A DNA stretch of 60,039 bases, the filler included, from an uncultured virus (IMG/VR IMGVR_UViG_2502082094_000001) (lineage: Duplodnaviria > Heunggongvirae > Uroviricota > Caudoviricetes). It is 8 parts of one record of this genome, joined end to end, with 100 filler letters (N's around TTAATTAATTAA, not from the genome) between each part and the next. Parts side by side here need not be neighbours in the genome. Positions count along the whole stretch, not along the records: positions 51,266 to 54,032 come from IMGVR_UViG_2502082094_000001; 7 more parts are not named here. The stretch is one strand, 5' to 3'. The notes under the pieces were generated by a model. It had not been told where the DNA came from. It worked only from the letters and a program-made list of their open reading frames with translations, and ran no database searches. The position numbers were made by a program, and so were the translations under genes. Below, in pieces: positions 1 through 60,039 of the stretch; positions within the stretch are counted from its first letter, which is position 1; each line of letters begins with the position of its first letter.

Positions 1-12
1 CCCGTATAGGGA

Positions 13-55
13 AGCTCTGCCGAAGAATCGAACTCCGGCCATACCAATCAGAGCT
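13..55 (-). ncRNA. Minimal tRNA-like element (acceptor stem + T-arm), allele of 49811-49853
   Basis: Minus strand GCTCTG-ATTGGTATGG-CCGGAG-TTCGATT-CTTCGG-CAGAGC-T: 6+6 bp stack with a T-loop. Confidence 0.75.
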
Positions 56-58
56 GCT

Positions 59-277
59 TTAGTCATCTTCCTGCTCGCCTATTAGCTCTAGGTACTCGTT
101 CATGTGTGTTATATCGTCGTCTGCGGATTCTTTAACTTCTCTAAGTATTTTAGCAATAAAGTAAGATTCGCTTCTATCATTAAAATCTGAAGCATCTTCA
201 ATCCAACTGGCAAGTTCTTCATCTGTGTATAGGGACTTCTGCCTTTTGTCGTCACTACCAGAAGAATCTTCGCTCAT
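59..277 (-). CDS. Small ribbon-helix-helix-like DNA-binding protein
   Basis: QKSLYTDEELASWIE...RSESYFIAKILRE pattern; homologous to the C-terminus of 49867-50424. Confidence 0.6.
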   Translation of the reverse strand: MSEDSSGSDDKRQKSLYTDEELASWIEDASDFNDRSESYFIAKILREVKESADDDITHMNEYLELIGEQEDD

Positions 278-446
278 GCTTCATAACACCATACCGTATT
301 TCGTGACACAATATGTCATTGTACCCCACGGTATATAAAGTTACCGGGACAGAAACTCCAGCCACGGCTTCGCTTCTACATCCTTTAGGCTTGTAGTATA
401 TTGTCGGTACATTTATGAACCTTGTATGCGTACCTGCTAGCGTAGC

Positions 447-1139
447 ATGGAAATACAAGATCTGAAAACACAGCTAGAAAACGAGCTGTTAGATCAAGAG
501 GATGTAACAGCCATAGGCATCGGACATGATGAAGATGGCAACGAAGTAGTTGTGATAAACGTAGATTATGGCAAGACTAACAGTGTTGCTATTCCTAGTA
601 ACATCGACACTTCAAATGTCGAGATTAGGGAGACTGGTAAGTTCCACGCAGAGGTAGTCCGTGGGCAGCAACCACAGGAGATTGATAGAAAGGCTAAACA
701 CAGGCCAGTACCTATGGGTGTATCTGTAGGACACTTTAACATTACTGCTGGTACTTCTGGCTTCATCGTGGCTGATGGAGACTTTGAGTACGTCTGCAGC
801 AATAACCACGTATATGCTGACATAAATAATGCTTCTGAAGGAGACAGTATCGTACAGCCTGGCCCCACCGATGGAGGGTCTACTCCTGAGGACGTATCTG
901 CAAAGCTTGCCGGTTATGTCCCTATTGAAAACGGGACTAAGCTCGACTTTGCGTGGGCAAGCTATAATGTAGAACACACTATAAACATCCCAGGAGTAGG
1001 AACTCCTCAGGGGACACCTATCAGCCCTAACGTAGGGGATACACTGATCAAAGGTGGCAGAACTACCGGAGTCACTGAAGGTCAAGTTGAGCAGATTGGT
1101 GTTAAAGTCACTGTAGGATATGGAGACGGAAACTCCTAC
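447..1139 (+). CDS. Trypsin-like (S1/Nal1-type) serine protease, 3'-truncated by gap
   Basis: GTSGFIV, SNNHVYA (His), QPG, LDFAW (Asp) and GRTTG motifs; TTTATG TATA-like box about 30 nt upstream. Near-identical to 50756-51165. Confidence 0.75.
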
Positions 1140-1159
1140 NNNNNNNNNNNNNNNNNNNN

Positions 1160-2479
1160 ATTATTAACGTTAAGCTTTTGAGTTAATCTAAGCTGAAGGT
1201 TCTTAATACCACCTGCTCCATCAGATTCACCATATGCTTTAAATATGTCATTCTGATCTATTCCAATACTTATTGATTGTTCAGAGTTTTCAGCTGCTGC
1301 ATCAGCATTAATATTAGCCAGTCTTTGGGCACCTGCATCTGAAGTATATGTAACCGACTCGCCAGTGCGAAGGCCAAAGTTGTTAACTCTGTTATTATGT
1401 AAGTCAACAATTATAGGATCAGATGTAGCGTCAAAACCAATCTGTTCTACACCGTCTTGATCTACAATGCTTATATCGCCAGACACAATGTCGGCTAGGC
1501 CATCATTCCCGCCTCTAATGTCAAAGCTACCTTTTATCCTAGCTACTTTCTTCTGTATCCCACCTGCCCCATCAGCTTCAGCAGCTATTTCTAATATTGA
1601 CTCTCCACCTATATCAAATTTATACTCTTGTGCAGTACCAGCTGCTGGACTATCGGTAACAGGTATATTTACAATTGTTTGAGAGCCTGCATCTTCAGGG
1701 TATAAGAACGATCTACCAAGAGGTAAGTTTACATCTCTGTCACCAAAACTATACACGTTGTCTCTATTAGCTGTAGACCCAGTACCTATGGCTACAGAAT
1801 TTACACCGTTTGCTTCTGCACCATTACCTATAGCAGTTGAATCCTGAGCTGTAGCAATAGTGCCTCTACCAACTCCAGTTGCGCCATCTCCTGTTACATC
1901 AACACCAGTGCCAATAGATGTGGCATTGTCTGCTTCTACTGTTACACCTTGACCTACGACAGTAGTTGCAGCTCCATTTGCTTTAGTGCCCTGCCCAAAT
2001 GCAGATGCACTTTGTTTTAATGCTTCAGTCCCTCTACCAACTGCAGTTGACTGGTTTCCATTTGCTGTAGCATCTTCACCAATTGCTACTGTATCGTTAC
2101 CTCTTGCTTCTGATTTACGTCCAACTAGTACTACGTTTTCTCCATTAAAGCTGCTTCCAGCGTCATACCCTATTACGGTATTCCAATTAGACGGAGCTGT
2201 AGTCTCAGTGCCTATAGCGGTAGCGTCTTGACCTGTAGCCTCTGCTCCTTTACCATATGCGACAGTTCTACCATTGTTTGCTATTGCTCCTGTTCCAGTT
2301 GCTGTAGAGTCTGTCCCTGTAGCAACAACATTTCTACCAATACCTACAGTGTCTGGTAAAGTATCTGCATTGAGACCTATACTCACAGGGTCTTGAATTA
2401 GATCTCCAACTAGCTCTATGTCACCTCTAATTACTCTCCCACCGCCAAAGTAGGCAGTAGGTTGTTCCATTAGTCCCAT
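1160..2479 (-). CDS. YadA-head-repeat fibre/adhesin, variant allele, partial
   Basis: Repeated ATAIG/STAVG 14-aa units; probable true start MGLMEQP at 2479; N-terminal part near-identical to 16952-19063. Confidence 0.75.
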
Positions 2480-2745
2480 AACATTGTATACAAACGGGAG
2501 TGGCATAAATGGTTTGGTGCCTCGCGCGCGTGCGCGTAGCATGTAGCTACTGTAGAGAGTAACTACTGTAGAAAGTAGTAGCAAATTTTTAGAGCTCTAC
2601 TGCTATAGCTTAGCGACATGCTAAGATTAAAANNNNNNNNNNNNNNNNNNNNTTACAACTTGTACTATAGTCAGTAAGCTGTGTGAACTTTACGTGATAG
2701 ATCATCCATACTGTTGTAGTTGTATAGGTCCAATTTCTATCTCGA

Positions 2746-2961
2746 CTACAGATTTGATCTGGTAATCACCAGTACTGAAGTCTCAGGAACCCAATTGATT
2801 CTCGACACTGTACACTCATCGTACACGATGTTAAACTTCTTTGTTTGACTTTCTTCTATATCTTGTCTTACTAACCGTAATGGTTCTGTCTCCTTTAGTA
2901 TTACGTTTGCTTTGAACGTGAAAGTTCTTGGTTCTGTATAATTGAATCTTCTTGAAGCCAT
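2746..2961 (-). CDS. Hypothetical protein
   Basis: ORF begins at the ATG after the leader shared with 56967-57030. Confidence 0.4.
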   Translation of the reverse strand: MASRRFNYTEPRTFTFKANVILKETEPLRLVRQDIEESQTKKFNIVYDECTVSRINWVPETSVLVITRSNL

Positions 2962-3248
2962 GCTGTTGCTTTATTGTTATTGTTACTGCCCACGGCGGGG
3001 TCTGTGCGCCTTCCGTTGCTGCGAACATTAATCTCTACCTTTAACTCTACCTTATCTAGTCTCTTACAGCAGTTCCGTGGGAGTACCTCTTTACTCTAGA
3101 GTGTAGTAGAGTATAAGTAGTAACCTTTATAACCCTCTATATTAATACGCGCGCGCGACACGCGCCCGCACGCACGTAGTAGGGTTTTGCTCGTATTCTA
3201 AGCAATAGTACTGACCTTAATTGTTCGCAGAACTTCACTTTTTGATGC

Positions 3249-3452
3249 TTATTTATGATCTGCTCTGCTCCTTGCCTGCTTAGCCATTTCTATGTATACG
3301 TTTGCTGATGACTTTTCAATGAACTCTGCTAGCTCCTCATAGCCCATATCTTCGGCTTTTCGCTTAACAGCTCCTTTATCAAACATGTTTACTATCCCGC
3401 TTTTCCTTATGGCTTCTTGCTGATGAAGTACTTCTTCTGGATATTCACTCAT
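3249..3452 (-). CDS. DUF5049-like small protein
   Basis: EAIRKSGIVNMFD...A..MGYEEL..FIE pattern; allele of 57253-57456. Confidence 0.6.
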   Translation of the reverse strand: MSEYPEEVLHQQEAIRKSGIVNMFDKGAVKRKAEDMGYEELAEFIEKSSANVYIEMAKQARSRADHK

Positions 3453-3455
3453 TGC

Positions 3456-3896
3456 TTACAATGATTCTGTATTTTTACAGTTGGGATACCAAGAGCAACC
3501 ATAAAATTCTTCACCATTCGAGTTCTCTCGGATCACCATAGTATTGCCACACTCTTCGCACTTTTTGACGTTACCTTGTTGCTTAGCGAGCTTGTTGATC
3601 TTCTTTTTCAAGTTCTTTTTCCAAGTTTGTATTCTGTTAGTACGTCTTTCTTTGAGTACTGGACGGCCACTATCCGTATGTAGCACTACTGTTCTGATAG
3701 CGTCTGAACCTCTACTACGTGCTTCTCCAGTGCGCTTATCAAGCGATGAATAGACACGTAGCGTGAATGTGTCGTCTTCTGACTTAGCCTCGTATATCAG
3801 TTCTCCTGACCACGGGTAGTCTTTTCTTTCAAAGTCCACGTCGGTTTCTGAAAGAGCCTGTTCAAACTCTTCTTGGATAATGTCTGAGTATTTTCG
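3456..3896 (-). CDS. Protein with C-terminal topoisomerase-type Zn ribbon, 5'-truncated by gap
   Basis: CEECG.MVIR...GEEFYGCSWYPNC; allele of 58409-58861. Confidence 0.7.
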   Translation of the reverse strand, partial: RKYSDIIQEEFEQALSETDVDFERKDYPWSGELIYEAKSEDDTFTLRVYSSLDKRTGEARSRGSDAIRTVVLHTDSGRPVLKERRTNRIQTWKKNLKKKINKLAKQQGNVKKCEECGNTMVIRENSNGEEFYGCSWYPNCKNTESL

Positions 3897-4170
3897 NNNN
3901 NNNNNNNNNNNNNNNNCCTTTTAATCTTAGTATAAAGCTTTATATAAGTTACTAACGCGCGTGCATGTGCGCGCGTGTGTGCCCACGCGGGCGTATAGGG
4001 GATATAGCAAATCTTGACGCCATACCGTGGGGAATACTGTTAGATCTAGAAGCAATAATTGCTAAATATAATGTAGTCTAGGTGGAAATTCAAGCATATG
4101 TCTATGTCTTTAGCCACTTTATTTCAAATATTGGTGACTGAAACAGCCGGTACATCTTCACTCAGCATCA

Positions 4171-4449
4171 TCAAAATGCGATATAATTGTAATCTTCCCC
4201 GCTTGTATTGGGAAAAGAGTTGCTGGCTCCGTCCTTGACCTCAAATCCTGTGTTTTCTAATGAAATTCTCCCTCCCCCGGTCCCTCGGATCATGATCGGG
4301 AGGTTCGAGGAAAAATTATCTCCGAAGAAAAAACCCGTGTTACTCCCGTCATCTATGATGACCATATCAGGATTAAAACCAAGATCAATAGTCTGGACAC
4401 CTCCGTCCCCAGTGTAACTCCCTCGGTGCCGGTCTCGGAAACAACTCAT
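4171..4449 (-). CDS. Fibre-tip-like beta domain (possibly the frameshifted C-terminus of 4385-5524)
   Basis: GSYTGDG...IDLGFNPDMVII...NTSGEDYNYIAF, a pattern common in viral fibre proteins. Confidence 0.55.
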   Translation of the reverse strand: MSCFRDRHRGSYTGDGGVQTIDLGFNPDMVIIDDGSNTGFFFGDNFSSNLPIMIRGTGGGRISLENTGFEVKDGASNSFPNTSGEDYNYIAF

Positions 4450-5524
4450 TATCTAACAACCCTGCCGGATTTGGATTGCCGCCATTATCTATGTTCGTCC
4501 CTTGCCTGATAGTCCATTTTTTTGGACCAGTCCCGACCTGCTCGTAATCTATTGTTTCAATACTGTCAAAGTCAGCATTTATCCCCACTCCCTTAACGTT
4601 ATGGTTCTCTCCCGCGACTCCGAGACGAACGCCAGTATCCCACTTGTATATATGGCCTCCGACAGCCATCGGCCCGCTCGTACAATCTTCAATATGAACC
4701 CCTACCCCGGTATATGGCGTTGAAGAATCCCCTTCGATTGAGGTATGATGTAGGGGAGCGCCGCCCGAACCAGAATATCGCAGACATGGATCTCCTTTGT
4801 GGAGATGCCCCCCGAAAATGGGAGCGAGATCAGCCAAAATAACAGCAGTCGGAGAGCCGTTTGTGCGGCCGAACCAAAACGGGGCAAAATGTTGGCTATC
4901 GTTCAGTTTTTGTCGTGAATGTTCGTAGTATTGAGCTTCATTACCGTTCGCGTTGTTGTTGATTAACGAAAGTCGGAAAGTAGCATAATCAAAGACCTCT
5001 CCCCCGACTGCCACTCCCGCGTCTCCAAACTCAGACACAGAAGTATTAGAGATGGTTATATTCCGCACCTGATTTTGGCCTATATCTATCCCGCGGCCAC
5101 CATCCCCCGCATTATTTGGGCGAAGGCCAAAAGAACAGAGATCAACACCAGAAACGGTCTTAGACTCGTTTTCAATCTTTAGAGCGGCATCTGTCCCCCC
5201 CGTCCAAACTAATTCAGTAGTTGACTCAATACTGCCGCCAGAAACAGGAGAACCACCCCCAGCCCCCTCAAGAACAACAGCAGAAGTATTTATTTTTGCT
5301 TGGGTGTTGTACTGATGCTCTCCTGGCTCTAATGTTAATTTGAGTGGGGGGTTAAGCTGGCTTTGCGAGTAATTAATAGCCTCTCCTACGTCGGACACCA
5401 CTCCCTGATTCACAAGAGAGTTAAGATTTACAACATTATTCACCTCTCTTGTACTGACCGATTCATTATCTACGGGTACATCTACAATCCCATCAGCATC
5501 TTGATCTGTATTGTCGTAGGTCAT
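4385..5524 (-). CDS. Pectate-lyase-like right-handed beta-helix protein (spike/depolymerase candidate)
   Basis: DVGEAIN, LTLEPGEHQY, VVLEGAG N-terminal motifs followed by beta-helix-like repeats; more GC-rich than its flanks. Confidence 0.6.
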   Translation of the reverse strand: MTYDNTDQDADGIVDVPVDNESVSTREVNNVVNLNSLVNQGVVSDVGEAINYSQSQLNPPLKLTLEPGEHQYNTQAKINTSAVVLEGAGGGSPVSGGSIESTTELVWTGGTDAALKIENESKTVSGVDLCSFGLRPNNAGDGGRGIDIGQNQVRNITISNTSVSEFGDAGVAVGGEVFDYATFRLSLINNNANGNEAQYYEHSRQKLNDSQHFAPFWFGRTNGSPTAVILADLAPIFGGHLHKGDPCLRYSGSGGAPLHHTSIEGDSSTPYTGVGVHIEDCTSGPMAVGGHIYKWDTGVRLGVAGENHNVKGVGINADFDSIETIDYEQVGTGPKKWTIRQGTNIDNGGNPNPAGLLDNELFPRPAPRELHWGRRCPDY

Positions 5525-5834
5525 CTATATAACTAGTTGTCACTACAAGGTTAAAAAATTAATGTAAAAGCAATATTCTATACCGAGTACCCATAACATT
5601 TATCCATGAAAAACGTATACCATGTACGTGTAAGACACTATGGAAAATGAAGCGCTTATACTGGCACTGCTTATTATCTCAGTGCTAACAAGAGAGGAGA
5701 AAATATGATGAGGGTAGAGATCAACATGGGCAAGTCCATCAGAGGATTAGTCTCACAGTATGCGAACGAGAAGCATATAACAATGCCAGAAGCATACAAG
5801 CAACTAATNNNNNNNNNNNNNNNNNNNNGAGTGT

Positions 5835-6671
5835 CTACCAACTGTAGTTTAGATCTTGTATTGGAATCCTGACCTCAGAGTCTATATTAAATGTTCTATT
5901 TTTAGTTGATCCATTCCACTCATACTGTATATCAACTTCTCCAGTAACATTTGCTAACATACTCCCAGTTACCCACACATCTATAACAGATTCAATTAGT
6001 TCAAGAAAGCCTTCTTTTCTAAACCCAACATTTACTGATTCACTTGTGTCTGGAGTCACATCAGCTATAGATGATTGTACAGTATCTATAGTCTCGTCGA
6101 TAGACTCTACACCGAATGTTTGGCTGCTTTCCATACTAAGTACAGCACTACCATCTACAACCTCGGTTGATGTTTCTACATCATCTTTACACTTGTATGT
6201 TGTCGTTGTCTTTACTTCACCAGGTTCAGAAAAGTTGTCTCCAGTTACCTCTACGTCTCCCTCGATTCTAGCATTGACTGGATTAAGATAAGCAGTAGCA
6301 GATGTCACAGCAGTTGGGTTGTTTCTAAACTCTATCTTTGGGTCTATATATTCCTCACTAGTCGCAGAGCACTCTAGTCCAAGAAACTGGGTGATACCAC
6401 ACCCAACTATACCACATATCGGTCTATCGTATTGTGGGCTTAATATTCTGTCACTAGGTGCTCTAGGAAATTGGTTTAGGGCTTTCTGCCCTCCCCGTGT
6501 GGTTTCATATATGTCTAAAGACTCTATTTGAAAACTACCTTGTGACCGTACTGGTATGCTCCCACTCTGACCTACTTTAACGTTTCTGACTCCGAGAGAC
6601 TGTAACATACCAGTAGCCTTATTGTAAAACTCATCTTCGTTAGCTGCCTCTCGGCTCATAATTTGACTCAT
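5835..6671 (-). CDS. Hypothetical protein, possibly structural
   Basis: 278-aa acidic ORF overlapping the upstream stop codon. Confidence 0.7.
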   Translation of the reverse strand: MSQIMSREAANEDEFYNKATGMLQSLGVRNVKVGQSGSIPVRSQGSFQIESLDIYETTRGGQKALNQFPRAPSDRILSPQYDRPICGIVGCGITQFLGLECSATSEEYIDPKIEFRNNPTAVTSATAYLNPVNARIEGDVEVTGDNFSEPGEVKTTTTYKCKDDVETSTEVVDGSAVLSMESSQTFGVESIDETIDTVQSSIADVTPDTSESVNVGFRKEGFLELIESVIDVWVTGSMLANVTGEVDIQYEWNGSTKNRTFNIDSEVRIPIQDLNYSW

Positions 6672-7273
6672 TGTTCTATGTATTCATCGTACCCGTCTAC
6701 ATTACTTACTGTACTGTCCCTACCTATCTTCACATTGAACACAGATGGCCTTTCGTATACTGGAAACTCAACACCATCTAGTTCTACTTTATGCGTTCTG
6801 TACCCTCTCACATCGAACCGTTGTAAGTTGATTTGCTTTCTCATTTGTCTTCCAATCTCTGTAACCCCTGTACTTGAACGCCTCATAGCTTTTAGCATTC
6901 TGAGACGCTCACCTGTTCTAAGATCTCTCATATCTATAGCAGTCAGCAAAAAGTCTTCTTCAACATCAGCCTCATATATTGGAGTAACAACGGCCATATA
7001 GTCTTGCTCAGTTGCTAATCCAGTCATTATATCTATTGTAGACAGATCAAACCCTGTGGGGTGAGAGTGTACAGATGCTATTACGTTCCCTCTACTCATT
7101 ATACGAGCTTCCTGATCTCGTGAAAGGCTTATATGAGTAGACTCACCTTTGTAAATATCACTCACTGAACCATCTTTATATATGAAAAATATGGCTTCTC
7201 TGTTTTCATTCTTCTGAGTTTCTATTATTTCCTTTATCTCTTGGTTGTATTCTTTAGATATATCTAAATCCAT
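6668..7273 (-). CDS. JAB/MPN-family metalloprotease
   Basis: N-terminal Glu (NREAIF) and HSHP-x4-S-xx-D (VHSHPTGFDLSTID) JAMM motif. Confidence 0.75.
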   Translation of the reverse strand: MDLDISKEYNQEIKEIIETQKNENREAIFFIYKDGSVSDIYKGESTHISLSRDQEARIMSRGNVIASVHSHPTGFDLSTIDIMTGLATEQDYMAVVTPIYEADVEEDFLLTAIDMRDLRTGERLRMLKAMRRSSTGVTEIGRQMRKQINLQRFDVRGYRTHKVELDGVEFPVYERPSVFNVKIGRDSTVSNVDGYDEYIEQ

Positions 7274-7594
7274 TATCCATCGAGCCTTGCTTTGATTCTT
7301 GTCTTTATTCTATCCGACACTTCACCTTCAAACCCATCTACTATAGTCTGACAGCGTTTGTGATATCTATCTGCTATTGCATCACTTGTCTTCTTCTCTT
7401 AACGTTATACCTCACGCGCTCATAGACACTCTGTCTAAAGTCACCCGGAAGCGGTGTATCATGCTCGCACATCATGTTAAGAACAGGAGTATCTATCACC
7501 GGCTCTACATCGGGTTCAGTCTGTGGTTCTTCAGTCCCATTCATACTTAAGTCTATGTATGTCGGTATGACGTTTATATCTATTGGCGTAAGAT

Positions 7595-8215
7595 CTACTC
7601 TGTTATTACCTCTTGACGTTCTTCCTGCGTAGCTAAATTACCCTCTCCACCATCACCGCTACTATCCCCACCTCCTGTGGTTCCGGTCTCTTCTAACACC
7701 GTAATTGGAGTTGTTACAGACTCTATATTCCCGGTGTCGTCTCTTACAGTGAGCATTACTTCATAGTCTCCTGGATTACTGTACATGTTTTCTGCTGTTT
7801 CGCCTGTGGCCTGGTCTCCATCACCGAACTCCCACACATACTCTTGTATGCTCCCATCAGGGTCAGAACTTGAGGAAGCATCAAACTGTATGGAGTCAGA
7901 TGTAGTTGGAGTAGACGGAGTGTATTCAATTTCTGGCTCTGGCACAGCAGTAACGTTTATCTCCTTAGTTATAGTAGATGTATTACCCACAGAGTCTTCA
8001 ACTGTAAGAGTGGCTTCGTATGTACCGTAATCTTGGACTGTAGTTTCTACAACTGAACCACTCTTAGTTATGCTCTCATTAAGCACCCAATCGTATGATG
8101 TTATGTCTCTGTCAGGATCTGATGAAGGAGAGGCGTCCAGAGTTATAGTGTCTCCCACAGTAGGAACACTTGGGGTGACGTTAAAGTCTGGCTCTGGTGG
8201 AGCACTAACGCTTAC
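7595..8215 (-). CDS. Two PKD domains; probably the C-terminal continuation of the S8 protease at 12670-14513
   Basis: FDASSSSDPDGSIQEYVWEFGDG-type PKD motifs; the S8 ORF breaks off inside a PKD domain at a gap. Confidence 0.7.
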   Translation of the reverse strand, partial: VSVSAPPEPDFNVTPSVPTVGDTITLDASPSSDPDRDITSYDWVLNESITKSGSVVETTVQDYGTYEATLTVEDSVGNTSTITKEINVTAVPEPEIEYTPSTPTTSDSIQFDASSSSDPDGSIQEYVWEFGDGDQATGETAENMYSNPGDYEVMLTVRDDTGNIESVTTPITVLEETGTTGGGDSSGDGGEGNLATQEERQEVITE

Positions 8216-8236
8216 NNNNNNNNNNNNNNNNNNNNT

Positions 8237-8428
8237 TGCTCCGAGAATAATGGAAGACTCAAAGGTTAAGTGAGATACAGTAATGTACCCCACCCAAACA
8301 GCTAGCGACGTAACAAGAGCTGTTTGGACCCTCATTGCTCTTGCCCAGTTTATTATTCTGTACCTTAGATCCGTTTCGTTAAGGTTCATATTTTCGCTGC
8401 TGTGGCTCATTTCTGTATTATAACTCAT
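8237..8428 (-). CDS. Second UbiA-like prenyltransferase, N-terminal fragment
   Basis: WARAMRVQTALVTSLAVWVGY resembles WLQLFRAHTVILEAPMALIGA of the adjacent UbiA; truncated by gap. Confidence 0.5.
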
Positions 8429-8594
8429 GTATAAGTGTGCTACATATTTAAATTGCTGGGCTGTTATTTAACGATGTATAATATATCTTATATTGCCGCC
8501 TTCATGCGATTATCGTGTGAAAAGACCTGACTTATCAAAGTGATATATCGCACAAACATAACCCCCACATGTGACATTATCATACCCATTGCTA

Positions 8595-9598
8595 CTAAAC
8601 CTGCGGTACTAAATACGTGCCCCAGATGAATTTACTTGTGCTTGCAAGATACACTACCATAGATAGCACCACTAAACCATACAGCCAGTACGACAATGTA
8701 GTAACTGCCGCAAAGTGTATGGCAGTGTATCCTACAAACTCCTTAAGAGATATCCATTTTAATCTTCTGCTTCTCAAAAATCTACCCTGCTTTAGCATTT
8801 CATCTGTTATAGCTACAACTATGGCTAATAAACCAGCTGTTATTATCACTTCAACCGTTGATGGGCTAGTTAGAAATACTGCGTACAATACGCAGAAGCA
8901 CTGTACAATTGTTAACGCATATGCAAAGACAAGAGATATACCAGATGTTGAGAAATACACTATACCATCTCCGTTTGTACTTGATTCCATACCCATTGTC
9001 TGTATCAGGCTAGCTTCATCCTGCTCCATGTCTTTTAGATCACCAGATATAGCTATTTGATATGAATGGTGAGCAAAGTAAGCAGCTGTCATTGATAGAA
9101 CCCATGATTTTATGCTATCTGTATACAGGTAATAAGAATAAAAAATACGAGAGTGTGAGCTATAGATATTGGAACGAACTTGAGTATGGTATACTTTCCA
9201 AAGTAGTTGTATATTAGCCCAGATACTATCATTAATACAGATAACCCCACGGCGGGTGGGCTTGAGTAGGTAAGAGCAAATAAATATACAACTAATGCTC
9301 CCGTCAACCCGTATATAACCTTCTTTGCAGTCTCCGGGTCAATATCTCCAGTATTTAATGGATGATGCTGTTTCATGGGATCATCTTTATCGAAGCCCTT
9401 TTTCCAATCTACATACGAGTTCATCCCGTAACCCACTATATGGTATAGAGCACCGAAAAGCAACCAAGCACCCACCCGTGGGTCTACAAATGTGCCAACA
9501 CCTATTGCTGCTCCAATCAATGCCATTGGAGCTTCAAGTATAACTGTATGGGCCCTAAACAACTGTAGCCATGATCTAGTTGATTCTACTACATTCAT
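8595..9598 (-). CDS. UbiA-family prenyltransferase (single gene with apparent frameshift near 9135)
   Basis: Multi-TM protein with NSYVDWKKGFDKDDP..HHPL (first Asp-rich motif) and GDLKDMEQD (second motif); adding one base joins ORFs 9110-9598 and 8595-9092. Confidence 0.75.
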
Positions 9599-9688
9599 GT
9601 TACTACTCCATCTGGCTTATGTATCTGTACATCTCCCTGTATGCTGCGTACCCCGTGTACAATAAACTTTTCACCGGGAGAATTAGCA

Positions 9689-10645
9689 TTACGGTCTTAC
9701 GGTGTACTCTCCTAGAACTGCCTGAGTTCCATCTTCAGGCATAATCTCCGCAACTAGTGGGTTCAGCGTAGGCGCAAATGTTCTAAAGCTCAGGGTACTC
9801 TCTCCTTTGGGAATACTCTTGGTGAACGAGTTTAGAGTCACAGTGTAATCTTGGCTGCTACGGAGTTTGATGTTTAGATCTTGTGCTTTGTTAGACTGAA
9901 CCGTAGTAGTTACTCTTTGGATGAATGACGGTCTAGACGGAGTATGGCCCACAAATAGCGGCCCTGTATTATCACCTACAGTTGGGAAGCCTATAGGTTG
10001 TCCTGGATTGTTGGTCAGTTCTTCTACTGACATAAGTGATCCTACCCATTGTTCATTCTGTATGTTATTTGCTGCTGCCCAGCCTAGAAGGTTCTCACTA
10101 GCTATAACCCCATTACCTGGAGCATTAATTGAGAAGTTCTTGTCCCCTGCTATAATGTTGGCCTCCCCATTTTCTGAAACTGTTTGTCCTCTTTCAGACT
10201 TAAATGCCATCTGACCGTTCTTTACACCGGGAGTATATGGGTCTCCAGCGGCTACAGTTAACGCACTGCCTGCTCTAGCATACTCGTTAGCTCTAGCTTT
10301 TAGATTGGCTACGTATGCCTTTGCCGGAACCATCCAATCAGTAACGTCAGGCTCACTTTCTACTGGGGTAGTGTTTCTTGCCCAGTCCATCATTCTAGAC
10401 GAGCTTAGAGTCAAGGGCTCATCATATATCCCACTCCCCATGAGCCCTGACGGTTCAAACGAATCTGATTCGCTCGTGACTGTTACACCCCTTACTTTAG
10501 TCATGTCTGAAGCTATACCACCTGCCATGTCTAGTACCGTACCACTTGATGTAGGTAGTGCGCTTTTTGCTCTGTTAACCGCTGGGGGTATTTCCATTCT
10601 TGTACTGTCTATGCCGTTCTGCTTTCTTTGAATGTTGTATCTCAT
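9689..10645 (-). CDS. Putative structural protein, paralog of 10642-11636
   Basis: Shares DWM, AGDP/TGDP, GW and FR.P.DYT-like blocks and a similar C-terminus with its neighbour. Confidence 0.65.
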   Translation of the reverse strand: MRYNIQRKQNGIDSTRMEIPPAVNRAKSALPTSSGTVLDMAGGIASDMTKVRGVTVTSESDSFEPSGLMGSGIYDEPLTLSSSRMMDWARNTTPVESEPDVTDWMVPAKAYVANLKARANEYARAGSALTVAAGDPYTPGVKNGQMAFKSERGQTVSENGEANIIAGDKNFSINAPGNGVIASENLLGWAAANNIQNEQWVGSLMSVEELTNNPGQPIGFPTVGDNTGPLFVGHTPSRPSFIQRVTTTVQSNKAQDLNIKLRSSQDYTVTLNSFTKSIPKGESTLSFRTFAPTLNPLVAEIMPEDGTQAVLGEYTVRP

Positions 10646-11636
10646 TGTGCTTCTACCGTGTATGACTCTACAGACTGCACGCTTCCTGAATCGGACGGTT
10701 CTAGTGTAGTTAGCAGGGGCGGTACTTCAGGAGTGGACGATATGTTGAACTGGACATTAGACGTGCCTTCAGGGACAGTCACAGTACCTGCAGCCACAGA
10801 TCTAGTATAGTCGTTTGGGTCTCTAAAGGCTACGTTCATATCCTGCTGTTCTCTGCTCGATATAGCTAGCCCGACTTCGGCTTGGCTTGAGGACTCAGGA
10901 GGAGCTTGATTGATCACATTTGGTATGGTGTACCCTCCAAAGTCAGGGAATCTTACAGTATCATTAACTGGTGTTCCTGCTATCTCCTTAAACTGAGCAA
11001 CTTTTCCGTTCCACTGATAAGAGCCTGGGTCAGCGTCTACTCCACCCCAGCCAACGTTATCTTCATTGAATACTACTTTGGAACTGTTATTAGCAATCTC
11101 CACGTTCTGGTTGGGAGTTCTCATTGTTGCCGAGCCGCTAGAAGCCACGTTTCTTCCTGGAGTAGGGTCAAAGTTAAAGTCAGATACTCCTATGAGATCA
11201 TGCGGGGCCGTGGGGTCTCCTGTAGTAGTAGTTACACTACTATTCTGATTATACTCAGACTCCCATCCGGTGAGAACAGCTGCTTCGGCAGCAGATCTGT
11301 GCATCCAATCTACTATTTCTACACCATCAGACGGAGAACGTTGCCTGAACTCATCTATTAGATTCTCTGCTCTGAACTCTTTTGAAATATTAGGGAACAG
11401 AGGGAGTTGCGTAATGCGGATAATGGTCTAGCGCTACCCACACGTTCTACTGAAATATCAATAGATGATGATACTCCATCAACACCTTCAGTCATTGTGT
11501 CTCTAGTTACCCAAGATGGAAGCCGCATTCTAGTAGTCATATAACGTATCCCATCTTCATTCTCAGTTGTAAGTGGGTTATTGTATAACCTATCACCTAC
11601 TCCTCTAATCCGCTCCTTGATTATTGTGTCTTCCAT
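10642..11636 (-). CDS. Putative structural protein (ORFs 11358-11636 and 10642-11304 joined across a frameshift near 11400)
   Basis: The alternative frame FPNISKEFRAENLIDEFRQRSPSDGVEIVDW runs into MHRSAA and aligns with the paralog. Confidence 0.6.
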
Positions 11637-11687
11637 CAGTTTATATGTGAGTGGCCCAGAACATAAGGTTTTGGTAAAAGCTATGCT

Positions 11688-11948
11688 TCATTCTCCAATT
11701 GTTGACATAGACTTACGGTCTACTACTCTTATTCTCCACTTATTCATCAATCTGTCAGAGTCTACTTGCTCGACGTACTCAACTTTTTGCTCTCTTAACG
11801 GTATTAGACTCACTGCTCCTAGTCTAGCAGTCATCATTGCTCCGGGTTTACTACCAGCTCTAACTATAAGCTCTGCCATATCATCACCTTGGCTTCTTCC
11901 AAAGTCAACAACAGTCGACCTTGGACTTGAGAGTATTCTCAGTATCAT
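11688..11948 (-). CDS. Hypothetical protein
   Basis: ORF start overlaps the upstream stop codon (ATGA). Confidence 0.6.
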   Translation of the reverse strand: MILRILSSPRSTVVDFGRSQGDDMAELIVRAGSKPGAMMTARLGAVSLIPLREQKVEYVEQVDSDRLMNKWRIRVVDRKSMSTIGE

Positions 11949-12569
11949 TGAGAGAACCCTATATCCATTTCTTGTTTTTCTTCAGCAGCTTGGCTCATGC
12001 TACGCTTTCCATCGTTTGTGTCATTGTTGAGGGGAACTGGATTAACGTCTATGCTTTCATCAGGATCTCCCACGGTGACAGTCCCTGTAGCATTACCATC
12101 TCCTAGAGAGTTTCTAAACTCTGTCTGGACGTTTCCATAGAATGTTTCTTTATGCGTTTCACCTGGCTGAAGAACATCTGATGATATCTTATTGTTATTT
12201 GTAGACTCTATCTTGGCATCCGATCCAGACTCATTTGACCACACTACTGTTTCTCCAGTATCTATTTGTACGTTTGTTGGTTTGAACTCTCCGTCCGTAA
12301 TCTGGATCTCCATGCCATCCTGCTCACCCTGACTAAAGTCTAAGTCGTTATCATTTAGAGAGTCAATAGACTCTTCAATTTCATCTAAAACATCTCCAGA
12401 CTCACTTTCCTGTGAAGCAGTTGTGCCATTGCTGTTCGTATTTGATCGCTGTTTGTTATCAGACTCAAGTCTGTTTTTCTGTATTATTCTTGAACCAAGT
12501 GCTAATATACCGTTCCTAGATTGGAATCTTCTAACTAGTGGGAATGTCCAAGTAAATGAAGGCCCCACA
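11945..12569 (-). CDS. Cupredoxin/halocyanin-fold protein lacking copper ligands, 5' partial
   Basis: IQITDGEFKPTNVQIDTGETVVWSN...LQPGETHKETF...GTVTV; the His/Cys/His/Met ligands are absent. Confidence 0.6.
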
Positions 12570-12669
12570 NNNNNNNNNNNNNNNNNNNNNNNNNNNNNNN
12601 NNNNNNNNNNNNNTTAATTAATTAANNNNNNNNNNNNNNNNNNNNNNNNNNNNNNNNNNNNNNNNNNNN
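12570..12669. other. Artificial contig spacer (same type at 16569, 30646, 35371, 39653, 51166 and 54033)
   Basis: 100-nt N run with a central TTAATTAATTAA all-frame stop linker. Confidence 0.95.
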
Positions 12670-14513
12670 TTGGTAGAATCAGTCACAGTGAGTATTACAC
12701 TGTTAGAGCCAAACTCTTCAAATGTGTGTGATACCTGTTCTCCAGTAGCTGTAGTTCCATCGCCAAAGTCCCAATCATAGGACTCTATATCTTCATTGGG
12801 ATCAGTACTTGCTGAAGCATCAAATGTTATCTCATCTCCCACGGTCGGCTGCTCAGGCTCATACGTGAATACAGCATTTGGAGGCTTTTGCTCCTCTAAT
12901 ATCTTGGCTTTCCGAACAGCACTGTCTGCATTTATCTGGCCATGACCAAATCTGGCATCATGCCCCGTTACCGTGTTTACTTGAGTCATTCTAGGCAGCT
13001 TGGCCGTCGACTCTAATATACCCTCTATAGTTTCTCTTCTAGCATTACCCGTAATTGATGCTATAAGAGCGGCTACCCCAGCAGTCAGAGGCGCGGCTTC
13101 AGATGTACCTGCCCCAGATCCGCCATCGTTTGTACTCAAGTCTTTCTCCTTGTTCCCATACGGCACTACAGATGGAAGCAAGCATCCCACATCCGGCTTC
13201 GGGTTCTGTGTTACTGGACCACAAGTACCATAGCCATGACTTGAATATGTCTGAGCACTCTTGCCCTCGTATCTAAATGCAGCTACAGCAATTGAGGACG
13301 GCTTTGAGTTTGCCCCTGATATTGCGTTTGTAAGACCACTAAGTCTGTGGCCACAATACTGAGCCTCATTGCCAGCTGCGTATACTGCCTGATGGTCACT
13401 TCTACTACTCAACGCTTCTGAAATGTTTGCTTGTATAGATGAGCACAGGTTTTGTGATCTAGCAGAGCACAGAGGTATACCATATGAGTGGTTTGATATT
13501 ACAGGTTTATCTAAAGTCTTAACCCACCCAGCAAGCCAATCCCATGCCTCCTCTGTGTATACCATTGCTCCAGATGAATCGGTAAGCCGGGCTAGTAACA
13601 GATCAGCATTCTTTGCGACCCCGCTGTATTTTACTTTTTGGCCACCTTCGCCATCTGATGTTTCTTCAGCATTGCCCGCAGCGGAATAAGCAGTCATAGT
13701 ACCGTGCCCTTCTTCAGGTTTCGAGTATGCAGTGTCAACATCATCCCCGTGGAAGGTATCTATGACTCTATTACTCTGTACGAATTGTTTAGAGAACGAG
13801 GTATCAAATATGGCTACTACTGCGTTTGAACCAGTACTAACTTGCCACGCCTTTTCACCTTTTATCTTCTTTACAGCATCACCAACGTCAGGTTTACTAC
13901 TATCATCATCCAAAAAGTCAAGTGTAGAGCTTGCTACATCAAGTCCTAGGTTTCTCGGACCTGGAGTATTAACCGCGTATGACACATCAGCTCTCACTAC
14001 GCCGCGTAGATCTTCTATAGCATCAGTCACAGGGTTAGTTATGCTTCCAAGAAGATCATTTCTAATACCTGCCTCAAGCTCCCGTGAACTCGAATCTTGG
14101 AAGTTAAACAGTCCTGGCCTAAAGCTATCAATGAGACTTACTGTATCACCGTTTTGTGCTCTTTGTTCTAGTTTGTCTAGCTTTTGGAGCGTTCTATCCG
14201 ATATTTCTTGGCCAAAAGATCTAATATTTTCTATTACTGTCGAAAGTCTCTCAGCCTCAGCAACTATGACGCCCGTGTTAGACAGTACTCTGGTTTTGAA
14301 ATCAAGCTCGTTTAGCTTGTCTTGAACCTCCGACATTAGAGTATCCTCCACGGGGAGGTTGTCGATAAGTTTATCTGTTATATCATCTGCACTGTTTGCT
14401 ATATCCGATATTGAAGTGCCGTCACCTACTTCTACTACTATGCGCTGAGGTATGTACTTAAACTGTGGGCCTCCAGCGTTTCTCTTTGCCAAACTGCCTC
14501 TTACAGTAACCAT
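12670..14513 (-). CDS. S8 subtilisin-like protease with PKD domain(s), 3' partial
   Basis: VAIFDTS (Asp), GHGTMTA (His), AAGNE (oxyanion Asn), GTSEAAP (Ser); PKD motif YDWDFGDG. Confidence 0.9.
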
Positions 14514-14559
14514 TGTGTATACATATCTTAACCGCCAGCGTATTAAAAGGTATGGGGTA

Positions 14560-14865
14560 CTACTCTAGTCCTTGGTATACTTGATGTACAGAAGTCTGGG
14601 TTAGGCTGTCAAGATCTATCTCTTCAGTTTCCTGAAGTGAAGCAATTAAGTCCGCTATTGCTGGGTGTAGTGTGGGTTCATCGCTTGTTTGCTGTATTGT
14701 TTGTAGCACACTCAGCTCTATAACTCTACAAATCTGAGCTTTTGCTTCTTCTTCAGACTCAAATTGCTCTTTGAGCTTATCAAACATCACATCATACCCT
14801 GCGTCTAGATCAGCTGTAATCCATTCATCAGTACTGTCTGAGTCGTAGAGTACTAACTCTCCCAT
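14560..14865 (-). CDS. Hypothetical protein
   Basis: Acidic ORF with an upstream TTTTATA box. Confidence 0.65.
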   Translation of the reverse strand: MGELVLYDSDSTDEWITADLDAGYDVMFDKLKEQFESEEEAKAQICRVIELSVLQTIQQTSDEPTLHPAIADLIASLQETEEIDLDSLTQTSVHQVYQGLE

Positions 14866-14923
14866 ACGTACACTTATACATATCAGTATAAAAGGATTGT
14901 GATAAAATAAAACGAGTGTAGAA

Positions 14924-15139
14924 CTAGTCTACAGTGTTGAGCGCGGGAAGTACAGGATCATCAGGTAGATCTACAGGCCCAGTGCTATCTACCGCGTCAG
15001 CAAGCTCCTCTCGGAGTACAGGCATGTCTCTATTCCGTCTTGCAGTTCCAATAAGCGGTTCATGACCTAGAGCAGCAGGACCTGGATAATCAGGTAAGTC
15101 TAGGTTCTGACCTCCCATGCCGTAATCATCTTCTGGCAT
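14924..15139 (-). CDS. Small Pro/Asp-rich protein
   Basis: Acidic ORF with an upstream ATTTATA box. Confidence 0.6.
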   Translation of the reverse strand: MPEDDYGMGGQNLDLPDYPGPAALGHEPLIGTARRNRDMPVLREELADAVDSTGPVDLPDDPVLPALNTVD

Positions 15140-15398
15140 ACCAGAACATACGTTACTATGATATATAAATGTTGTTCACAATCTGTATGAGTGCTTATGC
15201 CAAAGTTAATCTTATTAAACTGGAAGACCACTTCAACTATGGTCCTCCCCGGCCAGTCTTAATCAGCGTCCGTCCCCGGTCGTCGTCGTATTTGTAGAAC
15301 ACCGGCAACGTGTCGGGAGCGTCCACTATCTCCATCTCGAACACCATAGAGGCCCGTGAGTGGCCCGGGAGCAAAGAGATTGGGGAGAGAAAACGAGA

Positions 15399-16421
15399 CT
15401 ACAGGTCGTGGCTATGCGCCCCGTTGAACGTTAAGTTCGCAGTAAAGTCCTCTGGCCCTGCCCCAAACGACTCGGTTGTCAGGACCACCTCGGTCGCGGG
15501 GCCGTTCACAACTAACGTTTTGTCCTCATCCACGTCCGGGTCTATCTTCTCAGCAAGCTTCTGACCTACCGCATCGTTCACGACTAGCTTTTCCAGGCTA
15601 GCGCCAAAACCCGTCTGGGTGATGTTGTAGCCTAACGTATCCACAATATAGCCGACGCGGAACGTCCGAGATTCCGTTTCGACCCCATCTGCCGACGAGT
15701 GGGAGAAGGTAAACGAGGCGGTGGCGGCCGTGGGAGACTGAGTGGACCCGCCCTGCTGTAGAAAGTTTGTGGAGTGATCGGCGTTCCCATGATTCTGTGA
15801 ATGATGGTCATTAGCAGAGACACCGCTTAACTGGTCATGGTTGCTTACTCCTGCGTCTATTTGGTTTTCATTGCCTTGATGAAATGCTGTATTCCCACCT
15901 ATTGTCGTCCCTGATAGCAAACTTGCGCCTGTTTCTACTTCTTTAGGAATTGTTTCGTGAGCCACTTCATAGTGATCGTGTACACGCTTGACAAGATCTT
16001 CATAAGATGTAGAACTGTTAAAGCTCCCTGAAGGATCTTTTTCAGTTGCATTAGTTACCGCGTCATCTCTCTCGTGTTGATGTACACACTGAGCGCATAC
16101 AACTCTTTTTTGCTTGCCTAGTTTGTCGTCAAAGTTGATATATCCATACGCCCCATCAAACTCTACAAACTCTACTACTCCAACATGTCTATTAACTTGG
16201 ATGACTGGATCAACAATATCTCCAACAAGATTACTTAAGCACTCTGTTGCCAGTTCTTCTCGAATATCAAGTTCGTCTTCGAGCAACTGCCGCCCCTCTT
16301 CTCGTTCAAAAAGTGTTCCCTCTCTATCGTGAAACACTTGAGCCGAGTCTTGTATATGATCTCGCCACTCATCTACATTATCGTCTGCGTTTTGAATGAA
16401 TGATTTAGCGTCCTTAGCCAT
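15399..16421 (-). CDS. Putative fibre/spike-anchor protein with GC-rich C-terminal module
   Basis: N-domain paralogous to 16669-16913 (VGDIVDPV); GTTIGGNTAFHQGN fibre-like junction; composition shift near 15800. Confidence 0.6.
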   Translation of the reverse strand: MAKDAKSFIQNADDNVDEWRDHIQDSAQVFHDREGTLFEREEGRQLLEDELDIREELATECLSNLVGDIVDPVIQVNRHVGVVEFVEFDGAYGYINFDDKLGKQKRVVCAQCVHQHERDDAVTNATEKDPSGSFNSSTSYEDLVKRVHDHYEVAHETIPKEVETGASLLSGTTIGGNTAFHQGNENQIDAGVSNHDQLSGVSANDHHSQNHGNADHSTNFLQQGGSTQSPTAATASFTFSHSSADGVETESRTFRVGYIVDTLGYNITQTGFGASLEKLVVNDAVGQKLAEKIDPDVDEDKTLVVNGPATEVVLTTESFGAGPEDFTANLTFNGAHSHDL

Positions 16422-16668
16422 AGCGCTATATTACCATTGTGTGTGATTAAAGGTTACTACTAGTAATAAAGTGCTGGTCTTTTTGTCCATTTTAAGGGCT
16501 TTCTACGTTAATTGTAAGATGTTGTGCGTCGAGAGATAAAAATCTATGTCGTAACGACGATAACGGGANNNNNNNNNNNNNNNNNNNNNNNNNNNNNNNN
16601 NNNNNNNNNNNNTTAATTAATTAANNNNNNNNNNNNNNNNNNNNNNNNNNNNNNNNNNNNNNNNNNNN

Positions 16669-16913
16669 CCAGATTTAGTTATTTGCTGAACAGGGTCTAC
16701 AATATCCCCCACGGTGTCGGATAATGCCAGATTAGCTCTATCAGAGCTCACATCTAGATGCTCACTTAACTCTGTTACCACGCCGTCCCGTGGGTAGAAC
16801 TCTCCTACATTACCATCTAAGAACCATTCAAGAGCATCTTCAGCTAACTCACCTCTTGTTTGGTGTTCCTGTCTTACTTTTTCAATCAGTTCATCTGGAT
16901 CTTTTGACTCCAT
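16669..16913 (-). CDS. Paralog of 15399-16421, 3' partial
   Basis: LSDTVGDIVDPVQQI versus LSNLVGDIVDPVIQV. Confidence 0.65.
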
Positions 16914-16951
16914 ATACACCCATTTATAACGACATTGTAATAAAGGGTGGG

Positions 16952-19063
16952 TTACAAGGCTGCTCCTTCGTTCAGTGAACCAGATAAATCAAGATCATCA
17001 TTCATTAAGAACCCTTCTGACGCATCGTATGCCAAAGTACTACTATTTTGAGGCGTATTAGACCACTCTTCATTCTGGAAGTCTACAAACCCAATATTAA
17101 TTGCACCTCTTGCGCTATCGCTATTACTTGGATCATCAAAGTCAATCCCATTCCCGTCTAGATCAAGCCGAGAGTTTGGATTTGCCCAATCGTCAAGCGA
17201 GCGGTTTTGTGTGTTTAGATTAGTAACGTGTCCTCTTCCATCAAGATTAATGTCGTCTATTACAGTAGCACCACCTGTACTTACATTCCCCTGGTTACTT
17301 GTGTTAGCGTGGTTTATTGTAGTAGAGGATCCAAGGCTTACTCCGCCTCCACCTGTTAAGTCTGTGCCTGTTGAAACAGTAACGCTACTATTTTGTAGGC
17401 GACCCTGCGGTATATATGCTTCACTCTCATCCCATATGACTGCCCCACTGCCACCAGAATTAGATACTAAGTCTGAATCAAGCTCAAATGAACCAGACAC
17501 ACCTATATTCACTGAACTGCCAAGAGATACAGTCCCTCCATTAAGACCATTTTGACCATTAATTGTTACATCAGTATTAGTCAAGCTTATACTTACTGCT
17601 GAGCCTCCCAAACTAAAGTCTCCACCACCACTTATGCCTGTTCCAGCACTCAGGCTCACGGTATCACTTTCTAGCGCACTTAGAGGGATATAACCATTCC
17701 CACTATCCCATATAGTATTAGAACCATCTACTAGATCGTTTGAGTTAACATTTATATTCTCTAGAAGCCTGAACTCCTGGTTTTGTATACCACCACTCCC
17801 GTCAGCCTCAGCGAATATTTTTGCTATTCCTGAATCATTCACAGCAAACGAGTATGACATCTCGTCTCCTAAACCAGATGCAGAAGACACGTTAAAGTCT
17901 ACTAGCTGTTCTACTCCAGAGTCATCAGGATATGTAATATCTTCACCGCTCCGTATCCCGAAGTTTAGCAAGCGGTTGTTATGAAGATCTATTTCGACTG
18001 GTGTTGACGTAGCATCAAGACCTACTTGCTCATTACCAGATGGATCTTGTATACTTATATCACCAGTTATAATATCATCTACTTGGTTAGTGTCTCCCTC
18101 AAGTGCAAAGCTACCTTTTATCTCTCCTACAGCGTTCTGTATACCTCCAGTGCCATCGGTTTCTGCTCTGACTACAAATATAGACTCTCCACCTATATCG
18201 AATGTAAACTCTTGTCTAACTCCTGCTGATACAGTATCATCAACTGGTATGTTGGCTAGGGTCTGAGCTCCTGCATTAGTCGGATACAATACTGATCTCG
18301 TATTTTGAAGCGCTATATCTCTATCGCCAAAGCCTATAGCAGAAGCAAGAGATACTGTAGTCCCCTGTCCGATTGCTATTGAGCCTGTCCCCTGGGCTAC
18401 TGCCCCATTACCAAGTGCGGTAGCGTTATCAGCAGTAGCCTCACCATTAACACCCACTACGGTAGCTCCAACACCTGTAACGTTTACCCCTACTCCCACT
18501 GAAGTAGAGTCACTTGTGTCTACAGTCACACCACGTCCTACGACTGTGGTGTTCTCTCCTAGGGCTTCAGATGCTTGGCCAAATGCTGAAGCATTGTCTT
18601 CTACAGCCCTAGTAGCCTTACCAACTACAGTTGACTGGTTTCCATTTGCTGTAGCATCTTCACCAATTGCTACTGTATCGTCACCTCTTGCTTCTGATTT
18701 ACGTCCAACTAGTACTACGTTTTCTCCATTAAAGCTGCTTCCAGCGTCATACCCTATTACGGTATTCCAATTAGACGGAGCTGTAGTCTCAGTGCCTATA
18801 GCAGTAGCGTCTTGACCTGTAGCCTCTGCTCCTTTGCCATATGCGACAGTTCTACCATTGTTTGCTATTGCTCCTGTTCCAGTTGCTGTAGAGTCTGTCC
18901 CTGTAGCAACAACATTTCTACCAATACCTACAGTGTCTGGTAAAGTATCTGCATTGAGACCTATACGCACAGGATCTTGAATTAGATCTCCAACTAGCTC
19001 TATGTCACCTCTAATTACTCTCCCACCGCCAAAGTAGGCAGTAGGTTGTTCCATTAGTCCCAT
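16952..19063 (-). CDS. Long fibre/adhesin with YadA-head repeats and Gly-rich shaft repeats
   Basis: ATAIG-type repeats followed by AGTGISGGG.VSLG repeats; likely start MGLMEQP. Confidence 0.8.
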   Translation of the reverse strand: MGLMEQPTAYFGGGRVIRGDIELVGDLIQDPVRIGLNADTLPDTVGIGRNVVATGTDSTATGTGAIANNGRTVAYGKGAEATGQDATAIGTETTAPSNWNTVIGYDAGSSFNGENVVLVGRKSEARGDDTVAIGEDATANGNQSTVVGKATRAVEDNASAFGQASEALGENTTVVGRGVTVDTSDSTSVGVGVNVTGVGATVVGVNGEATADNATALGNGAVAQGTGSIAIGQGTTVSLASAIGFGDRDIALQNTRSVLYPTNAGAQTLANIPVDDTVSAGVRQEFTFDIGGESIFVVRAETDGTGGIQNAVGEIKGSFALEGDTNQVDDIITGDISIQDPSGNEQVGLDATSTPVEIDLHNNRLLNFGIRSGEDITYPDDSGVEQLVDFNVSSASGLGDEMSYSFAVNDSGIAKIFAEADGSGGIQNQEFRLLENINVNSNDLVDGSNTIWDSGNGYIPLSALESDTVSLSAGTGISGGGDFSLGGSAVSISLTNTDVTINGQNGLNGGTVSLGSSVNIGVSGSFELDSDLVSNSGGSGAVIWDESEAYIPQGRLQNSSVTVSTGTDLTGGGGVSLGSSTTINHANTSNQGNVSTGGATVIDDINLDGRGHVTNLNTQNRSLDDWANPNSRLDLDGNGIDFDDPSNSDSARGAINIGFVDFQNEEWSNTPQNSSTLAYDASEGFLMNDDLDLSGSLNEGAAL

Positions 19064-19099
19064 AACATTGTATACAAACGGGAGTGGGATAAATGGTTT

Positions 19100-19340
19100 G
19101 GTGCCTCGCGCGCGTGCGCGTAGCATGTAGCTACTGTAGAGAGTAACTACTGTAGAAAGTAGTAGCAAATTTTTAGAGCTCTACTGCTATAGCTTAGCGA
19201 CATGCTAAGATTAAAAGGAGGCAGAGGCATATGAGCGCCGCCAGGCGCTCATCGCCTCCTTTTAATCTTAGTATAAAGCTTTATAAAGTTACTAACGCGC
19301 GTGCGTGTGCGCGCGTGTGTGCCCACGCGGGCGTATAGGG
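19100..19340. promoter_or_regulatory. Origin-like intergenic region: 18-bp perfect inverted repeat flanked by alternating purine-pyrimidine tracts
   Basis: CTAAGATTAAAAGGAGGC...GCCTCCTTTTAATCTTAG enclosing ATGAGCGCC/GGCGCTCAT; CTACTGTAGA twice; CGCGCGTGCG tracts; lies at a strand switch. Confidence 0.45.
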
Positions 19341-19546
19341 GATATAGCAAATCTCGACCCCATACCGTGGGGAATACTGTTAGATCTAGAGGCAATAATT
19401 AATTGTAAAAAGCAATATTCTATACCAAGTACCCATAACATTTATCCATGAAAAACGTATACCATGTACGTGTAAGACACTATGGAAAATGAAGCGCTTA
19501 TACTGGCACTGCTTATTATCTCAGTGCTAACAAGAGAGGAGAAAAT

Positions 19547-19783
19547 ATGATGAGGGTAGAGATCAACATGGGCAAGTCCATCAGAGGATTAGTCTCACAG
19601 TATGCGAACGAGAAGCATATAACAATGCCAGAAGCATACAAGCAACTAATCATTAATGGATTAGTAGTATCTGATGTAGAATTTCCTGCTTTTAGACCAG
19701 ATGTAGACATAGATGATGAGCTAGTCAAAGCGGCTAGTGTAAATAAGGACGACTACAGAATTGTGTTTGAAGATGCTGAATGA
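19547..19783 (+). CDS. RHH-like DNA-binding protein
   Basis: RVEINMG..IRGLVSQYANEKHITMPEAYKQLIING; partial duplicate at 5705-5808. Confidence 0.55.
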   Translation: MMRVEINMGKSIRGLVSQYANEKHITMPEAYKQLIINGLVVSDVEFPAFRPDVDIDDELVKAASVNKDDYRIVFEDAE

Positions 19784-20180
19784 GCATGTCTTCGACTCAA
19801 CTGTGCCCTATCAGTCAACTGTGAGATTGGAAAATAATCTGATGGAGTGGCTTGGCCACTCTATTGATAAGCTAACGGGGGACGGGTTCAATAAACAATG
19901 AATACGCTATTGGGGTATGCGCTAGTCTGGGTGTCGCTATTTATTCAAATTACCGGCACACGTATGGGGTTGAGGGCTGTTCGCTATATAGACATAGACT
20001 ATCGAGATCGCTATCATTGCCCTAGTAACAAGTCCATATTTGATTCTAGTAGCCTCAATTTTACTACCCTATATTTAAATACCGCTCGGTCCAATACGTT
20101 ATACGAGCAATGTGTAGATTCGCTATTAGCAAAAGCAATTCCTGTGGACAATCAGGTTAAGACACAGTGAGTAATACATA

Positions 20181-21695
20181 ATGGCAGTAATGGAGTGTCC
20201 ACATTGTGATAAGAGTATAGATAGCCTCACCCGTACTGGAGAGAAAAAGTACTCCTGTGGTGAGTGTAACATGGTCATCAAGTACGACTCTATACGACCA
20301 CACCTTGATGAGTTTGAAGTAACAGACAAAAGAGGAGGTGGAAGAAGTAATGATAGTAGCAACAATAGCAACAATTCTGGCTCTGGCTCTCAAAGTACTG
20401 CCAACCAGCCAGGAGCAGGACAGAGACCAGACCACCCAAGCTCACAAACAGAACGAGAGAGAATATACCAAAGAGGAACAGACGGGCTAAAGCAAATAAA
20501 GAAAGAGCGCTTAAAGAATTGGCTATCAACAGCCGAGGGAGCAGGAGCACAGACAGAAGAAAGGATTTCTATGATGTTCGATAGAAACGAGAGCATTCAT
20601 AACAATCCTAACGTTCTGTACAACCTGCTAGATGATGAACTTAGTGCTAGCCCTAGCTTCATCAATACTATGGTACAGGACGTGTTTCAACCTGAGCAAG
20701 ACCACGAAGATCTGTTACAATCTCAGGGATACCAGCCTTGGCATAAACGAGGAGGTCAGACGCCAAATCAGAGTCAGCAAAGGAATGTGGGAGGCCCAAT
20801 GAACGCTACTGGCTCAACTGGCTTTAATCCAAACCAAGGACAGCAGCAATCTGGTAGACAGTCTCAGAATCAGCAACAATCACAGGGGCAGCCTCAACAG
20901 AGTAACTCTCAAGGGTCATCACAATCTAATGATACTCTTACTAGAGAGGAGGCAGAGATGATGATGAACCAGGCAGTACAGAGAGCTAGTCAACAGGATC
21001 AGCGTAATGCTTTAATGTCTGGTTTATCCGATGCTACTGATCAAGCACTTCAGGAGATGGCTACTAATGTTGGAGGGTTAGCTGGTACTGTACAGAGAGT
21101 AATTGATGAAGCTCTAGTGGAGTACGCTAGACAGAACCCCGAGTGGGTAATTGAGAATATGGACATTCTTCAGAAGGTCATGGGAGCTACTGAAGATGCT
21201 GCAGGAGAGGGCAATCAAAGGAAGCAAGACCAACCAGAAGAGGACAAGAAAGTTGATAATGCTTTAGATGGTATAATGAACGATGATGGAGGCGCTGATA
21301 ACCCTTCTAGGAATACCCAGCAGCAGCAATCTGAGCCAGACCCGGAACCTGTAACTGACAGTTCTACGTCTGAACCTTCAAACTCTGAGCCACAGCCAGA
21401 CACAGGTACTCCCACGGACGATGCTCCAAAAGATGATCCTAACCCGGACTTGGATGATAAGCATCTTAATGACAGTGGATTTGAGCCTGAGTTTGACACT
21501 AAGAACTTCCAAGGTGATACTGCTGGATCAAGTCATAATGAAGACGATGCGGCGCAGGAAGAAGTAGAGAGTAGCCATGATGAAGTTGGTAGCACAGATG
21601 TACAAGAAAATGACGCAGATCCTGAACCAGATACACAGAGTCAAGACTCAGATGAAGGCTTTGACGAGATATTTGGTGATATGGCTGAGGACTAA
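20181..21695 (+). CDS. Zn-finger protein with Gln-rich and acidic disordered regions
   Basis: N-terminal CPHC...CGEC; 504-aa acidic ORF. Confidence 0.8.
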   Translation: MAVMECPHCDKSIDSLTRTGEKKYSCGECNMVIKYDSIRPHLDEFEVTDKRGGGRSNDSSNNSNNSGSGSQSTANQPGAGQRPDHPSSQTERERIYQRGTDGLKQIKKERLKNWLSTAEGAGAQTEERISMMFDRNESIHNNPNVLYNLLDDELSASPSFINTMVQDVFQPEQDHEDLLQSQGYQPWHKRGGQTPNQSQQRNVGGPMNATGSTGFNPNQGQQQSGRQSQNQQQSQGQPQQSNSQGSSQSNDTLTREEAEMMMNQAVQRASQQDQRNALMSGLSDATDQALQEMATNVGGLAGTVQRVIDEALVEYARQNPEWVIENMDILQKVMGATEDAAGEGNQRKQDQPEEDKKVDNALDGIMNDDGGADNPSRNTQQQQSEPDPEPVTDSSTSEPSNSEPQPDTGTPTDDAPKDDPNPDLDDKHLNDSGFEPEFDTKNFQGDTAGSSHNEDDAAQEEVESSHDEVGSTDVQENDADPEPDTQSQDSDEGFDEIFGDMAED

Positions 21696-21698
21696 AAC

Positions 21699-22052
21699 AT
21701 GCTAAACCGAGAAGAAATCATTCAGAACGCAATGGAAACGGTCATAGAAAGTACTGATCTAGACCCTGGTGAAGTAAACAGGAACATTACTAAGGTCATG
21801 CGAACTATGGAACAAGCTAATGAGCAATTTAAGGACATGGACGAGCATGTGAACCAATTGCTTGATGCTTCGGGTGAACTAAATAGTACTGGTACTCAAA
21901 TGGCTCAGGCATCAGTAGAAATGGCAAGAGCCTCTGAGGCTTTAGCAGAATCCGTACAAGATCTTAATGAAACTCAGGAAGAGCTAAGCTCAAACATGGA
22001 AGACTTACAAGACACACTTGATAGATTAGAAAACTACATGCCTGAAGAATAA
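21699..22052 (+). CDS. Coiled-coil protein
   Basis: Heptad-rich acidic ORF within the operon. Confidence 0.75.
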   Translation: MLNREEIIQNAMETVIESTDLDPGEVNRNITKVMRTMEQANEQFKDMDEHVNQLLDASGELNSTGTQMAQASVEMARASEALAESVQDLNETQEELSSNMEDLQDTLDRLENYMPEE

Positions 22053-23281
22053 TGCAGGTAATACTAAGTGCCTCCTCGAAAGGAGGAGTCGGAAAATCTG
22101 AAATAGCAAAGCTCACCGCGTATCAATTGTCTAGAGACGGTCACGATGTAGCAATGATGGATGCTGACATTGACTCATCTAACCTGTCGTCAAGAATGGG
22201 AGTAAGCGACAGGGTTGAGCATACAGATGATGATCTGATACAACCTGTAACTAAAGACGGTATAAAGGTATATTCGATGGAGTCTGCGTTCCAAGACTCT
22301 TCGTTCTCTCAAAGTGGGGACTTTATGAGGGTAGTAATCAGGAACATGGTAAGCGGTGCTGCTTGGGACGACCCTGATTACTTAGTTGTAGACTGTCCAC
22401 CAGGTACTAAGGATATATTTGATGAGTTAGTGAAGGTGTTAAGAGAAGACATACTCGGAGCCATAGTCATAGGTCAGTCAGACACAGTAGACGACGTAGG
22501 CCGTATGACAAAAGTATGTAACCACAACTATGTGCCTATAGTCGGGTATATAGAGAACATGTCTGGAATATGGGCCGAGGGGGAGTTGCTTATGGGTCCT
22601 AAATCTGGTAATCCAGTTGCTCCATTTGGTCAGGGGAGAGTTGAAGCATTAGCCAAAGAGATTGGAGGCAGATACTTGGGTCCAATTCCGCTGTGCGACG
22701 ACCACTCAGAAATTGAGAGTGCCGCAGCTAACACTATAAAATCCATCGCCATCGCCGTGGGTGATGCTGAACAGGCTCCAATACCTGACTTGAAAGAAGG
22801 AGATAAGGGGTTCATCCGAAATGTGCTAAACGCGCTAAAAGCCACAGTCAAGACTGTTAATAGTGAGCTTGATGTTAAGGGGATACAGAAAAGATTCGGT
22901 AATCCAGATAACCCTAAGGTAATTTGTTTAGAGCTTACCGATGCCAGCGGATCTTGGATGTTGCCTAGCAAGGTCCACTTGAAAGTAGAAGGCGGGTTGA
23001 AGATTCTACGTAACCCAGATGAAGTGTATGGAGGTATAAAGATATCAAGCCAAGAGCTTAAGTTTGCTTTAGAAGGTGAGCGCATGACTATGGATAGCCC
23101 AACTGCCCTATACCAAGACGATGCAATAAGCAGTACTAAGTATGGCTTGGTGGATGCTGTACAGATGGGTAAGGCTAGCGTCTATGGCGATGACGTGATA
23201 AATTACCTGTCGCTACTTGATAAGATATTCAATGAGGTTATAGACCAAAGTAAGATCCAGCAAGCAGTAAAAAACTCGTAG
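22052..23281 (+). CDS. ParA/MinD/Mrp-family ATPase with C-terminal extension
   Basis: SKGGVGKS deviant Walker A, DADID, DYLVVDCPPGT, IENMS. Confidence 0.85.
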   Translation: MQVILSASSKGGVGKSEIAKLTAYQLSRDGHDVAMMDADIDSSNLSSRMGVSDRVEHTDDDLIQPVTKDGIKVYSMESAFQDSSFSQSGDFMRVVIRNMVSGAAWDDPDYLVVDCPPGTKDIFDELVKVLREDILGAIVIGQSDTVDDVGRMTKVCNHNYVPIVGYIENMSGIWAEGELLMGPKSGNPVAPFGQGRVEALAKEIGGRYLGPIPLCDDHSEIESAAANTIKSIAIAVGDAEQAPIPDLKEGDKGFIRNVLNALKATVKTVNSELDVKGIQKRFGNPDNPKVICLELTDASGSWMLPSKVHLKVEGGLKILRNPDEVYGGIKISSQELKFALEGERMTMDSPTALYQDDAISSTKYGLVDAVQMGKASVYGDDVINYLSLLDKIFNEVIDQSKIQQAVKNS

Positions 23282-23551
23282 TCACATGAGCATATCAAGT
23301 GGGTTTGCTTCACCTTCTTGGAGTTGTGCGAGCATTTTGAGACCTTCTCCTGGTTGCCACCCTTCGATAGTGTCTTGAGTTTTATTACCTGCTACGTCGT
23401 TAGCGTATTGAGCTACGAACATCTTTATGAAATCTTCATCTTCTAGTCCTTCTCTGAATTTCACAAGATCATCTTTTTTCATTTGGCTCCACTCAATGTC
23501 TGTCCTTAATCTGTCGTTTATCTGATTCTCTAGCTCTGATTTAGTCGGCAT
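23282..23551 (-). CDS. Hypothetical protein (likely start MPTKSEL)
   Basis: Acidic ORF with a TTTATAA box upstream. Confidence 0.6.
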   Translation of the reverse strand: MPTKSELENQINDRLRTDIEWSQMKKDDLVKFREGLEDEDFIKMFVAQYANDVAGNKTQDTIEGWQPGEGLKMLAQLQEGEANPLDMLM

Positions 23552-23743
23552 ACTGTAGTGACAATTAGTATTTCGAGCTTTATAAACGTTGCTCTGAGCG
23601 TACACTACAAGATAGAATACAGTTTGAGCCCAAAGTTTATACACCAATCCCACCAAACACTAATACGAACAACGTAGAATGCTCAATAATAACGAGCTAC
23701 TAGAAAAAGCAACTATCGAAAAACAAAAAGCAGGTAAGTAATA

Positions 23744-24124
23744 ATGAGAAACATTTTGTCAGGAGACGGGATATACAGTGGTGAGATGATGAGTCAGGTA
23801 CAGGATAACATCAGGTTCAGGGTACAAAGTGCCAGAGAAATGCTTACGGGGATCAGGGACGATAGCGCAATGAGCCCGCTTCAGAGGAGAAGAGAAATAA
23901 GAAATAGACGAATGTCTCTCGTAGGCATGGGTAGTGCTAGCATGGATGGTAACGGAGGAGACTCTGGTAGCTCCGGTTCTAGCTCTAACAGGATCTCCCA
24001 ATCAAGTACCTCCCACGGTGCGAGCATGTCTGATACTGTTTCAGACGATGTTCCTTCAATGAGTGAAGTAGGTAGCACAACAAAGACTAGGGCTCGTAAT
24101 ATGGGCTATAGTAGTTCTGACTAG
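23744..24124 (+). CDS. Ser/Arg/Met-rich small protein, possibly nucleic-acid-binding
   Basis: LQRRREIRNRR basic patch and Ser-rich tail. Confidence 0.6.
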   Translation: MRNILSGDGIYSGEMMSQVQDNIRFRVQSAREMLTGIRDDSAMSPLQRRREIRNRRMSLVGMGSASMDGNGGDSGSSGSSSNRISQSSTSHGASMSDTVSDDVPSMSEVGSTTKTRARNMGYSSSD

Positions 24125-24126
24125 GT

Positions 24127-24441
24127 TTACAAGCCTATAGAATTCTTGAACCTGATCTCTGGTTCTCCAGACTCGTCCATAACAGCTGTTATTATGGTAT
24201 TTAAGACTTCACCTATGTCTTTATCATTCTTCTCTGCGTATGCTTTTGCTAGCTCGTACCATTCAAGCTGATCTCCCTCGTCGTCAAACATCATATTATA
24301 CAAGTCTGTTCTATTACCATCTTCATCTATTGTAGCTTTTATAGCGTTATTGTATACTTTATTTGGGCTACCGTTTCTGTCTATCATGTATAGTTGTACT
24401 CTTCTGTGTACATCGCTATGAATAGACGGTCTGTAAGTCAT
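24127..24441 (-). CDS. Putative DNA-binding protein (RHH-like)
   Basis: YRPSIHSDVHRRVQLY start and a second similar repeat. Confidence 0.5.
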   Translation of the reverse strand: MTYRPSIHSDVHRRVQLYMIDRNGSPNKVYNNAIKATIDEDGNRTDLYNMMFDDEGDQLEWYELAKAYAEKNDKDIGEVLNTIITAVMDESGEPEIRFKNSIGL

Positions 24442-24523
24442 AGGTACAATTGTACAGTTGTACATGTGGGTACAAAACCTTTATGTTACGTACCCTCGTA
24501 TGCTCATTTGGAGTTGACACAGT

Positions 24524-25379
24524 AATGTCGCTTGACATACTTGGTAATCCCTTTGCTTCCCGAGCGTCGGTAAGTATTGAGGAGAGCCAGATAAGAAATG
24601 CCGCACCATCGCTTCCTGATACCAAAGCCCAAGACCTCATTAGAGCTGCAGACAGTGAGGAATGGGACAGACAGGAAGGCGTAAATGAGAAGTTCATCCT
24701 CGACAAGAAGCTTACATCCATTGCGAGTCAAGTTTCTGCTGAGTTTGGCCCATTCGCTCTAGACATGTATGAGGCCAGCCAGGACATCGTTTCTGCTGGT
24801 GTTCTTCGGTTGATCAACGAGGGAGACCGAACCGGCTCCTTCCGTGGGCAGAACGCTCGTGGAGGTAGCCAATGGGACGCAGAGCAGCTCAGTGTAGATG
24901 CTCTTAACCCTGATGCTACCACTACTCCTTCCCAGTACAGAACATACAGCACGGGAGGGGCTGGTAGCTTCAACATTGCTCCCGCAGTCAATCAGGCTGG
25001 TGACACTGAAGTAAGAGATCCGGCAAGTGATACGGGTAGCAATGTAGGATCAGAAGGTGACGGTTCCCACAGTCTGAACGACGATACTCAGGCTGCCTTC
25101 ATCCTAGGTTACTACACTAGCACGAGTCCAAGAACTGTAGAGCGAGCCAAGCTAGAAGTAGATGATGGCCAAGATCGTACTCCGTTCGATGTGTACGGCC
25201 ACCAGAACTTCGGCACGCTCCAGGTCCAGGAGGCTCCATCTGTGGAGTACATCACTGACGATGACTCCTTCGACCTTAACGGGAGTGCTACCCAAGATGC
25301 CAATACGGACTTCTTCCCATTCGGAGTTAATGTAGACACCGCAGCTAGACTCCCGAGCCTCGACACCTTCCAGTCGTAG
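24524..25379 (+). CDS. Candidate major structural (capsid) protein
   Basis: Starts MSLDILG; marked C-ending codon bias (TTC, AAC, GAC) suggesting high expression; beta-rich C-terminal half; own TATA box. Confidence 0.45.
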
Positions 25380-25593
25380 ATCTGGTAGTCCGGGCTCAGG
25401 AGTATAAGTGTTCAATCTTTTTTACGTAAAATACATAATCGTCTTAGTTGGTTCTGTACTATTATGCCAAGAGCTTATATGCTTGTGGAAAAACGTTTTA
25501 TACGTAGCGACCAAACATGCTGACGAAGATACAATGTCATTGGAGATTGAATTGACAAACAGACCAAACAGAAAACAATACAATAGATAATAC

Positions 25594-26592
25594 ATGGTAG
25601 ACATGGATAGCGGAAGGTTCAGGGAAAACCTCGCAAGAGGAGGCAATTTCCTTGTACTCACGTTCACTAAGTCAAAAACTCAGATATCTGGCATTGAAGG
25701 AAGAACCAATGTCAGAATCAAGTCCAGAGAACACTGGTTTTTCAAGGTAGAGGCAGCTAGAGAGCTTAAAAGAAGGCCATATAACGCAGGTTTAGCAGTA
25801 GCTGCGTTTAAGTCTGAGGCCGAAGGTGTAGAAGACCCATACCTTGAGCCCGAAGAAGGTATATCAGCTGTCCCGCTTGTAGACCGTAACGGCAATGATA
25901 TTCTAAGAAACGACGATGATCACTGGTTCGTCTACCATCTTGGAGTATCCCCACTTCAAGGAGAAGTAAGGGTATATCCGCAGATTCCTGACTCCCAGCC
26001 TGGAGGAGTGTTCCAGTACTTAGGCAGTAACAGACCTAACGCAATTGCAGGAGATCCCGTAGGATATATCAGCGGAGATGATCACCCGAGTTGGTATGAC
26101 CCAGAAACCGGCTTCTCCACTACTTTGGCTTGGGATACTGGGGTGAATACAGATATTAGATACCAATTCTACAACGAGCATAAGACTAGAAGAACTATTC
26201 CAAAGCTTAACATCTTTGGGGCTGGGTACGTACTGTCCCCTATTCTAGATAAAAACGTACAGAGAAACCTCCTACACGGAGTTACTCAGAACGATCCAGC
26301 AATTGCCCACGTTGAATACGGGCCTATTAGGGAGACATTCAGTTATGAGCTTCCAGATGAATGGGACAGTACTGGTAATTACATCGAGGAGACCTCTCCA
26401 AGTATACCCCCAGAGTACAAAGTACCTGCAGGTAGACCAAACTCACTCCCAAGTTTCAACCAGGATCTAGGCGGCTCCGTGGGGGATTCTGAAGAATCAG
26501 TACTGTCTGGGATAAACACAGAAGATATGTCGGACAGGCAAATAGGGAGAGCAGTAAGACAAAACATGGAGGCTAACAATGGCGGATACTGA
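25594..26592 (+). CDS. Putative structural protein
   Basis: 332-aa beta/Pro/Gly-rich ORF following the capsid candidate. Confidence 0.55.
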   Translation: MVDMDSGRFRENLARGGNFLVLTFTKSKTQISGIEGRTNVRIKSREHWFFKVEAARELKRRPYNAGLAVAAFKSEAEGVEDPYLEPEEGISAVPLVDRNGNDILRNDDDHWFVYHLGVSPLQGEVRVYPQIPDSQPGGVFQYLGSNRPNAIAGDPVGYISGDDHPSWYDPETGFSTTLAWDTGVNTDIRYQFYNEHKTRRTIPKLNIFGAGYVLSPILDKNVQRNLLHGVTQNDPAIAHVEYGPIRETFSYELPDEWDSTGNYIEETSPSIPPEYKVPAGRPNSLPSFNQDLGGSVGDSEESVLSGINTEDMSDRQIGRAVRQNMEANNGGY

Positions 26593-26956
26593 TAAAAGAG
26601 AACAATACCAGACCAGGTATCTACCGGCTACAGTAGACAGTAGTAATGATGGAAGCGGTACTCCAGAAGAAGTACTATCTACTGTTATGGAAGATGAGGG
26701 GCTACTTACCACCATCAGGATCTTTGCCACGGAAGAGCAAAGCTACAGAATCGAAGAGGTCCTACTAAACAACGATGGAACTGAAGATACAGCTAACCAG
26801 AAGATAGAACTTCATGGCTCTAGCCAGTACGTGTTTGGTGACTTCGAGAACCCAGCTGCTGAGTTCGGAGGCCAAACCAAGATCAGCGTAAAGCTTACAA
26901 GCAACGCTTCAGGCCAAGCTGGAGTTAACATAAGAGTAGACGAGAGAGTAGGGTAG
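26579..26956 (+). CDS. Putative small beta-sandwich structural protein
   Basis: Coupled ORF with a beta-strand pattern. Confidence 0.55.
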   Translation: MADTDKREQYQTRYLPATVDSSNDGSGTPEEVLSTVMEDEGLLTTIRIFATEEQSYRIEEVLLNNDGTEDTANQKIELHGSSQYVFGDFENPAAEFGGQTKISVKLTSNASGQAGVNIRVDERVG

Positions 26957-26982
26957 TTAATACCATCTGTAATTAAGGAAAA

Positions 26983-27567
26983 ATGGCAAATTTACATACT
27001 ATACTCCCTCTGTTAGAGTCAGATTCATGGCAGTGGGATAAGTCCGAGCTAATTGATGAGAGAGTGCCAGCTGGAAGATCGAAAAGCGTTTTTGACTCAT
27101 CATCTACTCCTGGATTCTTGTACTATGGGTTAGTAATAGTACAAGGAACCAATGGAGAAAAAACAGAACTGGATATACAACTAGATAATTTCCAACTCAG
27201 ACAAACAATTGAAGGAGCATATACTGTTGGATCAACACAAAAAGGAGCTGTCTCTCCAGGAATAGCTAGATACGACACAGAAAATGATATTTACTCTGTT
27301 GTTTATGAGCCATCTCCTCCTTTGGCATACATAAGCAACGCTAAGATAGATGTCGTAGCACCATCTAATGACGACATTAGAGTAGAATCTGACGCACTCA
27401 GACTAGATATAACTGATGTTAATGGATTTAGACGATCATATCAGGAGGCTACAATCAGTCAAATGCTAGATGGGCTTAGCCAAGTGGAAAGACAGTTTGA
27501 ACAGATGAACAATAACATAGAAGATCTAGTAGAAGAAATACGCAACCTGAGGAGAAATAGAGTATGA
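26983..27567 (+). CDS. Putative structural protein with C-terminal coiled coil
   Basis: Beta-rich N-terminal part and heptad-rich C-terminus. Confidence 0.55.
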   Translation: MANLHTILPLLESDSWQWDKSELIDERVPAGRSKSVFDSSSTPGFLYYGLVIVQGTNGEKTELDIQLDNFQLRQTIEGAYTVGSTQKGAVSPGIARYDTENDIYSVVYEPSPPLAYISNAKIDVVAPSNDDIRVESDALRLDITDVNGFRRSYQEATISQMLDGLSQVERQFEQMNNNIEDLVEEIRNLRRNRV

Positions 27568-28046
27568 GTGAAAGGTTCCAAAAGGACGTAAACTTTCTTA
27601 ACGGAATAGACTATACTGAGCTCAAGAAGTTTGGGAGATTCTCCACACTAACTTTAAAAACCAATGAAGTAGCATCTAATGATACTGTTGAGTTTCCTGC
27701 TGATTCTGGTGAGGCAATTGTCTCATCGGTCGATATACTTCCAGAAGGAGAAGTAAAACCTAAAACGGCTAGAGTGCTAGCGCTTACTTTAAATATATCT
27801 TCAGGGTCTACTGATTCCTCTGTATCTATGTTTCAGTCGTCAGGCTTTGAGGAAATAAACAGAGTAGCGTCTGTTACTGCCTTGAGCCAAGGCGGGACTC
27901 CAAGTACGTTCAACCTTGGAGGCGGTCTAGGCAATCCATTCACCAATAAGCAGGGTGAGAATGAAGTATACTTCAAGATTGAGGAAAACTCTGGCAATCC
28001 TTCTACATACGAGATAGAGCTAAACTGGGCAAATATTCCTAGATAA
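27564..28046 (+). CDS. Putative structural protein
   Basis: Coupled ORF, beta-rich. Confidence 0.55.
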   Translation: MSERFQKDVNFLNGIDYTELKKFGRFSTLTLKTNEVASNDTVEFPADSGEAIVSSVDILPEGEVKPKTARVLALTLNISSGSTDSSVSMFQSSGFEEINRVASVTALSQGGTPSTFNLGGGLGNPFTNKQGENEVYFKIEENSGNPSTYEIELNWANIPR

Positions 28047-28111
28047 GTGCGGGCTTTGCTTCGGGGTTTTTACGTCTTGAGAACATATGTAAAGTTGATT
28101 GACATAGGAAC

Positions 28112-28447
28112 ATGAACCCTCCAATCTTACCTCCTATAATAGTAGAGGTAGTAGCAACATTATCAGGAGTAATTGTGAGTATTGGAGTACCACTAATACT
28201 TTCTAAGTTGAATAAAATAGATAAACTGCACACTACAGTATTTGGACTACGCGAAGTTTCGACAGTTGGCGGATTAGTTGATGACGTGAACGATATAGAT
28301 TCAGAGATATCAGAGATAGAGGAAACGGCTCAAGAAATGGATGATAGAGTAGTAGACTTAGAGGATGATATAGAAGATTTAAAACAAAGACAGGAGAAAA
28401 TATTAGAAAAGCTCAGAGAAATGTCTAGTAGCAGTTCAAAAGATTGA
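28112..28447 (+). CDS. Single-TM coiled-coil membrane protein
   Basis: N-terminal hydrophobic helix followed by acidic heptads. Confidence 0.65.
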   Translation: MNPPILPPIIVEVVATLSGVIVSIGVPLILSKLNKIDKLHTTVFGLREVSTVGGLVDDVNDIDSEISEIEETAQEMDDRVVDLEDDIEDLKQRQEKILEKLREMSSSSSKD

Positions 28448-28505
28448 AAGGTGTGAATGTGTAATGTAACTCCCACATGTCGCGGTGTTGTGTTCCATCA
28501 CTAGG

Positions 28506-28736
28506 CTATAGTTGGCTGTCCAACATGCTCATTAGCTTATTTCTGGAAATATCTTCAATGACTCTCGGCTTTTCTTCTGTGCCTTTATATACCGTAACGT
28601 TGAATCTGCCATTACTACGTACTTCTATGTCCACTTCTCCCTTGATTTCTGGGTCATGCCGCACTAAATGATTGGTATTTTGTTTTTTCATATCCCGAGC
28701 ATGGTCCAAAGCAGCCTCCTTCGTTAGGTCTGGCAT
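28506..28736 (-). CDS. Hypothetical protein
   Basis: Starts immediately after the polB stop codon. Confidence 0.65.
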   Translation of the reverse strand: MPDLTKEAALDHARDMKKQNTNHLVRHDPEIKGEVDIEVRSNGRFNVTVYKGTEEKPRVIEDISRNKLMSMLDSQL

Positions 28737-31431
28737 TTAGTCTGATATCTCCATGTAATCGTCTAATCTCATAGGTCCATCGTCATCATCTGAAGCATCA
28801 ATTTCTACTGTTTCGTTAACCTCACCATCTGAGTCCCAGTTTCGTAACATGTTTTGTGCTTTGGACAGTTTCTTTCTAGCCTCGTGCTCTTCTCGCTCCC
28901 AAGTTTCGTCAAACTCTTGTTGTTCTTTCTTATCTGTACTCCCACCTCCGTCCGTGGGGTCTTCTGATTCATCTATTGCTGTTACAGTTTGAGAGTCTCC
29001 ACCATCATTCTTGAACGCATATTCTTCTAAGCGTGGCTGTCTATTTCCAGACTCGATTTCACTCCACGTCCAGTCTGTGCCTGCTAGTATGCGTTCAGTC
29101 GGTGACTTTATTTGAGTGTTAATGTATTTAGTCCAATCCCAGTCTATTACATCTGGTATGTCTTTCCAATTCATCCAGCAACACGGCTGAGTCTTAGACC
29201 TGTCTCGATCTGGCATGGGGTATTCTGCTGTACCGTCGTCTCCGGGGAGTATACGATTAACGTATGCCATTTTAGGCTTGTCTCCCGGTTGTATACCAGC
29301 ATCAAAGTGTTTGTTTGAATATCTGCTACCCTTAACTGCGGTAGTATCAGTTTCATACTGGTCGAAGTTTTTGGTTACGCTTGCGGGTATACCAAAGTCG
29401 TCAGGGTCAAACTCCAAGTTTTTAAGCTTCTCGATTGTATTACTAAGGTCTTCATGTACGTCTTGTAGATCTCCGTCACGCAGTATGTGATTAAACAACC
29501 GCTCCATAAATTCCTTCGCCACCTTTGAATAGTCTGAGCGTTTGTACTCAAAGCCTACAATATCCAGATCATCTTTTACTTTGCCCTCTTTCCACCCTAT
29601 CTGACCGGCGTACCGTTTCTTTTTGCCTGCTTGGAAGAAGCTTTCGTATAGCTTTTCAAACTCGATTTGGAAGAAATGCTCATCAGCATTTAGCTCTCGC
29701 AAGGCGAACTCATCATACCTGTTGTTTATTCTGCGCTCCATCTCGAAGCCAATGACTAGAACAGCAAACCATTTATTGAACTCCGAGTCTGACATTTCAC
29801 CTCGTTTGTCTTCTACTCTGGACCTAAACTCATGAACGCTGTCAACTCCATGCTCATCAAGCACATGGTTTACTTTCTGCTGATCTTGTATTATGCTTTG
29901 GTCTATCTCGTCTACCTGTATCATTACAGAGTCTGTATCGCCGTATACAGATTGATAGCCCATGTCTTCTACAACCTCTTCAGTAAATTTTATGACTTCA
30001 CGGCCTACAGCCGTTACAGCAGCTCCGACTTCTCGATCTTGCAGACGGAAGCGGTCCCAGCCCATTACTCCGTATAGAGTATTCATAACGACCTTCACCG
30101 CAGTTTGTTTGCGGTCGTAGATTGCGTATTGCTCTGAGTCAGGTGGGTATTGATCTCGTAGATCTTTGTACTGTTGCCGCTCCTCAAGCATTTCGTCAAT
30201 AATTTCTACGACTACTGCGTCCTCGTCGTTATTAAAGCTAATCCCGTTTGGAGCAACAAGTTCACCATCTGGGTCCTTTGTCTCAGGACCAGCATTGATG
30301 GTCTTCATTGACATGGGATATAGAGACTTAAGGTCCAGTACTACAACGTCGTCCTTTACGCCTGTGATTGGGTCAAATACTTTCGCGCCTTCAAACTCTT
30401 CAGTTTCTACGTTTCCAGCACTAGGTACTGCCCACGTACCATTGACTGCGCGGAGTACCTTAATATCAACGGCCTTGCTAGCGTCAACAACTTCTGCTAG
30501 TCTGCCACCGACATAGTTTGCTATCTCCTCATAAAACTTGATTATGTCTTGTTTTTCTTCGAGTTCTACAGTGAGTTTAACATCCTTGAAGTTGTAATCC
30601 ACAAGCTTTTGTGGGTCTTCTTTCCAAAGCACATGTAGATCTCGANNNNNNNNNNNNNNNNNNNNNNNNNNNNNNNNNNNNNNNNNNNNTTAATTAATTA
30701 ANNNNNNNNNNNNNNNNNNNNNNNNNNNNNNNNNNNNNNNNNNNNATTGCGTCAAAATCTCGTTTAATCACGTAATTCGCAAACGAACGAAGCATTCTGG
30801 CTTCGTCGGTGAACACCTTTACTTCTGCTGTCTCATGGTGTACATCTGGAAGCTCCGGGTGGTATAGCCAGACTATATAATCTTCTTTGTAGTTATCGTA
30901 TGCTGTTATAGCTGTTACTTCACGTTGTGCTTTCTCTTGGTCTGGGAAGCCTTCTGAGTCATCAACCTCAATGTCAGCGAAGCACACACGGCTACGCGCA
31001 CTGAAATCAGAGTGTTCTATATTGTCGAATTTAATTTCTGTAGGCTCAGGGGTAGCATGTTGCTCTGGTATTCTTATAGCCCCTTCTATTCCGTTATCTA
31101 TCATTACTCGGTTGGGCCAGAGTATGTCTGCTTCGTGGTGAGTGTACCCACTCCTAACCTTAGGCACATCGGCAGGTATTCTAGTAACCACTTTTACCAT
31201 GTGGTCGCCCTGTATATTTTCGTAACCCTTCTCACATCTAACCACTATGTCCTGGTTCTTTATATCAGAGTTAAACTCCTCAAACGGAACATAGAAGTAA
31301 GGCTGTTCTTCGGTGTTTGTGAGGTGTACTCTAGTACCTCCGGCTGTTCTGCCAAGCAAGTGTATTACTCCGTTTGGTCCATTCTCATACTCAACAGTGT
31401 AATCTCTCTTTTTAAGATCTACATCAATCAT
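28737..31431 (-). CDS. polB: Family B DNA polymerase (interrupted by assembly spacer 30646-30745)
   Basis: ExoI FADIEV; DLKSLYPMSM; KVVMNTLYG; YGDTDS; KKRYAG; PIP-like QPRLEEY and an acidic tail. Confidence 0.95.
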
Positions 31432-32366
31432 TCAGACTTACCCAACTTTCTACTTATTGAGCAACTAATTGAGTTTATGAACCTTTCACTGAATTCTTCT
31501 GAGAGTATTACTTGGTATTCTATATTAGATGTCTCTTCTCTGAAAAACTCATGTATTGAAAAGTTGTGATAGGATATAGATTTCCGTCTAACTTCACTAA
31601 CAGCGGTAAAATCTAGTAAGTGCTCAGTCAAACACCATACAAATAAGTTTTTAATTGATATAGAGGTACTGGTAAATGAACACTTACCAACACGTTCGTC
31701 GTAGTGACCTTCAGAGTCATATAGACCACTAATTAAGTATATAGCTTCTTCAGTTGTAAGCTCATCGACCCACTCAGTCCAGGTCCCAGACATGTATTTA
31801 TCCATTTCTAGTGTTAACTCTTTACTCACCTTTGTTGCGTAGTACATGTTATCTGTGGTTCCTTCTGTTATTGAACTTCTATCTAAATTAGTAAATTCAC
31901 ATAACCTGTTACAGTACATCTCTTTAAACGATTCATCTGCGGTACTTAATTGTATTTTGTGCTGGCCTTTCTCTGTAATTACAGATCCATCTCCAATTAA
32001 AACCCCTATGACATAAGCCTTGCTAGGACTCATTTCGTCTATACCATCAAAAGTTATTTTAGTACCTCTGCTGTTGTGTTCTATTCCAGCCTTTGTTAGC
32101 CACTCGTTCCACCCGCCATTTCTTTGAAACCAACTGCCTGATGGGCAGTCAAATTCTAAATTGCTTCTCCAGTTATTGTATTCATTTCTGCTAATTCTTT
32201 CGCCTGGAGTTTCAGAGTTACACTGCCTCATAACCTCCAGTACGTCTTCTTCGTCATATTTACCTCCTTTTGTGCTATGATTTTGTTCAGAAGCACCTAT
32301 GTTTAAATTACTTGGATTATATCTCCCGTTACCCTCTTTGTCGTTTCTGAATGAGTCTAGTCCCAT
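31428..32366 (-). CDS. Free-standing LAGLIDADG homing endonuclease with N-terminal endonuclease-associated repeat
   Basis: AYVIGVLIGDGS and LISGLYDSEG motifs; PS...F..NGGWNEWLTKAGI repeat; starts MGLDSF. Confidence 0.8.
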   Translation of the reverse strand: MGLDSFRNDKEGNGRYNPSNLNIGASEQNHSTKGGKYDEEDVLEVMRQCNSETPGERISRNEYNNWRSNLEFDCPSGSWFQRNGGWNEWLTKAGIEHNSRGTKITFDGIDEMSPSKAYVIGVLIGDGSVITEKGQHKIQLSTADESFKEMYCNRLCEFTNLDRSSITEGTTDNMYYATKVSKELTLEMDKYMSGTWTEWVDELTTEEAIYLISGLYDSEGHYDERVGKCSFTSTSISIKNLFVWCLTEHLLDFTAVSEVRRKSISYHNFSIHEFFREETSNIEYQVILSEEFSERFINSISCSISRKLGKSE

Positions 32367-32460
32367 AGTTAAGCCACCTTGTCAGTGAAACGTTTCTACT
32401 CGTATACGTATATGTGTCACATACGTATAAATGTTTGTCCGTATGCTACTACCCGCTGTG

Positions 32461-33009
32461 TTATCTGTTTTCGACATAAGTGCTTGGCATTAGTTCACTT
32501 AGAGTATGATATTTTATTTCCCAGTTCCAAGATGAAACCTGCTCAGGATCTCTACGATAATCTGGGTCTGCTACTGATATGTACTCTATTTCTGCTGGAT
32601 TCCAGTTATAGTGGTCTGATAGACCGCGTATAACCTGAAGACAGTGGCCGCAGACCAGACTGTGGTCGTTTTTAGTTGTTGCTACTACGATCTTTTTCAA
32701 ATTTGAATCGGTCAGTATGGCCTCAGACTGTATATCTGCAACTAGATTGAACATGGCAAGTTGCTCAGCATGGACCTTGTACTCCATGCCTGATATATTT
32801 ATGTTAATGCCTCCATACAGTTCCGTGTGTATATCTGTGTCTGATGCGTAATTAGTCTCAGAGCATCTAAACTCTACTACGGCTATTGCTCCGACACCGT
32901 ATTCCGAATACGTGTCTACTCCGTTACTTGCTAGCTCGGCTGCCATTTGAGCAAGCATATCATCGTGATCATTGATCTCGTATCTTGTGTTAATTCTTCG
33001 GTGAAGCAT
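32461..33009 (-). CDS. cdd: Cytidine deaminase-like protein
   Basis: YSEYGVGA, G.NI, HAEQLA and CGHCLQ zinc motifs. Confidence 0.8.
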   Translation of the reverse strand: MLHRRINTRYEINDHDDMLAQMAAELASNGVDTYSEYGVGAIAVVEFRCSETNYASDTDIHTELYGGININISGMEYKVHAEQLAMFNLVADIQSEAILTDSNLKKIVVATTKNDHSLVCGHCLQVIRGLSDHYNWNPAEIEYISVADPDYRRDPEQVSSWNWEIKYHTLSELMPSTYVENR

Positions 33010-33116
33010 TGTGTATGAGTGGAGTTATTGTATTCTACGTACAATAATTATGTGTTTTGTGGGTTTAATAGTTTTGGTTACTGTGCTAATGTCCGACTGA
33101 GTGCTCATGTGTTTAA

Positions 33117-33701
33117 TTATATATTCTCGTTGTTATGGCTTCCGTCGTATTGGTTATAGACTGTAGCTTTTGCTAGGACAAAGTGTCCTATTCCCATGTC
33201 TTTTTCAAGGAATGATGGCATACCTACTGTGAGTCCCCCTTCACCTTTTCCATTATATCCAGAATCCCACACGGCGGTTGATAGATCCAAGCCTGTTCTA
33301 ATTACCCTGCTTCTAGGGATTACAAAGCCTATATGATCGTCTGGGACCGAAATAATCTCGTTGTAAGCTACTACGTAAGGACCTGGGTAAAGTTTATAGA
33401 ATGGATTGTCCATTTCTATTACTTCACCATCTTCGTAGTTGTTTGTTTCGTCGTCATCTATTGGGTAAATCTTGTGACCCATCAGATCATCGTCAACTAC
33501 TCGAAGATTACCTGTTTTGAGTGGAGCCTCTGTTCGTGAGCTTTTCTTGTAATTACCGTCTTTCATAACGGCTTTCCCAGACAACTCGTGTAATTTATCT
33601 ACAGTAAGCTCTACTCCATGCGTCTCCACTCTATCTGGGTCTAGTTCGCCTGCGCCTTTTGGCTCTACGTACTGCTGTGTAAATTCTCCTGATTTGAACA
33701 T
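33117..33701 (-). CDS. Trimeric dUTPase / dCTP deaminase-family protein
   Basis: GVELTV, PRSR..R.G, AVWDSGYNG, YDG motifs. Confidence 0.85.
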   Translation of the reverse strand: MFKSGEFTQQYVEPKGAGELDPDRVETHGVELTVDKLHELSGKAVMKDGNYKKSSRTEAPLKTGNLRVVDDDLMGHKIYPIDDDETNNYEDGEVIEMDNPFYKLYPGPYVVAYNEIISVPDDHIGFVIPRSRVIRTGLDLSTAVWDSGYNGKGEGGLTVGMPSFLEKDMGIGHFVLAKATVYNQYDGSHNNENI

Positions 33702-33707
33702 GTTAAC

Positions 33708-33857
33708 TCATTCCTCCTCACCTTTTTCTACTTTTTCCATGATTGGTGCTTCTCCACAGCCACACATTACGGTGGGCGTTAATGTTTGCTTGTAATGAAC
33801 TAGCACTCTGTGATCACAGTCTGGACATTCAAGTACTTGGGACTTACTTTCTGTCAT
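33708..33857 (-). CDS. Small Zn-finger protein (not in ORF track)
   Basis: MTESKSQVLECPDCDHR...MCGCGE...EEE*, coupled to the upstream stop codon. Confidence 0.55.
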   Translation of the reverse strand: MTESKSQVLECPDCDHRVLVHYKQTLTPTVMCGCGEAPIMEKVEKGEEE

Positions 33858-34066
33858 TTGTCTCCTTGTTCCTCGTTATTAGCTAGCGGGGCTAGCCTTT
33901 CACTGTGCTCCTCCAGTATGTGGCCTACCATCCATGCTTTAGCAAGTTCTGGCTTGTCGTATGACTCTGTTCTGTCACAATACGAGCAGTCGGCAGTAGC
34001 TTTTATTGTGCTTACCAGACCTGGAGTTATGTCTTTACTTCCGGTGTTGTCCTGTTCGTCTGTCAT
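33854..34066 (-). CDS. Small C2H2-like Zn-finger protein
   Basis: CSYC...WMVGHILEEH. Confidence 0.6.
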   Translation of the reverse strand: MTDEQDNTGSKDITPGLVSTIKATADCSYCDRTESYDKPELAKAWMVGHILEEHSERLAPLANNEEQGDK

Positions 34067-34075
34067 ATCACTTCA

Positions 34076-34118
34076 AGCTCGCCTTTGGAGTCGAACCAAA
34101 GAAATACCCTTGCGAGTT
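34076..34118 (-). ncRNA. Minimal tRNA-like element
   Basis: ACTCGC-AAGGGTATTT-CTTTGG-TTCGACT-CCAAAG-GCGAGC-T; fills most of the intergenic gap. Confidence 0.75.
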
Positions 34119-34548
34119 AGAACTTTATTGGTTCCAAACTTGTGTCATGCTGGCAGTTGTTAGACAAGTGACGTTTTACATCATCATCAGAGTCAAGATC
34201 ATATTTTTCTGCTAGTTCAGATAAGCTCATCCCATTTTTAAACTTTCGCTTCATCCAGCCACATTGAGAGTAAGTTATCTCTCCCACATGGTCGTGCTTG
34301 CAGTCATACTCTATGTGCTTTTCAATTTCCGAGACTGAGTATATACCAAAGAGATCATATATCTCCATGAGTTCCATTCCTCTGTGGTCTAGCTCTCTGA
34401 GCAAGGAACACATATCGTAGTTCACTTGCTTAGATGGTTCGTTGTTTAATATACTTAAGATTCTATTCACCAACCTAATCCTGTCTGCTTTTCTTCTGTA
34501 ATATGGCTCCAGTTTTGATGAGTTCACGGTATGCTCTTGTTGAGCCAT
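34117..34548 (-). CDS. Tandem HTH-like DNA-binding protein
   Basis: Two repeats of C..(L/M)...GM.L.E....V..H....C.H. Confidence 0.55.
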   Translation of the reverse strand: MAQQEHTVNSSKLEPYYRRKADRIRLVNRILSILNNEPSKQVNYDMCSLLRELDHRGMELMEIYDLFGIYSVSEIEKHIEYDCKHDHVGEITYSQCGWMKRKFKNGMSLSELAEKYDLDSDDDVKRHLSNNCQHDTSLEPIKF

Positions 34549-34549
34549 C

Positions 34550-35370
34550 TTAGGCTCCAGTTTCTAGTCTGGGTGCGATTATATACACTACTTGAGCCTC
34601 ACCAGCCTCGTCTAGTGTTATGTCAAACCTTACTGGGTTATCTTCTTTTACGTGGATTGTTACTGCCTCTCCTTCTGTGAATATTGTTTTTATGTCTTTT
34701 AGGTAGTCAATGCTTATGTTCGTTACGTGTTCTCCCAGACCATCATCTACTGAAGGGTCATGGTTGTGGAACTCTTTTTTGAAGTTCCCTGCTGTTTTGT
34801 CACTCGTCGATATTCTAAGCGTTTGGTCGTATGTAGCGAACTCAATGCCTCTTCCAGCATTTGAGGTCATCGTGTCAGCACGTTGTACTGTCTTCTTGAG
34901 TTCTGAGCCGCCGACTCTCACTTGGCTTTTGTGAGTAAGAGGGTCAACATTAGGAATTGACGGTACATTGTCTGGATTAACTGTAGGCACCTCAAACTGT
35001 ACATCTTCATCTAACACATCAAGCCGCATTAATCGTGTACCACCAGATCCAACTGGCCATACTACGTTAACGTCGCTTGTGCTTTTGACTGTAGACAAGC
35101 AATCTAGCATTCTGTCGTATTCCACGCCGATCTCTATTTCATCGGCGTTGTTCAGCTCAAGACTATTTAGTGCTTGTCCTTTAATCCTAGCAATACACAT
35201 GCCAACATTTGCTGGGTCATTCACTTTGCTGTACACGTTATTTTCAGTGAACGTTAGTCTACCTTCATCTCTGAACGATGCTACGGCATCAATGAAGGTT
35301 TCTAGGTACGAGGCTGTACAGCCGAACTTTACGTTTTTGTCTTCTATTTCTGTTTCAACTGGGCTATTGA
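34550..35370 (-). CDS. pcn: PCNA sliding clamp, 5' partial
   Basis: LETFIDAVASFRDEGRL, DPANVGM, ISIDYLKDI, NPVRF and YIIAPR motifs typical of archaeal PCNA. Confidence 0.85.
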
Positions 35371-35573
35371 NNNNNNNNNNNNNNNNNNNNNNNNNNNNNN
35401 NNNNNNNNNNNNNNTTAATTAATTAANNNNNNNNNNNNNNNNNNNNNNNNNNNNNNNNNNNNNNNNNNNNCTTGGATCAGTATTGTCGCCGCTAGTGCTG
35501 CTAGTATTATTACCGCTACTGTTTGAGGACTTATTATCATTGTCTGTTTGATCAACGTCTGAGTTGAACTCGT

Positions 35574-36497
35574 CTAGTCCCATTGTGGATGATCGTAGAC
35601 GAAAGCGTCATCATCTCCCTCCCAGTTCTCGTGGGGGTCTACTCCTTCCATACCGGGACACTTGCCTTCTTTGTAATAGGTACAGAATTTCTTACACATG
35701 TACTCTCCTTTCGGGTTCCGTGGCGGAGGTGTCCCTGTATTTACTGCGTTTAGCGTAGTAGTGATGCTATCCACAGCCTGCTCAAACAGATCTTCGTCGA
35801 ACTCTATCCAGTACTCCTCAATGTGGTCATTGCGTTTTGAGTAATACAAAAGACAACCTATGTCTGCTCCGATTATTCCCATATAACCGTTTAACTGCAT
35901 TAGGTTGTCTTCTTTAGGTACTGTTCTAGCGTGTCCGTTCTTACCGTAGTTATAATACTTGAACTCGCTTTTGGTCTTAATGTCTATTACAAATGGATCT
36001 GGAAAGCCTTTTATGCTCTCAGGGTCTAGGTTTATACCTGCTGGTAAAGCATTATTGAGTTGTTCTACAGACTCAAGCCCACGGATTACTATATCCGCGT
36101 GACCGTAGATGTAGTACTCATCGTTAATGTCGTAACTGACTGTTTCTTCAGTGCTTACATGCTCGTGCCCCAGATGTTCTATGAGCATATCTTGGATAAG
36201 CTCGTGGATCGCGTCTCCGTGAGCAAATGTCCAATTTGCGTCATTATCCAAGTCTGGAACATCTAGGTTCTCGTCTAGTTTGTGGACATATTTCAAATAG
36301 TTCTTCCGCTGACAACTATCTGAACTTGACAAGTGACCTCTAGTAGGGTCGGTATTGTGGTATGACCCGCTTTGTTCTTCACTCACTAGCTCAGAAAGCA
36401 ACGAGTGTACTGGACCTTCTCGTGAGTCGTTGGGAGCGTGTACCTTATCTAAGTCATCTAATGGATCCTCGACGATCTCCTTTTCAAACTCAACCAT
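35574..36497 (-). CDS. Cas4-like PD-(D/E)XK exonuclease with Fe-S cysteines
   Basis: CQRK, GDAIHE, GHAD, IDIKT, QLNGY and C...C......C motifs. Confidence 0.8.
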   Translation of the reverse strand: MVEFEKEIVEDPLDDLDKVHAPNDSREGPVHSLLSELVSEEQSGSYHNTDPTRGHLSSSDSCQRKNYLKYVHKLDENLDVPDLDNDANWTFAHGDAIHELIQDMLIEHLGHEHVSTEETVSYDINDEYYIYGHADIVIRGLESVEQLNNALPAGINLDPESIKGFPDPFVIDIKTKSEFKYYNYGKNGHARTVPKEDNLMQLNGYMGIIGADIGCLLYYSKRNDHIEEYWIEFDEDLFEQAVDSITTTLNAVNTGTPPPRNPKGEYMCKKFCTYYKEGKCPGMEGVDPHENWEGDDDAFVYDHPQWD

Positions 36498-36543
36498 GTG
36501 CTTTTATTGTATATGAGCCTTAATATGTTTTTGTATTACTGAT

Positions 36544-37365
36544 TCAAGCAGTCCACTCGTCTACCTCCTCATCCACCTCTTCATTGTACTTTGCTTCAAC
36601 TCTTGTTCCAGAATCGGATATTTCAAGTCTGAACAGCTCTTTACCTTCGCCAGCCTGTCTTGATCTGTGTGCGTTGATCTTACATGTAGTTTTTATCTCA
36701 CTGCTGCTACTTTTCTCAGTTAGCCACAGCTCCTTGAACGCGAACTGGCTTTTGTCGCCAAACGGTACTTCACCAGTACTATCGCTTAGCTCAGACTTTG
36801 GCTGATTAGTTGTTACTATCAGCGCATTATTCATCTGGGCATATTTCTTCATCTGCCCGCTCATGAACTGAATCATCTGGAATACAGTGAATTGGTCTGC
36901 GTCGTCTTCTATACTGTATTCATCATAGGCCATGAGCGCAGGGAAGCCCAGAGAGTCTAGAATTACAACGTCATACCCACCTTTTAGAGTATTACTGTTT
37001 GTTGTGTTTTGCCCGAACGGGTTATCTGACAGTCTCGACTTTTTACCGCTGATGTATGCGTACAGATCATTAAAGTCTGGAATGTACACATAATCGGAGC
37101 CATCTAGACGTTCATTGTTACTAAGATTGCGCTCAGTATCAATGAATAACACGTCTTTGTTCTCCTGATTCAACGCTGACTCGGCAAGACTCACACAGAA
37201 TTCTGTTTTACCACTCCCAGTCCCACCAAATACTTGAATGAGATCTGGGCCGCCACAGAATTCTATAACCTGCCGTATCAGATTGTTGTCTGTAGCTTCG
37301 ACGCTACTACTTGTATTGTTGCTCTTTTCATCATTTCCGTCTAGGTTTATTTCTAGATCAGTCAT
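36544..37365 (-). CDS. RadA/RadB-like RecA-family ATPase
   Basis: QVFGGTGSGKT, FIDTE, VILDSL, TTNQ. Confidence 0.85.
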   Translation of the reverse strand: MTDLEINLDGNDEKSNNTSSSVEATDNNLIRQVIEFCGGPDLIQVFGGTGSGKTEFCVSLAESALNQENKDVLFIDTERNLSNNERLDGSDYVYIPDFNDLYAYISGKKSRLSDNPFGQNTTNSNTLKGGYDVVILDSLGFPALMAYDEYSIEDDADQFTVFQMIQFMSGQMKKYAQMNNALIVTTNQPKSELSDSTGEVPFGDKSQFAFKELWLTEKSSSSEIKTTCKINAHRSRQAGEGKELFRLEISDSGTRVEAKYNEEVDEEVDEWTA

Positions 37366-37937
37366 TACTGAAACTCGTCCAATTCCTTGTTGTTACCAGA
37401 GTCTGACTCATCTAGTACATCTTCTGTCATAAAGTCTACCATGTACACATTTTCAACTCTGTACCCTCCTTTGGTTTTACTGCTTGATGGCTCTGTTTCA
37501 GAGTCTGTAATTACAAGAAACTTTATATCGTTCTTCTTTTCGTTGTACAGATTTAGTAGCCGCTCTGCCATGTCCGTGTTGCCTGTTATAAGGTTAACAG
37601 TTGGACCTGAGCGGAAGGTAGGGCCCTTCCGGGCTACTAAGCTGACTGCTTGTCCTACGTCTTCTCCGTTTAATGCTTGGTCCTTATCCTTTGGGTTAAT
37701 CCACTTAGAAACCCAGGACGCCTTAGCATTCTTCATAGTCATGCGGTGAACTATGAAACCGGAGTCAAATTCTAGTTTATCTTTTACATTCTTGAGTGAA
37801 TTTAACACACTCACCATTTCCTTCTTTTGTTCTTGCGTCGGCTGTCTATCCTCCCACTCTTCTTCCGTGAGAGGCATAATGTGCTTTGTATACACATCTA
37901 GATGTGGTTTTCTCACTTTTGAGGTTTCGTCTGTCAT
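37365..37937 (-). CDS. Hypothetical protein ending in KELDEFQ
   Basis: ORF within the recombination operon. Confidence 0.65.
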   Translation of the reverse strand: MTDETSKVRKPHLDVYTKHIMPLTEEEWEDRQPTQEQKKEMVSVLNSLKNVKDKLEFDSGFIVHRMTMKNAKASWVSKWINPKDKDQALNGEDVGQAVSLVARKGPTFRSGPTVNLITGNTDMAERLLNLYNEKKNDIKFLVITDSETEPSSSKTKGGYRVENVYMVDFMTEDVLDESDSGNNKELDEFQ

Positions 37938-38137
37938 CCTCAAAGCTCCAGCCAGCTATGACACTGGATACAAACTGGAGCTGAACTAGGACTTTATTCT
38001 TCTAAGTCCCAGTATTTATCCATTACTTCATCTGGAATTTCTTCTCCACAACCCATATCATGCGTTCCAGAGAAGAAGCCGTCACTGTGTATAGGAATAT
38101 CACAGTTAGGGCACTCTATGTCTGTTACTGGCATGTT

Positions 38138-39106
38138 TTAGAACCAGTCGCTAGGATCATCACCACCGTCAGACCCGCTATCATCATCAGCCGTTGCTTC
38201 TTCACTGTCACTCCCTGACCCGTCCGTGGTGGCTACTTCTTCATCGCCACTGTCTCCCATGTCTAGACCGCCAAGGTCTAGATCATCATCTTCTTCCCCA
38301 CGCCCGTCAATCTCCTCTACATTCTCCTCGAACGTGTCAAGGATGTGCTCGCGGCTTGTTTCACCATCCAGATTGTTATTGGTGATCCGAACTAGGGTAT
38401 CAAGCTGCTCGCCGCTACTCACCGAATGAAGCAAGTCGGCTTGCTGCTCTCCAATTGCGTTGAAGATCCGAAGTATGTCGCTATCCTCAACTTCAGGTTC
38501 GGAGCCACCGAGATCAAGGTCAGGGCTATCGTCAGTTGAGTTTGACGTTTCCGTGCTTGAGCCCTCGGTCTGTTGCTTTTGGGACTGTTCTTCAATGGAA
38601 GATCCTTGAAGTTGCTCCTCGAACTTGTCTGCGTACTTCTTCGCAACTTTCAGTGGGACTATGCCCTGTACTGGGTTGATGTTATAGTAAGTCTCCTCTT
38701 TGCCATCACTGTTCGATTGAGTGGTCTCCTCATATTGACCCACAACTAGGTAGTACTCATCAGTCTCGATTTTGTCGAGCAGGTCAAGGAGGTTCTGCTG
38801 GAACGCAAGCGAGAATAGCTCATCGCCGTGGAACATTCCTTGAGTCTTGGCAGAGTCACCAAGGGGCCAGCGGAAGGTTTGGAGGTCGGTATCAGGAGAG
38901 TGCATTAGAAGCACATCATAGGTATCCGAATCAGAATTGAACCTGAACCGTGGCTCTTCTCCCTTGAAGCCGTCGTTATTGACTGCTTCGTAAGCAATCT
39001 CCATCAACGTTTCCTTATCTACTTTTGAAGCGTTTTGACGGTTGTTGCGCTTTTTCTCATACTTTTCCTCGAACTCTGTACCTAGTATGTCACCAAGTTC
39101 TGACAT
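38138..39106 (-). CDS. Candidate single-stranded DNA-binding protein
   Basis: OB-like core (YYLVVGQY...YYNINPVQG), long acidic tail ending SDWF, high-expression codon bias, near RadA and Cas4-like genes. Confidence 0.45.
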   Translation of the reverse strand: MSELGDILGTEFEEKYEKKRNNRQNASKVDKETLMEIAYEAVNNDGFKGEEPRFRFNSDSDTYDVLLMHSPDTDLQTFRWPLGDSAKTQGMFHGDELFSLAFQQNLLDLLDKIETDEYYLVVGQYEETTQSNSDGKEETYYNINPVQGIVPLKVAKKYADKFEEQLQGSSIEEQSQKQQTEGSSTETSNSTDDSPDLDLGGSEPEVEDSDILRIFNAIGEQQADLLHSVSSGEQLDTLVRITNNNLDGETSREHILDTFEENVEEIDGRGEEDDDLDLGGLDMGDSGDEEVATTDGSGSDSEEATADDDSGSDGGDDPSDWF

Positions 39107-39108
39107 TG

Positions 39109-39300
39109 TTAATTATCTCCGGCTTCTGCGTTTTGTTCGTTGCTCTGTTCACCTGTACCGCTTCCGTTTTCCATTTCTTGTTCTTCTAACATTTCAAGTG
39201 CTTTGGCTACTACCTCCTTCTTTGTTGGGTTCCATTTACTACTCTCTCTTATCCGTTGAATTGTCTCCATGCTAGATTCGGATACACTTACTGCTGGCAT
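39109..39300 (-). CDS. RHH-like regulator
   Basis: AVSVSE...PTKKEVVAKALE. Confidence 0.55.
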   Translation of the reverse strand: MPAVSVSESSMETIQRIRESSKWNPTKKEVVAKALEMLEEQEMENGSGTGEQSNEQNAEAGDN

Positions 39301-39752
39301 ACCATACCCGATTTAACATAAACACCGAACGGTTATAATTGTTATGGTATACACCCATGATAAGTGAGATTAGCTGTGGTAATGGCATGAAGGAGGTGGC
39401 TTACCCTGCGCTGTGGCTGGTTCTTTACTGCTCATAACACATACTCTATTATTTTATTAGTCTAGTACGGATACTTCGCAGTTGAGACATATACTACCTT
39501 CTCTGTTTTCTTTGTGTCCGTACTCGATCTCGTAGCTGGAGAATGGAACGTCATGTAAGATATTCATTCTTCTACAGATTGTACATCTAGAGATGTCTAG
39601 ATCATAAGCCCGCTCTATGTGGGATATACAGTCTTTACAAGCCTGCGACCTTNNNNNNNNNNNNNNNNNNNNNNNNNNNNNNNNNNNNNNNNNNNNTTAA
39701 TTAATTAANNNNNNNNNNNNNNNNNNNNNNNNNNNNNNNNNNNNNNNNNNNN

Positions 39753-40303
39753 TTCTCACCAGTAGAGAAGTCTCCGTTATCTAGTTTTGAATTAACCTCA
39801 CACGAACTTTGTTTAAGACTAACTCCGTTTGAAACCCAGCCAAGCTTTTGATCTAGCCAAAGCATATAATCTCTGTTTGCCATTACCCATTTCATACGAG
39901 GAGACTTTGAACTTCTGTTAAGAAGAGTTGCGTCTCCCATCAAATGACCAATTAAGATTTGCTTTTGTTTATCGGATATATCGTTCTGAGAACATGGACT
40001 TTGAGCCCAATGCTTTGCGATATTTGTGTAGTGAGTATTACAAGACTCACATTCCACTATTCCATCTATTTCAGATGGACTAATACCAGCTTCTATTTGT
40101 GCTTCTGCAATTGAACCATAGTTGTATGTGTATGTTTTAACTGAAGGCGCTTTTTTACTTGATCCTATCAAGTCACGATTTACATCTCCATGTTTTTCAT
40201 GTATATGCCTTATAATTTTCAGTTTTTCTTCTCCGCTCCATCTGTTACCCGTGTTGGATGGGCTATTGGTCTGTTCTGAAGTTTTAAACTCATCAAGACC
40301 CAT
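39753..40303 (-). CDS. LAGLIDADG homing endonuclease, 3' partial
   Basis: QILIGHLMGDA; PSVKTYTYNYGSIAEAQIEAGI repeat; starts MGLDEF. Confidence 0.75.
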
Positions 40304-40521
40304 CTATATCACCCTCGACCACATTTGCTTTATCATCTAGATGTTTGAAGAACTCTACCCAATTACGGGCTCCACTATCGCTCTTTTGACGCTTCCACTT
40401 CCAGTACTGGTCTTCTGGCACATTCTTGAGTACAATGTCTTTTGCCATTATTATGTTATAGTGTTACGGTTTAACAGTATTTAAATGTGACGGTATACCA
40501 GTCTACACACTACTACTGTAG

Positions 40522-40719
40522 TCAGTTCCTCAGTCTACTGTGTTTGATTTTTTCTACGGCTTTGTGGATCTCATGTTCTTCTCTGTCGTCGTATATTACT
40601 AGGTCGAATCCAGAGCTGAAGCCAGATTCAGGGCTACCAACTACTGTTACGATCTTGAACTCATTGTCTATTTGTTCGATTACTTCGTCGCTCTCTGTAC
40701 TGAAATTGTATGTATTCAT
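40522..40719 (-). CDS. Hypothetical protein
   Basis: Acidic ORF within the operon. Confidence 0.55.
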   Translation of the reverse strand: MNTYNFSTESDEVIEQIDNEFKIVTVVGSPESGFSSGFDLVIYDDREEHEIHKAVEKIKHSRLRN

Positions 40720-40726
40720 TTTCTTT

Positions 40727-41122
40727 TTAGTAGTACCAAGGATGTTCTCCTTTTTCTTCAGTTTTGCTCTTCACTCTCCTTCCGTCTTTGTTCCACTTAA
40801 TACTTCCGAAATATACGTATTTAGGTCTTACTCCATAATTATAACAATCAGCACACAACCACATTACTTCTCCTTGCTGGCCAGATGTGCCTACACCAGG
40901 TTGGTTAAATTTTTGGTTTACTGGAGTTTGATCTTCAACCTTTAACATTGCCGCAGCTTCACTTGGAGCCTTTTGTGTACAACAAGTACACTCTATATCA
41001 GGCTCAAAGAACGTTTTCCAGTCAAGTGCTTTAGGTGTTTGTTGTTTCAGGTGACTTCTGTATTCCTGTACTGTACTCCATTGAGGCTTTTGCGCTGTTT
41101 CAACTATATTCCCTCTTGGCAT
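40727..41122 (-). CDS. Zn-finger protein
   Basis: CTCC...LCADC. Confidence 0.65.
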   Translation of the reverse strand: MPRGNIVETAQKPQWSTVQEYRSHLKQQTPKALDWKTFFEPDIECTCCTQKAPSEAAAMLKVEDQTPVNQKFNQPGVGTSGQQGEVMWLCADCYNYGVRPKYVYFGSIKWNKDGRRVKSKTEEKGEHPWYY

Positions 41123-41376
41123 TGTATTATGCTTGCTTTGTATTTGTTTTAACTTCAGTATGCTGTTTAGTTCGTGCTTTAGGTTTTCCTACGTGATTCA
41201 CGCGATCACACTCCGAAGATTTACCCCACATTTTTGCCGGTTTACTTATAAAGGGTAGCCGGTTTAGCGGTAACGTTTTCCGGTTAGATGGCTGCTTTTG
41301 GGAAGCACTGTTTTTTATACCGTGACGTATGGGGCTCAAACGCCCATCAACACGTCTGTCATATCTGAGATTGCTT

Positions 41377-42006
41377 TTACCAATCATCAGCCCATCCATC
41401 ATCTTTTACTCCAAGATCTATATTGTCTGATCTTGACTTCACTTGCCGGTCTATGTGTGGGAGCCAGTCTGCATTCTCGTTGAACCACTCTCTGTATTCA
41501 TCTGGCATGGATGTATCGTCAATATCTTCTTCCCACTCGGGATCATCTATTTCTAAACCTTTCTCGTATCTTTTGAGTGCTTCAGCCGGATTATCGCCTC
41601 TAACAATCGCTTTCCACTGTACTACCTCTGGGACAAACTTCTGGACTACGTGGGTTCTGATCCCTTCGTAATCCTTATCCCAATCAGCTACTGGCAGATA
41701 CCATGCTGAAGCATCATTGAAGAATACTGCTACCACTTTATTGAGCCTGTCTCGCTCTTCAGGGAACCAGTATTCTACAACCTTGTTTGTCAACCTGTCG
41801 TTATCTATTATTTCTATGTCTGATGCTATCTTGAAGTCTACGTCGTACAATGGAGGCTCGTGAGGTGTATCATCACTTACAAACGGCTCCTTGTCATAAG
41901 ACGAGCACGCAGACTTGTTTATGTCATGCTCAGACAGCCAGCTAAACGAATCAGTAGATCTGGACTGTGAAGAGTCCGTTTGGTCGGCCTCCATTACTTT
42001 GCTCAT
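41377..42006 (-). CDS. Hypothetical protein
   Basis: Acidic ORF coupled to the 2H phosphoesterase gene. Confidence 0.7.
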   Translation of the reverse strand: MSKVMEADQTDSSQSRSTDSFSWLSEHDINKSACSSYDKEPFVSDDTPHEPPLYDVDFKIASDIEIIDNDRLTNKVVEYWFPEERDRLNKVVAVFFNDASAWYLPVADWDKDYEGIRTHVVQKFVPEVVQWKAIVRGDNPAEALKRYEKGLEIDDPEWEEDIDDTSMPDEYREWFNENADWLPHIDRQVKSRSDNIDLGVKDDGWADDW

Positions 42007-42503
42007 TCTATTGTTCTTATTTTTACTCTGCTTATTTGCGTATCTCTTATACCCACGCCCGACATTATTTCTTCTTGGAGTCGTTTCTTTCTGTCTCTGG
42101 GTATGGTGTCCCAGTAACCTTTAGTCTTGTATAAGGTTATATGCGGGCTATTTGGGTAGTTAATACTTGTTTTAGCATGTCTATCCAGTTGATCTATCAT
42201 GTGTTCTAACTCATCATGGAAGCCATGCTCTATGTCTAGCTGTACTACATACGGCTTATGTATATTCTCGTATACTGAAATTCTGTTTACTTGTATTTTT
42301 CTATTTCTGAATCTGTGGTTGTCTATTATATTCCTAACTCTGTCCATCCTGCCGTCCTTCACCGTGAAGCCCGGCACTAAAGTCATATGGGGTTTCTTTT
42401 TCTTGTAGAACTCTTCTGCTCCTGTAACCACCCAGAGGTAGTCTCTTAGTTGCTTGAGCTGTAGTTCGTTAGTTAATCTCCCCGAGACATATACTCGGTC
42501 CAT
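42003..42503 (-). CDS. 2H phosphoesterase (2'-5' RNA ligase / cyclic phosphodiesterase family)
   Basis: Two HxT motifs: PHMTL and PHITL. Confidence 0.8.
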   Translation of the reverse strand: MDRVYVSGRLTNELQLKQLRDYLWVVTGAEEFYKKKKPHMTLVPGFTVKDGRMDRVRNIIDNHRFRNRKIQVNRISVYENIHKPYVVQLDIEHGFHDELEHMIDQLDRHAKTSINYPNSPHITLYKTKGYWDTIPRDRKKRLQEEIMSGVGIRDTQISRVKIRTIE

Positions 42504-42561
42504 TTACTAATACCTTGTACACATCTTACGTTTTCAGGGTTCATAAGTGATTCGGTGTACT

Positions 42562-43776
42562 CTACCGATCTGAGAAGCTGAATGAGCCGTTTGTGCTGTC
42601 TTTTACAGTGTTACCATCGAAGTACTCAGCTGCGTTTTCGATAGTGCGCTCTCTGTAATGTTGTCCCTCCTCACCCCACTTGCTCATCCCACTAGCCCAC
42701 ATTATGTCTGCTATGACTGATTTATCAAACTCGTGTTTCAGGAGCTTTAGCACAAACGCATACTCAAGTTCTGATCTTGAGTCATATCCATCAGCATCAC
42801 CGTTCCAGTATTGTCTAAATGCGTTGTCCGTCTTAATCAGATGGTTTACTCTCGCCCACGTATCATCGGTTAACTCTGATGGAGTAGTGTCAACAGACTC
42901 CATATCAACACCAGTACAACCATTAGACGTGCTTTCTCCGCTTTGTGTGTCCAACTCGTCTCTGATTTCATCTGGTGTTTTATCAATATCAGACTGAGTT
43001 ATCACCCCTGCGTTTTCTTGGTTAGGTTGGTGGATAATACCACACAGTCTCCCAGTTTGGGACTTAATACCTCGTGTACCCGGTACTTTCATAACCCGAG
43101 CAGGGTCACTAACATCGTCTTGATCGAAGTTAATATGCTCAGGAGCTTGTGATTCTATTATGGTTGTGTACTTGCTATTCATCGCCTTTTGAGTCAAGTA
43201 CTTACCAAGCAGATGTTGCTTGTTGTATAGCATGTCTTCACTACACTCAAAGTCCACATTGAAGTGTAGATGTATGCCATTCTCAGACATTACTACAAGG
43301 GGCCACACTCCATATTGCTCGTTCATGTACTTTACTTCAGCAAGCGCATACTGATAAGCCCACCATACCTCTTCTTTAGTGGACCCACCGTATGACTGCT
43401 TAGCAAGCTCAATGTCAAAGGACAGCTTTTTAATGGTGTCTATGTGTTCTGCTGCCCCACGCCCCGTCCGTGGAGTTTCACTTAGTGTATTAACACCTGC
43501 GTACACATGGTATCTCCACAGATCTGAATGTGTTTCACAGAACTCTCGGAACTCGTTGAAGGTTCTAGCGTGTACCCACTTTTGCTCTCCTGTATTCGCG
43601 TTAGCCTTTTTCTTATTTGGCACAGGGAAAGCACAAGTCTGTACAAAGCCATTTTGGTCGCTATACATCCAGCGATAGAACCGTTCGATAGCATCTTTTG
43701 AGTATGACGGAGCTGACTCCGACTTACTCATTTGCTGTATGAATGTTTGTTTATCAAGCGGGTCTATCATTGTCAC
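42562..43776 (-). CDS. AEP-superfamily primase-polymerase with helical C-terminal domain
   Basis: YAGVN, SFDIE, SENGIHLH, DPARVMKVPGT; DSRSE...KW....Y.ERTI.NA. Confidence 0.85.
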   Translation of the reverse strand: MTMIDPLDKQTFIQQMSKSESAPSYSKDAIERFYRWMYSDQNGFVQTCAFPVPNKKKANANTGEQKWVHARTFNEFREFCETHSDLWRYHVYAGVNTLSETPRTGRGAAEHIDTIKKLSFDIELAKQSYGGSTKEEVWWAYQYALAEVKYMNEQYGVWPLVVMSENGIHLHFNVDFECSEDMLYNKQHLLGKYLTQKAMNSKYTTIIESQAPEHINFDQDDVSDPARVMKVPGTRGIKSQTGRLCGIIHQPNQENAGVITQSDIDKTPDEIRDELDTQSGESTSNGCTGVDMESVDTTPSELTDDTWARVNHLIKTDNAFRQYWNGDADGYDSRSELEYAFVLKLLKHEFDKSVIADIMWASGMSKWGEEGQHYRERTIENAAEYFDGNTVKDSTNGSFSFSDR

Positions 43777-45098
43777 GTAGGTCTCACCCTCCCTTCTCCG
43801 TTCATGGCTTGTACTGGAGTACTTTCTGATTCTATCTTCTCCATTTCGCTCAATATGGCTAAAGCTTGTTTGAGTTCTTTTTTACTTTTGTATGTTTCTA
43901 CCATTAATTCCTGTAACTCTGCGTATCCTCCATTATTATCTGCTATTTGGGATACGACCCGCTCTATCTCACGCAGATCGTTGTCTGCGTTTGTAGTTGA
44001 GTAGTCCTCAATAAACTTTAGTGTATGTTTGAACGACTTCATACACATAGACATTGCTTTATCTACGTGTTCTTGAGTTATGCGTCTAGAAACATACACG
44101 TCATGCTTATCATCGTAGCTCACAGCAGCGAAGCAAGCGGCTAGACGGTAAACCTTGTTCATCATACGGGTTTTGAACGGTCTAGCCTTACGTCTAACGT
44201 CAATTGTATAGCCATCTAGTATTTTATTCATCTTTGGACTAGGGTTAAGCGACACACCTTCCTCAAGATAGAAATACTCAAGATGGTTTTTAGCTGCTGC
44301 GTAGCTACTCTGACCCATACGGTACTGTTTTCCATGCTCCCACACGGACTCCTCGATGTACTTTAGTGTGTTTGCTAGTTTTTGTATGTCCTTATCAAGT
44401 TGCTTTGAAACTCGTTCATGTGAGTTAGGACTTCTCGGGATTTCGTTGTCCCGCATACGGTTTATCTCATCGTAGAAGTCTTCGCTCATAACTCGATAGA
44501 AGAACAGCGTCCGTGGGAGAAAGCCTTGCCGTATGAGTTCTAATTGCCCACTAGGTTCTGGGTCATATGTAGTACAGAATATGGACGTGTTAGACTCATA
44601 TTCAAGCTTTCCACCAGATAACGTTTTGGCCACTCTACCAGATGGGTCCATTGCCATGTTAAGCACTTCTAGTATATCCGATGAATGTGTTTGCTCGGCA
44701 GACTTTAGCAATGTTTGGGCTTCAGTCCAGCCCATAAACCCACTACCTGATAGCTCGCCTTCACGCTGTTCTCCATTTTGTCTAACTGTTCCCATTATGC
44801 CTGCTGTGCTAGCTGTACCTTCTTGTTCAAATGGTATATCAGCTTCCCTAGCTACTTTTTCAATCATACTGAATACGCTACCTTTGCCTGTGCCAGATGA
44901 TTGAATGATAAATGGATGAACTCTACAGCCAATCGGTTGTTTGTCTATCCGTAGATACACGTCTCTCAAGGCTTGGCCTACGAGAGACAATGCTCCCGAT
45001 ATATGTAGAGGGTCGTTGTTATACGACATATCCCTAGCATGACTCATGTATGTGGAGAAGAATTCATCTCCCCACAAACAATCATCTTTGCTTACCAT
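43773..45098 (-). CDS. Divergent MCM-like AAA+ helicase
   Basis: SSGTGKG Walker A, ASTAGIMG, WTEAQ at the Walker B position, LNMAMD, GFLPR Arg finger; coupled to the primase gene. Confidence 0.65.
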   Translation of the reverse strand: MVSKDDCLWGDEFFSTYMSHARDMSYNNDPLHISGALSLVGQALRDVYLRIDKQPIGCRVHPFIIQSSGTGKGSVFSMIEKVAREADIPFEQEGTASTAGIMGTVRQNGEQREGELSGSGFMGWTEAQTLLKSAEQTHSSDILEVLNMAMDPSGRVAKTLSGGKLEYESNTSIFCTTYDPEPSGQLELIRQGFLPRTLFFYRVMSEDFYDEINRMRDNEIPRSPNSHERVSKQLDKDIQKLANTLKYIEESVWEHGKQYRMGQSSYAAAKNHLEYFYLEEGVSLNPSPKMNKILDGYTIDVRRKARPFKTRMMNKVYRLAACFAAVSYDDKHDVYVSRRITQEHVDKAMSMCMKSFKHTLKFIEDYSTTNADNDLREIERVVSQIADNNGGYAELQELMVETYKSKKELKQALAILSEMEKIESESTPVQAMNGEGRVRPT

Positions 45099-45582
45099 TT
45101 ATCCGGCTTGCTCTAGGTCTTCATTTTGGGGATCTGGTGTACTATATGCTTCATACGAGCTTAGGGTTCTCTGCATTGAAGTACCCGACTTGGTAGATAT
45201 AAACAGCATACGGTGCGATTGTCTTTGCGAGTGGATCTGGCTTTTGGTTTTTTGAGTCATTATTTTGGCATTGGATTATTCAACAATCTGTTCAAGTTCG
45301 TCTACGCTTTCAGGTTCCATTTGCTCTATTTGCTCCTCCACAAGTTGTTTCATATCTTTGTCGTCTGCTATTGATATGAGCTTGAGTTTCTTGTGATACT
45401 TTTCGTCAATATACACCTGTTTTCCAGACATTCTTGTATTGTGGTCTCAACCCGAGTACTATTACTGGGTTTATGATAATAATAGGGACGGGTGTATATA
45501 AAACCCCCGATATACGGCAGTCTGAGCCGCTTTACCGCAAGAATAGAGCCGCCCGAACCTCAACAATTATTTGTACCGTACT

Positions 45583-46095
45583 TTAGTCTTCTATCGTGAA
45601 GTCGTCCTCAGTCTTTATATCTAGGTCGTCCCTATCCACATCCTCTCCCAGATCCGTCACTTCAGACTCTACCTCTTCCACATCTGTAGATGGGTCTATT
45701 CCATCTAACACTTGTTGTAGCTCTCTTTCTAATTCTTCTTGACTTTTACCTTGTACTTCAGTGGCTTCTAGTACCCCTACACAGTATTTACGGGCTCTTT
45801 CAACTGATGCTTCAACAAGTGGATCTGGCATATCCTCAAACTTCAATACCCCTAAACTACTAGCGTCTAGCCCTAACTCACTCAATATGCTAGCGGTCCC
45901 AAAACGCTGTCCGGCTCTGCTCATCACACACTCATCTACTCTGGCTTCATCGGCAGAAAATAACCTACCATCTTGGTGGAACCATTCTATATTTCTGAAT
46001 GGTCTGGGGCTTCCCATGATGCCTCTACTGACTAAGTAAAAGCTCTTTTCATCTGGATCATACACAATCTTTTCTTTTGTGAACGGGCGTATCAT
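45583..46095 (-). CDS. Hypothetical protein
   Basis: Acidic 170-aa ORF. Confidence 0.65.
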   Translation of the reverse strand: MIRPFTKEKIVYDPDEKSFYLVSRGIMGSPRPFRNIEWFHQDGRLFSADEARVDECVMSRAGQRFGTASILSELGLDASSLGVLKFEDMPDPLVEASVERARKYCVGVLEATEVQGKSQEELERELQQVLDGIDPSTDVEEVESEVTDLGEDVDRDDLDIKTEDDFTIED

Positions 46096-46234
46096 GCTAA
46101 GCCATCTGTAAACCTAGCATAAAAACCCATTGAATATCTTGGCACTATGAATGGCTGCTGTTATTATGCCAAGGTTCAATCTTGTACTATTTCCTACTAA
46201 ACGGCTTTATTTTTATTGTAGTGTTAATGTGTTA

Positions 46235-46603
46235 TCAGTCGTCTCCTAGTTTATTAGATATTGAGATGGCTTTCTTTTCGCCAATAGTACCAAAGAGCTT
46301 TATTAACCCTTCTTTACTCACATGGCCTCCTTCAATAAGCTTAGCTACGCTTTCTGCCCACTCCTCATGCGTATCTTTGTTCCCAGCTGATTTTCCTGCT
46401 TCATATGCTTGCTTCCACACAAACTCAGTAGAAGGGTTTTCTGACAAGACTTCCAAGTCCTTGTGAAAGCGGTTCATCGTAGCACCAAGTTCGCGATACA
46501 CGATTCTAGCGGTTCGCCCCCCTTGTTCATAGCCAACAACTACACCTTTCGTATTAGTCTCTTTGATTTTCACTAGCGCACCGATTGGGGTCTTATCAAC
46601 CAT
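46235..46603 (-). CDS. Hypothetical protein with SH3/KOW-like N-terminus
   Basis: IGALVKIK....GVVVG; likely start MVDKTP. Confidence 0.55.
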   Translation of the reverse strand: MVDKTPIGALVKIKETNTKGVVVGYEQGGRTARIVYRELGATMNRFHKDLEVLSENPSTEFVWKQAYEAGKSAGNKDTHEEWAESVAKLIEGGHVSKEGLIKLFGTIGEKKAISISNKLGDD

Positions 46604-46622
46604 TATTATCACTTTATCTGAT

Positions 46623-46781
46623 TTAACTGCTATTATACCAAGATATAGTTTCACAGTCATCCGTGGTACACTTATATTGTACGTGTATCATATGCTCTCC
46701 AACTTTCTCACAACAGGGGCAGACATTATCTGGTCTTTCGTCCTGATCGTCTGGATCTGACTTAAAATCCTCTAGCCCCAT
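46623..46781 (-). CDS. 52-aa Zn-finger protein starting MGLEDF (not in ORF track)
   Basis: MGLEDFKSDPDDQDERPDNVCPCCEKVGEH...YKCTTDDC...YNSS*. Confidence 0.7.
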   Translation of the reverse strand: MGLEDFKSDPDDQDERPDNVCPCCEKVGEHMIHVQYKCTTDDCETISWYNSS

Positions 46782-46790
46782 GTATTGTGC

Positions 46791-47237
46791 TTACGACTTG
46801 AACGACATTAGCCCACCGCTCGGTTCGTCATCTTCGTCATCTGTATTTCTTGTTTTATCAGTATCTGGAATACCAGTAATATCTTCGTTGTTTTGAGTAC
46901 TGGGCTTGTCAGGTGCTTGATTCATTGCTACCTGTCTAAACTGTGGAAACCAATCAGACTCTCGGAAGTCTAGTTGGTCTACTTTCACCATAGCCTCGTA
47001 TGAAGTGGCAACATAGTTGCACTCCATACAAGCACATATGACGTTAAGCGCATCGTCTTCATTGGCTTCGGCTATTCGTAGGTATTCCACAGAATGTAGC
47101 CTGATAGTGGCTGGGATGCTTACTTCTTCTGTGTCAACGCTGTTTGCTACGTGGATACAATTATTATTTGAAGGGCTGTTGCTAGACCTTTTAGATCTAG
47201 AACGTGGGCCTTCTGTTTTGAATGATTCTAGTCCCAT
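46791..47237 (-). CDS. Hypothetical protein, MGLESF start and GGLMSF end
   Basis: Contains CMEC and a motif at both termini. Confidence 0.7.
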   Translation of the reverse strand: MGLESFKTEGPRSRSKRSSNSPSNNNCIHVANSVDTEEVSIPATIRLHSVEYLRIAEANEDDALNVICACMECNYVATSYEAMVKVDQLDFRESDWFPQFRQVAMNQAPDKPSTQNNEDITGIPDTDKTRNTDDEDDEPSGGLMSFKS

Positions 47238-47401
47238 TTCGGGCTCAAGTCGCTGTCATGGTTGTCTGGCGCTATTACTTCTCCACAGTTCATACATTGT
47301 GAAAGACTGTACACTTGGTACTGAATATTTGGATTCATACAGCAAGAGCCAGTTGGAAGCTCTAACTGCTTTGTATCGTCTTCTGTCATGCTCTACACCG
47401 A

Positions 47402-48121
47402 TTAACCTCCATCAGATGTATTATTTGTGTTTGTATCGGTAGTATTTGTCGCTTGCTCTTGTGATTCTAGGACTACTCCCGTATCGTTTTCACTTGAATC
47501 GGTTATGTTAGTTGTCTGGTCATCGAGCTGCTGCTGGACTCTAAATGTCGGAGTAATGGAGACGGTAAAGCCTCCGTCGCCCGATATGCCAGTGTAGTCG
47601 AAGTACACGCTCATTGAGAGTGTTCTTGTGGCCTCTTCAAACGCAGGTAACTCTGGAGTGCCGGGTTGAGTCGAGACTAGAGTAAGTGGAAGTGAGCTGT
47701 TAAGCTCTTGGAGCGTGCTTGGAGCATCTGAATGAATCTGCCCTTCATAACTCACATCCTCCAAGATTGTATGCTCTATGATCTCACTTTTGCTTGCCCC
47801 ACCTGCGTCACTAACACTTACTTCTAGACTCGTAAGTTTGAGGTTGGTGGCGTTCAGAGTCCCAGTATTAAGGATCTCCCACGACACTTCGTGTGTGACT
47901 GGTTCTCCTTGATTATCAGAGTAGCTTTCAGCAGGCTCGAACGTATCACTAGGAGTCTGGATCTCCAGACCTATTGATCCTGCTGTAAAGTCTATACCCG
48001 ATACTTGCGTATCAGATAGTGCAGCGTATGTCCCTACACTACCTAATGCGCCAGCCCCTCCCACACCAGCTATTCCTATCAATACCTTTCTTCTCGAAAG
48101 GCCTGAATTCTTGTCTGTCAT
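47402..48121 (-). CDS. SipW-dependent signal peptide protein (TasA/CalY-like)
   Basis: LSRRKVL...GTYAALSDT...FTAGSI, ILNTGTL. Confidence 0.8.
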   Translation of the reverse strand: MTDKNSGLSRRKVLIGIAGVGGAGALGSVGTYAALSDTQVSGIDFTAGSIGLEIQTPSDTFEPAESYSDNQGEPVTHEVSWEILNTGTLNATNLKLTSLEVSVSDAGGASKSEIIEHTILEDVSYEGQIHSDAPSTLQELNSSLPLTLVSTQPGTPELPAFEEATRTLSMSVYFDYTGISGDGGFTVSITPTFRVQQQLDDQTTNITDSSENDTGVVLESQEQATNTTDTNTNNTSDGG

Positions 48122-48146
48122 TTGCTATCTGACGGCTCATCCGTCA

Positions 48147-48188
48147 AGCCCAGCAGGGGAGTCGAACCCCTGGAGCACCGATCTGGGT
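48147..48188 (-). ncRNA. Minimal tRNA-like element
   Basis: ACCCAG-ATCGGTGCTC-CAGGGG-TTCGACT-CCCCTG-CTGGGC-T, directly after the sipW stop codon and followed by a TGACGG/CCGTCA hairpin. Confidence 0.8.
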
Positions 48189-48189
48189 G

Positions 48190-48723
48190 TTACTCTTCTT
48201 CCTCGTTTTGGCTAGCCAGATACAACTGCCACATCCCATCCATCAGCAGGAGTGTAAACGGGAGGACAACTAACGCCATCCACCCAACAGTTGAATCTGC
48301 CATGTTAACTATGTACCCTAGTACTGGTATATGGAATAGTACAATCCCAACTACCTCTGCTCTTACCACTGGCTCAGGGTCTCTCACGTCGTTGTTATCC
48401 CCTTTTGTGATGAAGCGTACACTGTCTGTTATCTCCCCAGTTTTCTTCTCCACCACTCTGTGTGTAGTCGTCTGTCTAATGTCTCTAGCCTGGCTAAAGG
48501 TTATCACGTCACCTTCCTCTATCCGCTCGTCAACCTGACTAGTTGGAACATTATCGACGAACACTACTGAGCCGGTTGGGATTGCTGGTTCCATACTACC
48601 TGATAGCACTATGAACGAGTGGTCTGCTCCTACTATCCACGGGAACGCATGGACCACAAATAGTGCCAGTATACATAGGAGTACTGTGAACCCGAGGACT
48701 TTGATTACTCCTCGGACATTCAC
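48190..48723 (-). CDS. sipW: Signal peptidase I, SipW/Sec11 type
   Basis: VLSGSMEP (Ser), THRV (His), TKGDNN...DP. Confidence 0.9.
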   Translation of the reverse strand: MNVRGVIKVLGFTVLLCILALFVVHAFPWIVGADHSFIVLSGSMEPAIPTGSVVFVDNVPTSQVDERIEEGDVITFSQARDIRQTTTHRVVEKKTGEITDSVRFITKGDNNDVRDPEPVVRAEVVGIVLFHIPVLGYIVNMADSTVGWMALVVLPFTLLLMDGMWQLYLASQNEEEE

Positions 48724-48729
48724 ACTTGC

Positions 48730-49769
48730 TTATCCGCTGTCGTTGTTCTGCGGACTGTACGTGTTCACGAGCGTCGGGCCAGAGGCTGCTCTCTCCTGGC
48801 TGAAGGTGAAGCCGACCTCGACTGTCATCTCGTCACCCATGATCTCGTTACCCGTATCGAAGGGCATGTGCCAGTCGTAGCCGAAGTTAAGGGTCCCAGC
48901 CAGTTGGGAGCGCACTAGCTGGCTGAGTGTTGTCCGTAGTGTCTCCAGGTTTCAGCAAGCTGTCCAGCGAGCATGATGCAGCCCGGATCAACGGAGGTGT
49001 CTGCCGGAGCGTTGATCGTCTGGAAGTTAGACGTTTGGTTGGCGTTGTACGTCTGAGTGCTCTGGAAGGCCCGACCGACTACGTTAGCCAGAGTACGAGG
49101 CGCGAGGTACTCACTATCAATCCCAGCGGGCTGAGTGGAGAATGGAGTCCCTTCGGAGTTAGACCAGAACCCAGATGGAGCCGAGACGCCAGTAGCAGTA
49201 GTCTGCGTAGCAGGCGTGGAGCCGTCGTCGAAGAACTGGCTATCTGCGTTGTTGTCGTAGAACGGGATCAGGTAGATGTTCTCTGCCAACTCGCCATCCG
49301 TGTTGGTCTGAGACTGGTACTCGCCCTCTGACTCTGGGCCAGCGTTGGCTGCCGTCACTTCGGAGTCTGCCTCCACTTCAGGCTCGTAGTTCTTGGCATC
49401 AACATCTTCCGCGACGTTGAGACACGCTCCCACGAACGCTGGATTGTTCGTCACTTCGAGCGTGAAGTTGATCGTACCGTAATCTCCCGGCTTCACGTCG
49501 ATAAAGTTGACGGTTGCTCCTGCGCCCTCCCCATCCAGAGTGACCAGACTGGTGTCTCCAGTAAGGTCGTCTCCGTTGTATGTGAGGTTGGTGGAGATTG
49601 TACCGTCAATTGCTCCTGCCGTGAACGTAGCAGATTGACCTTCGGTGTCAGTTAGTTGTGCGACTGTTCCTAGCCCCCCGATACCGGCAGCGGCTCCAAT
49701 GGAGCCAATGCCAGCGAGAGCTTGCCGCCGTGACAGGTTTGAGAGCCTGCTAGAGCTGTCTTCGCTCAT
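48730..49769 (-). CDS. SipW-dependent TasA-like protein (apparent frameshifts near 48900-48950)
   Basis: LSRRQAL...GTVAQLTDTE...FTAG, DVKPGD.G, NNPA; the C-terminal FGYDWHMP...NEIMGD..GFTFSQ lies in another frame. Confidence 0.75.
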
Positions 49770-49810
49770 TATCTTTATGCGGTAGTCCGCTAGCCTTCCC
49801 CGTATAGGGA

Positions 49811-49853
49811 AGCTCCGCCGAAGAATCGAACTCCGGCCATACCAATCAGAGCT
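49811..49853 (-). ncRNA. Minimal tRNA-like element
   Basis: As 13-55; the allelic change turns a U-A pair into a U-G wobble, so pairing is kept. Confidence 0.75.
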
Positions 49854-49866
49854 GCTTCAACAGCCA

Positions 49867-50424
49867 TCACACTTCGTATTCTCTAAGTCTTATCATTTCC
49901 CCATCTACACTATCTTTAACAGCTCTTAGGAGCTTTTTAAGCACATATGACTCACTTCTATCATTGTGCTCGGCTACCTTTTCTATCCATGTTGCTAATT
50001 CATCATCCACATACACACTCTTTTGCTTTTTCACATCTTCCTTTTCTATATGTTCAAATTCATCAGATATTTCTTGAAGCGCTTGAACCCTAGTTTGGTC
50101 AACGTCTCCAATCTCTATGATCTTGACACAGTCTTCTTTGACGGCTGCCACATCTACTCGAATCAAGTTGCCGTCAAGCTCTACAACATCGACTAGTGCA
50201 TTGATGAAGTCAGTAGGTATTACTGCTTCTACCATCACGTCCCAGCCGTCTCTAGTCAGTGACTTTCCAGCGCTCAGCTTTAGATCAAAATGCTGTTCGC
50301 CTTCATAGCCTACCCTAAACTCATCTTCGTTAAAGATGAAGTCGTAATAGGTATTGACCTCGTTATGCTTTTTGAGCGTGCGCCCGATGCCGAGGCTAGT
50401 CTCTTCAATCATTGGAGTCGTCAT
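49867..50424 (-). CDS. Putative PD-(D/E)XK-like domain fused to RHH-like domain
   Basis: GWDVMVE...RVDV.A......IIEIG; C-terminus homologous to 59-277. Confidence 0.45.
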   Translation of the reverse strand: MTTPMIEETSLGIGRTLKKHNEVNTYYDFIFNEDEFRVGYEGEQHFDLKLSAGKSLTRDGWDVMVEAVIPTDFINALVDVVELDGNLIRVDVAAVKEDCVKIIEIGDVDQTRVQALQEISDEFEHIEKEDVKKQKSVYVDDELATWIEKVAEHNDRSESYVLKKLLRAVKDSVDGEMIRLREYEV

Positions 50425-50755
50425 CTCCGTCCAATTCTTCTTCTATTGCCTCACATCCTCGACGGATTGCTTCAGATGCTAGGCCCGATTTAGTCCCATT
50501 ATACTTATCAGCTAAGTCATCAAGCACTTGTGCCGCTCCGTCATCTATTCTAATCCTTTTCATGTATTTAAGTCCACTCCTTGGCCCCTATATTGGCGAT
50601 ATTCGGGAGTTTTCCCATATATACCCCATGTATTGGACGGGTAATAAATGTAACGAAAAAGCAAACCTAACAGCCACTGGATACTCCATGCTTGTAGTAT
50701 CCTAGTATATTGTCGGTACATTTATGAACCTTGTATGCGTACCTGCTAGCGTAGC

Positions 50756-51165
50756 ATGGAAATACAAGATCTGAAAACACAGCTAGAAAACGAGCTGTTA
50801 GATCAAGAGGATGTAACAGCCGTAGGCATCGGACATGATGAAGATGGCAACGAAGTAGTTGTGATAAACGTAGATTATGGCAAGACTAACAGTGTTGCTA
50901 TTCCTAGTAACATCGACAGTTCAAATGTCGAGATTAGGGAGACTGGTAAGTTCCACGCAGAGGTAGTCCGTGGGCAGCAACCACAGGAGATTGATAGAAA
51001 GGCTAAACACAGGCCAGTACCTATGGGTGTATCTGTAGGACACTTTAACATTACTGCTGGTACTTCTGGCTTCATCGTGACTGATGGGAACTCTGAGTAC
51101 GTCTGCAGCAATAACCACGTATATGCTGACATAAATAATGCTTCTGAAGGAGACAGTATCGTACA
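50756..51165 (+). CDS. Trypsin-like serine protease, partial (allele of 447-1139)
   Basis: Near-identical sequence. Confidence 0.75.
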
Positions 51166-51265
51166 NNNNNNNNNNNNNNNNNNNNNNNNNNNNNNNNNNN
51201 NNNNNNNNNTTAATTAATTAANNNNNNNNNNNNNNNNNNNNNNNNNNNNNNNNNNNNNNNNNNNN

Positions 51266-51581
51266 CGTTGACTTCTGCAGTGGAGTCAGGTGAAGATGAT
51301 GTATCACTACCTCCATCGGATGGATTCATCCATTCTGGAGTATCATTTGACTCGTTTGTCTCATTAGTAGTGTTGTCTACTTCATCACCGCTCTGCCCCA
51401 CGTCGGATGTGTTGTCTCCTGTAACATTATCACCATTCTCTTGCTCAGGTGTTGTATTGTTAGCGGGTGGAGGCTCAGGGTTCTGTACTTCCGGTGAGTC
51501 ATCAATTAATGCTGAAGATATAAATAAGGCGGAAGCACCCACAATCAATGAAAGAAAGAATACTAGCTTCTTATTTCCCAT
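51266..51581 (-). CDS. Secreted/membrane-anchored acidic protein, partial
   Basis: N-terminal signal or TM helix followed by N/T/D-rich linker. Confidence 0.65.
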
Positions 51582-51583
51582 AC

Positions 51584-52609
51584 TTAGCTCGCGCCTGTAT
51601 TGGACGTACTAGTATCTCCGTCTCCTTCACTTGCGGTATTAGACTGCGACGTTTCGTTATTTACCGTAACGTCGAAGGACGTTTCTGAGTGGATGATTGC
51701 TGGATGATCTGAAGCGTTATCCCGTAGAACGTTGTAAGGGATTCCTGCTCCGCCAGCGTAACCATCGAAGGACGGGTAGCCATCCTCTCCGTTCATTACT
51801 ATTGCCGAGTTGCCTTCGTCAATGTCGGAAGCAAGCATCTCCGAACCTTCTGGCATCGCGCGGGTAGCAGCATCAGCTAGTTCTTCTAGCGTGGCCTCAG
51901 AGCCAGGATCGTATCTCCGGTATGGAGCATTGTCGAAGATGTACTCCAACTGGCTACGGTTAGGACGTTGTAGCTCTACCGTGTAGCGAAGCTCCACTTC
52001 GGTAGTGGCACTTTCACCATCTGTTTCTTGGTCAAACGGAGAGGCTGGGTACGGCTTGGTTGAGGCTGCTGCTCCGTAGTACCCTGCGTTTTGCGACGGG
52101 AAGTTATTCTGAAGCGTCAGATCTAGGTTGTTACTGGCTTGACCGGCACTCCCCATCGAAGTACCATCTAAGTATGATTCTTCAGACGCTGGCCCGTAGC
52201 TATTCCAGTCCGCGCCGGGGTAGTCTGGGGCTCCATTAGGATCTGCGATGGATAGGGGACGGCCTAGCCGGGACTCGAAGTTATCAAGCTCCAGCGTACC
52301 TGTAGTACCCATTTGCTCTGGGCTGAGCCACGGGGTAGCCCTGTAGATTGGATACCAGTCTCCACCGGCAACTCGTGCTTCTACGAGCCAGAAGACCTTA
52401 CCAACCGTCTCATCAAAGTTAGCCCAGTTAACGTCGAAGTCTGGACTAATTGTTACTTGAGTAATGTCTCCACGGTCATTAGATACCGTAGCATCATTAC
52501 TTTGGATTGAGAGCCCGGACTGTGCTCCAACTGTTTGAGTAGCTGTGAATGCTCCCGCACTGATTACTCCAAGGGAGCCAACTGCCTTAACGAACGTTCT
52601 TCGTTCCAT
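51584..52609 (-). CDS. Secreted protein with twin-arginine-like signal
   Basis: MERRTFVKAVGSLG...; acidic, more GC-rich codons. Confidence 0.7.
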   Translation of the reverse strand: MERRTFVKAVGSLGVISAGAFTATQTVGAQSGLSIQSNDATVSNDRGDITQVTISPDFDVNWANFDETVGKVFWLVEARVAGGDWYPIYRATPWLSPEQMGTTGTLELDNFESRLGRPLSIADPNGAPDYPGADWNSYGPASEESYLDGTSMGSAGQASNNLDLTLQNNFPSQNAGYYGAAASTKPYPASPFDQETDGESATTEVELRYTVELQRPNRSQLEYIFDNAPYRRYDPGSEATLEELADAATRAMPEGSEMLASDIDEGNSAIVMNGEDGYPSFDGYAGGAGIPYNVLRDNASDHPAIIHSETSFDVTVNNETSQSNTASEGDGDTSTSNTGAS

Positions 52610-52654
52610 GTTTATCACTCAGTAGTCTGCTAGCCAGCGGGCTAAAGCCCGCAA

Positions 52655-52694
52655 TACCTGTCTTAGGAGTCGAACCTAAGTTCTCCAAACAGGC
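52655..52694 (-). ncRNA. Minimal tRNA-like element
   Basis: GCCTGT-TTGGAGAA-CTTAGG-TTCGACT-CCTAAG-ACAGGT-A. Confidence 0.8.
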
Positions 52695-52726
52695 CACATG
52701 TGTAACTAAGCATTACACACGTAAGA

Positions 52727-52801
52727 CGGACGTAAAGGGATTTGAACCCTTGATCTAGTGGTTAGAAGCCACTCGCCTTATCCGGGCTAGGCTATACGTC
52801 C
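52727..52801 (-). tRNA. tRNA-Arg(TCT)
   Basis: Full cloverleaf; anticodon arm AGTGG-CTTCTAA-CCACT; no encoded CCA. Confidence 0.9.
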
Positions 52802-52804
52802 AGA

Positions 52805-52877
52805 TGGGTGAACGAGGATTTGAACCTCGGCTCTCCGCCTTGTAAGGGCGGCGTCTTAACCGCTAGACTACTCACCC
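52805..52877 (-). tRNA. tRNA-Val(TAC)
   Basis: Full cloverleaf; anticodon arm CCGCC-CTTACAA-GGCGG. Confidence 0.9.
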
Positions 52878-53023
52878 TAGGGGAGTGTGGATAGTGGGTA
52901 CACTCGGACCCAGACAATCGTGTGACACTCTGACTACCACTACCAACGGTAGTTCGTGACTAGCCTGACCCAACTTGCCACAGTTGGGTTCTCGATATTT
53001 GTAACGCTCCTCTTGGGGAGCAG

Positions 53024-53096
53024 TGGGCCTGCTCGGATTTGAACCGAGAGTCGACTCGTTATGAGCGAGTTGCCTTGACCGTTTGGCCACAGGCCC
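53024..53096 (-). tRNA. tRNA with CAT anticodon (probably Ile2, otherwise elongator Met)
   Basis: Cloverleaf; ACTCG-CTCATAA-CGAGT; GGGCC acceptor start typical of Ile tRNAs. Confidence 0.8.
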
Positions 53097-53152
53097 AAGA
53101 ATGAGGTTGTTCATAGAACTATTCTTTGATGACGGATAGACGTTCCTTGAAT

Positions 53153-53431
53153 TTACGAGCGCAGTCGCTCGACAAGCTCCTGAAGCGGCTCCTCGTTGTC
53201 GTCCTGCTCCATCTGAGCAACTGCGACGAGGAACTCACCCACGAGGTTGTGTCTGTCAGTACCGAGCTGCTGCTGGATGAAGCGGGCAGCATCGAACTGC
53301 CGCTTGGCTTCCTCCGGGTCATCGAACTCTTTGGAGTCCGGGTGCTCCGGGTTCTCGAACTGGTAGTAGGTCGTTCGCGTCTTGCCGCCACTCGTGCTGT
53401 TGTTGTCTCCGCTGAATGAATCGACGCCCAT
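53153..53431 (-). CDS. Small highly expressed protein starting MGVDSF
   Basis: Strong C-ending codon bias; ACAATG start context. Confidence 0.7.
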   Translation of the reverse strand: MGVDSFSGDNNSTSGGKTRTTYYQFENPEHPDSKEFDDPEEAKRQFDAARFIQQQLGTDRHNLVGEFLVAVAQMEQDDNEEPLQELVERLRS

Positions 53432-53530
53432 TGTTCTAGTTTGAGTTGACCACAGTTGATTTATACAGTAGCTGTGTCTGACCACTGGACTCACTTGTTT
53501 TATAAAAAGGAGCGGTAGTCATACTCCATA

Positions 53531-53602
53531 TAACAGAAGAGGGAATTGAACCCCTGACACTCTGACCAAGTGCTCCTACCCGGTTGACAACCGGCTTCTG
53601 TT
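53531..53602 (-). ncRNA. Non-canonical tRNA-like cloverleaf
   Basis: AACAGAAG/CTTCTGTT closing stem, CCGGTT-GTC-AACCGG, GCACT-TGGTCAG-AGTGT, GGG-TTCAATT-CCC T-arm. Confidence 0.5.
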
Positions 53603-53677
53603 TGTAGAACTTACGAGTTACTTCTTTGATTTGGCACAGGGCTTCATCAATGGAAGCCCATAAGCAGCTCTCGCGCC

Positions 53678-53816
53678 TGGAGTTTTGGCTGAGGGGCAAC
53701 TCAGTAAGTTCTGTACATCTCATTGTTGCCTTGGACTTTGGCCCAAGCTCGCTCCGATACGAGTTCAGAGTCATATTTGGGTCTGGTTTAGCGATCTTTA
53801 GCTCAGCCTGACTCCA
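53678..53816 (-). ncRNA. Candidate ~140-nt multibranch ncRNA
   Basis: Closing helices TGGAGT/ACTCCA and GGCTGAG/CTCAGCC enclose several hairpins. Confidence 0.5.
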
Positions 53817-53817
53817 A

Positions 53818-53863
53818 TGCTCACTCAGGTCTCGAACCTGAAACGGGCCGAATCTACATGAGC
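53818..53863 (-). ncRNA. Minimal tRNA-like element with longer linker
   Basis: GCTCAT-(16 nt containing GG)-TCAGG-TTCGAGA-CCTGA-GTGAGC-A. Confidence 0.6.
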
Positions 53864-53865
53864 TG

Positions 53866-54027
53866 TTAGTCATTGTCTTCGTCCCCACAATGAGCTTGAT
53901 CTTCTTCGTAAGCGTCCATTAGATGGACTAGCGCTTCGTCATTAGTCATGGAGTTACTCTCCGCTTTTATCCTCTTGAACCTCAAGAACTGAGATTGGTT
54001 TAGATCACAGCGGAGATTTTTTGCCAT
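53866..54027 (-). CDS. Small RHH-like protein (not in ORF track)
   Basis: MAKNLRCDLNQSQFLRFKRIKAE...TNDEALVHLMDAYEE...*. Confidence 0.5.
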   Translation of the reverse strand: MAKNLRCDLNQSQFLRFKRIKAESNSMTNDEALVHLMDAYEEDQAHCGDEDND

Positions 54028-54132
54028 ATTGTNNNNNNNNNNNNNNNNNNNNNNNNNNNNNNNNNNNNNNNNNNNNTTAATTAATTAANNNNNNNNNNNN
54101 NNNNNNNNNNNNNNNNNNNNNNNNNNNNNNNN

Positions 54133-54305
54133 TCAGTGTCTGGTTGATCTGTACCTGGATCTGTGCTCACACGTTGAGCATCGCGGTCTACTTCAAACCC
54201 TACAGCTAGTGGCTCTTGCTCATTTGATTCATCATCATCGTCTGTGGATGAATCACTGCTTGAGCTTGATGAGCTACTATCTGTTTGGAAGTCATCTAAT
54301 CCCAT
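54133..54305 (-). CDS. Hypothetical protein starting MGLDDF, partial
   Basis: N-terminal tag followed by a poly-Ser/Asp linker. Confidence 0.7.
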
Positions 54306-54366
54306 GATTGTATTGTGTGCTTGTTTACTGTACTACCCTTAGACTCTGTTTTCATTGTTTCTTTGA

Positions 54367-54408
54367 TGCCCACGCGGAGGAGTCGAACCTCCGCTACTCC
54401 AAGTGGGC
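54367..54408 (-). ncRNA. Minimal tRNA-like element
   Basis: GCCCAC-TTGGAGTA-GCGGAGG-TTCGACT-CCTCCGC-GTGGGC-A (6+7 bp). Confidence 0.8.
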
Positions 54409-54423
54409 GTGTTCCAATCTAGA

Positions 54424-55041
54424 TTACCAGTGTTCTATGTCTGTATGCCCCTTCAACTCAGTATCTACATCGTCACTTTTCCTGAAGCGTTGAGTGTATG
54501 ATTCTCCATGTATAGCTTTCATAGCATGTTCTGTGTCTTTGATAGACCAGTCATCTGTCATGCTATCAGCCATAGCCATCTTGACTACGTGTCTCACTTG
54601 GTGGAATGTGTTTACTACAACCTGAGTATCAGGTCCAACATCACTACCAAATCTGTTCTCTAACTCCGACATACACTCATCTTTCTCTACTTCTCCAGTG
54701 TCCAGCATAATGACTTCTCTTGGGACATTACCCAAAGTCATTTGCTGGGTAGACAAGCAAGATACAATACCTTCTGCGTCACCCAGCGTGTAGCGTGCTG
54801 CTGTATTGTACTCTGAGTCTTTAGTTATAATCGGGAATACAGGTAGTCTGTACTTGATTGAATCACTATTTACGCTTATGTGATCTTCTACAGTGTCTTC
54901 AAATTCACTATACGACTCGTACCCGTATGGGCCTGTGTTGTCTTCTGCTTGTTTTGGATCTTGAGACTCGTTTGAATCGTCTTCATTATTGTCTGACCCG
55001 CTACTACTCAAGTCTTCATCTATAAATTGCTCAAGCCCCAT
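54424..55041 (-). CDS. Hypothetical protein starting MGLEQF; paralog of 59628-60039
   Basis: Shared VSC...LG...E..M.D.G...K.E.M.E.E.R.G block. Confidence 0.7.
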   Translation of the reverse strand: MGLEQFIDEDLSSSGSDNNEDDSNESQDPKQAEDNTGPYGYESYSEFEDTVEDHISVNSDSIKYRLPVFPIITKDSEYNTAARYTLGDAEGIVSCLSTQQMTLGNVPREVIMLDTGEVEKDECMSELENRFGSDVGPDTQVVVNTFHQVRHVVKMAMADSMTDDWSIKDTEHAMKAIHGESYTQRFRKSDDVDTELKGHTDIEHW

Positions 55042-55051
55042 GAATTAACGA

Positions 55052-55351
55052 TTACTCTTCTAGGTAATCCTGGATGAACTCTTCGACGTTCTCACGTAGT
55101 CTTTTTTCCTCATCTGGGTCAAGATCTACGTTGTGCTCATCTGTGTCAAGGATCTCGTTTGCTCTTTGGATGATTGCTTTATCACCGTTCCCGTCAGCAC
55201 ATAGTGCTGCCTCCATAGCCCAGTCAGGGCTACGGGCAATCATTCCAGTCCAGAAAGCCTCGTCAACAGTAACGTTCCCTAGTTGCTTTCGGGTTTTGAT
55301 GGTCGTTTCCTCTTCTTCTTGCTCAGATTGTTGAAATTCTTCTAGTCCCAT
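55052..55351 (-). CDS. Hypothetical protein starting MGLEEF
   Basis: Acidic ORF within the operon. Confidence 0.7.
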   Translation of the reverse strand: MGLEEFQQSEQEEEETTIKTRKQLGNVTVDEAFWTGMIARSPDWAMEAALCADGNGDKAIIQRANEILDTDEHNVDLDPDEEKRLRENVEEFIQDYLEE

Positions 55352-55647
55352 TAGCTTTCAACCTCAAAGTATCCGCTGACTGAACCGCTTCCTTCTACCT
55401 CTTGTTTTACGCGCTTTGCGGCCTCTATTGCTGATGATTTATTGAGACGCTGACTTTCCTTACCGTTATACGTAGCTAGTCTGGAGTCCCAACTGTCTAC
55501 AACATCACCATTATCGAGAAGTCTTACTTTGTACTCCCACCAATTCTTATCATTTACTGTCTCGATTCTGTCACAGACACGGTATACATCAAAGTCTACC
55601 GTGTAGCTATGTTCTGGACTGTCTTTGCTAGTTTGTGTGTTGGGCAT
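55351..55647 (-). CDS. Hypothetical protein
   Basis: Coupled ORF downstream of the hammerhead. Confidence 0.65.
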   Translation of the reverse strand: MPNTQTSKDSPEHSYTVDFDVYRVCDRIETVNDKNWWEYKVRLLDNGDVVDSWDSRLATYNGKESQRLNKSSAIEAAKRVKQEVEGSGSVSGYFEVES

Positions 55648-55655
55648 ATTTTCTT

Positions 55656-55730
55656 CTAACTTTGTTGTTTCGCTTGGACCAGACCCAAGCTCATCAGGTG
55701 GCTAATGTATGCCACGACGTAAATAGTTAG
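55656..55730 (-). ncRNA. Type III hammerhead ribozyme
   Basis: GUC^-GUGGC-AUACAUUA-GCCAC-CUGAUGA-GCUUGG-GUCUGGU-CCAAGC-GAAAC; distal stem III CUAACU/AGUUAG. Confidence 0.8.
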
Positions 55731-55746
55731 GGGTATTGCTACATGG

Positions 55747-56124
55747 TTAGCGGTTTAGCTCAGTCCATGCCTCCACTAAGATCTTTAGTAAATCTTCACT
55801 TAGTACACACGTATTAAGCCAATGTTCATCTTCCTGTGGGAACTCAAACGGTGTACTTACCGTGTACTGATTTTCCTCTTCAATCCACGCATGTATTTGC
55901 TCTATTGAGTCAATGTCACGAGCAACTATTAAACTATACCATACCTCCGCTCCTCCTACGATGCCGCTTGTTACTTCTCTCATACTACCTGCATTTTCTC
56001 CATAGGCAAAGTAGCAGCTAGGGCAAGCGATGAACGTATACCACGTACCGCTACCTTTCTTAATGAAGCAGTTCATCTCACCGCACCGTGGGCAAGGCCC
56101 TCCAAGCCCTTCTGTTCTTGACAT
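55747..56124 (-). CDS. Zn-finger protein
   Basis: CPRCG...CPSC. Confidence 0.7.
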   Translation of the reverse strand: MSRTEGLGGPCPRCGEMNCFIKKGSGTWYTFIACPSCYFAYGENAGSMREVTSGIVGGAEVWYSLIVARDIDSIEQIHAWIEEENQYTVSTPFEFPQEDEHWLNTCVLSEDLLKILVEAWTELNR

Positions 56125-56126
56125 TG

Positions 56127-56573
56127 TTAACTAGTAGTTTCTGTTTTAAGGTCTATTCTCACGCCATTCTCGAACTCTTTACGTTCTCCATTAACCTCTA
56201 CATACCACTGTTTATCTAGTTGAAACACATCAACTGTTGATGGGAGTATCTTGTTCAGGGTTCTCTTTGTGAGTTTGGTTTTGTGATCTGCGTGTCTAAG
56301 CTTGAACTCTGTGTTGTTATACCGAATTGCTATAAGATTTTGGTGTAGATAGAAGTGTCTGTTACTGTTGTAGTCTATAACTGTTATTCTGTACGCTCCC
56401 TTATCTGTAATATTGATACAACCACACTCGTAATCTCTGCCTGGTTGGTGATATGACTCTTCACGTACTACTGCTCCTTTGTCGTATAGAGTTTCAAAGT
56501 CTTTTGGGTTGTAATCACTCATCTCTAAGCGGTAGGCCGCTACCCTAAGCCTGATTGGAGAATTGAACTCCAA
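56127..56573 (-). CDS. Hypothetical viral protein
   Basis: FYLHQNLIA...TKLTKRTLN...VFQLDKQWYV, a phage-like pattern. Confidence 0.6.
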   Translation of the reverse strand: MEFNSPIRLRVAAYRLEMSDYNPKDFETLYDKGAVVREESYHQPGRDYECGCINITDKGAYRITVIDYNSNRHFYLHQNLIAIRYNNTEFKLRHADHKTKLTKRTLNKILPSTVDVFQLDKQWYVEVNGERKEFENGVRIDLKTETTS

Positions 56574-56664
56574 ACTAAGACCACTTCAAGGCTGATAAAT
56601 CAAGAATATATAGGTCATACGTGTAGGTTTAAATAGCAACTATAGCTTTTAGGTATATTACTTT

Positions 56665-56946
56665 TCATTCTATATCGTCTTCCATATTACGTATTGTGTC
56701 AACTAATAACTCATATTCTTGACTATATGTATGCTGGCTATCAATGTTCCGTGTTCCAGTACCGTAATCAATACATACAATATCTCCATCAAGCTTGGCA
56801 AAATTTCCTCTGTTAAAGTCAACTAGATCTATTTTTGCATCCATTATTATGGACGTTACACATATTACCCACTCAGCGTTTGTGATATTTGTATCTGCTT
56901 TTGGCATGGTAAGCCACATATTTTCATCTCCATGATGCTTGACTGG
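56665..56946 (-). CDS. Protein-kinase-like fragment, 5' partial
   Basis: WLTMP hinge, DFNRGNF catalytic loop, CIDYG (DFG-like). Confidence 0.55.
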   Translation of the reverse strand, partial: PVKHHGDENMWLTMPKADTNITNAEWVICVTSIIMDAKIDLVDFNRGNFAKLDGDIVCIDYGTGTRNIDSQHTYSQEYELLVDTIRNMEDDIE

Positions 56947-57252
56947 NNNNNNNNNNNNNNNNNNNNGCTGTTGCTTTATTGTTATTGTTACTGCCCACGG
57001 CGGGGTCTGTGCGCCTTCCGTTGCTGCGAACATTAATCTCTACCTTTAACTCTACCTTATCTAGTCTCTTACAGCAGTCCCGTGGAGATACCTCTTTACT
57101 CTAGAGTGTAGTAGAGTATAAGTAGTACCTTTATAACCCTCTATATTAATACGCGCACGCGACACGCGCCCGCACGCACGTAGTAGGGTTTTGCTCGTAT
57201 TCTAAGCAATAGTACTGACATTAATTGTTCGCAGAACTTCACTTTTTGATGC

Positions 57253-57456
57253 TTATTTATGATCTGCTCTGCTCCTTGCCTGCTTAGCCATTTCTATGTA
57301 TACGTTTGCTGATGACTTTTCAATGAACTCTGCTAGCTCGTCATAGCCCATATCTTCAGCTATTTGCTTGACACCTCGCATGTCAAACATATTTATCATG
57401 CCGCTTCTTCTTATGGCTTCTTGCTGATGAAGCACTTCTTCTGGATATTCACTCAT
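57253..57456 (-). CDS. DUF5049-like small protein
   Basis: EAIRRSGMINMFD. Confidence 0.6.
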   Translation of the reverse strand: MSEYPEEVLHQQEAIRRSGMINMFDMRGVKQIAEDMGYDELAEFIEKSSANVYIEMAKQARSRADHK

Positions 57457-57465
57457 TGCTTACAA

Positions 57466-58426
57466 TGATTCTGTGTACTTAGCGCACGTTGCTCAGACCT
57501 TTCCGATGACATCTGTTGAGTCTTTATCAAGTGCTGTTCTGAGTATGGTTTTGAACTCTACTCTGCTAAGCACTTTCTGGAACTGTTCACTGGATAATTC
57601 GTACTTGTATAGTGGACGTATGCTGTCTAGCTCGATGTTGAACTCCGCATTATTACTTATTATGTCTGATTCCTCGATTCCATTTTTTTGCCTATCAAGT
57701 GTTTCTACACCCTGAAAGCACCCCTTTTTTATCGAGTGCTCATACACTCTTGATGTTAAGCTTGAACCTTCCTCTACTTGCCCTACGTACCAGAACACTC
57801 TTCCGTCCGATGATCTAGTACATTTTAGGACATATACGAAGGCATCAGCGTTTTTATCGTAATCTGGATGTGTCTTTACCAGATTTGACCAGTACTTGTA
57901 GCTTTTACCGCTGTTATTGTTTCTTCTTTCGTTTGCGTTTCTGTACGCTATTTGCTTGTCTGTTACTTCTATTCCTAGACTTATGAGCCCGTTTACAAAT
58001 GAGCCATCTCCATACTTCTTTGAGACTGTACCAGCGGAAAAGGTACAGTGCTCATCTACTTTTGACTTTGTCACTGGCTTATCCAGTTTTGCTAGCTCAT
58101 TTGAGGCTTCGTTTTTACTAGGAGCACTTCTCATGTTTTGCTTTAGTGAGAGATGCTCCTTTACGCCATTAAATGTCTTGTCCGTGTACTCCTTTATGGT
58201 TGTATGGTGTATACCGTTGTTTTCTCTTCTTAGATCTGCTAATGTGAAGCTTTCACCGCACTTTTCTGCTGTTTCAAGAAACATTCTGTATATTTCTGCT
58301 TCAGTTAATTTGTTATCCTCGGCTTCTCTACTTTGATCTCCTGATGAGAATTGTTCTAATCCCATGCGTCAATATACCAAACCTATATAAATAAACTTTT
58401 TGTTTTCACTAGTTTATTGATTCTGT
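57466..58426 (-). mobile_element. Homing endonuclease cassette flanked by TGATTCTGT direct repeats
   Basis: Absent from the allele at ~3460; 9-bp repeat at 57466-57474 and 58418-58426. Confidence 0.8.
57493..58365 (-). CDS. GIY-YIG endonuclease with N-terminal endonuclease-associated repeats
   Basis: FVYVL...WYVGQ...SRVYEH; starts MGLEQF. Confidence 0.75.
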   Translation of the reverse strand: MGLEQFSSGDQSREAEDNKLTEAEIYRMFLETAEKCGESFTLADLRRENNGIHHTTIKEYTDKTFNGVKEHLSLKQNMRSAPSKNEASNELAKLDKPVTKSKVDEHCTFSAGTVSKKYGDGSFVNGLISLGIEVTDKQIAYRNANERRNNNSGKSYKYWSNLVKTHPDYDKNADAFVYVLKCTRSSDGRVFWYVGQVEEGSSLTSRVYEHSIKKGCFQGVETLDRQKNGIEESDIISNNAEFNIELDSIRPLYKYELSSEQFQKVLSRVEFKTILRTALDKDSTDVIGKV

Positions 58427-58861
58427 ATTTTTACAGTTGGGGAACCAAGAACACCCGTAAAATTCTTCACCATTCGAGTTCTCTCGGATCACCATAGTAT
58501 TGCCACACTCTTCGCACTTTTTGACGTTACCTTGTTGCTTAGCGAGCTTGTTGATCTTCTTTTTCAAGTTCTTTTTCCAAGTTTGTATTCTGTTAGTACG
58601 TCTTTCTTTGAGTACTGGACGGCCACTATCCGTATGTAGCACTACTGTTCTGATAGCGTCTGAACCTCTACTACGTGCTTCTCCAGTGCGCTTATCAAGC
58701 GATGAATAGACACGTAGCGTGAATGTGTCGTCTTTTGACTTAGCCTCGTATATCAGTTCTCCTGACCACGGGTAGTCTTTTCTTTCAAAGTCCACGTCGG
58801 TTTCTGAAAGAGCCTGTTCAAACTCTTCTTGGATAATGTCTGAGTATTTTCGGTTACTCAT
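58409..58861 (-). CDS. Protein with topoisomerase-type Zn ribbon
   Basis: CEECG...FYGCSWFPNC. Confidence 0.7.
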   Translation of the reverse strand: MSNRKYSDIIQEEFEQALSETDVDFERKDYPWSGELIYEAKSKDDTFTLRVYSSLDKRTGEARSRGSDAIRTVVLHTDSGRPVLKERRTNRIQTWKKNLKKKINKLAKQQGNVKKCEECGNTMVIRENSNGEEFYGCSWFPNCKNTESIN

Positions 58862-59067
58862 AGTATAGTACGGTGTACTTGATCTTCACTGTCTTCTGTT
58901 TTGTTTTTTAGCTCATCTAACGTACCGTGTACTTCTAAGCGATTCTTGTTGTGTAATCCGATATTTTCTGAATTTACTACCTCGTATTTTGCTTCTACCT
59001 CGTCTCCAGCCATTACACAGTACAAACTACGTTTACTACCGTCAAGCGTCAAGACGTATACTGGCAT
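58858..59067 (-). CDS. Hypothetical protein
   Basis: Coupled ORF. Confidence 0.6.
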   Translation of the reverse strand: MPVYVLTLDGSKRSLYCVMAGDEVEAKYEVVNSENIGLHNKNRLEVHGTLDELKNKTEDSEDQVHRTIL

Positions 59068-59099
59068 TGTTTTGTGCTAGTTTTATGTCGTCTCGGACA

Positions 59100-59140
59100 A
59101 GCCCCGTTAAGGAGTCGAACCTTAAAAATCCAAGCGGGGT
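59100..59140 (-). ncRNA. Minimal tRNA-like element
   Basis: ACCCCG-CTTGGATTT-TTAAGG-TTCGACT-CCTTAA-CGGGGC-T. Confidence 0.8.
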
Positions 59141-59145
59141 GTGGG

Positions 59146-59625
59146 CTATCCTTTTGTGTCTAGCTCTTCTAACTTGGAATCAATTGCTCTGTAAAGCTCA
59201 GTCTTCCAAGCGTCTGTTGCTTCGATTATCCGTTCATTGCCAACAGGTTTATACTCCTCTAAGTTCCAGCGAGTTACCTTTATTGGTTTATTATCTTCTG
59301 GCTCAACGTTACCAGTCACCTGTTGTATAGTAGTGAATACCATTACTGTTTCACCACTTTTCTTTGCGTTTGTGCCAGCACCGTACATGACTAGCTCACC
59401 CTCCTCAAAGCGGTCAGTACTGAATTGTTTTACCCACTTGTTGCCGAGAGCTTTGATCTGGGATTTTATGGCTCTTGGCGTTATTTGGAACTTATCGTAG
59501 AATGCCTCGTTTGCTGCAGATGGGGAGTTAACCGCTTTCTTAGGCTCGCTTTTGCTTCGTGTTGAAGTGGAATTGTTACCACTTGAGTTGCTCGACGAAT
59601 CTTGCTGGAAATCTTCTAGTCCCAT
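59146..59625 (-). CDS. Hypothetical protein starting MGLEDF
   Basis: N-terminal tag followed by a Ser/Asn linker. Confidence 0.7.
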   Translation of the reverse strand: MGLEDFQQDSSSNSSGNNSTSTRSKSEPKKAVNSPSAANEAFYDKFQITPRAIKSQIKALGNKWVKQFSTDRFEEGELVMYGAGTNAKKSGETVMVFTTIQQVTGNVEPEDNKPIKVTRWNLEEYKPVGNERIIEATDAWKTELYRAIDSKLEELDTKG

Positions 59626-59627
59626 GT

Positions 59628-60039
59628 TTAGTCCTCAGGCCACGAGCTTTCTTCTAAGCCGATACGTAGCATGTTCTTCTTGAATATTCTATTGCCAAGC
59701 TCTTCTATGTTCACGAGATCGCCTTCTCTGAACTGGTTGTTGGCTTGAGCAATATCTCGCATGAAGGTAACATTACCGAAGTAGTTAATGTATACTGTGG
59801 TTTCTCCATCAGGCTTGTCGCCAATTCTGGACTCTACCTCGTCCATAACCTCTTGTTTAGTGTGGTATCCTACATCAAACATCACCATTTCTTTGTTTAG
59901 GCTACCAAGCTGGACTTTGTTTGAGCCCATACAGCTGACCACTCTGCCGTTCCATGCTGGCTTTGGATCGCTTTTCAAGCACTTGAGCAAGTACGCTCTC
60001 CGTGGTTATACTTATCTTCCACAGTTATCATAGTAAACA
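59628..60039 (-). CDS. Hypothetical protein, runs off the window; paralog of 54424-55041
   Basis: Aligned blocks with 54424-55041. Confidence 0.65.

Follow-up and report, generated by a model that had tools for sequence, protein, structure and literature searches.

An N-terminal peptide tag on unrelated proteins of an uncultured virus from hypersaline environments: a candidate glutamine-less PIP box

In bacteriophage T4, the gp43 polymerase as well as gp33 and gp55 bind the gp45 clamp by short tails, and many clients of the bacterial beta clamp carry a short hydrophobic end peptide, the clamp-binding motif QL[SD]LF, in some cases at the N terminus. The PIP box of archaea and eukaryotes (Q-x-x-[ILM]-x-x-[FY]-[FY]) is placed by PMC2737543 at the very N- or C-terminal end of a protein, beside a disordered linker; according to the same source, the C-terminal tails of archaeal PolB are PCNA binders, and the H. 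volcanii polymerases have Met at position 8 of the box. Passages of PMC4929162 give KTTQSTLDSFFK as the consensus peptide bound by A. fulgidus PCNA and describe TIP, a PCNA inhibitor of Thermococcales, as a folded body preceded by a putative N-terminal PIP and a short unstructured linker. A divergent clamp was reported for the virus HVTV-1 by Kazlauskas et al. 2016 (PMC4889955); a term search of that text gives no occurrence of 'PIP' or 'clamp-binding'. No published description of a tag such as the one presented here was found in the literature.

The window, a stretch of 60,039 nucleotides from an uncultured archaeal virus of salt lakes, consists of draft contigs chained by N44-TTAATTAATTAA-N44 linkers. 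Genes on either side of 35371-35470, 39653-39752 and 54033-54132 are therefore neighbours only by artefact, and the tagged genes starting at 35583, 40303 and 54305 are incomplete. The relevant features are as follows.

28737..30645, minus strand: family B DNA polymerase (PolB), C-terminal part, ending in ...DDDDGPMRLDDYMEISD, with an L-D-D-[FY] core as in the tag
30746..31431, minus strand: PolB, N-terminal portion, carried by the contig piece that follows
31428..32366, minus strand: tagged gene 1, MGLDSF, 312 aa, LAGLIDADG-type endonuclease (PF14528, 1.4e-7), directly upstream of PolB
34550..35370, minus strand: viral PCNA sliding clamp, candidate reader of the tag, 272 codons, the start codon alone lost at the contig end
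35471..35583, minus strand: tagged gene 2, MGLDEF, cut by a contig linker (six-frame search)
37365..37937, minus strand: 190-aa protein ending in ...NNKELDEFQ, a C-terminal copy of the core
39753..40303, minus strand: tagged gene 3, MGLDEF, truncated at a contig linker, matching LAGLIDADG weakly (PF03161, E 0.02)
46623..46781, minus strand: tagged gene 4, MGLEDF, 52 aa, Cys-rich by eye (six-frame search)
46791..47237, minus strand: tagged gene 5, 148 aa, N-terminal MGLESF plus a further, C-terminal copy, ...SGGLMSFKS
53153..53431, minus strand: tagged gene 6, MGVDSF, 92 aa (six-frame search)
54133..54305, minus strand: tagged gene 7, MGLDDF, truncated at a contig linker (six-frame search)
54424..55041, minus strand: tagged gene 8, MGLEQF, 205 aa, no known family
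55052..55351, minus strand: tagged gene 9, MGLEEF, 99 aa (six-frame search)
57493..58365, minus strand: tagged gene 10, MGLEQF, 290 aa, GIY-YIG-like as a lead only
59146..59625, minus strand: tagged gene 11, MGLEDF, 159 aa, no known family

A six-frame search found that 11 ORFs of the window, all on the minus strand, open with M-G-[LV]-[DE]-x-F. They include all ten starts given in the earlier note, with the same peptides (32366, 40303, 46781, 47237, 53431, 54305, 55041, 55351, 58365 and 59625), and an eleventh, MGLDEF at 35583, which its count had missed. Every one of the 11 occurrences lies at an ORF start, 0-29 codons past the preceding in-frame stop, and internal or other-frame copies amount to zero in the six frames. 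At the DNA level, the pattern ATGGGNBTNGANNNNTTY matches the window 11 times, as compared with a mean of 0.07 and a maximum of 2 in 100 dinucleotide-preserving shuffles. The proteins behind the tag had been described as unrelated, and the 11 indeed show no mutual BLAST similarity past it. The flexible linker said to follow is likewise apparent from composition, residues 7-30 being 54% S/T/N/Q/G/P, 22% D/E and 11% hydrophobic, against 32%, 18% and 32% in the protein bodies. The shared N-terminal tag in the window is thus confirmed, and is stronger than first noted.

The tag is not scattered over the genome. In the window, it is carried by 10 of the 55 ORFs of the replication/early block and by none of the 48 outside it. 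A near-identical scaffold, C2 of the 1.2-Mb genome G001, holds 14 of the 15 tag matches of that genome, between 32 and 81 kb and on one strand; there, 16 of 92 ORFs in the block are tagged as against 0 of 102 outside, and about 17 tagged genes, three paralogue pairs among them, can be counted on this fuller scaffold. The other 69 genomes of the same phylum have 0-3 matches each (55 in total, by row count), similar to a reversed-pattern control. The enrichment is specific to the viral element. Related metagenome loci (15, totalling 107 kb) contain 44 tags at ORF starts, all on the helicase strand, whereas control loci (709 kb) contain 2. Pooling yields 62 tagged proteins in 17 BLAST families, and the tag counts exaggerate the number of independent events because many of these proteins are orthologues. 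The tag is kept across a whole lineage of uncultured hypersaline viruses, known only as metagenome pieces and one draft scaffold since scans of IMG/VR for relatives yielded none. Nine other genes of the same scaffold begin with a second tag that is unrelated to the first, M-x-R-P-[FLI]-x-[DEN]-[KML]-R-P-x-G-P-[FLIV].

Comparison between strains and relatives shows conservation of the peptide. On C2, gene 2 (35471..35583) has an additional internal GGLESF, gene 4 (46623..46781) begins MGLKDF, and the full form of gene 7 (54133..54305) is 378 aa long with a second MGLEDF in frame. Orthologues of gene 6 (53153..53431) in related viruses start with MGVDNF, MALDGF, MALDNY or MGIDNF, and the tag of gene 9 (55052..55351) is kept in a C2 paralogue and in the relatives' orthologues. 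In 61 distinct tags, position 2 is G in 49, A in 7 and S in 5; position 3 is Leu in 54, Ile in 5 and Val in 2; position 6 is Phe in 59 and Tyr in 2. For the tagged UvrD-like helicase, all 45 of the nearest clusters (55-100% identity) begin M[GAS]L[DEN]xF, and in an alignment of 40 rows M1, L3 and F6 are invariant, the linker being variable. In 14 more distant helicase orthologues (48-57% identity), the entire N-terminal extension is absent.

The nameable tagged proteins act on DNA: the UvrD-like helicase (2.4e-27), SprT-like proteins (8e-12), found in 4 relatives too, and LAGLIDADG endonucleases. Such a role is shown for few of them, because most tagged proteins have no known function; many are small and acidic. 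The claim that the tag occurs on homing-endonuclease-like proteins holds, LAGLIDADG matches being found behind it. Of the two LAGLIDADG proteins proposed, that at 31428-32366 is supported, and that at 39753-40303 is an incomplete gene with a weak match. For 57493-58365, Pfam and PHROGs returned no GIY-YIG model, and the Atlas feature scores against GIY-YIG clusters (0.80-0.82) lie under the tool's own bar.

What the tag may do is suggested by where else its core occurs. The viral PolB and its orthologues carry the same core, L-[DE]-x-[FY], in their C-terminal tails: the viral tail reads ...GPMRLDDYM..., and the nearest orthologues end G-P-x-x-L-[DH]-D-[FY]-[ML]. C-terminal copies noted earlier are real (...SGGLMSFKS in 46791-47237, ...KELDEFQ* in 37365-37937 and ...GPMRLDDYMEISD* in PolB), as is an internal QPRLEEY in PolB, some 90 residues before the C-terminal core; the core also occurs C-terminally and internally, in disordered stretches, in other proteins of the element. 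Among cellular proteins of G001, PolB tails read ...QSGLDRFG* and ...QTGLASFM* and that of RNase HII ...QNSISDF*; the haloarchaeal chromosomal PolB ends ...EQTGLGSFM*. Gln aside, the tag core equals the PIP boxes of these G001 proteins, PolB and RNase HII. N-terminal placement of a PIP box also has precedents: besides TIP, HGTV-1 PolB begins MSGLTSF and Haloarcula PolB begins MSDGTQGTLGDF.

Set against the PIP box, the tag has the spacing of the aliphatic position 4 and the aromatic position 7, and all 11 window tags stand at the very end of their protein, with a linker-like, probably disordered stretch behind them. As in the box, Leu and Phe are spaced L-x-x-F and Leu follows a small residue, and the same core stands on the tail of a canonical clamp client of the same genome, the viral PolB. 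The tag differs in lacking the Gln of position 1 (viral PolB tails have Pro there, cellular tails Gln), its initiator Met being the anchor and falling at position 2. It also differs in lacking the second aromatic or hydrophobic residue of position 8, where PolB tails have M or L and the tag is followed by K, Q, S, I, M or T; and in its spread over about one-sixth of the genes of a block, most without known function. As compared with the box, it is a candidate PCNA ligand only.

The clamp of the element is, as had been proposed, a true PCNA homologue: 34550-35370 matches A. fulgidus PCNA at 1.8e-19 (residues 18-270) and H. volcanii PCNA at 7.4e-12. It has 312 relatives at E<=1e-3, one of 273 aa being 76% identical, and its identity with the PCNA of cellular type in G001 is just 19%; the matches of the clamp search include an entry for a PolB-PCNA complex. 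Family searches of the element's proteins recognised no clamp loader, and no RFC, FEN1 or ligase with which to compare PIP boxes.

We favour the view that the tag is a PIP box that lacks Gln, stands at the start codon and docks on a sliding clamp, and give it a probability of about 0.62. The idea of a Gln-less variant draws support from the match of the core to PolB tails and to the cellular Q-x-G-L-D-x-F, and from the tag's place at a free end before a disordered linker. The codon argument is weaker than first put (see below), and the nearness of the tagged gene at 35583 to the clamp depends on an artificial joining of contigs. M-[GAS]-[LIV]-[DE]-x-[FY] would be a short linear motif for docking, with a flexible leash rich in Ser, Asp and Glu behind it and with Leu3 and Phe6 entering the hydrophobic pocket of a PCNA subunit like Leu4 and Phe7 of Q-x-x-L-x-x-F-F. 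Since the tag matches the peptide that tethers DNA polymerases to the sliding clamp, the virus probably fastens many proteins of unrelated kinds, homing endonucleases included, to its replication clamp. Docking would tie the helicase, the SprT-like protease, the homing-endonuclease-like proteins and many small proteins without assigned function to the clamp on replicating DNA, PolB docking by its C-terminal copy of the Gln-less core. The reader would most likely be the virus's own divergent PCNA, or possibly host PCNA. That tag and tail bind PCNA, which PCNA this is and what benefit results are all inferred from sequence.

A bolder version, which we regard as possible yet doubtful, is a private addressing code. 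The divergent viral PCNA would read a start-codon, Gln-less PIP dialect and gather about one-sixth of the early proteins, with homing endonucleases, a helicase and an SprT-like protease among them, host clients of the Q type being kept apart and the second start tag serving as a channel to another reader. If the viral PCNA does read the tag in this way, the clamp would be a scaffold collecting early proteins on viral DNA, and the small proteins recruited may act against the host.

Alternatively, the tag may be a docking peptide for another replisome or host hub, such as the polymerase, SSB/RPA, a primase-helicase or a RecA-like protein. In T7 and T4, acidic tails with a terminal aromatic residue work as docking peptides, and acidic stretches are found after the tag and before the PolB tail; the missing PIP-box Gln and second aromatic would fit such a partner, for which three proteins of the replication block (190, 322 and 402 aa), unannotated and without family, are available. 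In principle, the PolB tail might itself dock on a non-clamp partner. However, T7-type tails require their aromatic residue right at the C-terminal end, whereas the tag would act from the N terminus, and its L-x-x-F spacing with a small residue before Leu is an exact match to cellular PIP boxes. Moreover, archaeal PolB tails are established PCNA binders (PMC2737543), in line with the PolB-PCNA complex among the clamp-search matches. We therefore consider this alternative unlikely.

Codon use bears on a different proposal, that the tag is a signal for synthesis or lifetime, through translation-initiation context, Met removal or N-terminal modification, or a degron timing the early proteins. Synonymous variation had been taken as a sign of selection on the peptide. 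Every degenerate site does vary, but the choice is biased: GGA serves 41 of 49 Gly codons (31% genome-wide) and CTA 27 of 54 Leu codons (25% genome-wide), CTG and TTG being zero. Codon choice in the tag is thus not neutral, and an added RNA-level constraint is possible. The bias toward A is shared by untagged genes, in which the third base of codons 2-4 also favours A. At residue 2, only G, A and S occur, which permit Met removal, and the tagged genes all lie in one co-oriented block. Such a signal would nevertheless leave unexplained why Leu3 and Phe6 are invariant, why copies occur C-terminally and internally, and why the polymerase tail is identical; the DNA upstream of tagged genes is not conserved, and the untagged genes beside them in that block are presumably expressed as well. 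This makes the proposal very improbable. Least probable of all is a virion or procapsid address or a maturation-protease site: T4 internal proteins do carry short N-terminal capsid-targeting sequences and many tagged proteins are likewise small and acidic, but the tagged genes lie in the replication block and not in the structural block, the nameable products are replication and repair enzymes, family searches recognised no head protease or capsid gene nearby, and the DNA polymerase ends in the same core.

If the tag is a Gln-less PIP box, it has partial parallels in described systems. Like TIP, tagged proteins would present a motif right at the N-terminal end and a linker before the body, but TIP is a single protein from a single family and its motif looks canonical, and the viral tag occurs in at least 17 families. 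T4 offers the likeness of a virus using its own sliding clamp as a platform, with a polymerase-like tail on several unrelated proteins; the T4 tails, however, are C-terminal, few and bound to a non-PCNA clamp, whereas the candidate tags here are N-terminal and far more numerous. The bacterial beta-clamp motif belongs to another clamp family and has another consensus. A further parallel is HVTV-1, an isolated haloarchaeal tailed virus of about 100 kb whose PolB is about 30% identical to that of the window. Its PolB, with the tail ...GGVLSW*, is one of seven proteins ending [VP]L[DEGS][FYW]* (reversed control, 1 in 1981), all from one replication block; a clamp-loader subunit, a DNA methyltransferase and an HNH endonuclease are among the others. 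These tails differ from the tag in being C-terminal, in their shorter L-x-F spacing and in numbering 7 carriers against about 17. As read from these sequences, the tag dialect shifts along with the PolB tail in this distant virus. By analogy, the parallel suggests that large haloarchaeal tailed viruses share this habit generally, and that it can be examined in a cultured system.

Should the tag bind PCNA, the clamp would be a general platform that recruits much of the early proteome, beyond the replication enzymes, and some 17 families of uncharacterised proteins would gain a testable first property, clamp binding. Since PIP-box searches usually demand Gln, a Gln-less, Met-anchored form would broaden their definition. 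Free-standing homing endonucleases would then reach DNA via the clamp, which would offer a new view of selfish genes in viral genomes.

The hexapeptide M-G-[LV]-[DE]-x-F with which ORFs of this element begin (hereafter, the tag) is most likely a Gln-less PIP box set on the start codon and tethering many unrelated early proteins to a sliding clamp, a reading to which we assign a probability of about 0.6 on sequence evidence. Literature searches found no published description of the tag; the supplements of a 2025 nanohaloarchaeal virus preprint, which might list relevant genomes, were outside reach. In the window, a six-frame scan for MG[LVIM][DE].[FYW] returned 11 matches, all on the minus strand and 0–29 codons past the preceding stop, and none elsewhere, either internally or in other frames. 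These comprise all ten starts listed in the earlier note and an eleventh, MGLDEF at 35583. The corresponding DNA pattern has 11 matches in the window, whereas shuffled sequences average 0.07 and never exceed 2.

The window consists of concatenated draft contigs and is discontinuous, being interrupted by N20 gaps and by six-frame stop linkers of the form N44-TTAATTAATTAA-N44:

12570, 16569, 30646, 35371, 39653, 51166 and 54033: six-frame stop linkers, 100 bases each
1140, 2633, 3897, 5809, 8216 and 56947: N20 gaps

It matches C2, a 111,825-bp contig of G001 (the nearest of the genomes compared), at 96–100% identity with the pieces in a different order; given this order and the artificial joins, neighbourhoods across joins are no evidence. 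The near-identical C2 was taken as a whole-genome stand-in. G001 itself comprises 1.2 Mb in seven contigs and belongs to a phylum with 70 small genomes. It holds 15 pattern matches, 14 of which lie on the minus strand of C2 at 32–81 kb (reversed control, 1). Each of the phylum's remaining 69 genomes shows a control-like 0–3 matches, so that the refuting condition set in the earlier note, an equal frequency of the motif in ordinary proteomes, does not hold for this set of small genomes. With a greedy ORF set and residue 2 broadened to [GSA], 16 of 92 ORFs are tagged in the C2 minus-strand block versus 0 of 102 elsewhere on C2, and 10 of 55 in the window block versus 0 of 48 elsewhere. Variants on C2 include MGLEEY, MGLKDF and MSLEDF. 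The tag of a 52-aa protein differs by strain, reading MGLEDF in the window (46764–46781) and MGLKDF on C2 (49983–50000), and C2 74331 likewise reads MGLKDF; an acidic residue 4 is thus not strictly required. An IMG/VR scan with the codon pattern of MGLE[DE]FQ gave 31 single matches, one of them at an ORF start, where about 28 would be expected by chance on our own rough estimate.

The proteins behind the tag had been described as unrelated, and this is borne out: the 11 window proteins show no BLAST similarity to one another, those of C2 include three paralogue pairs (30–39% identity), and the 62 tagged proteins obtained by pooling with relatives form 17 BLAST families, on which ground paralogy was rejected as the origin of the tag. 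Carriers with a recognisable affiliation are:

31428–32366, minus strand: tagged LAGLIDADG protein
start at 40303, minus strand: tagged protein, weak LAGLIDADG match
57493–58365, minus strand: tagged GIY-YIG-like protein, a lead only
C2: tagged UvrD-like helicase and tagged SprT-like protein, both present on C2 only
relatives: tagged SprT-like proteins in four, and one tagged HD-domain protein

Hence, where two LAGLIDADG proteins and one GIY-YIG protein had been claimed, the first LAGLIDADG assignment holds, the second is weak and the third is a lead. The remaining tagged proteins have no family match, and a homologue search with a 99-aa tagged protein returned only itself. Residues 7–30 have a disordered-linker composition, in agreement with the flexible linker proposed after the tag.

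A PIP box, or PCNA-interacting peptide, reads Q-x-x-[ILM]-x-x-[FY]-[FY]; A. fulgidus PCNA binds a consensus peptide of the sequence KTTQSTLDSFFK (PMC4929162). When Met is set at PIP position 2, MGLDSF equals Q-x-G-L-D-S-F without the Gln, residue for residue. Lacking the Gln and the second aromatic, two canonical features, the tag is by its sequence a new PIP-box-like variant and not a PIP box in the strict sense. Polymerase tails offer a comparison. The PolB of the element ends ...DDDDGPMRLDDYMEISD. In its nearest orthologues an acidic stretch leads into G-P-x-x-L-[DH]-D-[FY]-[ML], in most cases at the extreme C terminus; the Gln is missing from these viral tails too, with Pro at its position in most. 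Among the cellular-type proteins of G001, two PolB genes give the tails ...KQSGLDRFG and ...EQTGLASFM and RNase HII ends ...QQNSISDF, while the haloarchaeal chromosomal PolB tail reads ...EQTGLGSFM. These tails are PIP boxes of the type described for H. volcanii polymerases, in which Met can replace the final aromatic residue (PMC2737543). C-terminal strings similar to the tag had also been claimed in the window, and they are present; besides the PolB tail, the core recurs at the following free ends:

46791–47237, minus strand: ...SGGLMSFKS at the C terminus
37365–37937: ...KELDEFQ at the C terminus
methyltransferase fragment, C2: ...ATLDQFG at the C terminus

The element also holds an internal GGLESF and a second in-frame MGLEDF. 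Placement at the N terminus has precedent, since PIP boxes are reported at either extreme end of proteins (PMC2737543), Thermococcales TIP has a putative N-terminal PIP box followed by a linker (PMC4929162), the PolB of HGTV-1 (22147–25026 of locus L131) has MSGLTSF at its start and QSGLAQFM at its end, and that of Haloarcula begins MSDGTQGTLGDF. Cellular haloarchaeal PolB of the Haloarcula type (P0336 and others) has a PIP-like Q-G-T-L-G-D-F in its first 12 residues and Q-T-G-L-G-S-F-M at its C terminus. No wide use of the tag was seen in the 50 kb around the HGTV-1 PolB gene.

A C-terminal counterpart of the tag is found in the cultured halovirus HVTV-1 (NC_020158.1, locus L128), seven proteins of which, encoded on one strand at 33.8–51.7 kb, end [VP]L[DEGS][FYW] (7 of 1721 six-frame ORFs; reversing the sequence leaves 1 of 1981):

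PolB
gp87, clamp-loader subunit
gp89, DNA methyltransferase
gp92, HNH endonuclease
gp69, gp90 and gp99, unknowns

In each of the two viruses the shared tag has the pattern of that virus's polymerase tail, and this pattern is not the same in both. Such a likeness in two distant viruses is the pattern expected if a common reader also holds the polymerase. HVTV-1 is reported to have a divergent clamp (Kazlauskas et al. 2016, PMC4889955); by term search, that text on its replication genes contains neither "PIP" nor "clamp-binding" and does not mention the HVTV-1 tails. Docking on a hub other than PCNA would accommodate the missing Gln and second aromatic, less readily the residue-by-residue match to the PIP box, and we consider it unlikely.

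The candidate reader in the window is the ORF at 34550–35370 (minus strand), rightly called a clamp: it is a true PCNA homologue, aligning over its full length with the PCNAs of A. fulgidus (1.8e-19) and H. volcanii (7.4e-12). Judging from a 76%-identical relative of 273 aa, it misses only its start codon. Its identity to the cellular-type PCNA of G001 (C7 635173–635871) is 19%. Either the viral or the host clamp may read the tag.

C2 also carries a second start tag, M-x-R-P-[FLI]-x-[DEN]-[KML]-R-P-x-G-P-[FLIV], on nine ORFs outside the window (loci L006 and L007):

C2 83987–93306 (plus strand) and 111478–111515 (minus strand): second start tag

All nine matches in the 1.2-Mb G001 fall on C2 (reversed control, 0). 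Eight of these ORFs were compared; their bodies lack BLAST similarity, and one is a DNA methyltransferase. The core K-R-P-I-G-P-F-F would fit an h-x-x-a-a spacing.

A shared promoter or leader was sought upstream of the tags and none was found, the upstream DNA being unconserved; a DNA-level element was therefore rejected as the main cause. The argument from synonymous codons holds in part: all four degenerate sites vary, but codon use is skewed, with GGA at 41 of 49 Gly codons (31% genome-wide), CTA at 27 of 54 Leu codons (25%) and CTG and TTG absent. The skew partly parallels a general preference of untagged genes for A-ending codons at positions 2–4. Replacements in the tag are conservative, with Ala or Ser for Gly, Ile or Val for Leu, and Tyr for Phe. 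Stronger evidence for selection on the peptide comes from comparative data. Among the 120 helicase homologues listed, all 45 of the nearest clusters (55–100% identity) begin M[GAS]L[DEN]xF, after which come a Ser-rich stretch of varying sequence and another conserved string, G-G-V-[DE]-[DE]-F-[LI]; the 14 clusters at 48–57% identity start directly at the helicase core, 2 of 20 in a clade at 30–33% start MGLDEL, and the 36 listed clusters of haloarchaeal chromosomal type carry no tag. M1, L3, F6 and F29 are invariant in a 40-row helicase alignment. In 15 related metagenome loci, totalling 107,352 bases, the tag opens 44 ORFs, always on the strand of the helicase. It is absent from one locus at 30% identity, and 64 distant loci (709,041 bases) have 2. 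In each of the six largest tagged families, residues 1–6 are more alike than residues 7–30. A protein synthesis or turnover signal, which the codon skew might favour and the link to polymerase tails would not, seems improbable. In related viruses, several helicase orthologues (P0009, P0020, P0028, P0031, P0046) and PolB orthologues (P0288, P0298, P0309, P0310) are 350–400 residues longer and contain Hint/intein domains; inteins have invaded the tagged helicase and PolB genes in this lineage.

Proteins recognised in the element are:

family B DNA polymerase
PCNA
dCTP and dCMP deaminase-like proteins
Cas4/RecB-like nuclease
RecA/Sak4-like ATPase
DUF3987 helicase-like protein

The isolates nearest in PolB (about 30% identity) are the haloarchaeal tailed viruses HVTV-1, HCTV-5, HCTV-1 and HGTV-1, of about 100 kb. 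Megablast of 10 kb of the window against phage records gave no match, IMG/VR scans with the PCNA and the helicase gave no relatives, and the helicase matched only bacterial phages among phage records (<30% identity). The host may be the archaeon with the small genome G001, or a different halophile. Near-identical genes recur on different contig pieces, which probably explains the assembly breaks there: a YadA-head-repeat protein starting MLRARARGTKPF (1136–2584 and 16952–19168), a protein starting MEIQDLKTQLENE (447–1181 and 50756–51217) and DUF5049 (3249–3452 and 57253–57456). The stretch 47402–52618 is a higher-GC island (0.51–0.53 versus about 0.42 around it) whose proteins have, by eye, N termini resembling signal or twin-arginine peptides and include a camelysin/M73-like peptidase (PF12389, 7.9e-6). 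The stretch resembles a foreign secreted-protein block within the early region. No capsid or terminase gene was recognised among the element's proteins, so that its status as a virus draws on replication genes together with relatives from hypersaline metagenomes. Virion targeting is the least credible reading of the tag.

The preferred reading remains docking on the clamp. A Gln-less PIP box anchored at the start codon would dock on the sliding clamp, and many unrelated early proteins would thereby be held there.

Follow-up and report, generated by a model that had tools for sequence, protein, structure and literature searches.

The window, as we call the whole 60,039-nt stretch of DNA analysed here, is a pseudomolecule in which contigs are joined by N20 gaps and by N44-TTAATTAATTAA-N44 linkers. 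Because it consists of draft contigs joined in this way, operon continuity across the window is unproven, and polycistronic operons cannot be asserted for it. Its DNA is virus-like, with a PolB closest to those of haloarchaeal tailed viruses; it also encodes a LigT-like 2H phosphoesterase and three genuine tRNAs, which were detected by ARAGORN and were the same three matched by the Rfam tRNA model (RF00005) at E≤10. No integrase was found among the 51 window proteins scanned. Two window proteins, of 344 aa and 441 aa, each scanned singly against IMG/VR, revealed no close relatives, megablast of 20 kb of the window against a phage collection gave no match, and a sequencing-run search with positions 54133-60039 returned DNA runs labelled as hypersaline lake metagenome and no RNA run.

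Eight copies of a short element, here termed the mini-tRNA, are supported in the window by a covariance model (Table 1). The plan of the element, which is about 40 nt long, comprises a 5-6 bp acceptor-like stem, a linker containing GG, a 6-bp T stem and a UUCGAYU loop. All eight copies lie on the minus (coding) strand, as the original prediction had it, and they are spread over at least five separate contigs. The GG that had been described in every linker is present in every copy, and the terminal A-C mismatch noted in three copies is found at 34077, 48148 and 59101. The proposed closeness to upstream stop codons also holds, at distances of about 7, 1, 13, 2, 17 and 5 nt, the copy at 52656 instead following tRNA-Arg. 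The allele reported at position 13 corresponds to the copy at 14-54 on a strain-variant duplicate contig; it differs from 49812-49852 by one A/G change, which turns a U-A pair into U.G. Seven loci had been claimed, and the covariance model supports six of them. The seventh, at 53819, is probably a plain hairpin, since it gave no match to the model at E≤10 and none at E≤0.01 in a later scan and folds as an 8-bp palindromic hairpin, and the copy at 56549-56591 had been missed.

The motif is enriched in the window. The sequence GTTCGANTC occurs seven times in the window, always on the minus strand, against 1.45 expected, and none of 100 shuffles reached seven. A structure descriptor lacking the GG requirement recovered the seven claimed loci, the allele and 56550-56590; its matches at 53279 and 28195 are probable chance matches. 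Between 30.7 and 60 kb, 7 of the 16 linker-free spacers of at least 45 nt hold a mini-tRNA copy.

Table 1. Mini-tRNA copies and adjacent hairpins in the window (R1, covariance model built from three copies)
Feature	Position	Strand	Remarks
Mini-tRNA copy	14..54	-	R1 match, E 3.2e-8; 98% identity repeat (D11)
Mini-tRNA copy	34077..34117	-	R1 seed; descriptor match; A.C + 5-bp acceptor stem, 10-nt linker with GG, 6-bp T stem, TTCGACT loop; no hairpin 3'; start codon 10 nt downstream
Hairpin directly 3' of copy 48148	48129..48147	-	7 bp, -8.9 kcal/mol; in 5' UTR of next gene
Mini-tRNA copy	48148..48188	-	R1 seed; begins 1 nt past upstream stop codon
CUUCCC/GGGAAG hairpin 3' of copy 49811	about 49796-49811
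Mini-tRNA copy	49811..49853	-	R1 E 9.8e-8; 6-7 bp acceptor stem, 6-7 bp T stem, TTCGATT loop
GC hairpin 3' of copy 52656	52637-52652		6 bp
Mini-tRNA copy	52656..52694	-	R1 E 7.4e-4; 32 nt downstream of tRNA-Arg
Doubtful locus	53819..53863	-	Fits loose descriptor; no R1 match at E≤10
Mini-tRNA copy	54368..54408	-	R1 E 8.5e-5; 6-bp acceptor stem, 7-bp T stem; folding z -3.47; start codon 12 nt downstream
Weaker mini-tRNA copy	56549..56591	-	R1 E 0.064; TTCAATT loop; followed by GGUAG/CUACC hairpin
Mini-tRNA copy	59101..59140	-	R1 E 1.4e-7; A.C + 5-bp acceptor stem, 6-bp T stem; 5 nt past upstream stop codon

Comparative support for the fold and spread of the family

The original prediction had proposed a covariance model and a search of halovirus genomes; the model recovers the window copies and finds the family in cultured haloviruses. 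Model R1 was built from only three copies, its seeds including 34077 and 48148, and it finds the non-seed copies at 14-54, 49812-49852, 59101-59140, 54368-54408 and 52656-52694 at E-values of 3e-8 to 7e-4. Among 37 distinct copies, 94.7% of stem cells are paired, as against 57.5% in shuffled sequences and 38-52% when partner columns are slid, and double changes occur at 11 of 12 pairs; when only the 11 copies from this virus are used, the figure is 96.2% as opposed to 63.1%. These pairing figures are inflated because the alignments were fitted to the model, yet the three-seed R1 had already found the other copies. The T loop, TTCGA(C/T/G)T, is nearly invariant across copies, and 17 of the 37 have a 5+6 bp stack with an A.C mismatch rather than a clean 12 bp. 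Folding of single sequences gives the proposed fold at only four of eight loci, with z-scores from -0.01 to -3.5; these thermodynamic scores do not single out the loci, and the support is comparative rather than thermodynamic. Judged by such comparison, the elements are real, covarying mimics of the tRNA acceptor/T arm, and the original description of tRNA top halves without D or anticodon arms, whose stems vary while pairing is kept, agrees with the covariation across copies.

The model R2 matches two copies each in HF2, HF1, HRTV-14 and HRTV-2, four in HRTV-27 and one strong copy in HFTV1. Because the window copy at 56549-56591 was used to train R2, its E-value under that model is circular. 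The 12 halovirus copies compared with annotation, all 13 but HRTV-2 61594, lie on the coding strand in gaps without annotated RNA, one of them overlapping an annotated CDS start by 44 nt. The IMG/VR contigs G071-G073 carry three copies each (E about 3e-8), some of them outside the selection made by the search pattern. In G001 (1.2 Mb), the nearest of the genomes compared, all 10 matches fall within 41 kb of one virus-like contig, C2; 4 of the 70 genomes of its class carry the element, and 66 have none at E≤0.01. HVTV-1, HCTV-1, phiH1 and phiCh1 gave no match to the element model. Several matches were set aside: in HGTV-1, the two matches of full length belong to genuine class II tRNAs, and the remaining four, inside a tRNA cluster, are limited to the T-arm part; the HATV-2 match covers the T-arm only; and a weak HRTV-14 match at 54827 is unconvincing. 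The model also matches part of a genuine tRNA-Glu. The family is absent from Rfam and unannotated in GenBank, where copies sometimes lie under mis-called gene starts, and our literature search turned up no description of these elements in archaeal viruses, as had been anticipated. The elements are best explained as members of an uncatalogued RNA family of haloarchaeal viruses.

A candidate processing signal in long viral messages

How might these elements act? Our preferred reading, to which we assign a probability of about 0.5, is that this uncatalogued halovirus family of acceptor/T-arm mimics is recognised and cut by host tRNA end-processing enzymes in multigene RNAs. The mini-tRNAs would be transcribed as part of multigene viral RNAs, in which the linker GG would probably stand in for D-loop G18-G19 at the elbow. 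Host tRNase Z would recognise the element and cut at its 3' edge, and host RNase P may cut at its 5' edge. Processing would thus split the upstream and downstream messages apart, the latter then beginning with the adjacent hairpin or, failing that, with a short Shine-Dalgarno-like leader. A tRNase Z is present in G001 above the curated cut-off (322 bits); RNase P RNA was not found in G001, which is 82% complete, and appears only below threshold in its kin.

Published transcript data on relatives are only suggestive of processing at the elements. According to the Discussion of the HF2 study, long transcripts were probably processed into the 1-2.5 kb species of Northern blots; the authors suspected processing and, in that Discussion, named no signal (PMC8707807). 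The HF2 transcripts F1 and F2, defined by RT-PCR, appear from the text of that study to meet at the copy-1 spacer (PMC8707807). In HFTV1, 'TSS gp62' and a separate 'TSS gp63', the latter without coordinates, are listed with near-identical early profiles (PMC12542753, Table S2); an element nearly fills the 54-nt spacer between gp62 and gp63. Against the preferred reading, HF2 T-4384, the only mapped transcript end that could be placed, lies within copy 2 and not at an element edge. The frequent 5+6 bp stacks with an A.C mismatch, the matches of the model to genuine tRNAs, the unexceptional folding of single sequences and the results for RNase P RNA also speak against it.

In a far-reaching form of the proposal, true tRNA punctuation would operate in at least three families of haloarchaeal tailed viruses, as well as in the virus-like contigs that were binned together with an archaeon of small genome. 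Excision of the mini-tRNAs from long viral transcripts by the host's tRNase Z and RNase P would leave hairpin-capped or near-leaderless mRNAs, and the freed RNAs, about 41 nt long and CCA-tailed, would build up and titrate tRNA-binding factors of the host in early infection. We regard this full scenario as decidedly unlikely.

The gene context bears on the preferred reading and on its best-placed alternative. Each element belongs to the 5' UTR of the gene that follows it, whose start lies 3-47 nt away. In 24 of the 37 copies a hairpin at least as stable as -6 kcal/mol lies within 5 nt on the 3' side, and this hairpin differs between the HF2 and HRTV-14 orthologues by paired changes. In copies that lack it, the element is followed by a Shine-Dalgarno-like GAGG/GGTGA, with the start codon no more than about 12 nt away, and the arrangement of hairpin or start codon is kept between HF2 and HRTV-14. 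An intrinsic, oligo-T terminator was rejected because no run of five or more T adjoins the element or hairpin in the 37 downstream 32-nt stretches, most of which lead straight into a start codon. The same context would suit an uncleaved, cis-acting leader or trailer that protects the neighbouring mRNA end from exonucleases or tunes downstream translation, for example through factors that bind the tRNA elbow. We think this unlikely, because a generic stabilising hairpin needs neither an invariant UUCGAYU loop nor a GG linker nor a stack of about 12 bp, which are features that tRNA enzymes read.

The HF2 data can also be taken to mean that transcription begins from a promoter located within the end of the upstream gene and runs into the element. 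The element would then be the first sequence transcribed, much as if a small tRNA gene had been joined to an mRNA. The 5' end at HF2 T-4384, obtained by primer extension, was read by the authors as a transcription start, with a promoter-like motif upstream (PMC8707807, section 3.5), and the 'TSS gp63' of HFTV1 fits such a start (PMC12542753, Table S2). An AAAGACT-like motif lies 22-35 nt upstream of both HF2 copies, both HRTV-14 copies and the window copy at 49811. Across the 37 copies, however, no shared AT-rich box peaks at a fixed upstream distance, and in several the upstream coding sequence extends to the first base of the element. Moreover, T-4384 lies 9 nt into copy 2, on the leading G of the linker GG, and a transcript starting there would lack the 5' strand of the acceptor stem, whose pairing covaries strongly. 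We judge this explanation improbable.

Similarly improbable is a role as decoys, in which excised or embedded mini-tRNAs would act as sponges for host proteins that bind tRNA, for instance enzymes of tRNA modification or CCA addition, or defence nucleases directed at tRNA. The many copies per genome in early-gene regions would suit such a role, as would the presence of RNA-repair genes, namely the 2H phosphoesterase of the window and RtcB in HF1-group viruses as described in PMC7230728. A mini-tRNA without an anticodon loop, however, could not decoy anticodon nucleases, and a decoy would not need fixed coding-strand placement between genes.

Relation to tRNAs and known tRNA-like systems

With lengths of 38-46 nt, the elements are not canonical tRNAs. 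The Rfam tRNA model gives no match to them at E≤10, and ARAGORN calls no tRNA at the window elements nor at 20 of 21 related loci, the exception being one HRTV-27 copy that coincides with an odd 89-nt 'tRNA-Ala'. Minihelices consisting of the acceptor stem and T arm are model substrates of RNase P, tRNase Z and the CCA-adding enzyme. In the viral elements, too, about 12 bp are stacked coaxially beneath a T loop, but these elements are natural and genome-encoded and add a conserved GG linker that could rebuild the elbow contact.

The t-element of Haloferax volcanii was reportedly described by Hoelzle et al. in 2008 and 2012. Like a t-element, the mini-tRNA has an acceptor-like stem stacked on a T-arm hairpin with a T loop (12 pairs). 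The copies lie on the sense strand in spacers; HF2 T-4384 falls inside the element rather than at its edge. As described in PMC4326828, the H. volcanii t-element lies upstream of 5S rRNA, is a substrate of both RNase P and tRNase Z in vivo and was used as an icrRNA processing cassette. The likeness, one of description, is that of a tRNA-like fold in a non-tRNA haloarchaeal transcript, reported to be cut by tRNase Z, and in the cassette by RNase P, to set the ends of the neighbouring RNA; the viral elements differ in being multi-copy, between protein genes and only about 40 nt long. Primer itele1 (PMC4326828), used as a pattern, matched genome contigs only twice, in unrelated Bacteroidales; an 18-nt part of it gave 29 unrelated, mostly coding-looking matches in metagenome contigs, with no T loop following. 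No such element was found near the 5S gene of G001.

In the t-elements of plant mitochondria and in mitochondrial tRNA punctuation, as reported in PMC1920247 and PMC3790967, RNase P and RNase Z form mRNA 5' and 3' ends at acceptor/T-arm-like structures or tRNAs between coding regions of long transcripts, an arrangement resembling the viral one. Those elements belong to an organellar lineage and their cleavage is demonstrated, whereas that of the viral elements is inferred; the viral elements in turn have a conserved GG linker and UUCGAYU loop and usually a hairpin 3'.

A further tRNA-derived non-coding sequence in the same virus genomes is the attP site of the HF1/HF2 group, described as a single-copy partial tRNA adjoining the integrase, with a 57-72 nt 3' part matching a host tRNA (PMC8707807, section 3.6; PMC7230728). 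That haloviruses carry such sites and a tRNA-Arg with a 28-nt internal deletion (PMC8707807, PMC7230728), and that one copy adjoins the tRNA cluster of the window, might suggest that the elements have no function of their own and are viral tRNA genes in decay or remnants, of the attP type, left by tRNA 3' halves, but this is highly improbable: the mini-tRNAs are multi-copy (8 in the window, 10 in C2 of G001, up to 10 or more per genome), of uniform architecture with compensatory changes, far from any integrase, devoid of an anticodon arm, equipped with their own 5' acceptor strand, which an attP remnant would lack, and kept in three families of viruses; the three tRNAs of the window all have a UUCAAAU loop, unlike the UUCGAYU of the elements, and GGTTCGAYTCC occurs only twice in G001 outside the virus-like contig.

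We return to processing by host tRNA enzymes, for which the elements are a concrete, conserved candidate: they may be the signal behind the processing suspected for the long HF2 transcripts in PMC8707807. Because HF1, HF2 and HFTV1 are grown in the laboratory and HFTV1 RNA-seq data are public, this idea is directly testable. If the elements are cut as proposed, they would also provide a 40-nt processing cassette for archaeal genetics.

Structure and membership of the mini-tRNA family

The mini-tRNAs, which are mimics of about 40 nt of the acceptor/T-arm of a tRNA, are real and widespread elements. A structure descriptor whose only demands were a heptamer resembling a T loop, a T stem and, next to it, an acceptor-like stem retrieved the seven loci and the allele at position 13 reported in the original prediction, together with 56550-56590 and two likely chance matches. 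One of the seven loci, 53819-53863, is a doubtful member of the family: it was not matched by a covariance model built from three window copies (the three-seed model), and it folds as a plain 8-bp palindromic hairpin. The same model found five further copies in the window (E 3e-8 to 7e-4), matched 56549-56591 at E 0.064, and recovered three more copies from portions of C2, the virus-like contig of the nearest genome compared (G001, a small-genome archaeon), that are missing from the window. This retrieval of the remaining copies, by the covariance model that had been proposed as a check, is the independent support for the structure. The sequence GTTCGANTC occurs seven times in the window, every time on the minus strand, where 1.45 occurrences were expected, and a supported copy is found in 7 of the 16 linker-free spacers of at least 45 nt between 30.7 and 60 kb.

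As originally claimed, the stems are kept paired despite their differing sequences. In alignments fitted to the covariance model, which flatters these figures, 96.2% of the stem cells of the 11 distinct copies of the window virus were paired versus 63.1% after shuffling and 31–55% when the partner columns were slid, and both sides had changed at 11 of the 12 pairs; the corresponding values for the 37 distinct copies from all sources were 94.7%, 57.5% and 38–52%. Single-sequence folding gave the proposed fold in only four of eight window loci, with unremarkable z-scores. The alignment conserves the loop UUCGA(C/U/G)U, its closing G-C pair, a T stem of 6 bp, an acceptor stem of 5–6 bp and a linker of about 8–10 nt reading roughly A-N-(U/C)-G-G. 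Acceptor position 1 faces a non-pairing base in 17/37 copies, mostly A opposite C. The GG in every linker and the terminal A·C mismatch in three copies, both noted originally, are present in the sequence, and in most copies the distance from the upstream stop is indeed about 15 nt or less. Because the loop of the window virus's own three tRNAs reads UUCAAAU, the copies are not recent derivatives of these co-resident tRNAs.

In 24 of the 37 copies a hairpin with an energy of -6 kcal/mol or below starts no more than 5 nt beyond the 3′ edge; in the hairpin-less copies, a Shine-Dalgarno-like stretch plus a start codon lie within about 12 nt downstream. Between the haloviruses HF2 and HRTV-14, the orthologous hairpins carry paired substitutions, and the mini-tRNA stems are identical. 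Hairpins of this trailing kind are a general feature of the window virus, because its real tRNA-Arg and tRNA-Met have short ones as well.

Occurrence in haloviruses and small archaeal genomes

The most useful result of this study is that the family is present in cultured haloviruses: the search of halovirus genomes suggested with the original prediction yielded covariance-model matches in HF1, HF2, HRTV-14, HRTV-27, HRTV-2 and HFTV1 (see table), and none in HVTV-1, HCTV-1, phiH1 or phiCh1. For 12 of the 13 strong copies the annotation was examined, and all 12 lie on the coding strand in gaps without annotated RNA; one strong copy shares 44 nt with the start of an annotated CDS. In HFTV1 the copy starts at the gp62 stop codon, and 13 nt separate its end from the start of the PCNA gene. 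In HGTV-1, two full-length matches were rejected because they belong to genuine class II tRNAs, and four others because, inside a tRNA cluster, they cover only the T-arm part of the model. In 20 of the 21 related loci scanned, ARAGORN placed no tRNA on the copies; in the exception, from HRTV-27, the 3′ end of an 89-nt tRNA-Ala(CGC) call that overlaps annotated gp89 is one mini-tRNA copy, and either the call is false or the gene is a long, unusual tRNA-like one.

A sequence-pattern scan of IMG/VR provided 80 loci. In 8 of these the model matched over its full length where the pattern lay; three others had off-site matches, one of them within a real tRNA-Glu. When five parent contigs, one of which resembles Halorubrum virus HRTV-2, were searched whole, they contained 3, 3, 3, 1 and 1 copies, all on the same strand within each contig and including copies that had not been pattern-selected (E about 3e-8).

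All 10 matches in G001 fall within 34-75 kb of C2, and the remaining ~1.09 Mb has no match at E<=1. At E<=0.01, matches occur in 4/70 genomes of the class of G001 (G001, G003, G069 and G070) and in 0/28 of its high-quality genomes. G003 has two copies on a 4-kb contig. The copies in G069 and G070 sit between an unknown gene of 333–355 aa and one encoding a signal-peptide protein, the latter with its start codon 3–5 nt 3′ of the element; a thymidylate synthase gene is found near the former copy and a Hel308-like helicase gene near the latter. In these small archaeal genomes the element possibly has a chromosomal use.

Coordinates of mini-tRNA copies and other features
Feature	Location	Strand	Remark
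Copies, HF2 and HF1	2905-2945, 4375-4414		
Copies, HRTV-14			2
Copies, HRTV-27			4
Copies, HRTV-2			2
Copy, HFTV1	35057-35097		E 5e-9, plus one weak match
Copy, G069:C6	L039 9992-10032	-	single; spot corresponds to G070 copy
Copy, G070:C16	L040 1181-1221	-	single; spot corresponds to G069 copy
tRNA-Ala(CGC) call	L184 3010-3098	-	HRTV-27 record 48509-48597
Short hairpins trailing tRNA-Arg and tRNA-Met	window 52695-52726, 53000-53022	-	
AAGACTTAGA	window 49870-49885	-	upstream of copy 49811
Polymerase domain, exonuclease part and adjoining LAGLIDADG ORF	window 28737-30632, 30694-31431, 31428-32366	-	polymerase domain and exonuclease part on different contigs, linker between
Second LAGLIDADG ORF	window 39701-40303	-	
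LigT-like 2H phosphoesterase	window 42003-42503	-	
404-aa protein	window 42562-43776	-	no family match
N20 gaps / linkers, first group	window 1140-1159, 2633-2652, 3897-3916, 5809-5828, 8216-8235		
N20 gaps / linkers, second group	window 12570-12669, 16566-16668, 30646-30745, 35322-35470, 39653-39752, 51166-51265, 54033-54132		

Assembly and gene content of the window

The 60-kb window is discontinuous: N20 gaps and N44-TTAATTAATTAA-N44 linkers interrupt it about a dozen times; the linkers are also what a repeat finder reported as a 111-nt repeat with an 8-nt period. Because of these gaps and linkers, and because the same sequence blocks occur on contig C2 of G001 (1.2 Mb, 82% complete, 42% GC) in a differing order, the window is a draft bin laid out as a pseudomolecule, and operon continuity across it cannot be assumed. 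Positions 1-3896 are strain-variant duplicates (94–99% identity) of segments within 49799-58717, which accounts for the allele at position 13, and the bin appears to combine two related virus populations.

The element-bearing contigs encode family B DNA polymerase pieces, LAGLIDADG endonucleases, a dCTP deaminase, a sliding-clamp-like protein, a Cas4-like exonuclease, a primase-helicase-like protein, a LigT-like phosphoesterase and three tRNAs. The nearest relatives of the polymerase are those of haloarchaeal tailed viruses (26–28% identity), and a virus of a hypersaline archaeon is a fair reading of the window. The polymerase domain and its exonuclease part fall on separate contigs on either side of a linker, an apparent split that may reflect the assembly; one LAGLIDADG ORF lies directly upstream of the exonuclease part. 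The LigT-like 2H phosphoesterase adjoins the 404-aa protein, and the two may form an RNA-repair pair, comparable to RtcB in HF1-group viruses.

Proposed transcript processing and its alternatives

How might the mini-tRNAs act? They keep the features that tRNA end-processing enzymes recognise, namely the stacked acceptor and T stems, the T loop and a linker GG that could restore the elbow contact. Host tRNase Z, perhaps also RNase P, would then cut viral transcripts at the elements. A tRNase Z of G001 scores above the curated cut-off, and RNase P RNA in the kin of G001 gave below-threshold matches only. In Haloferax, t-elements flanking a crRNA are cleaved in vivo by RNase P and tRNase Z (PMC4326828, PMC4946936). 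For HF2, the published text describes transcripts of up to 35 kb versus Northern species of mostly 1–2.5 kb, and its authors suggested that the long transcripts are processed (PMC8707807). Because that text gives F1 as a short transcript from the first annotated CDS and F2 as a long one, we infer that the two meet in the spacer of HF2 copy 1 (PMC8707807). For HFTV1, Table S2 of PMC12542753 has separate entries for 'TSS gp62' and 'TSS gp63', with near-identical early profiles but without coordinates or a criterion for telling primary from processed ends. Based on the kept tRNA-enzyme features, the tRNase Z of G001, the Haloferax precedent and these transcript data, we favour cleavage by host tRNase Z, perhaps with RNase P, and give it a probability of about one half.

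A promoter-proximal reading, in which transcription starts at the elements, is kept alive by two observations. First, and as evidence against processing, the only mapped transcript end that could be placed, HF2 T-4384, falls 9 nt into copy 2, at the first G of the linker GG; its authors took it as a transcription start and described a motif upstream of it (PMC8707807). Second, AAGACTTAGA, which shares 10 identical nt with the 'alpha' motif described upstream of T-4384 (PMC8707807), lies upstream of window copy 49811. However, the copies share no common AT-rich box upstream, several of them directly adjoin the preceding stop codon, and covariation extends to the 5′ strand of the element. AAAGACT-like stretches precede both copies of HF2 and both of HRTV-14. 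Rival roles for the mini-tRNAs are those of an uncleaved stabilising or translational leader, and of a decoy. An origin by decay or as attP remnants, the latter akin to the integration-site remnants that the original prediction itself had set against processing, is unlikely in view of the many copies, their uniform design, their conservation across three virus families and the absence of an integrase among the 51 window proteins scanned.

The family has no match in Rfam 15, and full-text literature searching found no description of it, in line with the novelty originally claimed; the portions of the HF1-group papers that deal with tRNA-like sequences treat others, namely attP, a deleted tRNA-Arg and an aberrant tRNA-Pro. 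We class the mini-tRNAs as putative t-element-like processing signals, with cleavage as their predicted function.

What the first reader, a model, noticed from the sequence alone, without database searches (positions are those of the whole stretch)
53620..53863. Candidate novel ~140-nt structured RNA bracketed by processing signals
Seen (minus strand): one base after the tRNA-like element at 53818-53863, TGGAGT-CA-GGCTGAG begins and pairs with CTCAGCC-AAA-ACTCCA about 110 nt later. This encloses hairpins CAGA/TCTG, CTCG/CGAG, CTTGG/CCAAG and GCAAC/GTTGC. Directly after it comes another acceptor-plus-arm fold (GGCGCG...GGGCTTC-CATTGAT-GAAGCCC-TGTGCC-A). The overlapping 150-aa ORF lacks the acidic composition of the credible genes. 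Inference: tRNase Z and RNase P cuts would release a discrete ncRNA, as in 5S rRNA maturation.
Basis: partly seen in the sequence, partly recalled or inferred. Interest (0 to 1): 0.7.

Follow-up and report, generated by a model that had tools for sequence, protein, structure and literature searches.

The report
tRNA-like punctuation module in halophile virus
The reported 140-base fold is the variable middle of a conserved, about 430-base RNA module, bracketed by two tRNA look-alikes and crossed by an oddly unconstrained open reading frame, that sits in front of the tRNA genes of an uncultured salt-lake archaeal virus and probably marks where host tRNA-trimming enzymes cut the viral transcript.

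Summary
The finding lies on a 2.77-kb contig (window 51266-54032). On the minus strand the order is: small RHH-like ORF, a 430-nt module, a 92-aa gene, then tRNA-Met/Val/Arg. I recovered 29 metagenomic loci with the same 92-aa gene followed by variable tRNA arrays.

- **TLE1 (53863-53818):** a mini tRNA-like element, conserved with compensatory changes in 7 of 11 pairs.
- **Closing helix:** the two-part helix around the 140-nt fold is conserved (7 of 12 pairs compensatory), but its interior ranges from about 35 to 215 nt and cannot be aligned.
not conserved.
- **TLE2 (53602-53531):** the true downstream partner, a tRNA-derived cloverleaf with compensatory changes in 12 of 22 pairs.
- **Dismissed ORF:** it stays open in relatives (0-3 stops against 3-14 in the other frames). 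Yet dN/dS is 0.4-0.8, GC is flat across codon positions and the predicted protein is basic.
- **Mini tRNA-like elements:** nine in the window, all on the coding strand and mostly just after stop codons; 0.12 expected by chance.

Best reading: these are t-element-style signals for RNase P and tRNase Z. No RNA data were found.

The parts
53866..54027 (-). Small upstream ORF (53 aa), RHH-like. Homologues sit in the same position in 9 of 11 lineages examined.
   Evidence: The Pfam RHH_10 match is only E = 0.11, below cut-off, so the name is tentative.
53818..53863 (-). TLE1, a mini tRNA-like element: 6-bp acceptor stem, 16-nt linker with invariant GG, 5-bp T stem, TTCGAGA T loop, discriminator A. 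It starts 2 nt after the stop of the upstream ORF.
   Evidence: Alignment A2 of 13 sequences: 97.9 % of cells paired, 7 of 11 pairs with compensatory change, 0 of 500 shuffles as good, slid controls 21-43 %. Model R1 scores 66.9 bits here and gives one strong copy per related locus.
53676..53817 (-). Outer helix 53817-53811 with 53683-53677; inner helix 53808-53802 with 53693-53687; four lineage-specific internal hairpins.
   Evidence: fold, z = -2.9. The helix is conserved with covariation and the interior is not. One population variant, at 53703, lies in an unpaired stretch.
53603..53675 (-). Not conserved.
53531..53602 (-). TLE2, a tRNA-derived cloverleaf: 8-bp acceptor stem plus 4-bp T stem, TTCAATT T loop, and two further arms. 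The second arm has a 3-15-nt loop, so there is no anticodon loop. Discriminator A.
   Evidence: Weak tRNA-Sec match of 18.8 bits. Alignment A3 of 9 sequences: 99 % of cells paired, 12 of 22 pairs compensatory, 0 of 500 shuffles. R2 scores 85.2 bits here and true tRNA-Arg(TCT) genes score 16-20 bits.
53432..53530 (-). Structured leader of the 92-aa gene: hairpin GGAG...CTCC, a T-run/TTTATAAAA motif, hairpin CAGTGG-TCAGACACAG-CTACTG, and possible loop-to-downstream pairings.
   Evidence: Read from the sequences and conserved in BLAST blocks. The pairings were seen by eye and not tested statistically.
53436..53873 (-). It is an open frame spanning TLE1, the fold, TLE2 and the leader. Its start overlaps the upstream stop and its stop lies 5 nt before the 92-aa ATG.
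53153..53431 (-). 92-aa acidic protein gene of unknown function, the anchor for finding relatives.
   Evidence: 46 metagenomic homologues. dN/dS 0.00-0.02. No Pfam or PHROG match. Fold model has pLDDT 63.
52725..53096 (-). tRNA-Met(CAT), tRNA-Val(TAC) and tRNA-Arg(TCT).
52656..52694 (-). A further mini tRNA-like element, 30 nt after tRNA-Arg and 45 nt before the 344-aa gene. It is followed by the hairpin GCGGGC-TTTA-GCCCGC.

Best explanation
The 140-nt fold is the lineage-variable, stem-closed middle of a conserved ~430-nt RNA module. It is not an independent ncRNA gene.

The module lies in an operon-like row: small RHH-like gene, module, 92-aa gene, tRNA array. The row belongs to an uncultured virus (or virus-like element) of halophilic archaea.

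The module has five parts:
- TLE1, a t-element-type mini tRNA (acceptor stem stacked on a T arm), placed right after the upstream stop codon.
- A two-part helix that starts 1-3 nt after TLE1 and closes a freely varying domain.
- A spacer.
- TLE2, a tRNA-derived cloverleaf with no anticodon loop.
- A hairpin-rich leader.

Shown here: the structures, their covariation, their coding-strand bias, and the wider family of mini tRNA-like elements at gene ends.

Inferred: host RNase P and tRNase Z, which must already process the neighbouring tRNA array, also cut at the two TLEs. This would split the transcript into the upstream mRNA, a structured RNA of about 214 nt (53817-53604), and the 92-aa mRNA. 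The helix at the new 5' end would then protect that end. This explains why its position is conserved while its interior is free to vary.

Also inferred: ribosomes traverse the module. One frame is kept free of stop codons, with a start at the upstream stop and an end at the next start, yet the encoded peptide is not constrained. Possible reasons are translational coupling, or avoiding premature termination of an untranslated stretch.
For: **Context**
- The window is a chain of small contigs joined by N-linkers. The finding's contig is 51266-54032.
- The 92-aa protein has 46 metagenomic homologues. 29 loci were recovered, and variable tRNA arrays follow the gene in 27 of the 29.
- A flanking protein in relatives is closest to Halorubrum virus CGphi46 and Halogranum virus HGTV-1.

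**Structures**
- TLE1: 7 of 11 pairs compensatory, 97.9 % of cells paired, 0 of 500 shuffles as good.
- TLE2: 12 of 22 pairs compensatory, 99 % paired, 0 of 500 shuffles.
- Invariant G-U pairs in the stems fit an RNA of this strand.
- Closing helix: in 6 lineages it is the only RNAalifold consensus, with 7 of 12 pairs compensatory. Duplex searches find it in all 7 long-insert loci tested; in L007, L009 and L028 the locus's own partner is far better than swapped partners. For the window's own sequence the swap control does not discriminate (-21.7 against up to -21.1 kcal/mol).

**Wider family**
- 9 mini tRNA-like elements in the window, all on the coding strand, against 0.12 per shuffle (100 shuffles, maximum 2).
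- 12 in 15 non-redundant loci, all on the coding strand, against 0.02.
- 7 of the 9 start 0-15 nt after a stop codon. The next ORF starts 10-61 nt after the element in 8 of 9. A hairpin starts within 4 nt in 6 of 9.

**Open frame**
- 0-3 stops in the ORF-X frame against 3-14 in the other two forward frames, across 16 loci.
- Spacing between the two T arms is 1 modulo 3 in 6 lineages despite lengths of 211-343 nt.

**Lack of peptide constraint**
- dN/dS 0.80 and 0.39, against 0.00 and 0.02 for the neighbouring gene in the same pairs. Substitutions by codon position are 17/11/15 against 0/0/10.
- pI 6.8-10.5 and flat GC across codon positions, against pI 4.1-4.4 (6.8 in one lineage) and GC 0.66/0.34/0.77 for the neighbour.
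- In L018 and L003, TLE2 is read in a different frame, yet the frame stays open.

**Precedent**
- t-elements flanking an RNA are cut by RNase P and tRNase Z in Haloferax (PMC4326828, passages).
Against: - No RNA evidence of any kind. No RNA run holds the stretch, so cleavage, the released RNA and translation are all untested.
- TLE1 stacks 11 bp (6 + 5), not the canonical 12. Whether archaeal RNase P or tRNase Z accept it is unknown. From memory, a Haloferax study of predicted tRNA-like elements found that selected ones were not cleaved in vitro.
- If the TLEs are cut, ORF-X is severed from its start codon. The two inferred activities therefore compete, and the model needs them to occur on different molecules or at different times.
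- The mid-region is not consistently more stable than shuffles: z ranges from -3.4 to +0.1 across 12 loci.
- In the window's own 439-nt fold the closing helix is not in the minimum-energy structure.
- One lineage (L020, L022, L025) has the frame broken into two ORFs.
- Related lineages are not independent, so the shuffle controls overstate significance.
Confidence: 0.5

Rival explanations
1. A discrete ~140-nt ncRNA with a function of its own is cut out exactly at 53817 and about 53676 by tRNase Z and RNase P, with the GGCGCG...TGTGCC fold acting as the 3' signal.
For: The isolated fold is stable (z = -2.9). The 5' boundary sits next to a genuine tRNA-like element. The closing helix covaries.
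Against: The interior is unalignable and ranges from about 35 to 215 nt among relatives, with no consensus structure. The proposed 3' signal is not conserved and has no T loop. The conserved 3' element is TLE2, further downstream.
Confidence: 0.1
2. ORF-X is an ordinary, fast-evolving protein-coding gene producing a basic, Ser/Thr-rich and probably disordered protein. The embedded RNA structures only tune its translation or stability.
For: The frame is open in about 10 lineages, with an in-frame ATG 7-31 nt before TLE1 and a stop next to the following start. Gene callers predict it elsewhere, giving 4 homologues at 46-50 % identity.
Against: - dN/dS is 0.4-0.8, with substitutions spread evenly over codon positions.
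- There is no codon-position GC pattern and no acidic composition, in a genome whose other proteins have both.
- Conserved peptide stretches coincide exactly with RNA helices.
- The changes within them are radical for a protein but keep base pairs, for example D to V, L to P, E to R.
- The frame over TLE2 differs in L018 and L003.
- No Pfam or PHROG family above threshold.
Confidence: 0.2
3. The tRNA-like pieces are decayed tRNA genes or attachment (attP) sites for integration into a host tRNA gene, as described for HF1/HF2-group haloviruses. The fold between them is spacer with no function.
For: TLE2 is clearly tRNA-derived, most like tRNA-Arg(TCT). HF2's tRNA-like gene is interpreted as attP (PMC8707807, passage read).
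Against: - Both elements keep full pairing through many compensatory changes. Neither a pseudogene nor an attP site needs this.
- TLE1 keeps a 5' acceptor strand.
- An exact 21-mer of TLE1's T arm and acceptor was searched in one genome from each of 185,579 species. It matched only two unrelated bacteria and no archaeal tRNA gene.
- Nine such elements per 60 kb, all at gene ends and on the coding strand, do not fit attP.
- No integrase was seen in the parts examined.
Confidence: 0.05
4. The mini tRNA-like elements are 3'-end structures for the upstream mRNAs. Either tRNase Z alone cuts and the minihelix (perhaps CCA-tailed) protects the 3' end, or they act as terminator-like structures. They would not be two-sided excision signals.
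For: 7 of 9 start 0-15 nt after a stop codon. There is a strict coding-strand bias.
Against: This does not explain TLE2, which sits far from any upstream stop. It does not explain the conserved helix starting right after the discriminator. The data here cannot separate it from the best explanation.
Confidence: 0.15

Closest known systems
t-elements: tRNA-like processing signals upstream of Haloferax volcanii 5S rRNA and in plant mitochondrial mRNAs
   Same: An acceptor-like stem stacked on a T arm with a canonical T loop, located at the borders of mature RNAs. In Haloferax, an RNA flanked by two t-elements is released by RNase P and tRNase Z (PMC4326828, passages read). For plant mitochondrial t-elements I saw only the search listing of PMC1920247.
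   Different: - Here they occur in a virus-like genome as a dispersed family (9 per 60 kb).
- Most sit directly after stop codons.
- Two of them bracket a variable domain in front of a viral tRNA array.
- They lie inside a frame that is kept open.
- Cleavage is untested.
tRNA punctuation of polycistronic transcripts (animal mitochondria)
   Same: tRNA-shaped structures between cistrons are used as cutting marks for RNase P and RNase Z. This comparison is recalled from general knowledge, not from a call.
   Different: Here most marks are non-decoding minihelices rather than functional tRNAs, and the genome is that of an archaeal virus.
Small stable RNAs encoded in the phage T4 tRNA gene cluster (species 1 and 2 RNAs)
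   Same: An RNA of about 120-140 nt and unknown function, encoded beside viral tRNA genes and matured with them.
   Different: No sequence relation was tested. The T4 RNAs are defined, conserved molecules, whereas the interior of the fold here is hypervariable.
Aberrant tRNA-like sequences of HF1/HF2-group haloviruses
   Same: Conserved non-decoding tRNA-like sequences in haloarchaeal tailed viruses. One is read as attP; another, upstream of the terminase gene, has unknown function (PMC7230728 and PMC8707807, passages read).
   Different: No sequence match to this window in the phage collection. The elements here are much more numerous, sit at gene ends, and show no match to a host tRNA gene.

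Membership tests
t-element (tRNA-like processing element) | Acceptor-like stem coaxial with a T arm | tested here: met
   TLE1 6 + 5 bp, TLE2 8 + 4 bp, both with covariation. Eight further copies in the window have 5-7 + 6-7 bp.
t-element (tRNA-like processing element) | T loop of tRNA type (TTCRANN closed by G-C) | tested here: met
   TTCGAGA in TLE1, TTCAATT in TLE2, TTCGACT in five others. The motif GGTTCRANYCC occurs 9 times against 0.2 expected.
t-element (tRNA-like processing element) | Position at the border of mature RNAs or genes | tested here: met
   7 of 9 start 0-15 nt after a stop codon. The next ORF starts 10-61 nt downstream in 8 of 9.
t-element (tRNA-like processing element) | Cleavage by RNase P and tRNase Z | not testable with these tools
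   No RNA run holds the stretch.
tRNA (Rfam RF00005 / tRNA-Sec RF01852) | Score at or above the curated threshold and a 7-nt anticodon loop | tested here: not met
   No hit for TLE1. TLE2 scores 18.8 bits against a threshold of 47. ARAGORN at default settings finds neither. The arm in the anticodon position has loops of 3-15 nt.
Protein-coding gene (for ORF-X) | Open frame with start and stop kept in relatives | tested here: met
   0-3 stops against 3-14 in the other frames, 16 loci. One lineage is split in two.
Protein-coding gene (for ORF-X) | Purifying selection on the amino-acid sequence and codon-position composition like neighbouring genes | tested here: not met
   dN/dS 0.80 and 0.39 against 0.00 and 0.02. 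GC by codon position 0.46/0.48/0.48 against 0.66/0.34/0.77; pI 9.4 against 4.4.
attP / tRNA gene fragment | Identity to the 3' part of a host tRNA gene | tested here: not met
   An exact 21-mer of TLE1 was found only in two unrelated bacterial genomes among 185,579 species genomes. Only exact matches were tested, and TLE2 was not tested this way.
5S rRNA / tmRNA / other Rfam families | Match to the covariance model | tested here: not met
   No match up to E = 10 in 53350-53950 other than three chance-level hits. ARAGORN finds no tmRNA. In 15 related loci only tRNAs reach threshold.

The most novel reading that the evidence does not exclude
A virus of halophilic archaea punctuates its genes with mini tRNA-like elements that borrow the host's tRNA-trimming enzymes. 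At this locus two such signals are embedded in a frame that is translated but whose peptide does not matter. Ribosome traffic would then decide whether the signals fold and get cut. This would be a translation-gated RNA-processing switch, controlling release of a structured RNA and expression of the gene that heads the viral tRNA array.
Probability: 0.2. Interest if true: 0.8.

Novelty: new variant of a known kind. Interest (0 to 1): 0.62.

Why it matters
tRNA-like processing signals (t-elements) are known from one haloarchaeal rRNA operon and from plant mitochondria. They are already used as a tool to release designer RNAs in Haloferax. Finding a natural, dispersed and covarying family of them at gene ends would be new: it would show that archaeal viruses can organise mRNA maturation by recruiting host RNase P and tRNase Z. 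That would give a concrete, testable model for how small genes interleaved with viral tRNA genes are expressed.

The second point is methodological. An ORF can be kept open across many lineages while showing no protein-level constraint. This pattern misleads gene callers, which annotate a protein, and also readers who dismiss the ORF on composition alone.

Tried and rejected
- **Known RNA families.** Rfam at gathering and at E up to 10, and ARAGORN with and without introns, gave nothing beyond true tRNAs and chance-level hits.
- **DNA homologues in cellular genomes.** The 439-nt stretch matched only the near-identical genome G001 among 70 genomes of its order.
- **Virus collections.**
  - No blastn or tblastn match in the phage collection.
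  - No relatives of the 92-aa or 344-aa proteins in the viral-contig collection.
  - No exact TLE motifs in the viral-contig collection.
  - No relative of the 92-aa protein in the species-genome collection.
- **Cultured relatives.** Halorubrum virus CGphi46 (whole genome) and the first 50 kb of HGTV-1 have no such elements; the one descriptor hit is a true tRNA-Ser. The remaining 94 kb of HGTV-1 were not scanned.
- **Expression.** No RNA holder is listed among public runs. The DNA contigs laid on the stretch showed one variant inside the fold, at 53703, and nothing informative on pairing.
- **Function of the 92-aa protein.** No Pfam or PHROG match. The AlphaFold model has mean pLDDT 63, helical and too weak to search with, so no fold search was run.
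- **Intron-containing or split tRNA.** I considered that TLE1 plus TLE2 might be the two halves of one. Rejected, because each element has its own complete acceptor stem and T arm.
- **K-turn.** I considered a K-turn in the internal loop of the closing helix. The loop sequences do not show the G-A/A-G signature (by eye).
- **Earlier scan notes.** None exist for this place.
- **Complex prediction.** Not used.
Full report
**Where the finding sits**

The window is not one continuous piece of DNA. It is a chain of small contigs joined by N-linkers. The finding lies on a 2.77-kb contig, window 51266-54032, whose GC content is about 51 % against about 42 % for most of the window.

Read on the minus strand, this contig carries, in order:
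- a 53-aa ORF (54027-53866);
- a 430-nt stretch without an obvious gene (53865-53432), which holds the finding;
- a 92-aa acidic ORF (53431-53153);
- tRNA-Met, tRNA-Val and tRNA-Arg (53096-52725);
- a 344-aa secreted protein gene.

The window's own assembly is not held. A 1.2-Mb genome, G001, carries the same stretch at 100 % identity, with a scaffold gap at the same upstream place.

**Checking the observation**

Folded alone, 53817-53676 gives exactly the described structure. MFE is -44.4 kcal/mol, z = -2.9, and 2 of 200 shuffles do as well.

Two cautions apply. When the full 439-nt stretch is folded, the closing helix is replaced by other pairings. Neither Rfam nor ARAGORN recognises anything here at normal thresholds.

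**Finding relatives**

The stretch has no DNA match in 70 genomes of G001's order apart from G001 itself, and none in the phage collection.

The neighbouring 92-aa protein has 46 homologues at 56-87 % identity, all from metagenomes. A scan of metagenome contigs with their alignment returned 29 loci, one of which (L002) is the same contig.

In these loci the 92-aa gene is followed by tRNA arrays of changing content: Met, Val, Arg, Pro, Leu, Ala, Asn, Gln, Ser, Ile and Thr. ARAGORN finds tRNA genes in 27 of the 29 loci. Several contigs are long, up to about 93 kb.

A flanking protein in two relatives belongs to phrog_5889. Its best named matches are Halorubrum virus CGphi46 (45 % identity) and Halogranum virus HGTV-1. 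The 344-aa protein has homologues in Halorubrum, Halorussus and Haloferax genomes.

I therefore read the contig as part of an uncultured tailed virus, or virus-like element, of halophilic archaea. It was probably co-binned with a small halophile genome. This assignment is an inference.

**What is conserved upstream of the 92-aa gene**

BLAST of the 439-nt stretch against the loci matches only two blocks. The other is the last ~145 nt. The middle, which includes the 140-nt fold, does not match. Reading the upstream regions side by side gives the anatomy below.

**(a) TLE1 (53863-53818).**
- It has a 6-bp acceptor stem, a 16-nt linker with an invariant GG, a 5-bp T stem, a TTCGAGA loop and a discriminator base.
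- In an alignment of 13 sequences, 97.9 % of cells pair and 7 of 11 pairs show changes on both sides. The first acceptor pair occurs as G-C, A-U, U-A and G-U.
- No shuffle of 500 reaches these values. Sliding the partner by 1-3 columns drops pairing to 21-43 %.

**(b) The closing helix.**
- In every lineage a two-part helix starts 1-3 nt after the discriminator. It has an outer 4-7 bp, an internal loop and an inner 4-10 bp.
- It encloses anything from a ~35-nt hairpin (L016, L017, L018, L029) to ~215 nt (L020).
- In a six-lineage alignment, RNAalifold's only consensus is this helix, with 12 pairs of which 7 have compensatory changes. The interior gives no consensus.

The 'acceptor-plus-arm' fold at 53676-53620 has no counterpart in relatives. 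It is not hit by the TLE1 model even with filters off.

**(d) TLE2 (53602-53531).**
- This is a cloverleaf with an 8-bp acceptor stem, a 4-bp T stem, a TTCAATT T loop and two further arms.
- In 9 sequences, 99 % of cells pair and 12 of 22 pairs are compensatory, with 0 of 500 shuffles as good.
- The arm in the anticodon position has loops of 3-15 nt, so TLE2 cannot decode.
- The TLE2 model scores the true tRNA-Arg(TCT) genes of the same arrays at 16-20 bits, and the T arm and D-region align. TLE2 is therefore tRNA-derived.

**(e) The leader.** After TLE2 come a hairpin, a T-run/TTTATAAAA motif and a second hairpin with a conserved loop. Possible loop-to-downstream pairings were seen by eye only.

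The frame covering the whole module (ORF-X, 53873-53436, 145 aa) is also open in the relatives. Across 16 loci it has 0-3 stops, while the other two forward frames have 3-14 and the reverse frames 2-16.
- An in-frame ATG lies 7-31 nt before TLE1, overlapping or abutting the upstream stop.
- The ORF ends between 16 nt before and 10 nt after the 92-aa start.
- The distance between the two T arms is 1 modulo 3 in six lineages, although it ranges from 211 to 343 nt.
- One lineage (L020, L022, L025) has the frame split into two ORFs.

So the frame is under selection to stay open. Everything else about it looks non-coding.
- **Substitutions.** Between L011 and L013 they fall 17/11/15 on codon positions, giving dN/dS 0.80. 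The adjacent 92-aa gene has 0/0/10, giving dN/dS 0. Between L018 and L024 the figures are 5/9/12 (0.39) against 0/0/14 (0.02).
- **Composition.** GC by codon position is flat at 0.46/0.48/0.48, against 0.66/0.34/0.77 for the neighbour. pI is 6.8-10.5 with 5-9 % acidic residues, against pI 4.1-4.4 (6.8 in one of the 11 lineages) and mostly 22-25 % acidic residues.
- **Closer homologues.** The four nearest protein homologues (46-50 % identity) are conserved only where TLE1, the two helix strands, TLE2 and the leader hairpins are encoded. The interior is unrelated.
- **Nature of the changes.** Within TLE1 the changes are radical for a protein (D to V, L to P, E to R, Q to G) but preserve base pairs.
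- **Frame over TLE2.** In L018 and L003, TLE2 is read in another frame and the ORF is still open.

My reading is that ribosomes pass through, but the peptide is not what is selected.

**A wider family**

The motif GGTTCRANYCC occurs 9 times in the window, all on the minus strand, against 0.2 expected.

I then ran a descriptor search with these requirements: acceptor stem of at least 5 bp, T stem of at least 4 bp, a TTCRANN loop, and GG in a 6-18-nt linker.
- **Window:** 9 mini tRNA-like elements, all on the coding strand, against 0.12 per shuffle (100 shuffles, maximum 2).
- **Related loci:** 12 in 15 non-redundant loci, all on the coding strand, against 0.02.

In the window:
- 7 of 9 start 0-15 nt after the stop codon of an ORF;
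- one follows tRNA-Arg by 30 nt;
- the next ORF starts 10-61 nt after the element in 8 of 9;
- a hairpin begins within 4 nt of the discriminator in 6 of 9.

CGphi46 and the first 50 kb of HGTV-1 have none, apart from a true tRNA-Ser.

**Mechanism**

*Shown:* the structures, their covariation, their strand bias, their position at gene ends, the tRNA ancestry of TLE2, and the open but unconstrained frame.

*Inferred:* the elements work as t-elements do. In Haloferax, the t-element upstream of 5S rRNA is cut by tRNase Z, and an RNA placed between two t-elements is released by RNase P and tRNase Z (PMC4326828, passages read).

Applied here, cutting at TLE1 and TLE2 would separate three products: the upstream mRNA, a structured RNA of about 214 nt (53817-53604), and the 92-aa mRNA. 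RNase P cutting at tRNA-Met would make the 3' end of that last mRNA.

The helix that begins right at the new 5' end would shield a monophosphate end from 5' exonucleases. That role is a general principle recalled from bacterial mRNA decay, not something tested here. It would explain why the helix's position is conserved while its filling is free to vary.

The open frame suggests one of two things. Ribosomes may be handed on from the upstream gene to the 92-aa gene through a heavily structured spacer. Alternatively, an untranslated spacer may be penalised by translation-dependent polarity, which I recall has been reported in archaea. Cutting and translating the same molecule conflict, so the two would have to be alternatives in time or across molecules. 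This conflict is the basis of the more novel 'translation-gated processing' reading.

**Rivals**
- A self-standing 140-nt ncRNA is unlikely, because its interior and its 3' signal are not conserved.
- An ordinary protein gene is unlikely, for the reasons given above on ORF-X.
- attP or pseudogene readings do not explain the compensatory changes or the number and placement of the elements. An exact 21-mer of TLE1 matches no archaeal tRNA gene in 185,579 species genomes.
- A 3'-end-stabiliser role for the minihelices cannot be separated from the best explanation with the present data.

**Literature**

Five searches found no description of such elements in archaeal viruses. The nearest reports are aberrant tRNA-like sequences in HF1/HF2-group haloviruses. 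One is read as attP and another is of unknown function (PMC8707807 and PMC7230728, passages read). The library lacks most subscription journals. The Biochimie 2012 paper on Haloferax tRNA-like elements was seen only as a reference, and its content is recalled.

**Verdict**

What is there is a new variant of a known kind: t-element-like punctuation in an archaeal virus, with an unusual open frame laid over it. The main weakness is the complete lack of RNA evidence.

Noticed in passing
window 59102-59139, 56550-56590, 54368-54408, 52656-52694, 49811-49853, 48149-48187, 34078-34116, 13-55 (all minus strand): Eight further mini tRNA-like elements on other contigs of the window, besides TLE1. Each has a 5-7-bp acceptor stem, an 8-12-nt linker with GG, a 6-7-bp T stem and a TTCGACT, TTCGATT or TTCAATT loop. 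Most lie just after stop codons.
   Followed up: partly
window 13-55 and 49811-49853: These two elements and their first downstream bases are nearly identical (one mismatch). The contigs at the start of the window and around 49.8 kb may be overlapping or duplicated assembly pieces.
   Followed up: no
window 1140-56966 (20 N runs; linkers such as 54033-54132): The window is a concatenation of many small contigs joined by N20 gaps or N44-TTAATTAATTAA-N44 linkers. Adjacency across these points is not evidence of synteny. GC content is about 51 % at 48-50 kb and 52-54 kb, against about 42 % elsewhere.
   Followed up: partly
window 53431, 54305, 55041, 55351 (minus-strand gene starts): Several small acidic proteins on different contigs begin with the same motif, MG(L/V)(D/E)xF. 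The 92-aa protein has it too; its family consensus begins MxLDNFSGD. This may be a shared N-terminal signal or a shared gene-start context.
   Followed up: no
window 53432-53530 (minus); same region in L007, L009, L011, L013, L020, L028: The leader of the 92-aa gene has two conserved hairpins whose loops look complementary to sequences further downstream. Examples are loop AGCTTCT with AGAAGCT in L011, and loop CACAG with CTGTG. This suggests pseudoknots around a TTTATAAAA motif. Seen by eye only.
   Followed up: no
L016:2869-3018 and L017:3307-3464: Rfam finds tRNAs of 150 and 158 nt right after the 92-aa gene, where ARAGORN finds none. These are probably intron-containing versions of the tRNA that heads the array.
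   Followed up: no
L034 (HGTV-1) 42266-49328: In the cultured virus HGTV-1, small annotated CDSs are interleaved one by one with tRNA genes. This is a comparable layout, in which true tRNAs could serve as the punctuation marks.
   Followed up: no
window 28737-30632, 16952-19168, 1136-2584, 12618-14513: Other contigs of the window encode a family-B DNA polymerase, two proteins with YadA-head repeats, and a subtilase with PKD domains (Pfam).
   Followed up: no

Follow-up and report, generated by a model that had tools for sequence, protein, structure and literature searches.

Hammerhead ribozymes have been described from the haloviruses HF1 and HF2 and from saltern viral metagenomes (Perreault et al., 2011; PMC3088659). 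According to that paper, the HF1/HF2 hammerhead, HHphage, precedes a helicase start codon by 13 nt, and the 5' end of a transcript was mapped to within 3 nt of the cleavage site; prophage hammerheads flank genes, and native polycistronic constructs of about 2 kb were cleaved in vitro. The same authors state that some saltern hammerheads require high Mg2+ and, in the methods, that candidates with multiple mispairs in short stems were disqualified unless they were active (PMC3088659). Dyall-Smith and colleagues (PMC7230728) also name a hammerhead when they list non-coding features conserved in HF1-group viruses. In the GenBank record of HF2 (AF222060), the ribozyme is annotated at 10292-10359, 11 nt before the Rad3-like helicase gene. 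A search of the literature on hammerheads in archaeal viruses or halophiles yielded no further primary report.

The locus analysed here belongs with these examples. A first-pass annotation of the DNA had remarked that hammerheads are rarely reported from archaeal viruses, a statement that overstates the novelty of the find, given the HF1/HF2 and saltern sequences in print and the annotated HF2 copy. The kind of ribozyme, its habitat and its position at an operon junction were all published in 2011.

The host element and the gene junction

The motif lies in the window, by which we mean the whole stretch of DNA analysed, 60,039 nt in length, of which 736 bases are masked (N), for example within 54081-54305 and 56665-57033, with runs of X in the ORF translations. 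The window derives from a virus-like mobile element of about 112 kb and low G+C that is binned with a small-genome archaeon of a hypersaline lake. The nearest genome used, G001 (1.2 Mb), is 100% identical to the window over the 901 bases compared, and the contig that matches there, G001:C2, spans 111.8 kb, with an integrase near one end. G001 is archaeal, as judged from ribosomal protein S28e on another contig, for which the control search matches archaea only.

The window encodes a family B DNA polymerase, a Cas4-like exonuclease, a RecA-like ATPase, a DUF3987/helicase-like protein and a ParA-like ATPase, and further a subtilase, YadA-repeat proteins, three tRNA genes and a LigT-like 2H phosphoesterase. 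The last two entries are placed as follows:

52725-53096, minus strand: tRNA genes Arg-TCT, Val-TAC and Met-CAT, about 70 bits each, on the same strand as the surrounding genes
42003-42503, minus strand: LigT-like 2H phosphoesterase, Pfam PF02834 at 29.1 bits, with two H-x-T motifs (HMT and HIT)

Because no capsid or terminase family was matched among the element ORFs scanned, we prefer the safe term 'mobile element' to 'virus', which the element likely is. The family B polymerase ORF (28737-30632, minus strand) covers only positions 302-846 of the PHROG polymerase profile, and a LAGLIDADG endonuclease ORF (31428-32366, minus strand) lies just upstream of it; judging from these ORFs, the polymerase gene in 28737-32366 may be split or interrupted.

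The hammerhead occupies most of the spacer between two genes transcribed in the same direction. In the order of transcription, the junction comprises the following features:

55747..56124, minus strand: upstream gene from the ORF list, a 125-aa zinc-ribbon-like protein (CxxC...CxxC), with its stop codon TAA at 55749-55747
55656..55730, minus strand: whole hammerhead motif including distal stem III, 75 of the 99 nt of the intergenic spacer
55725..55730, minus strand: 5' strand of the distal helix of stem III, CUAACU, pairing with 55661-55656
55716..55718, minus strand: cleavage triplet GUC (G16.2, U16.1, C17), read from the sequence and aligned with the GUC of the RF00008 consensus
55698..55715, minus strand: stem I hairpin, GUGGC (55715-55711) with GCCAC (55702-55698), 5 bp
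55691..55697, minus strand: core strand C3 to A9, CUGAUGA, from the sequence and the RF00008 alignment
55672..55690, minus strand: stem II hairpin, GCUUGG (55690-55685) with CCAAGC (55677-55672), six Watson-Crick pairs
55667..55671, minus strand: core strand G12 A13 A14 followed by A15.1 and C15.2, GAAAC, with GAAA itself at 55671-55668
55656..55661, minus strand: 3' strand of the distal helix of stem III, AGUUAG, pairing with 55730-55725
55351..55647, minus strand: downstream gene from the ORF list, a 98-aa protein, with its ATG at 55647-55645

Read on the minus strand, the type III core (GUC, CUGAUGA, GAAA) is complete at 55718-55667, and the distal 6-bp helix of stem III stretches the motif to 55730-55656, giving a size of 52 to 75 bases depending on how much of distal stem III is included. 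The core nucleotides are canonical throughout (C3 U4 G5 A6 N7 G8 A9, G12 A13 A14, the A15.1-U16.1 pair, and C55716 as H17), as are the pairs at all three helix ends that face the core (G55715-C55698, G55690-C55672 and A55668-U55717). The topology is likewise that of type III, in which loops close stems I and II and stem III is open, and RF00008 model positions 1-54 are aligned. Loop 1 is the 8-nt AUACAUUA (55710-55703); stem II is additionally closed by a G55684.U55678 wobble pair around the loop UCUGG, and no clear Watson-Crick pseudoknot between the two loops of the window motif is visible by eye. The hammerhead has a G+C content of 48%.

Stem III is the weak element. Next to the core it consists of two pairs, A15.1-U16.1 and C15.2-G16.2, after which come three mismatches, within a 6x5 internal loop that separates these pairs from the distal helix. 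The predicted cut falls 3' of C55716, between 55716 and 55715, which is 31 nt past the upstream stop codon and 68 nt before the downstream ATG in a spacer of 99 nt between ORFs 55747-56124 and 55351-55647. The first-pass annotation had described a complete core with stems I and II of 5 and 6 bp, a sense orientation at the junction, this cut and its distance from the ATG, and a stem III of two core-proximal pairs, mismatches and a 6-bp distal helix; all of this was confirmed, with ribozyme and both flanking ORFs on the minus strand.

Neither the 125-aa nor the 98-aa flanking protein has a Pfam or PHROG match. The upstream zinc-ribbon-like protein has 15 metagenomic relatives at 42-71% identity, and among 70 genomes of the phylum of G001 (0.5-1.7 Mb) the flanking proteins were found only in G001 itself. 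Four other minus-strand ORFs of the window (54081-54305, 54424-55041, 55052-55351 and 57493-58365) share a near-identical N-terminus, MGL[ED][EQD]F, which leads into a serine-rich, acidic stretch, and otherwise look unrelated to one another; the shared start may be a tag or signal at the N-terminus, or else reflect gene starts that are prone to recombination.

Chance expectation and conservation of the motif

The Rfam Hammerhead_3 model was run, a check proposed in the first-pass annotation. In a permissive scan of 401 bases, the motif scores 27.4 bits against RF00008 (E = 7.9e-4) in a type III alignment whose non-canonical pairs are confined to stem III; this lies under the gathering score of 48.5, as does the 32.2 bits of the motif at L005, a related locus described below. 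At gathering thresholds, the default Rfam scan of the whole window reports only the three tRNAs at 52725-53096, which are also its only tRNA-type matches, and leaves the hammerhead below threshold; a permissive scan of the entire window also drops it at the filtering stage. Within G001, the window motif is the top RF00008 match, 10 bits above a runner-up of 17.1 bits, and Rfam hammerhead types I and II have no match at E <= 1. RF00008 applied with strict filters to the 70 genomes of the phylum of G001 recovered no copy, the known one in G001 included.

How readily such a motif arises by chance was estimated with a structural descriptor. The loose type III form demands a UH site, CUGANGA and GAAA, with at least 4 bp in each of stems I and II and the 15.2-16.2 pair; the strict form demands CUGAUGA, a stem I of at least 5 bp and a stem II of at least 6 bp. 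The descriptor matches the window once; among 300 dinucleotide-preserving shuffles, the loose form occurs in two and the strict form in none. Searched with the type III descriptor and with Rfam types I, II and III, the contig of about 112 kb contains a single hammerhead. A further match at 57392-57290 (minus strand) to a relaxed descriptor, in which U3/A8, an extra base after A9 and 0-2 bases inserted before C3 were permitted, was rejected: it lies inside the coding ORF 57253-57456, and the chance rate is 0.295 per shuffled window. Because very many windows had been scanned, a chance match somewhere among them is possible, and we therefore took conservation as the deciding test.

The minimum free energy (MFE) fold of the motif region includes stem I, stem II and the distal helix. 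Nearest-neighbour models, which leave out the tertiary energy of the three-way junction, favour a competing fold that engages the core GAUG in pairing with CGUC (-19.6 kcal/mol in the window, -19.0 in L005) over the hammerhead (-14.5 and -16.7 kcal/mol, respectively). The hammerhead is thus at a disadvantage of 5.1 kcal/mol in the window and 2.3 kcal/mol in L005.

Metagenome contigs that match the upstream protein represent nine loci. L004 does not differ from the window. At L005 and L006, whose flanking proteins are 70% and 60% identical to that of the window and which equal each other in the motif region, the hammerhead stands at the same gene junction, ahead of a 98-aa gene homologue. Between the window and L005, the block from GUC to GAAAC is identical at 50 of 52 bases (96%), compared with 128 of 211 (61%) in the aligned flanks, coding sequence included (binomial P = 3e-9 for the block against the flanks); of the 28 nt that separate the stop codon from GUC, 14 agree. 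Both differences in the block fall in one stem II pair, U55687-A55675 in the window and A-U in L005/L006, and are compensatory. When the 3' partners are shifted as a control, the proportion of paired cells drops from 85.7% to 29-45%. A covariation shuffle control has no power with only two distinct full sequences aligned: 253 of 500 shuffles reach the observed score.

CUGAUGA, stem I, loop 1 and loop 2 are invariant between the window and L005/L006, and the unpaired core is as invariant as the stems. Loss of the core in relatives, which the first-pass annotation had named as evidence against its call, is not seen in L005/L006. The invariant loops, set against flanks of 61% identity, would fit a constrained tertiary contact between loop 1 and loop 2, the kind of contact that permits fast cleavage at physiological Mg2+. 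Stem III varies: the distal 6-bp helix of the window is not kept in L005, which has instead an in-register stem III of four contiguous pairs (ACAA with UUGU), two mismatches and three more pairs.

At L007, L008, L009 and L010, the last three of which are contigs with the same sequence at that site, another gene directly follows the zinc-ribbon gene, and no ribozyme is found there. L011 ends at the zinc-ribbon gene and L012 about 100 nt past it, and both are uninformative on the ribozyme. L009 contains, at 2431-2483 (plus strand), a second hammerhead-like motif with a GUU site, GAAAC, and stems I and II of 5 bp and 5-6 bp; an extra U comes after its CUGAUGA, and the motif stands in sense orientation in the gap between ORFs 1671-2411 and 2573-2836. 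This motif is absent from the otherwise similar L008 and has no Rfam match.

In a phage collection, neither 2 kb of window DNA nor the upstream protein found a match, and an 81-nt motif query returned chance-level matches only (E >= 0.7). Searches of IMG/VR viral contigs with either flanking protein, the protein alignment and three ribozyme patterns found nothing. One genome-contig match extended over 12 residues only and was dismissed as spurious.

Of the sequencing runs that contain parts of the region, none is an RNA run and seven are DNA runs from hypersaline or aquatic metagenomes; contigs from four of the seven were compared with the window at 80% likeness. In three further hypersaline-lake runs (X3, X6 and X7), contigs match the ribozyme block and have flanks unlike those of the window. 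The match of the X3 contig (326 nt) is limited to the block, 55666-55718, with five differences at unlisted positions, and its flanks are dissimilar to the window on both sides. The X6 and X7 contigs match 55665-55758 and then depart downstream; their sole listed difference in or beside the block is at 55719, where C16.3 becomes U and adds a third stem III pair. The two changes between the X6 and X7 downstream flanks are both synonymous when read from the ATG found there. In X3, X6 and X7 an ATG follows within about 5-10 nt of the ribozyme, and in all four contexts within about 5-30 nt.

In X3, the letters beyond the ends of the match carry stem III on to seven contiguous pairs (A-U, C-G, A-U, G.U, A-U, U-A, A-U). 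Across the four contexts, stem III therefore ranges from 2 bp (plus the distal 6 bp) in the window, the weakest version, through 3 bp in X6 and X7 and 4 bp + 3 bp in L005 to 7 bp in X3, and its complementarity is retained via different letters in each. One ribozyme block, loops included, thus precedes at least three different downstream sequences. The type III identity proposed in the first-pass annotation is backed by this conservation in L005/L006, X3, X6 and X7 and by the one compensatory change.

A probable self-cleaving leader and its rivals

Direct observation extends to the motif itself, to how seldom it arises by chance, to its conservation, to one compensatory pair and to its recurrent place just before an ATG. 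These observations are best explained, with a probability that we put at about 0.72, by a genuine type III hammerhead in the 99-nt spacer, likely serving as a self-cleaving leader at an operon junction. A multi-gene transcript would be made across both cistrons; the motif would fold into its three-way junction and self-cleave after C55716. A 2',3'-cyclic phosphate, 31 nt past the stop codon, would terminate the upstream message, and the downstream message would begin with a 5'-OH and a compact ribozyme fold, its start codon 68 nt on. In this way, the fate of the downstream cistron would likely be uncoupled from the upstream RNA, and the cistron would gain a defined, structured 5' end. An effect of this kind has been proposed for the prophage and HF1/HF2 hammerheads.

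The first-pass annotation had added that the encoded 2H phosphoesterase might process the resulting 2',3'-cyclic phosphate. The domain itself is confirmed (PF02834, with H-x-T twice), and the connection to the ribozyme is unsupported: the ORF is 13 kb distant, and no evidence joins it to the cyclic phosphate end. Repair of tRNA or breakdown of a cyclic-nucleotide signal is an equally possible role for such an enzyme. The likening of the ribozyme, in the same annotation, to a self-cleaving counterpart of tRNA-like punctuation marks is also unsupported; tRNA-type matches of the window at the Rfam gathering score are confined to the three tRNA genes at 52725-53096.

One difficulty for a self-cleaving leader is stem III with its mismatches; Perreault et al. 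disqualified candidates with multiple mispairs in short stems unless activity had been demonstrated (PMC3088659). One might suppose that the window copy descends from a true hammerhead and has been crippled, its stem III too weak for any but very slow cleavage, if it cleaves at all, so that it persists as a structured leader. Such a supposition would account for the C at 16.3 in the window, which leaves an A.C mismatch at 15.3-16.3 where L005/L006, X6 and X7 have a U paired with A15.3, and for a hammerhead fold that trails the competing fold by 5.1 kcal/mol as against 2.3 in L005. All other positions, both loops included, are nevertheless unchanged relative to the relatives, which argues against decay, and the window has a 6-bp distal helix of its own to close stem III. 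The very high intracellular salt to be expected in a halophilic archaeon stabilises short helices, and we also count it against a crippled copy. On balance we regard this explanation as unlikely. The suggestion of the first-pass annotation that a weak stem III could render cleavage slow or ion-dependent is a reasonable one, with a parallel in the saltern hammerheads that require high Mg2+ (PMC3088659).

Two other rivals dispense with the ribozyme. The conserved 52-nt block could serve otherwise, as a promoter with 5'-UTR hairpins, a protein-binding site or a terminator, to which the hammerhead fit would be coincidental: the AT-rich box directly 5' of GUC (UAUUUA in the window, UUUAUUU in L005) can be read as TATA-like, and two strong hairpins could by themselves account for part of the conservation. 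A TATA box at that place, however, would start transcription inside the motif, and it leaves unexplained both the conservation of GUC and the stem III complementarity in the unrelated flanks of X3. Unpaired core nucleotides are, moreover, as invariant as the stems, and a chance fit to the whole core and helix placement, seen in 0-2 of 300 shuffled windows, is very unlikely; we consider another function for the block highly improbable. A functionless look-alike produced by chance alone would agree with a score under the Rfam gathering threshold and with the rare chance matches to be expected when very many windows are scanned. It is hardly credible in view of a block that is 96% identical between flanks that are 61% identical, contains a compensatory change, and turns up again, differently flanked, in contigs from three other runs.

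With a genuine hammerhead preferred on these grounds, a broader and decidedly tentative proposal, rather doubtful on present sequences, is that hypersaline archaeal viruses use the block as a portable leader cassette that cleaves itself, in which only the outer strands of stem III would be re-fitted to each context and the strength of stem III would set the need for salt or Mg2+. If this were true, a virus could tune individual cistrons to the ionic state of its host. Copies of an otherwise identical ribozyme with stem III of 2 to 7 bp form a small natural series, well suited to asking whether viruses of salt lakes control genes through ion-dependent self-cleavage. The reuse of the same ribozyme block before different genes is to us the most interesting residue of the analysis, and the notion of an ion-dependent cleavage dial is speculative.

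Comparison with known hammerheads

The closest parallel is the hammerhead of HF2, which also belongs to a virus of halophilic archaea and also stands in sense orientation in a short spacer between co-oriented genes, directly before a start codon. The role proposed for HHphage, the generation or trimming of the 5' end of a polycistronic early transcript, resembles the one proposed here. The two ribozymes differ in class and composition, the HF2 copy being type II (RF02276, 41.1 bits against a gathering score of 37) with 69% G+C and the window copy type III with 48% G+C, and their primary sequences are unalike beyond the core. The HF2 copy carries a two-base insertion near C3, whereas the window core is fully canonical. 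HF2 further encodes an RtcB RNA ligase (37516-38880), whereas a general family scan of the 62 longer ORFs in the window and the remaining contig found no RtcB-family match. Enzymes of the RtcB class join 2',3'-cyclic phosphate and 5'-OH ends. The string spanning stem I and the core was not matched in the portion of the supplementary text of PMC3088659 used for the comparison, in which gapped alignments would escape such a match.

With the hammerheads of phages and prophages presented by Perreault et al. (2011), the window copy shares an intergenic position in a mobile element and a proposed processing of long transcripts to gene-length mRNAs. Those examples are bacterial and often consist of two or three ribozymes flanking a gene, whereas the contig of about 112 kb shows one. 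The hammerheads of viroids, satellite RNAs and eukaryotic repeats in RF00008 have the same topology, core and GUC site; relative to them, the window motif has a sub-threshold score, a longer loop 1 and an interrupted stem III, and it is encoded in the DNA of an archaeal mobile element and not in a circular RNA replicon.

A putative functional analogue exists in synthetic biology. In RiboJ-type insulators, a hammerhead placed just upstream of a coding sequence strips the upstream RNA and leaves a 5'-OH leader that bears a hairpin. These insulators are engineered and used in bacteria, whereas the element described here is natural and would, by analogy, work alike. The window copy leaves the general understanding of hammerheads unaltered, and it extends the short list of ribozymes from mobile elements of halophilic archaea by a type III hammerhead with a canonical core.
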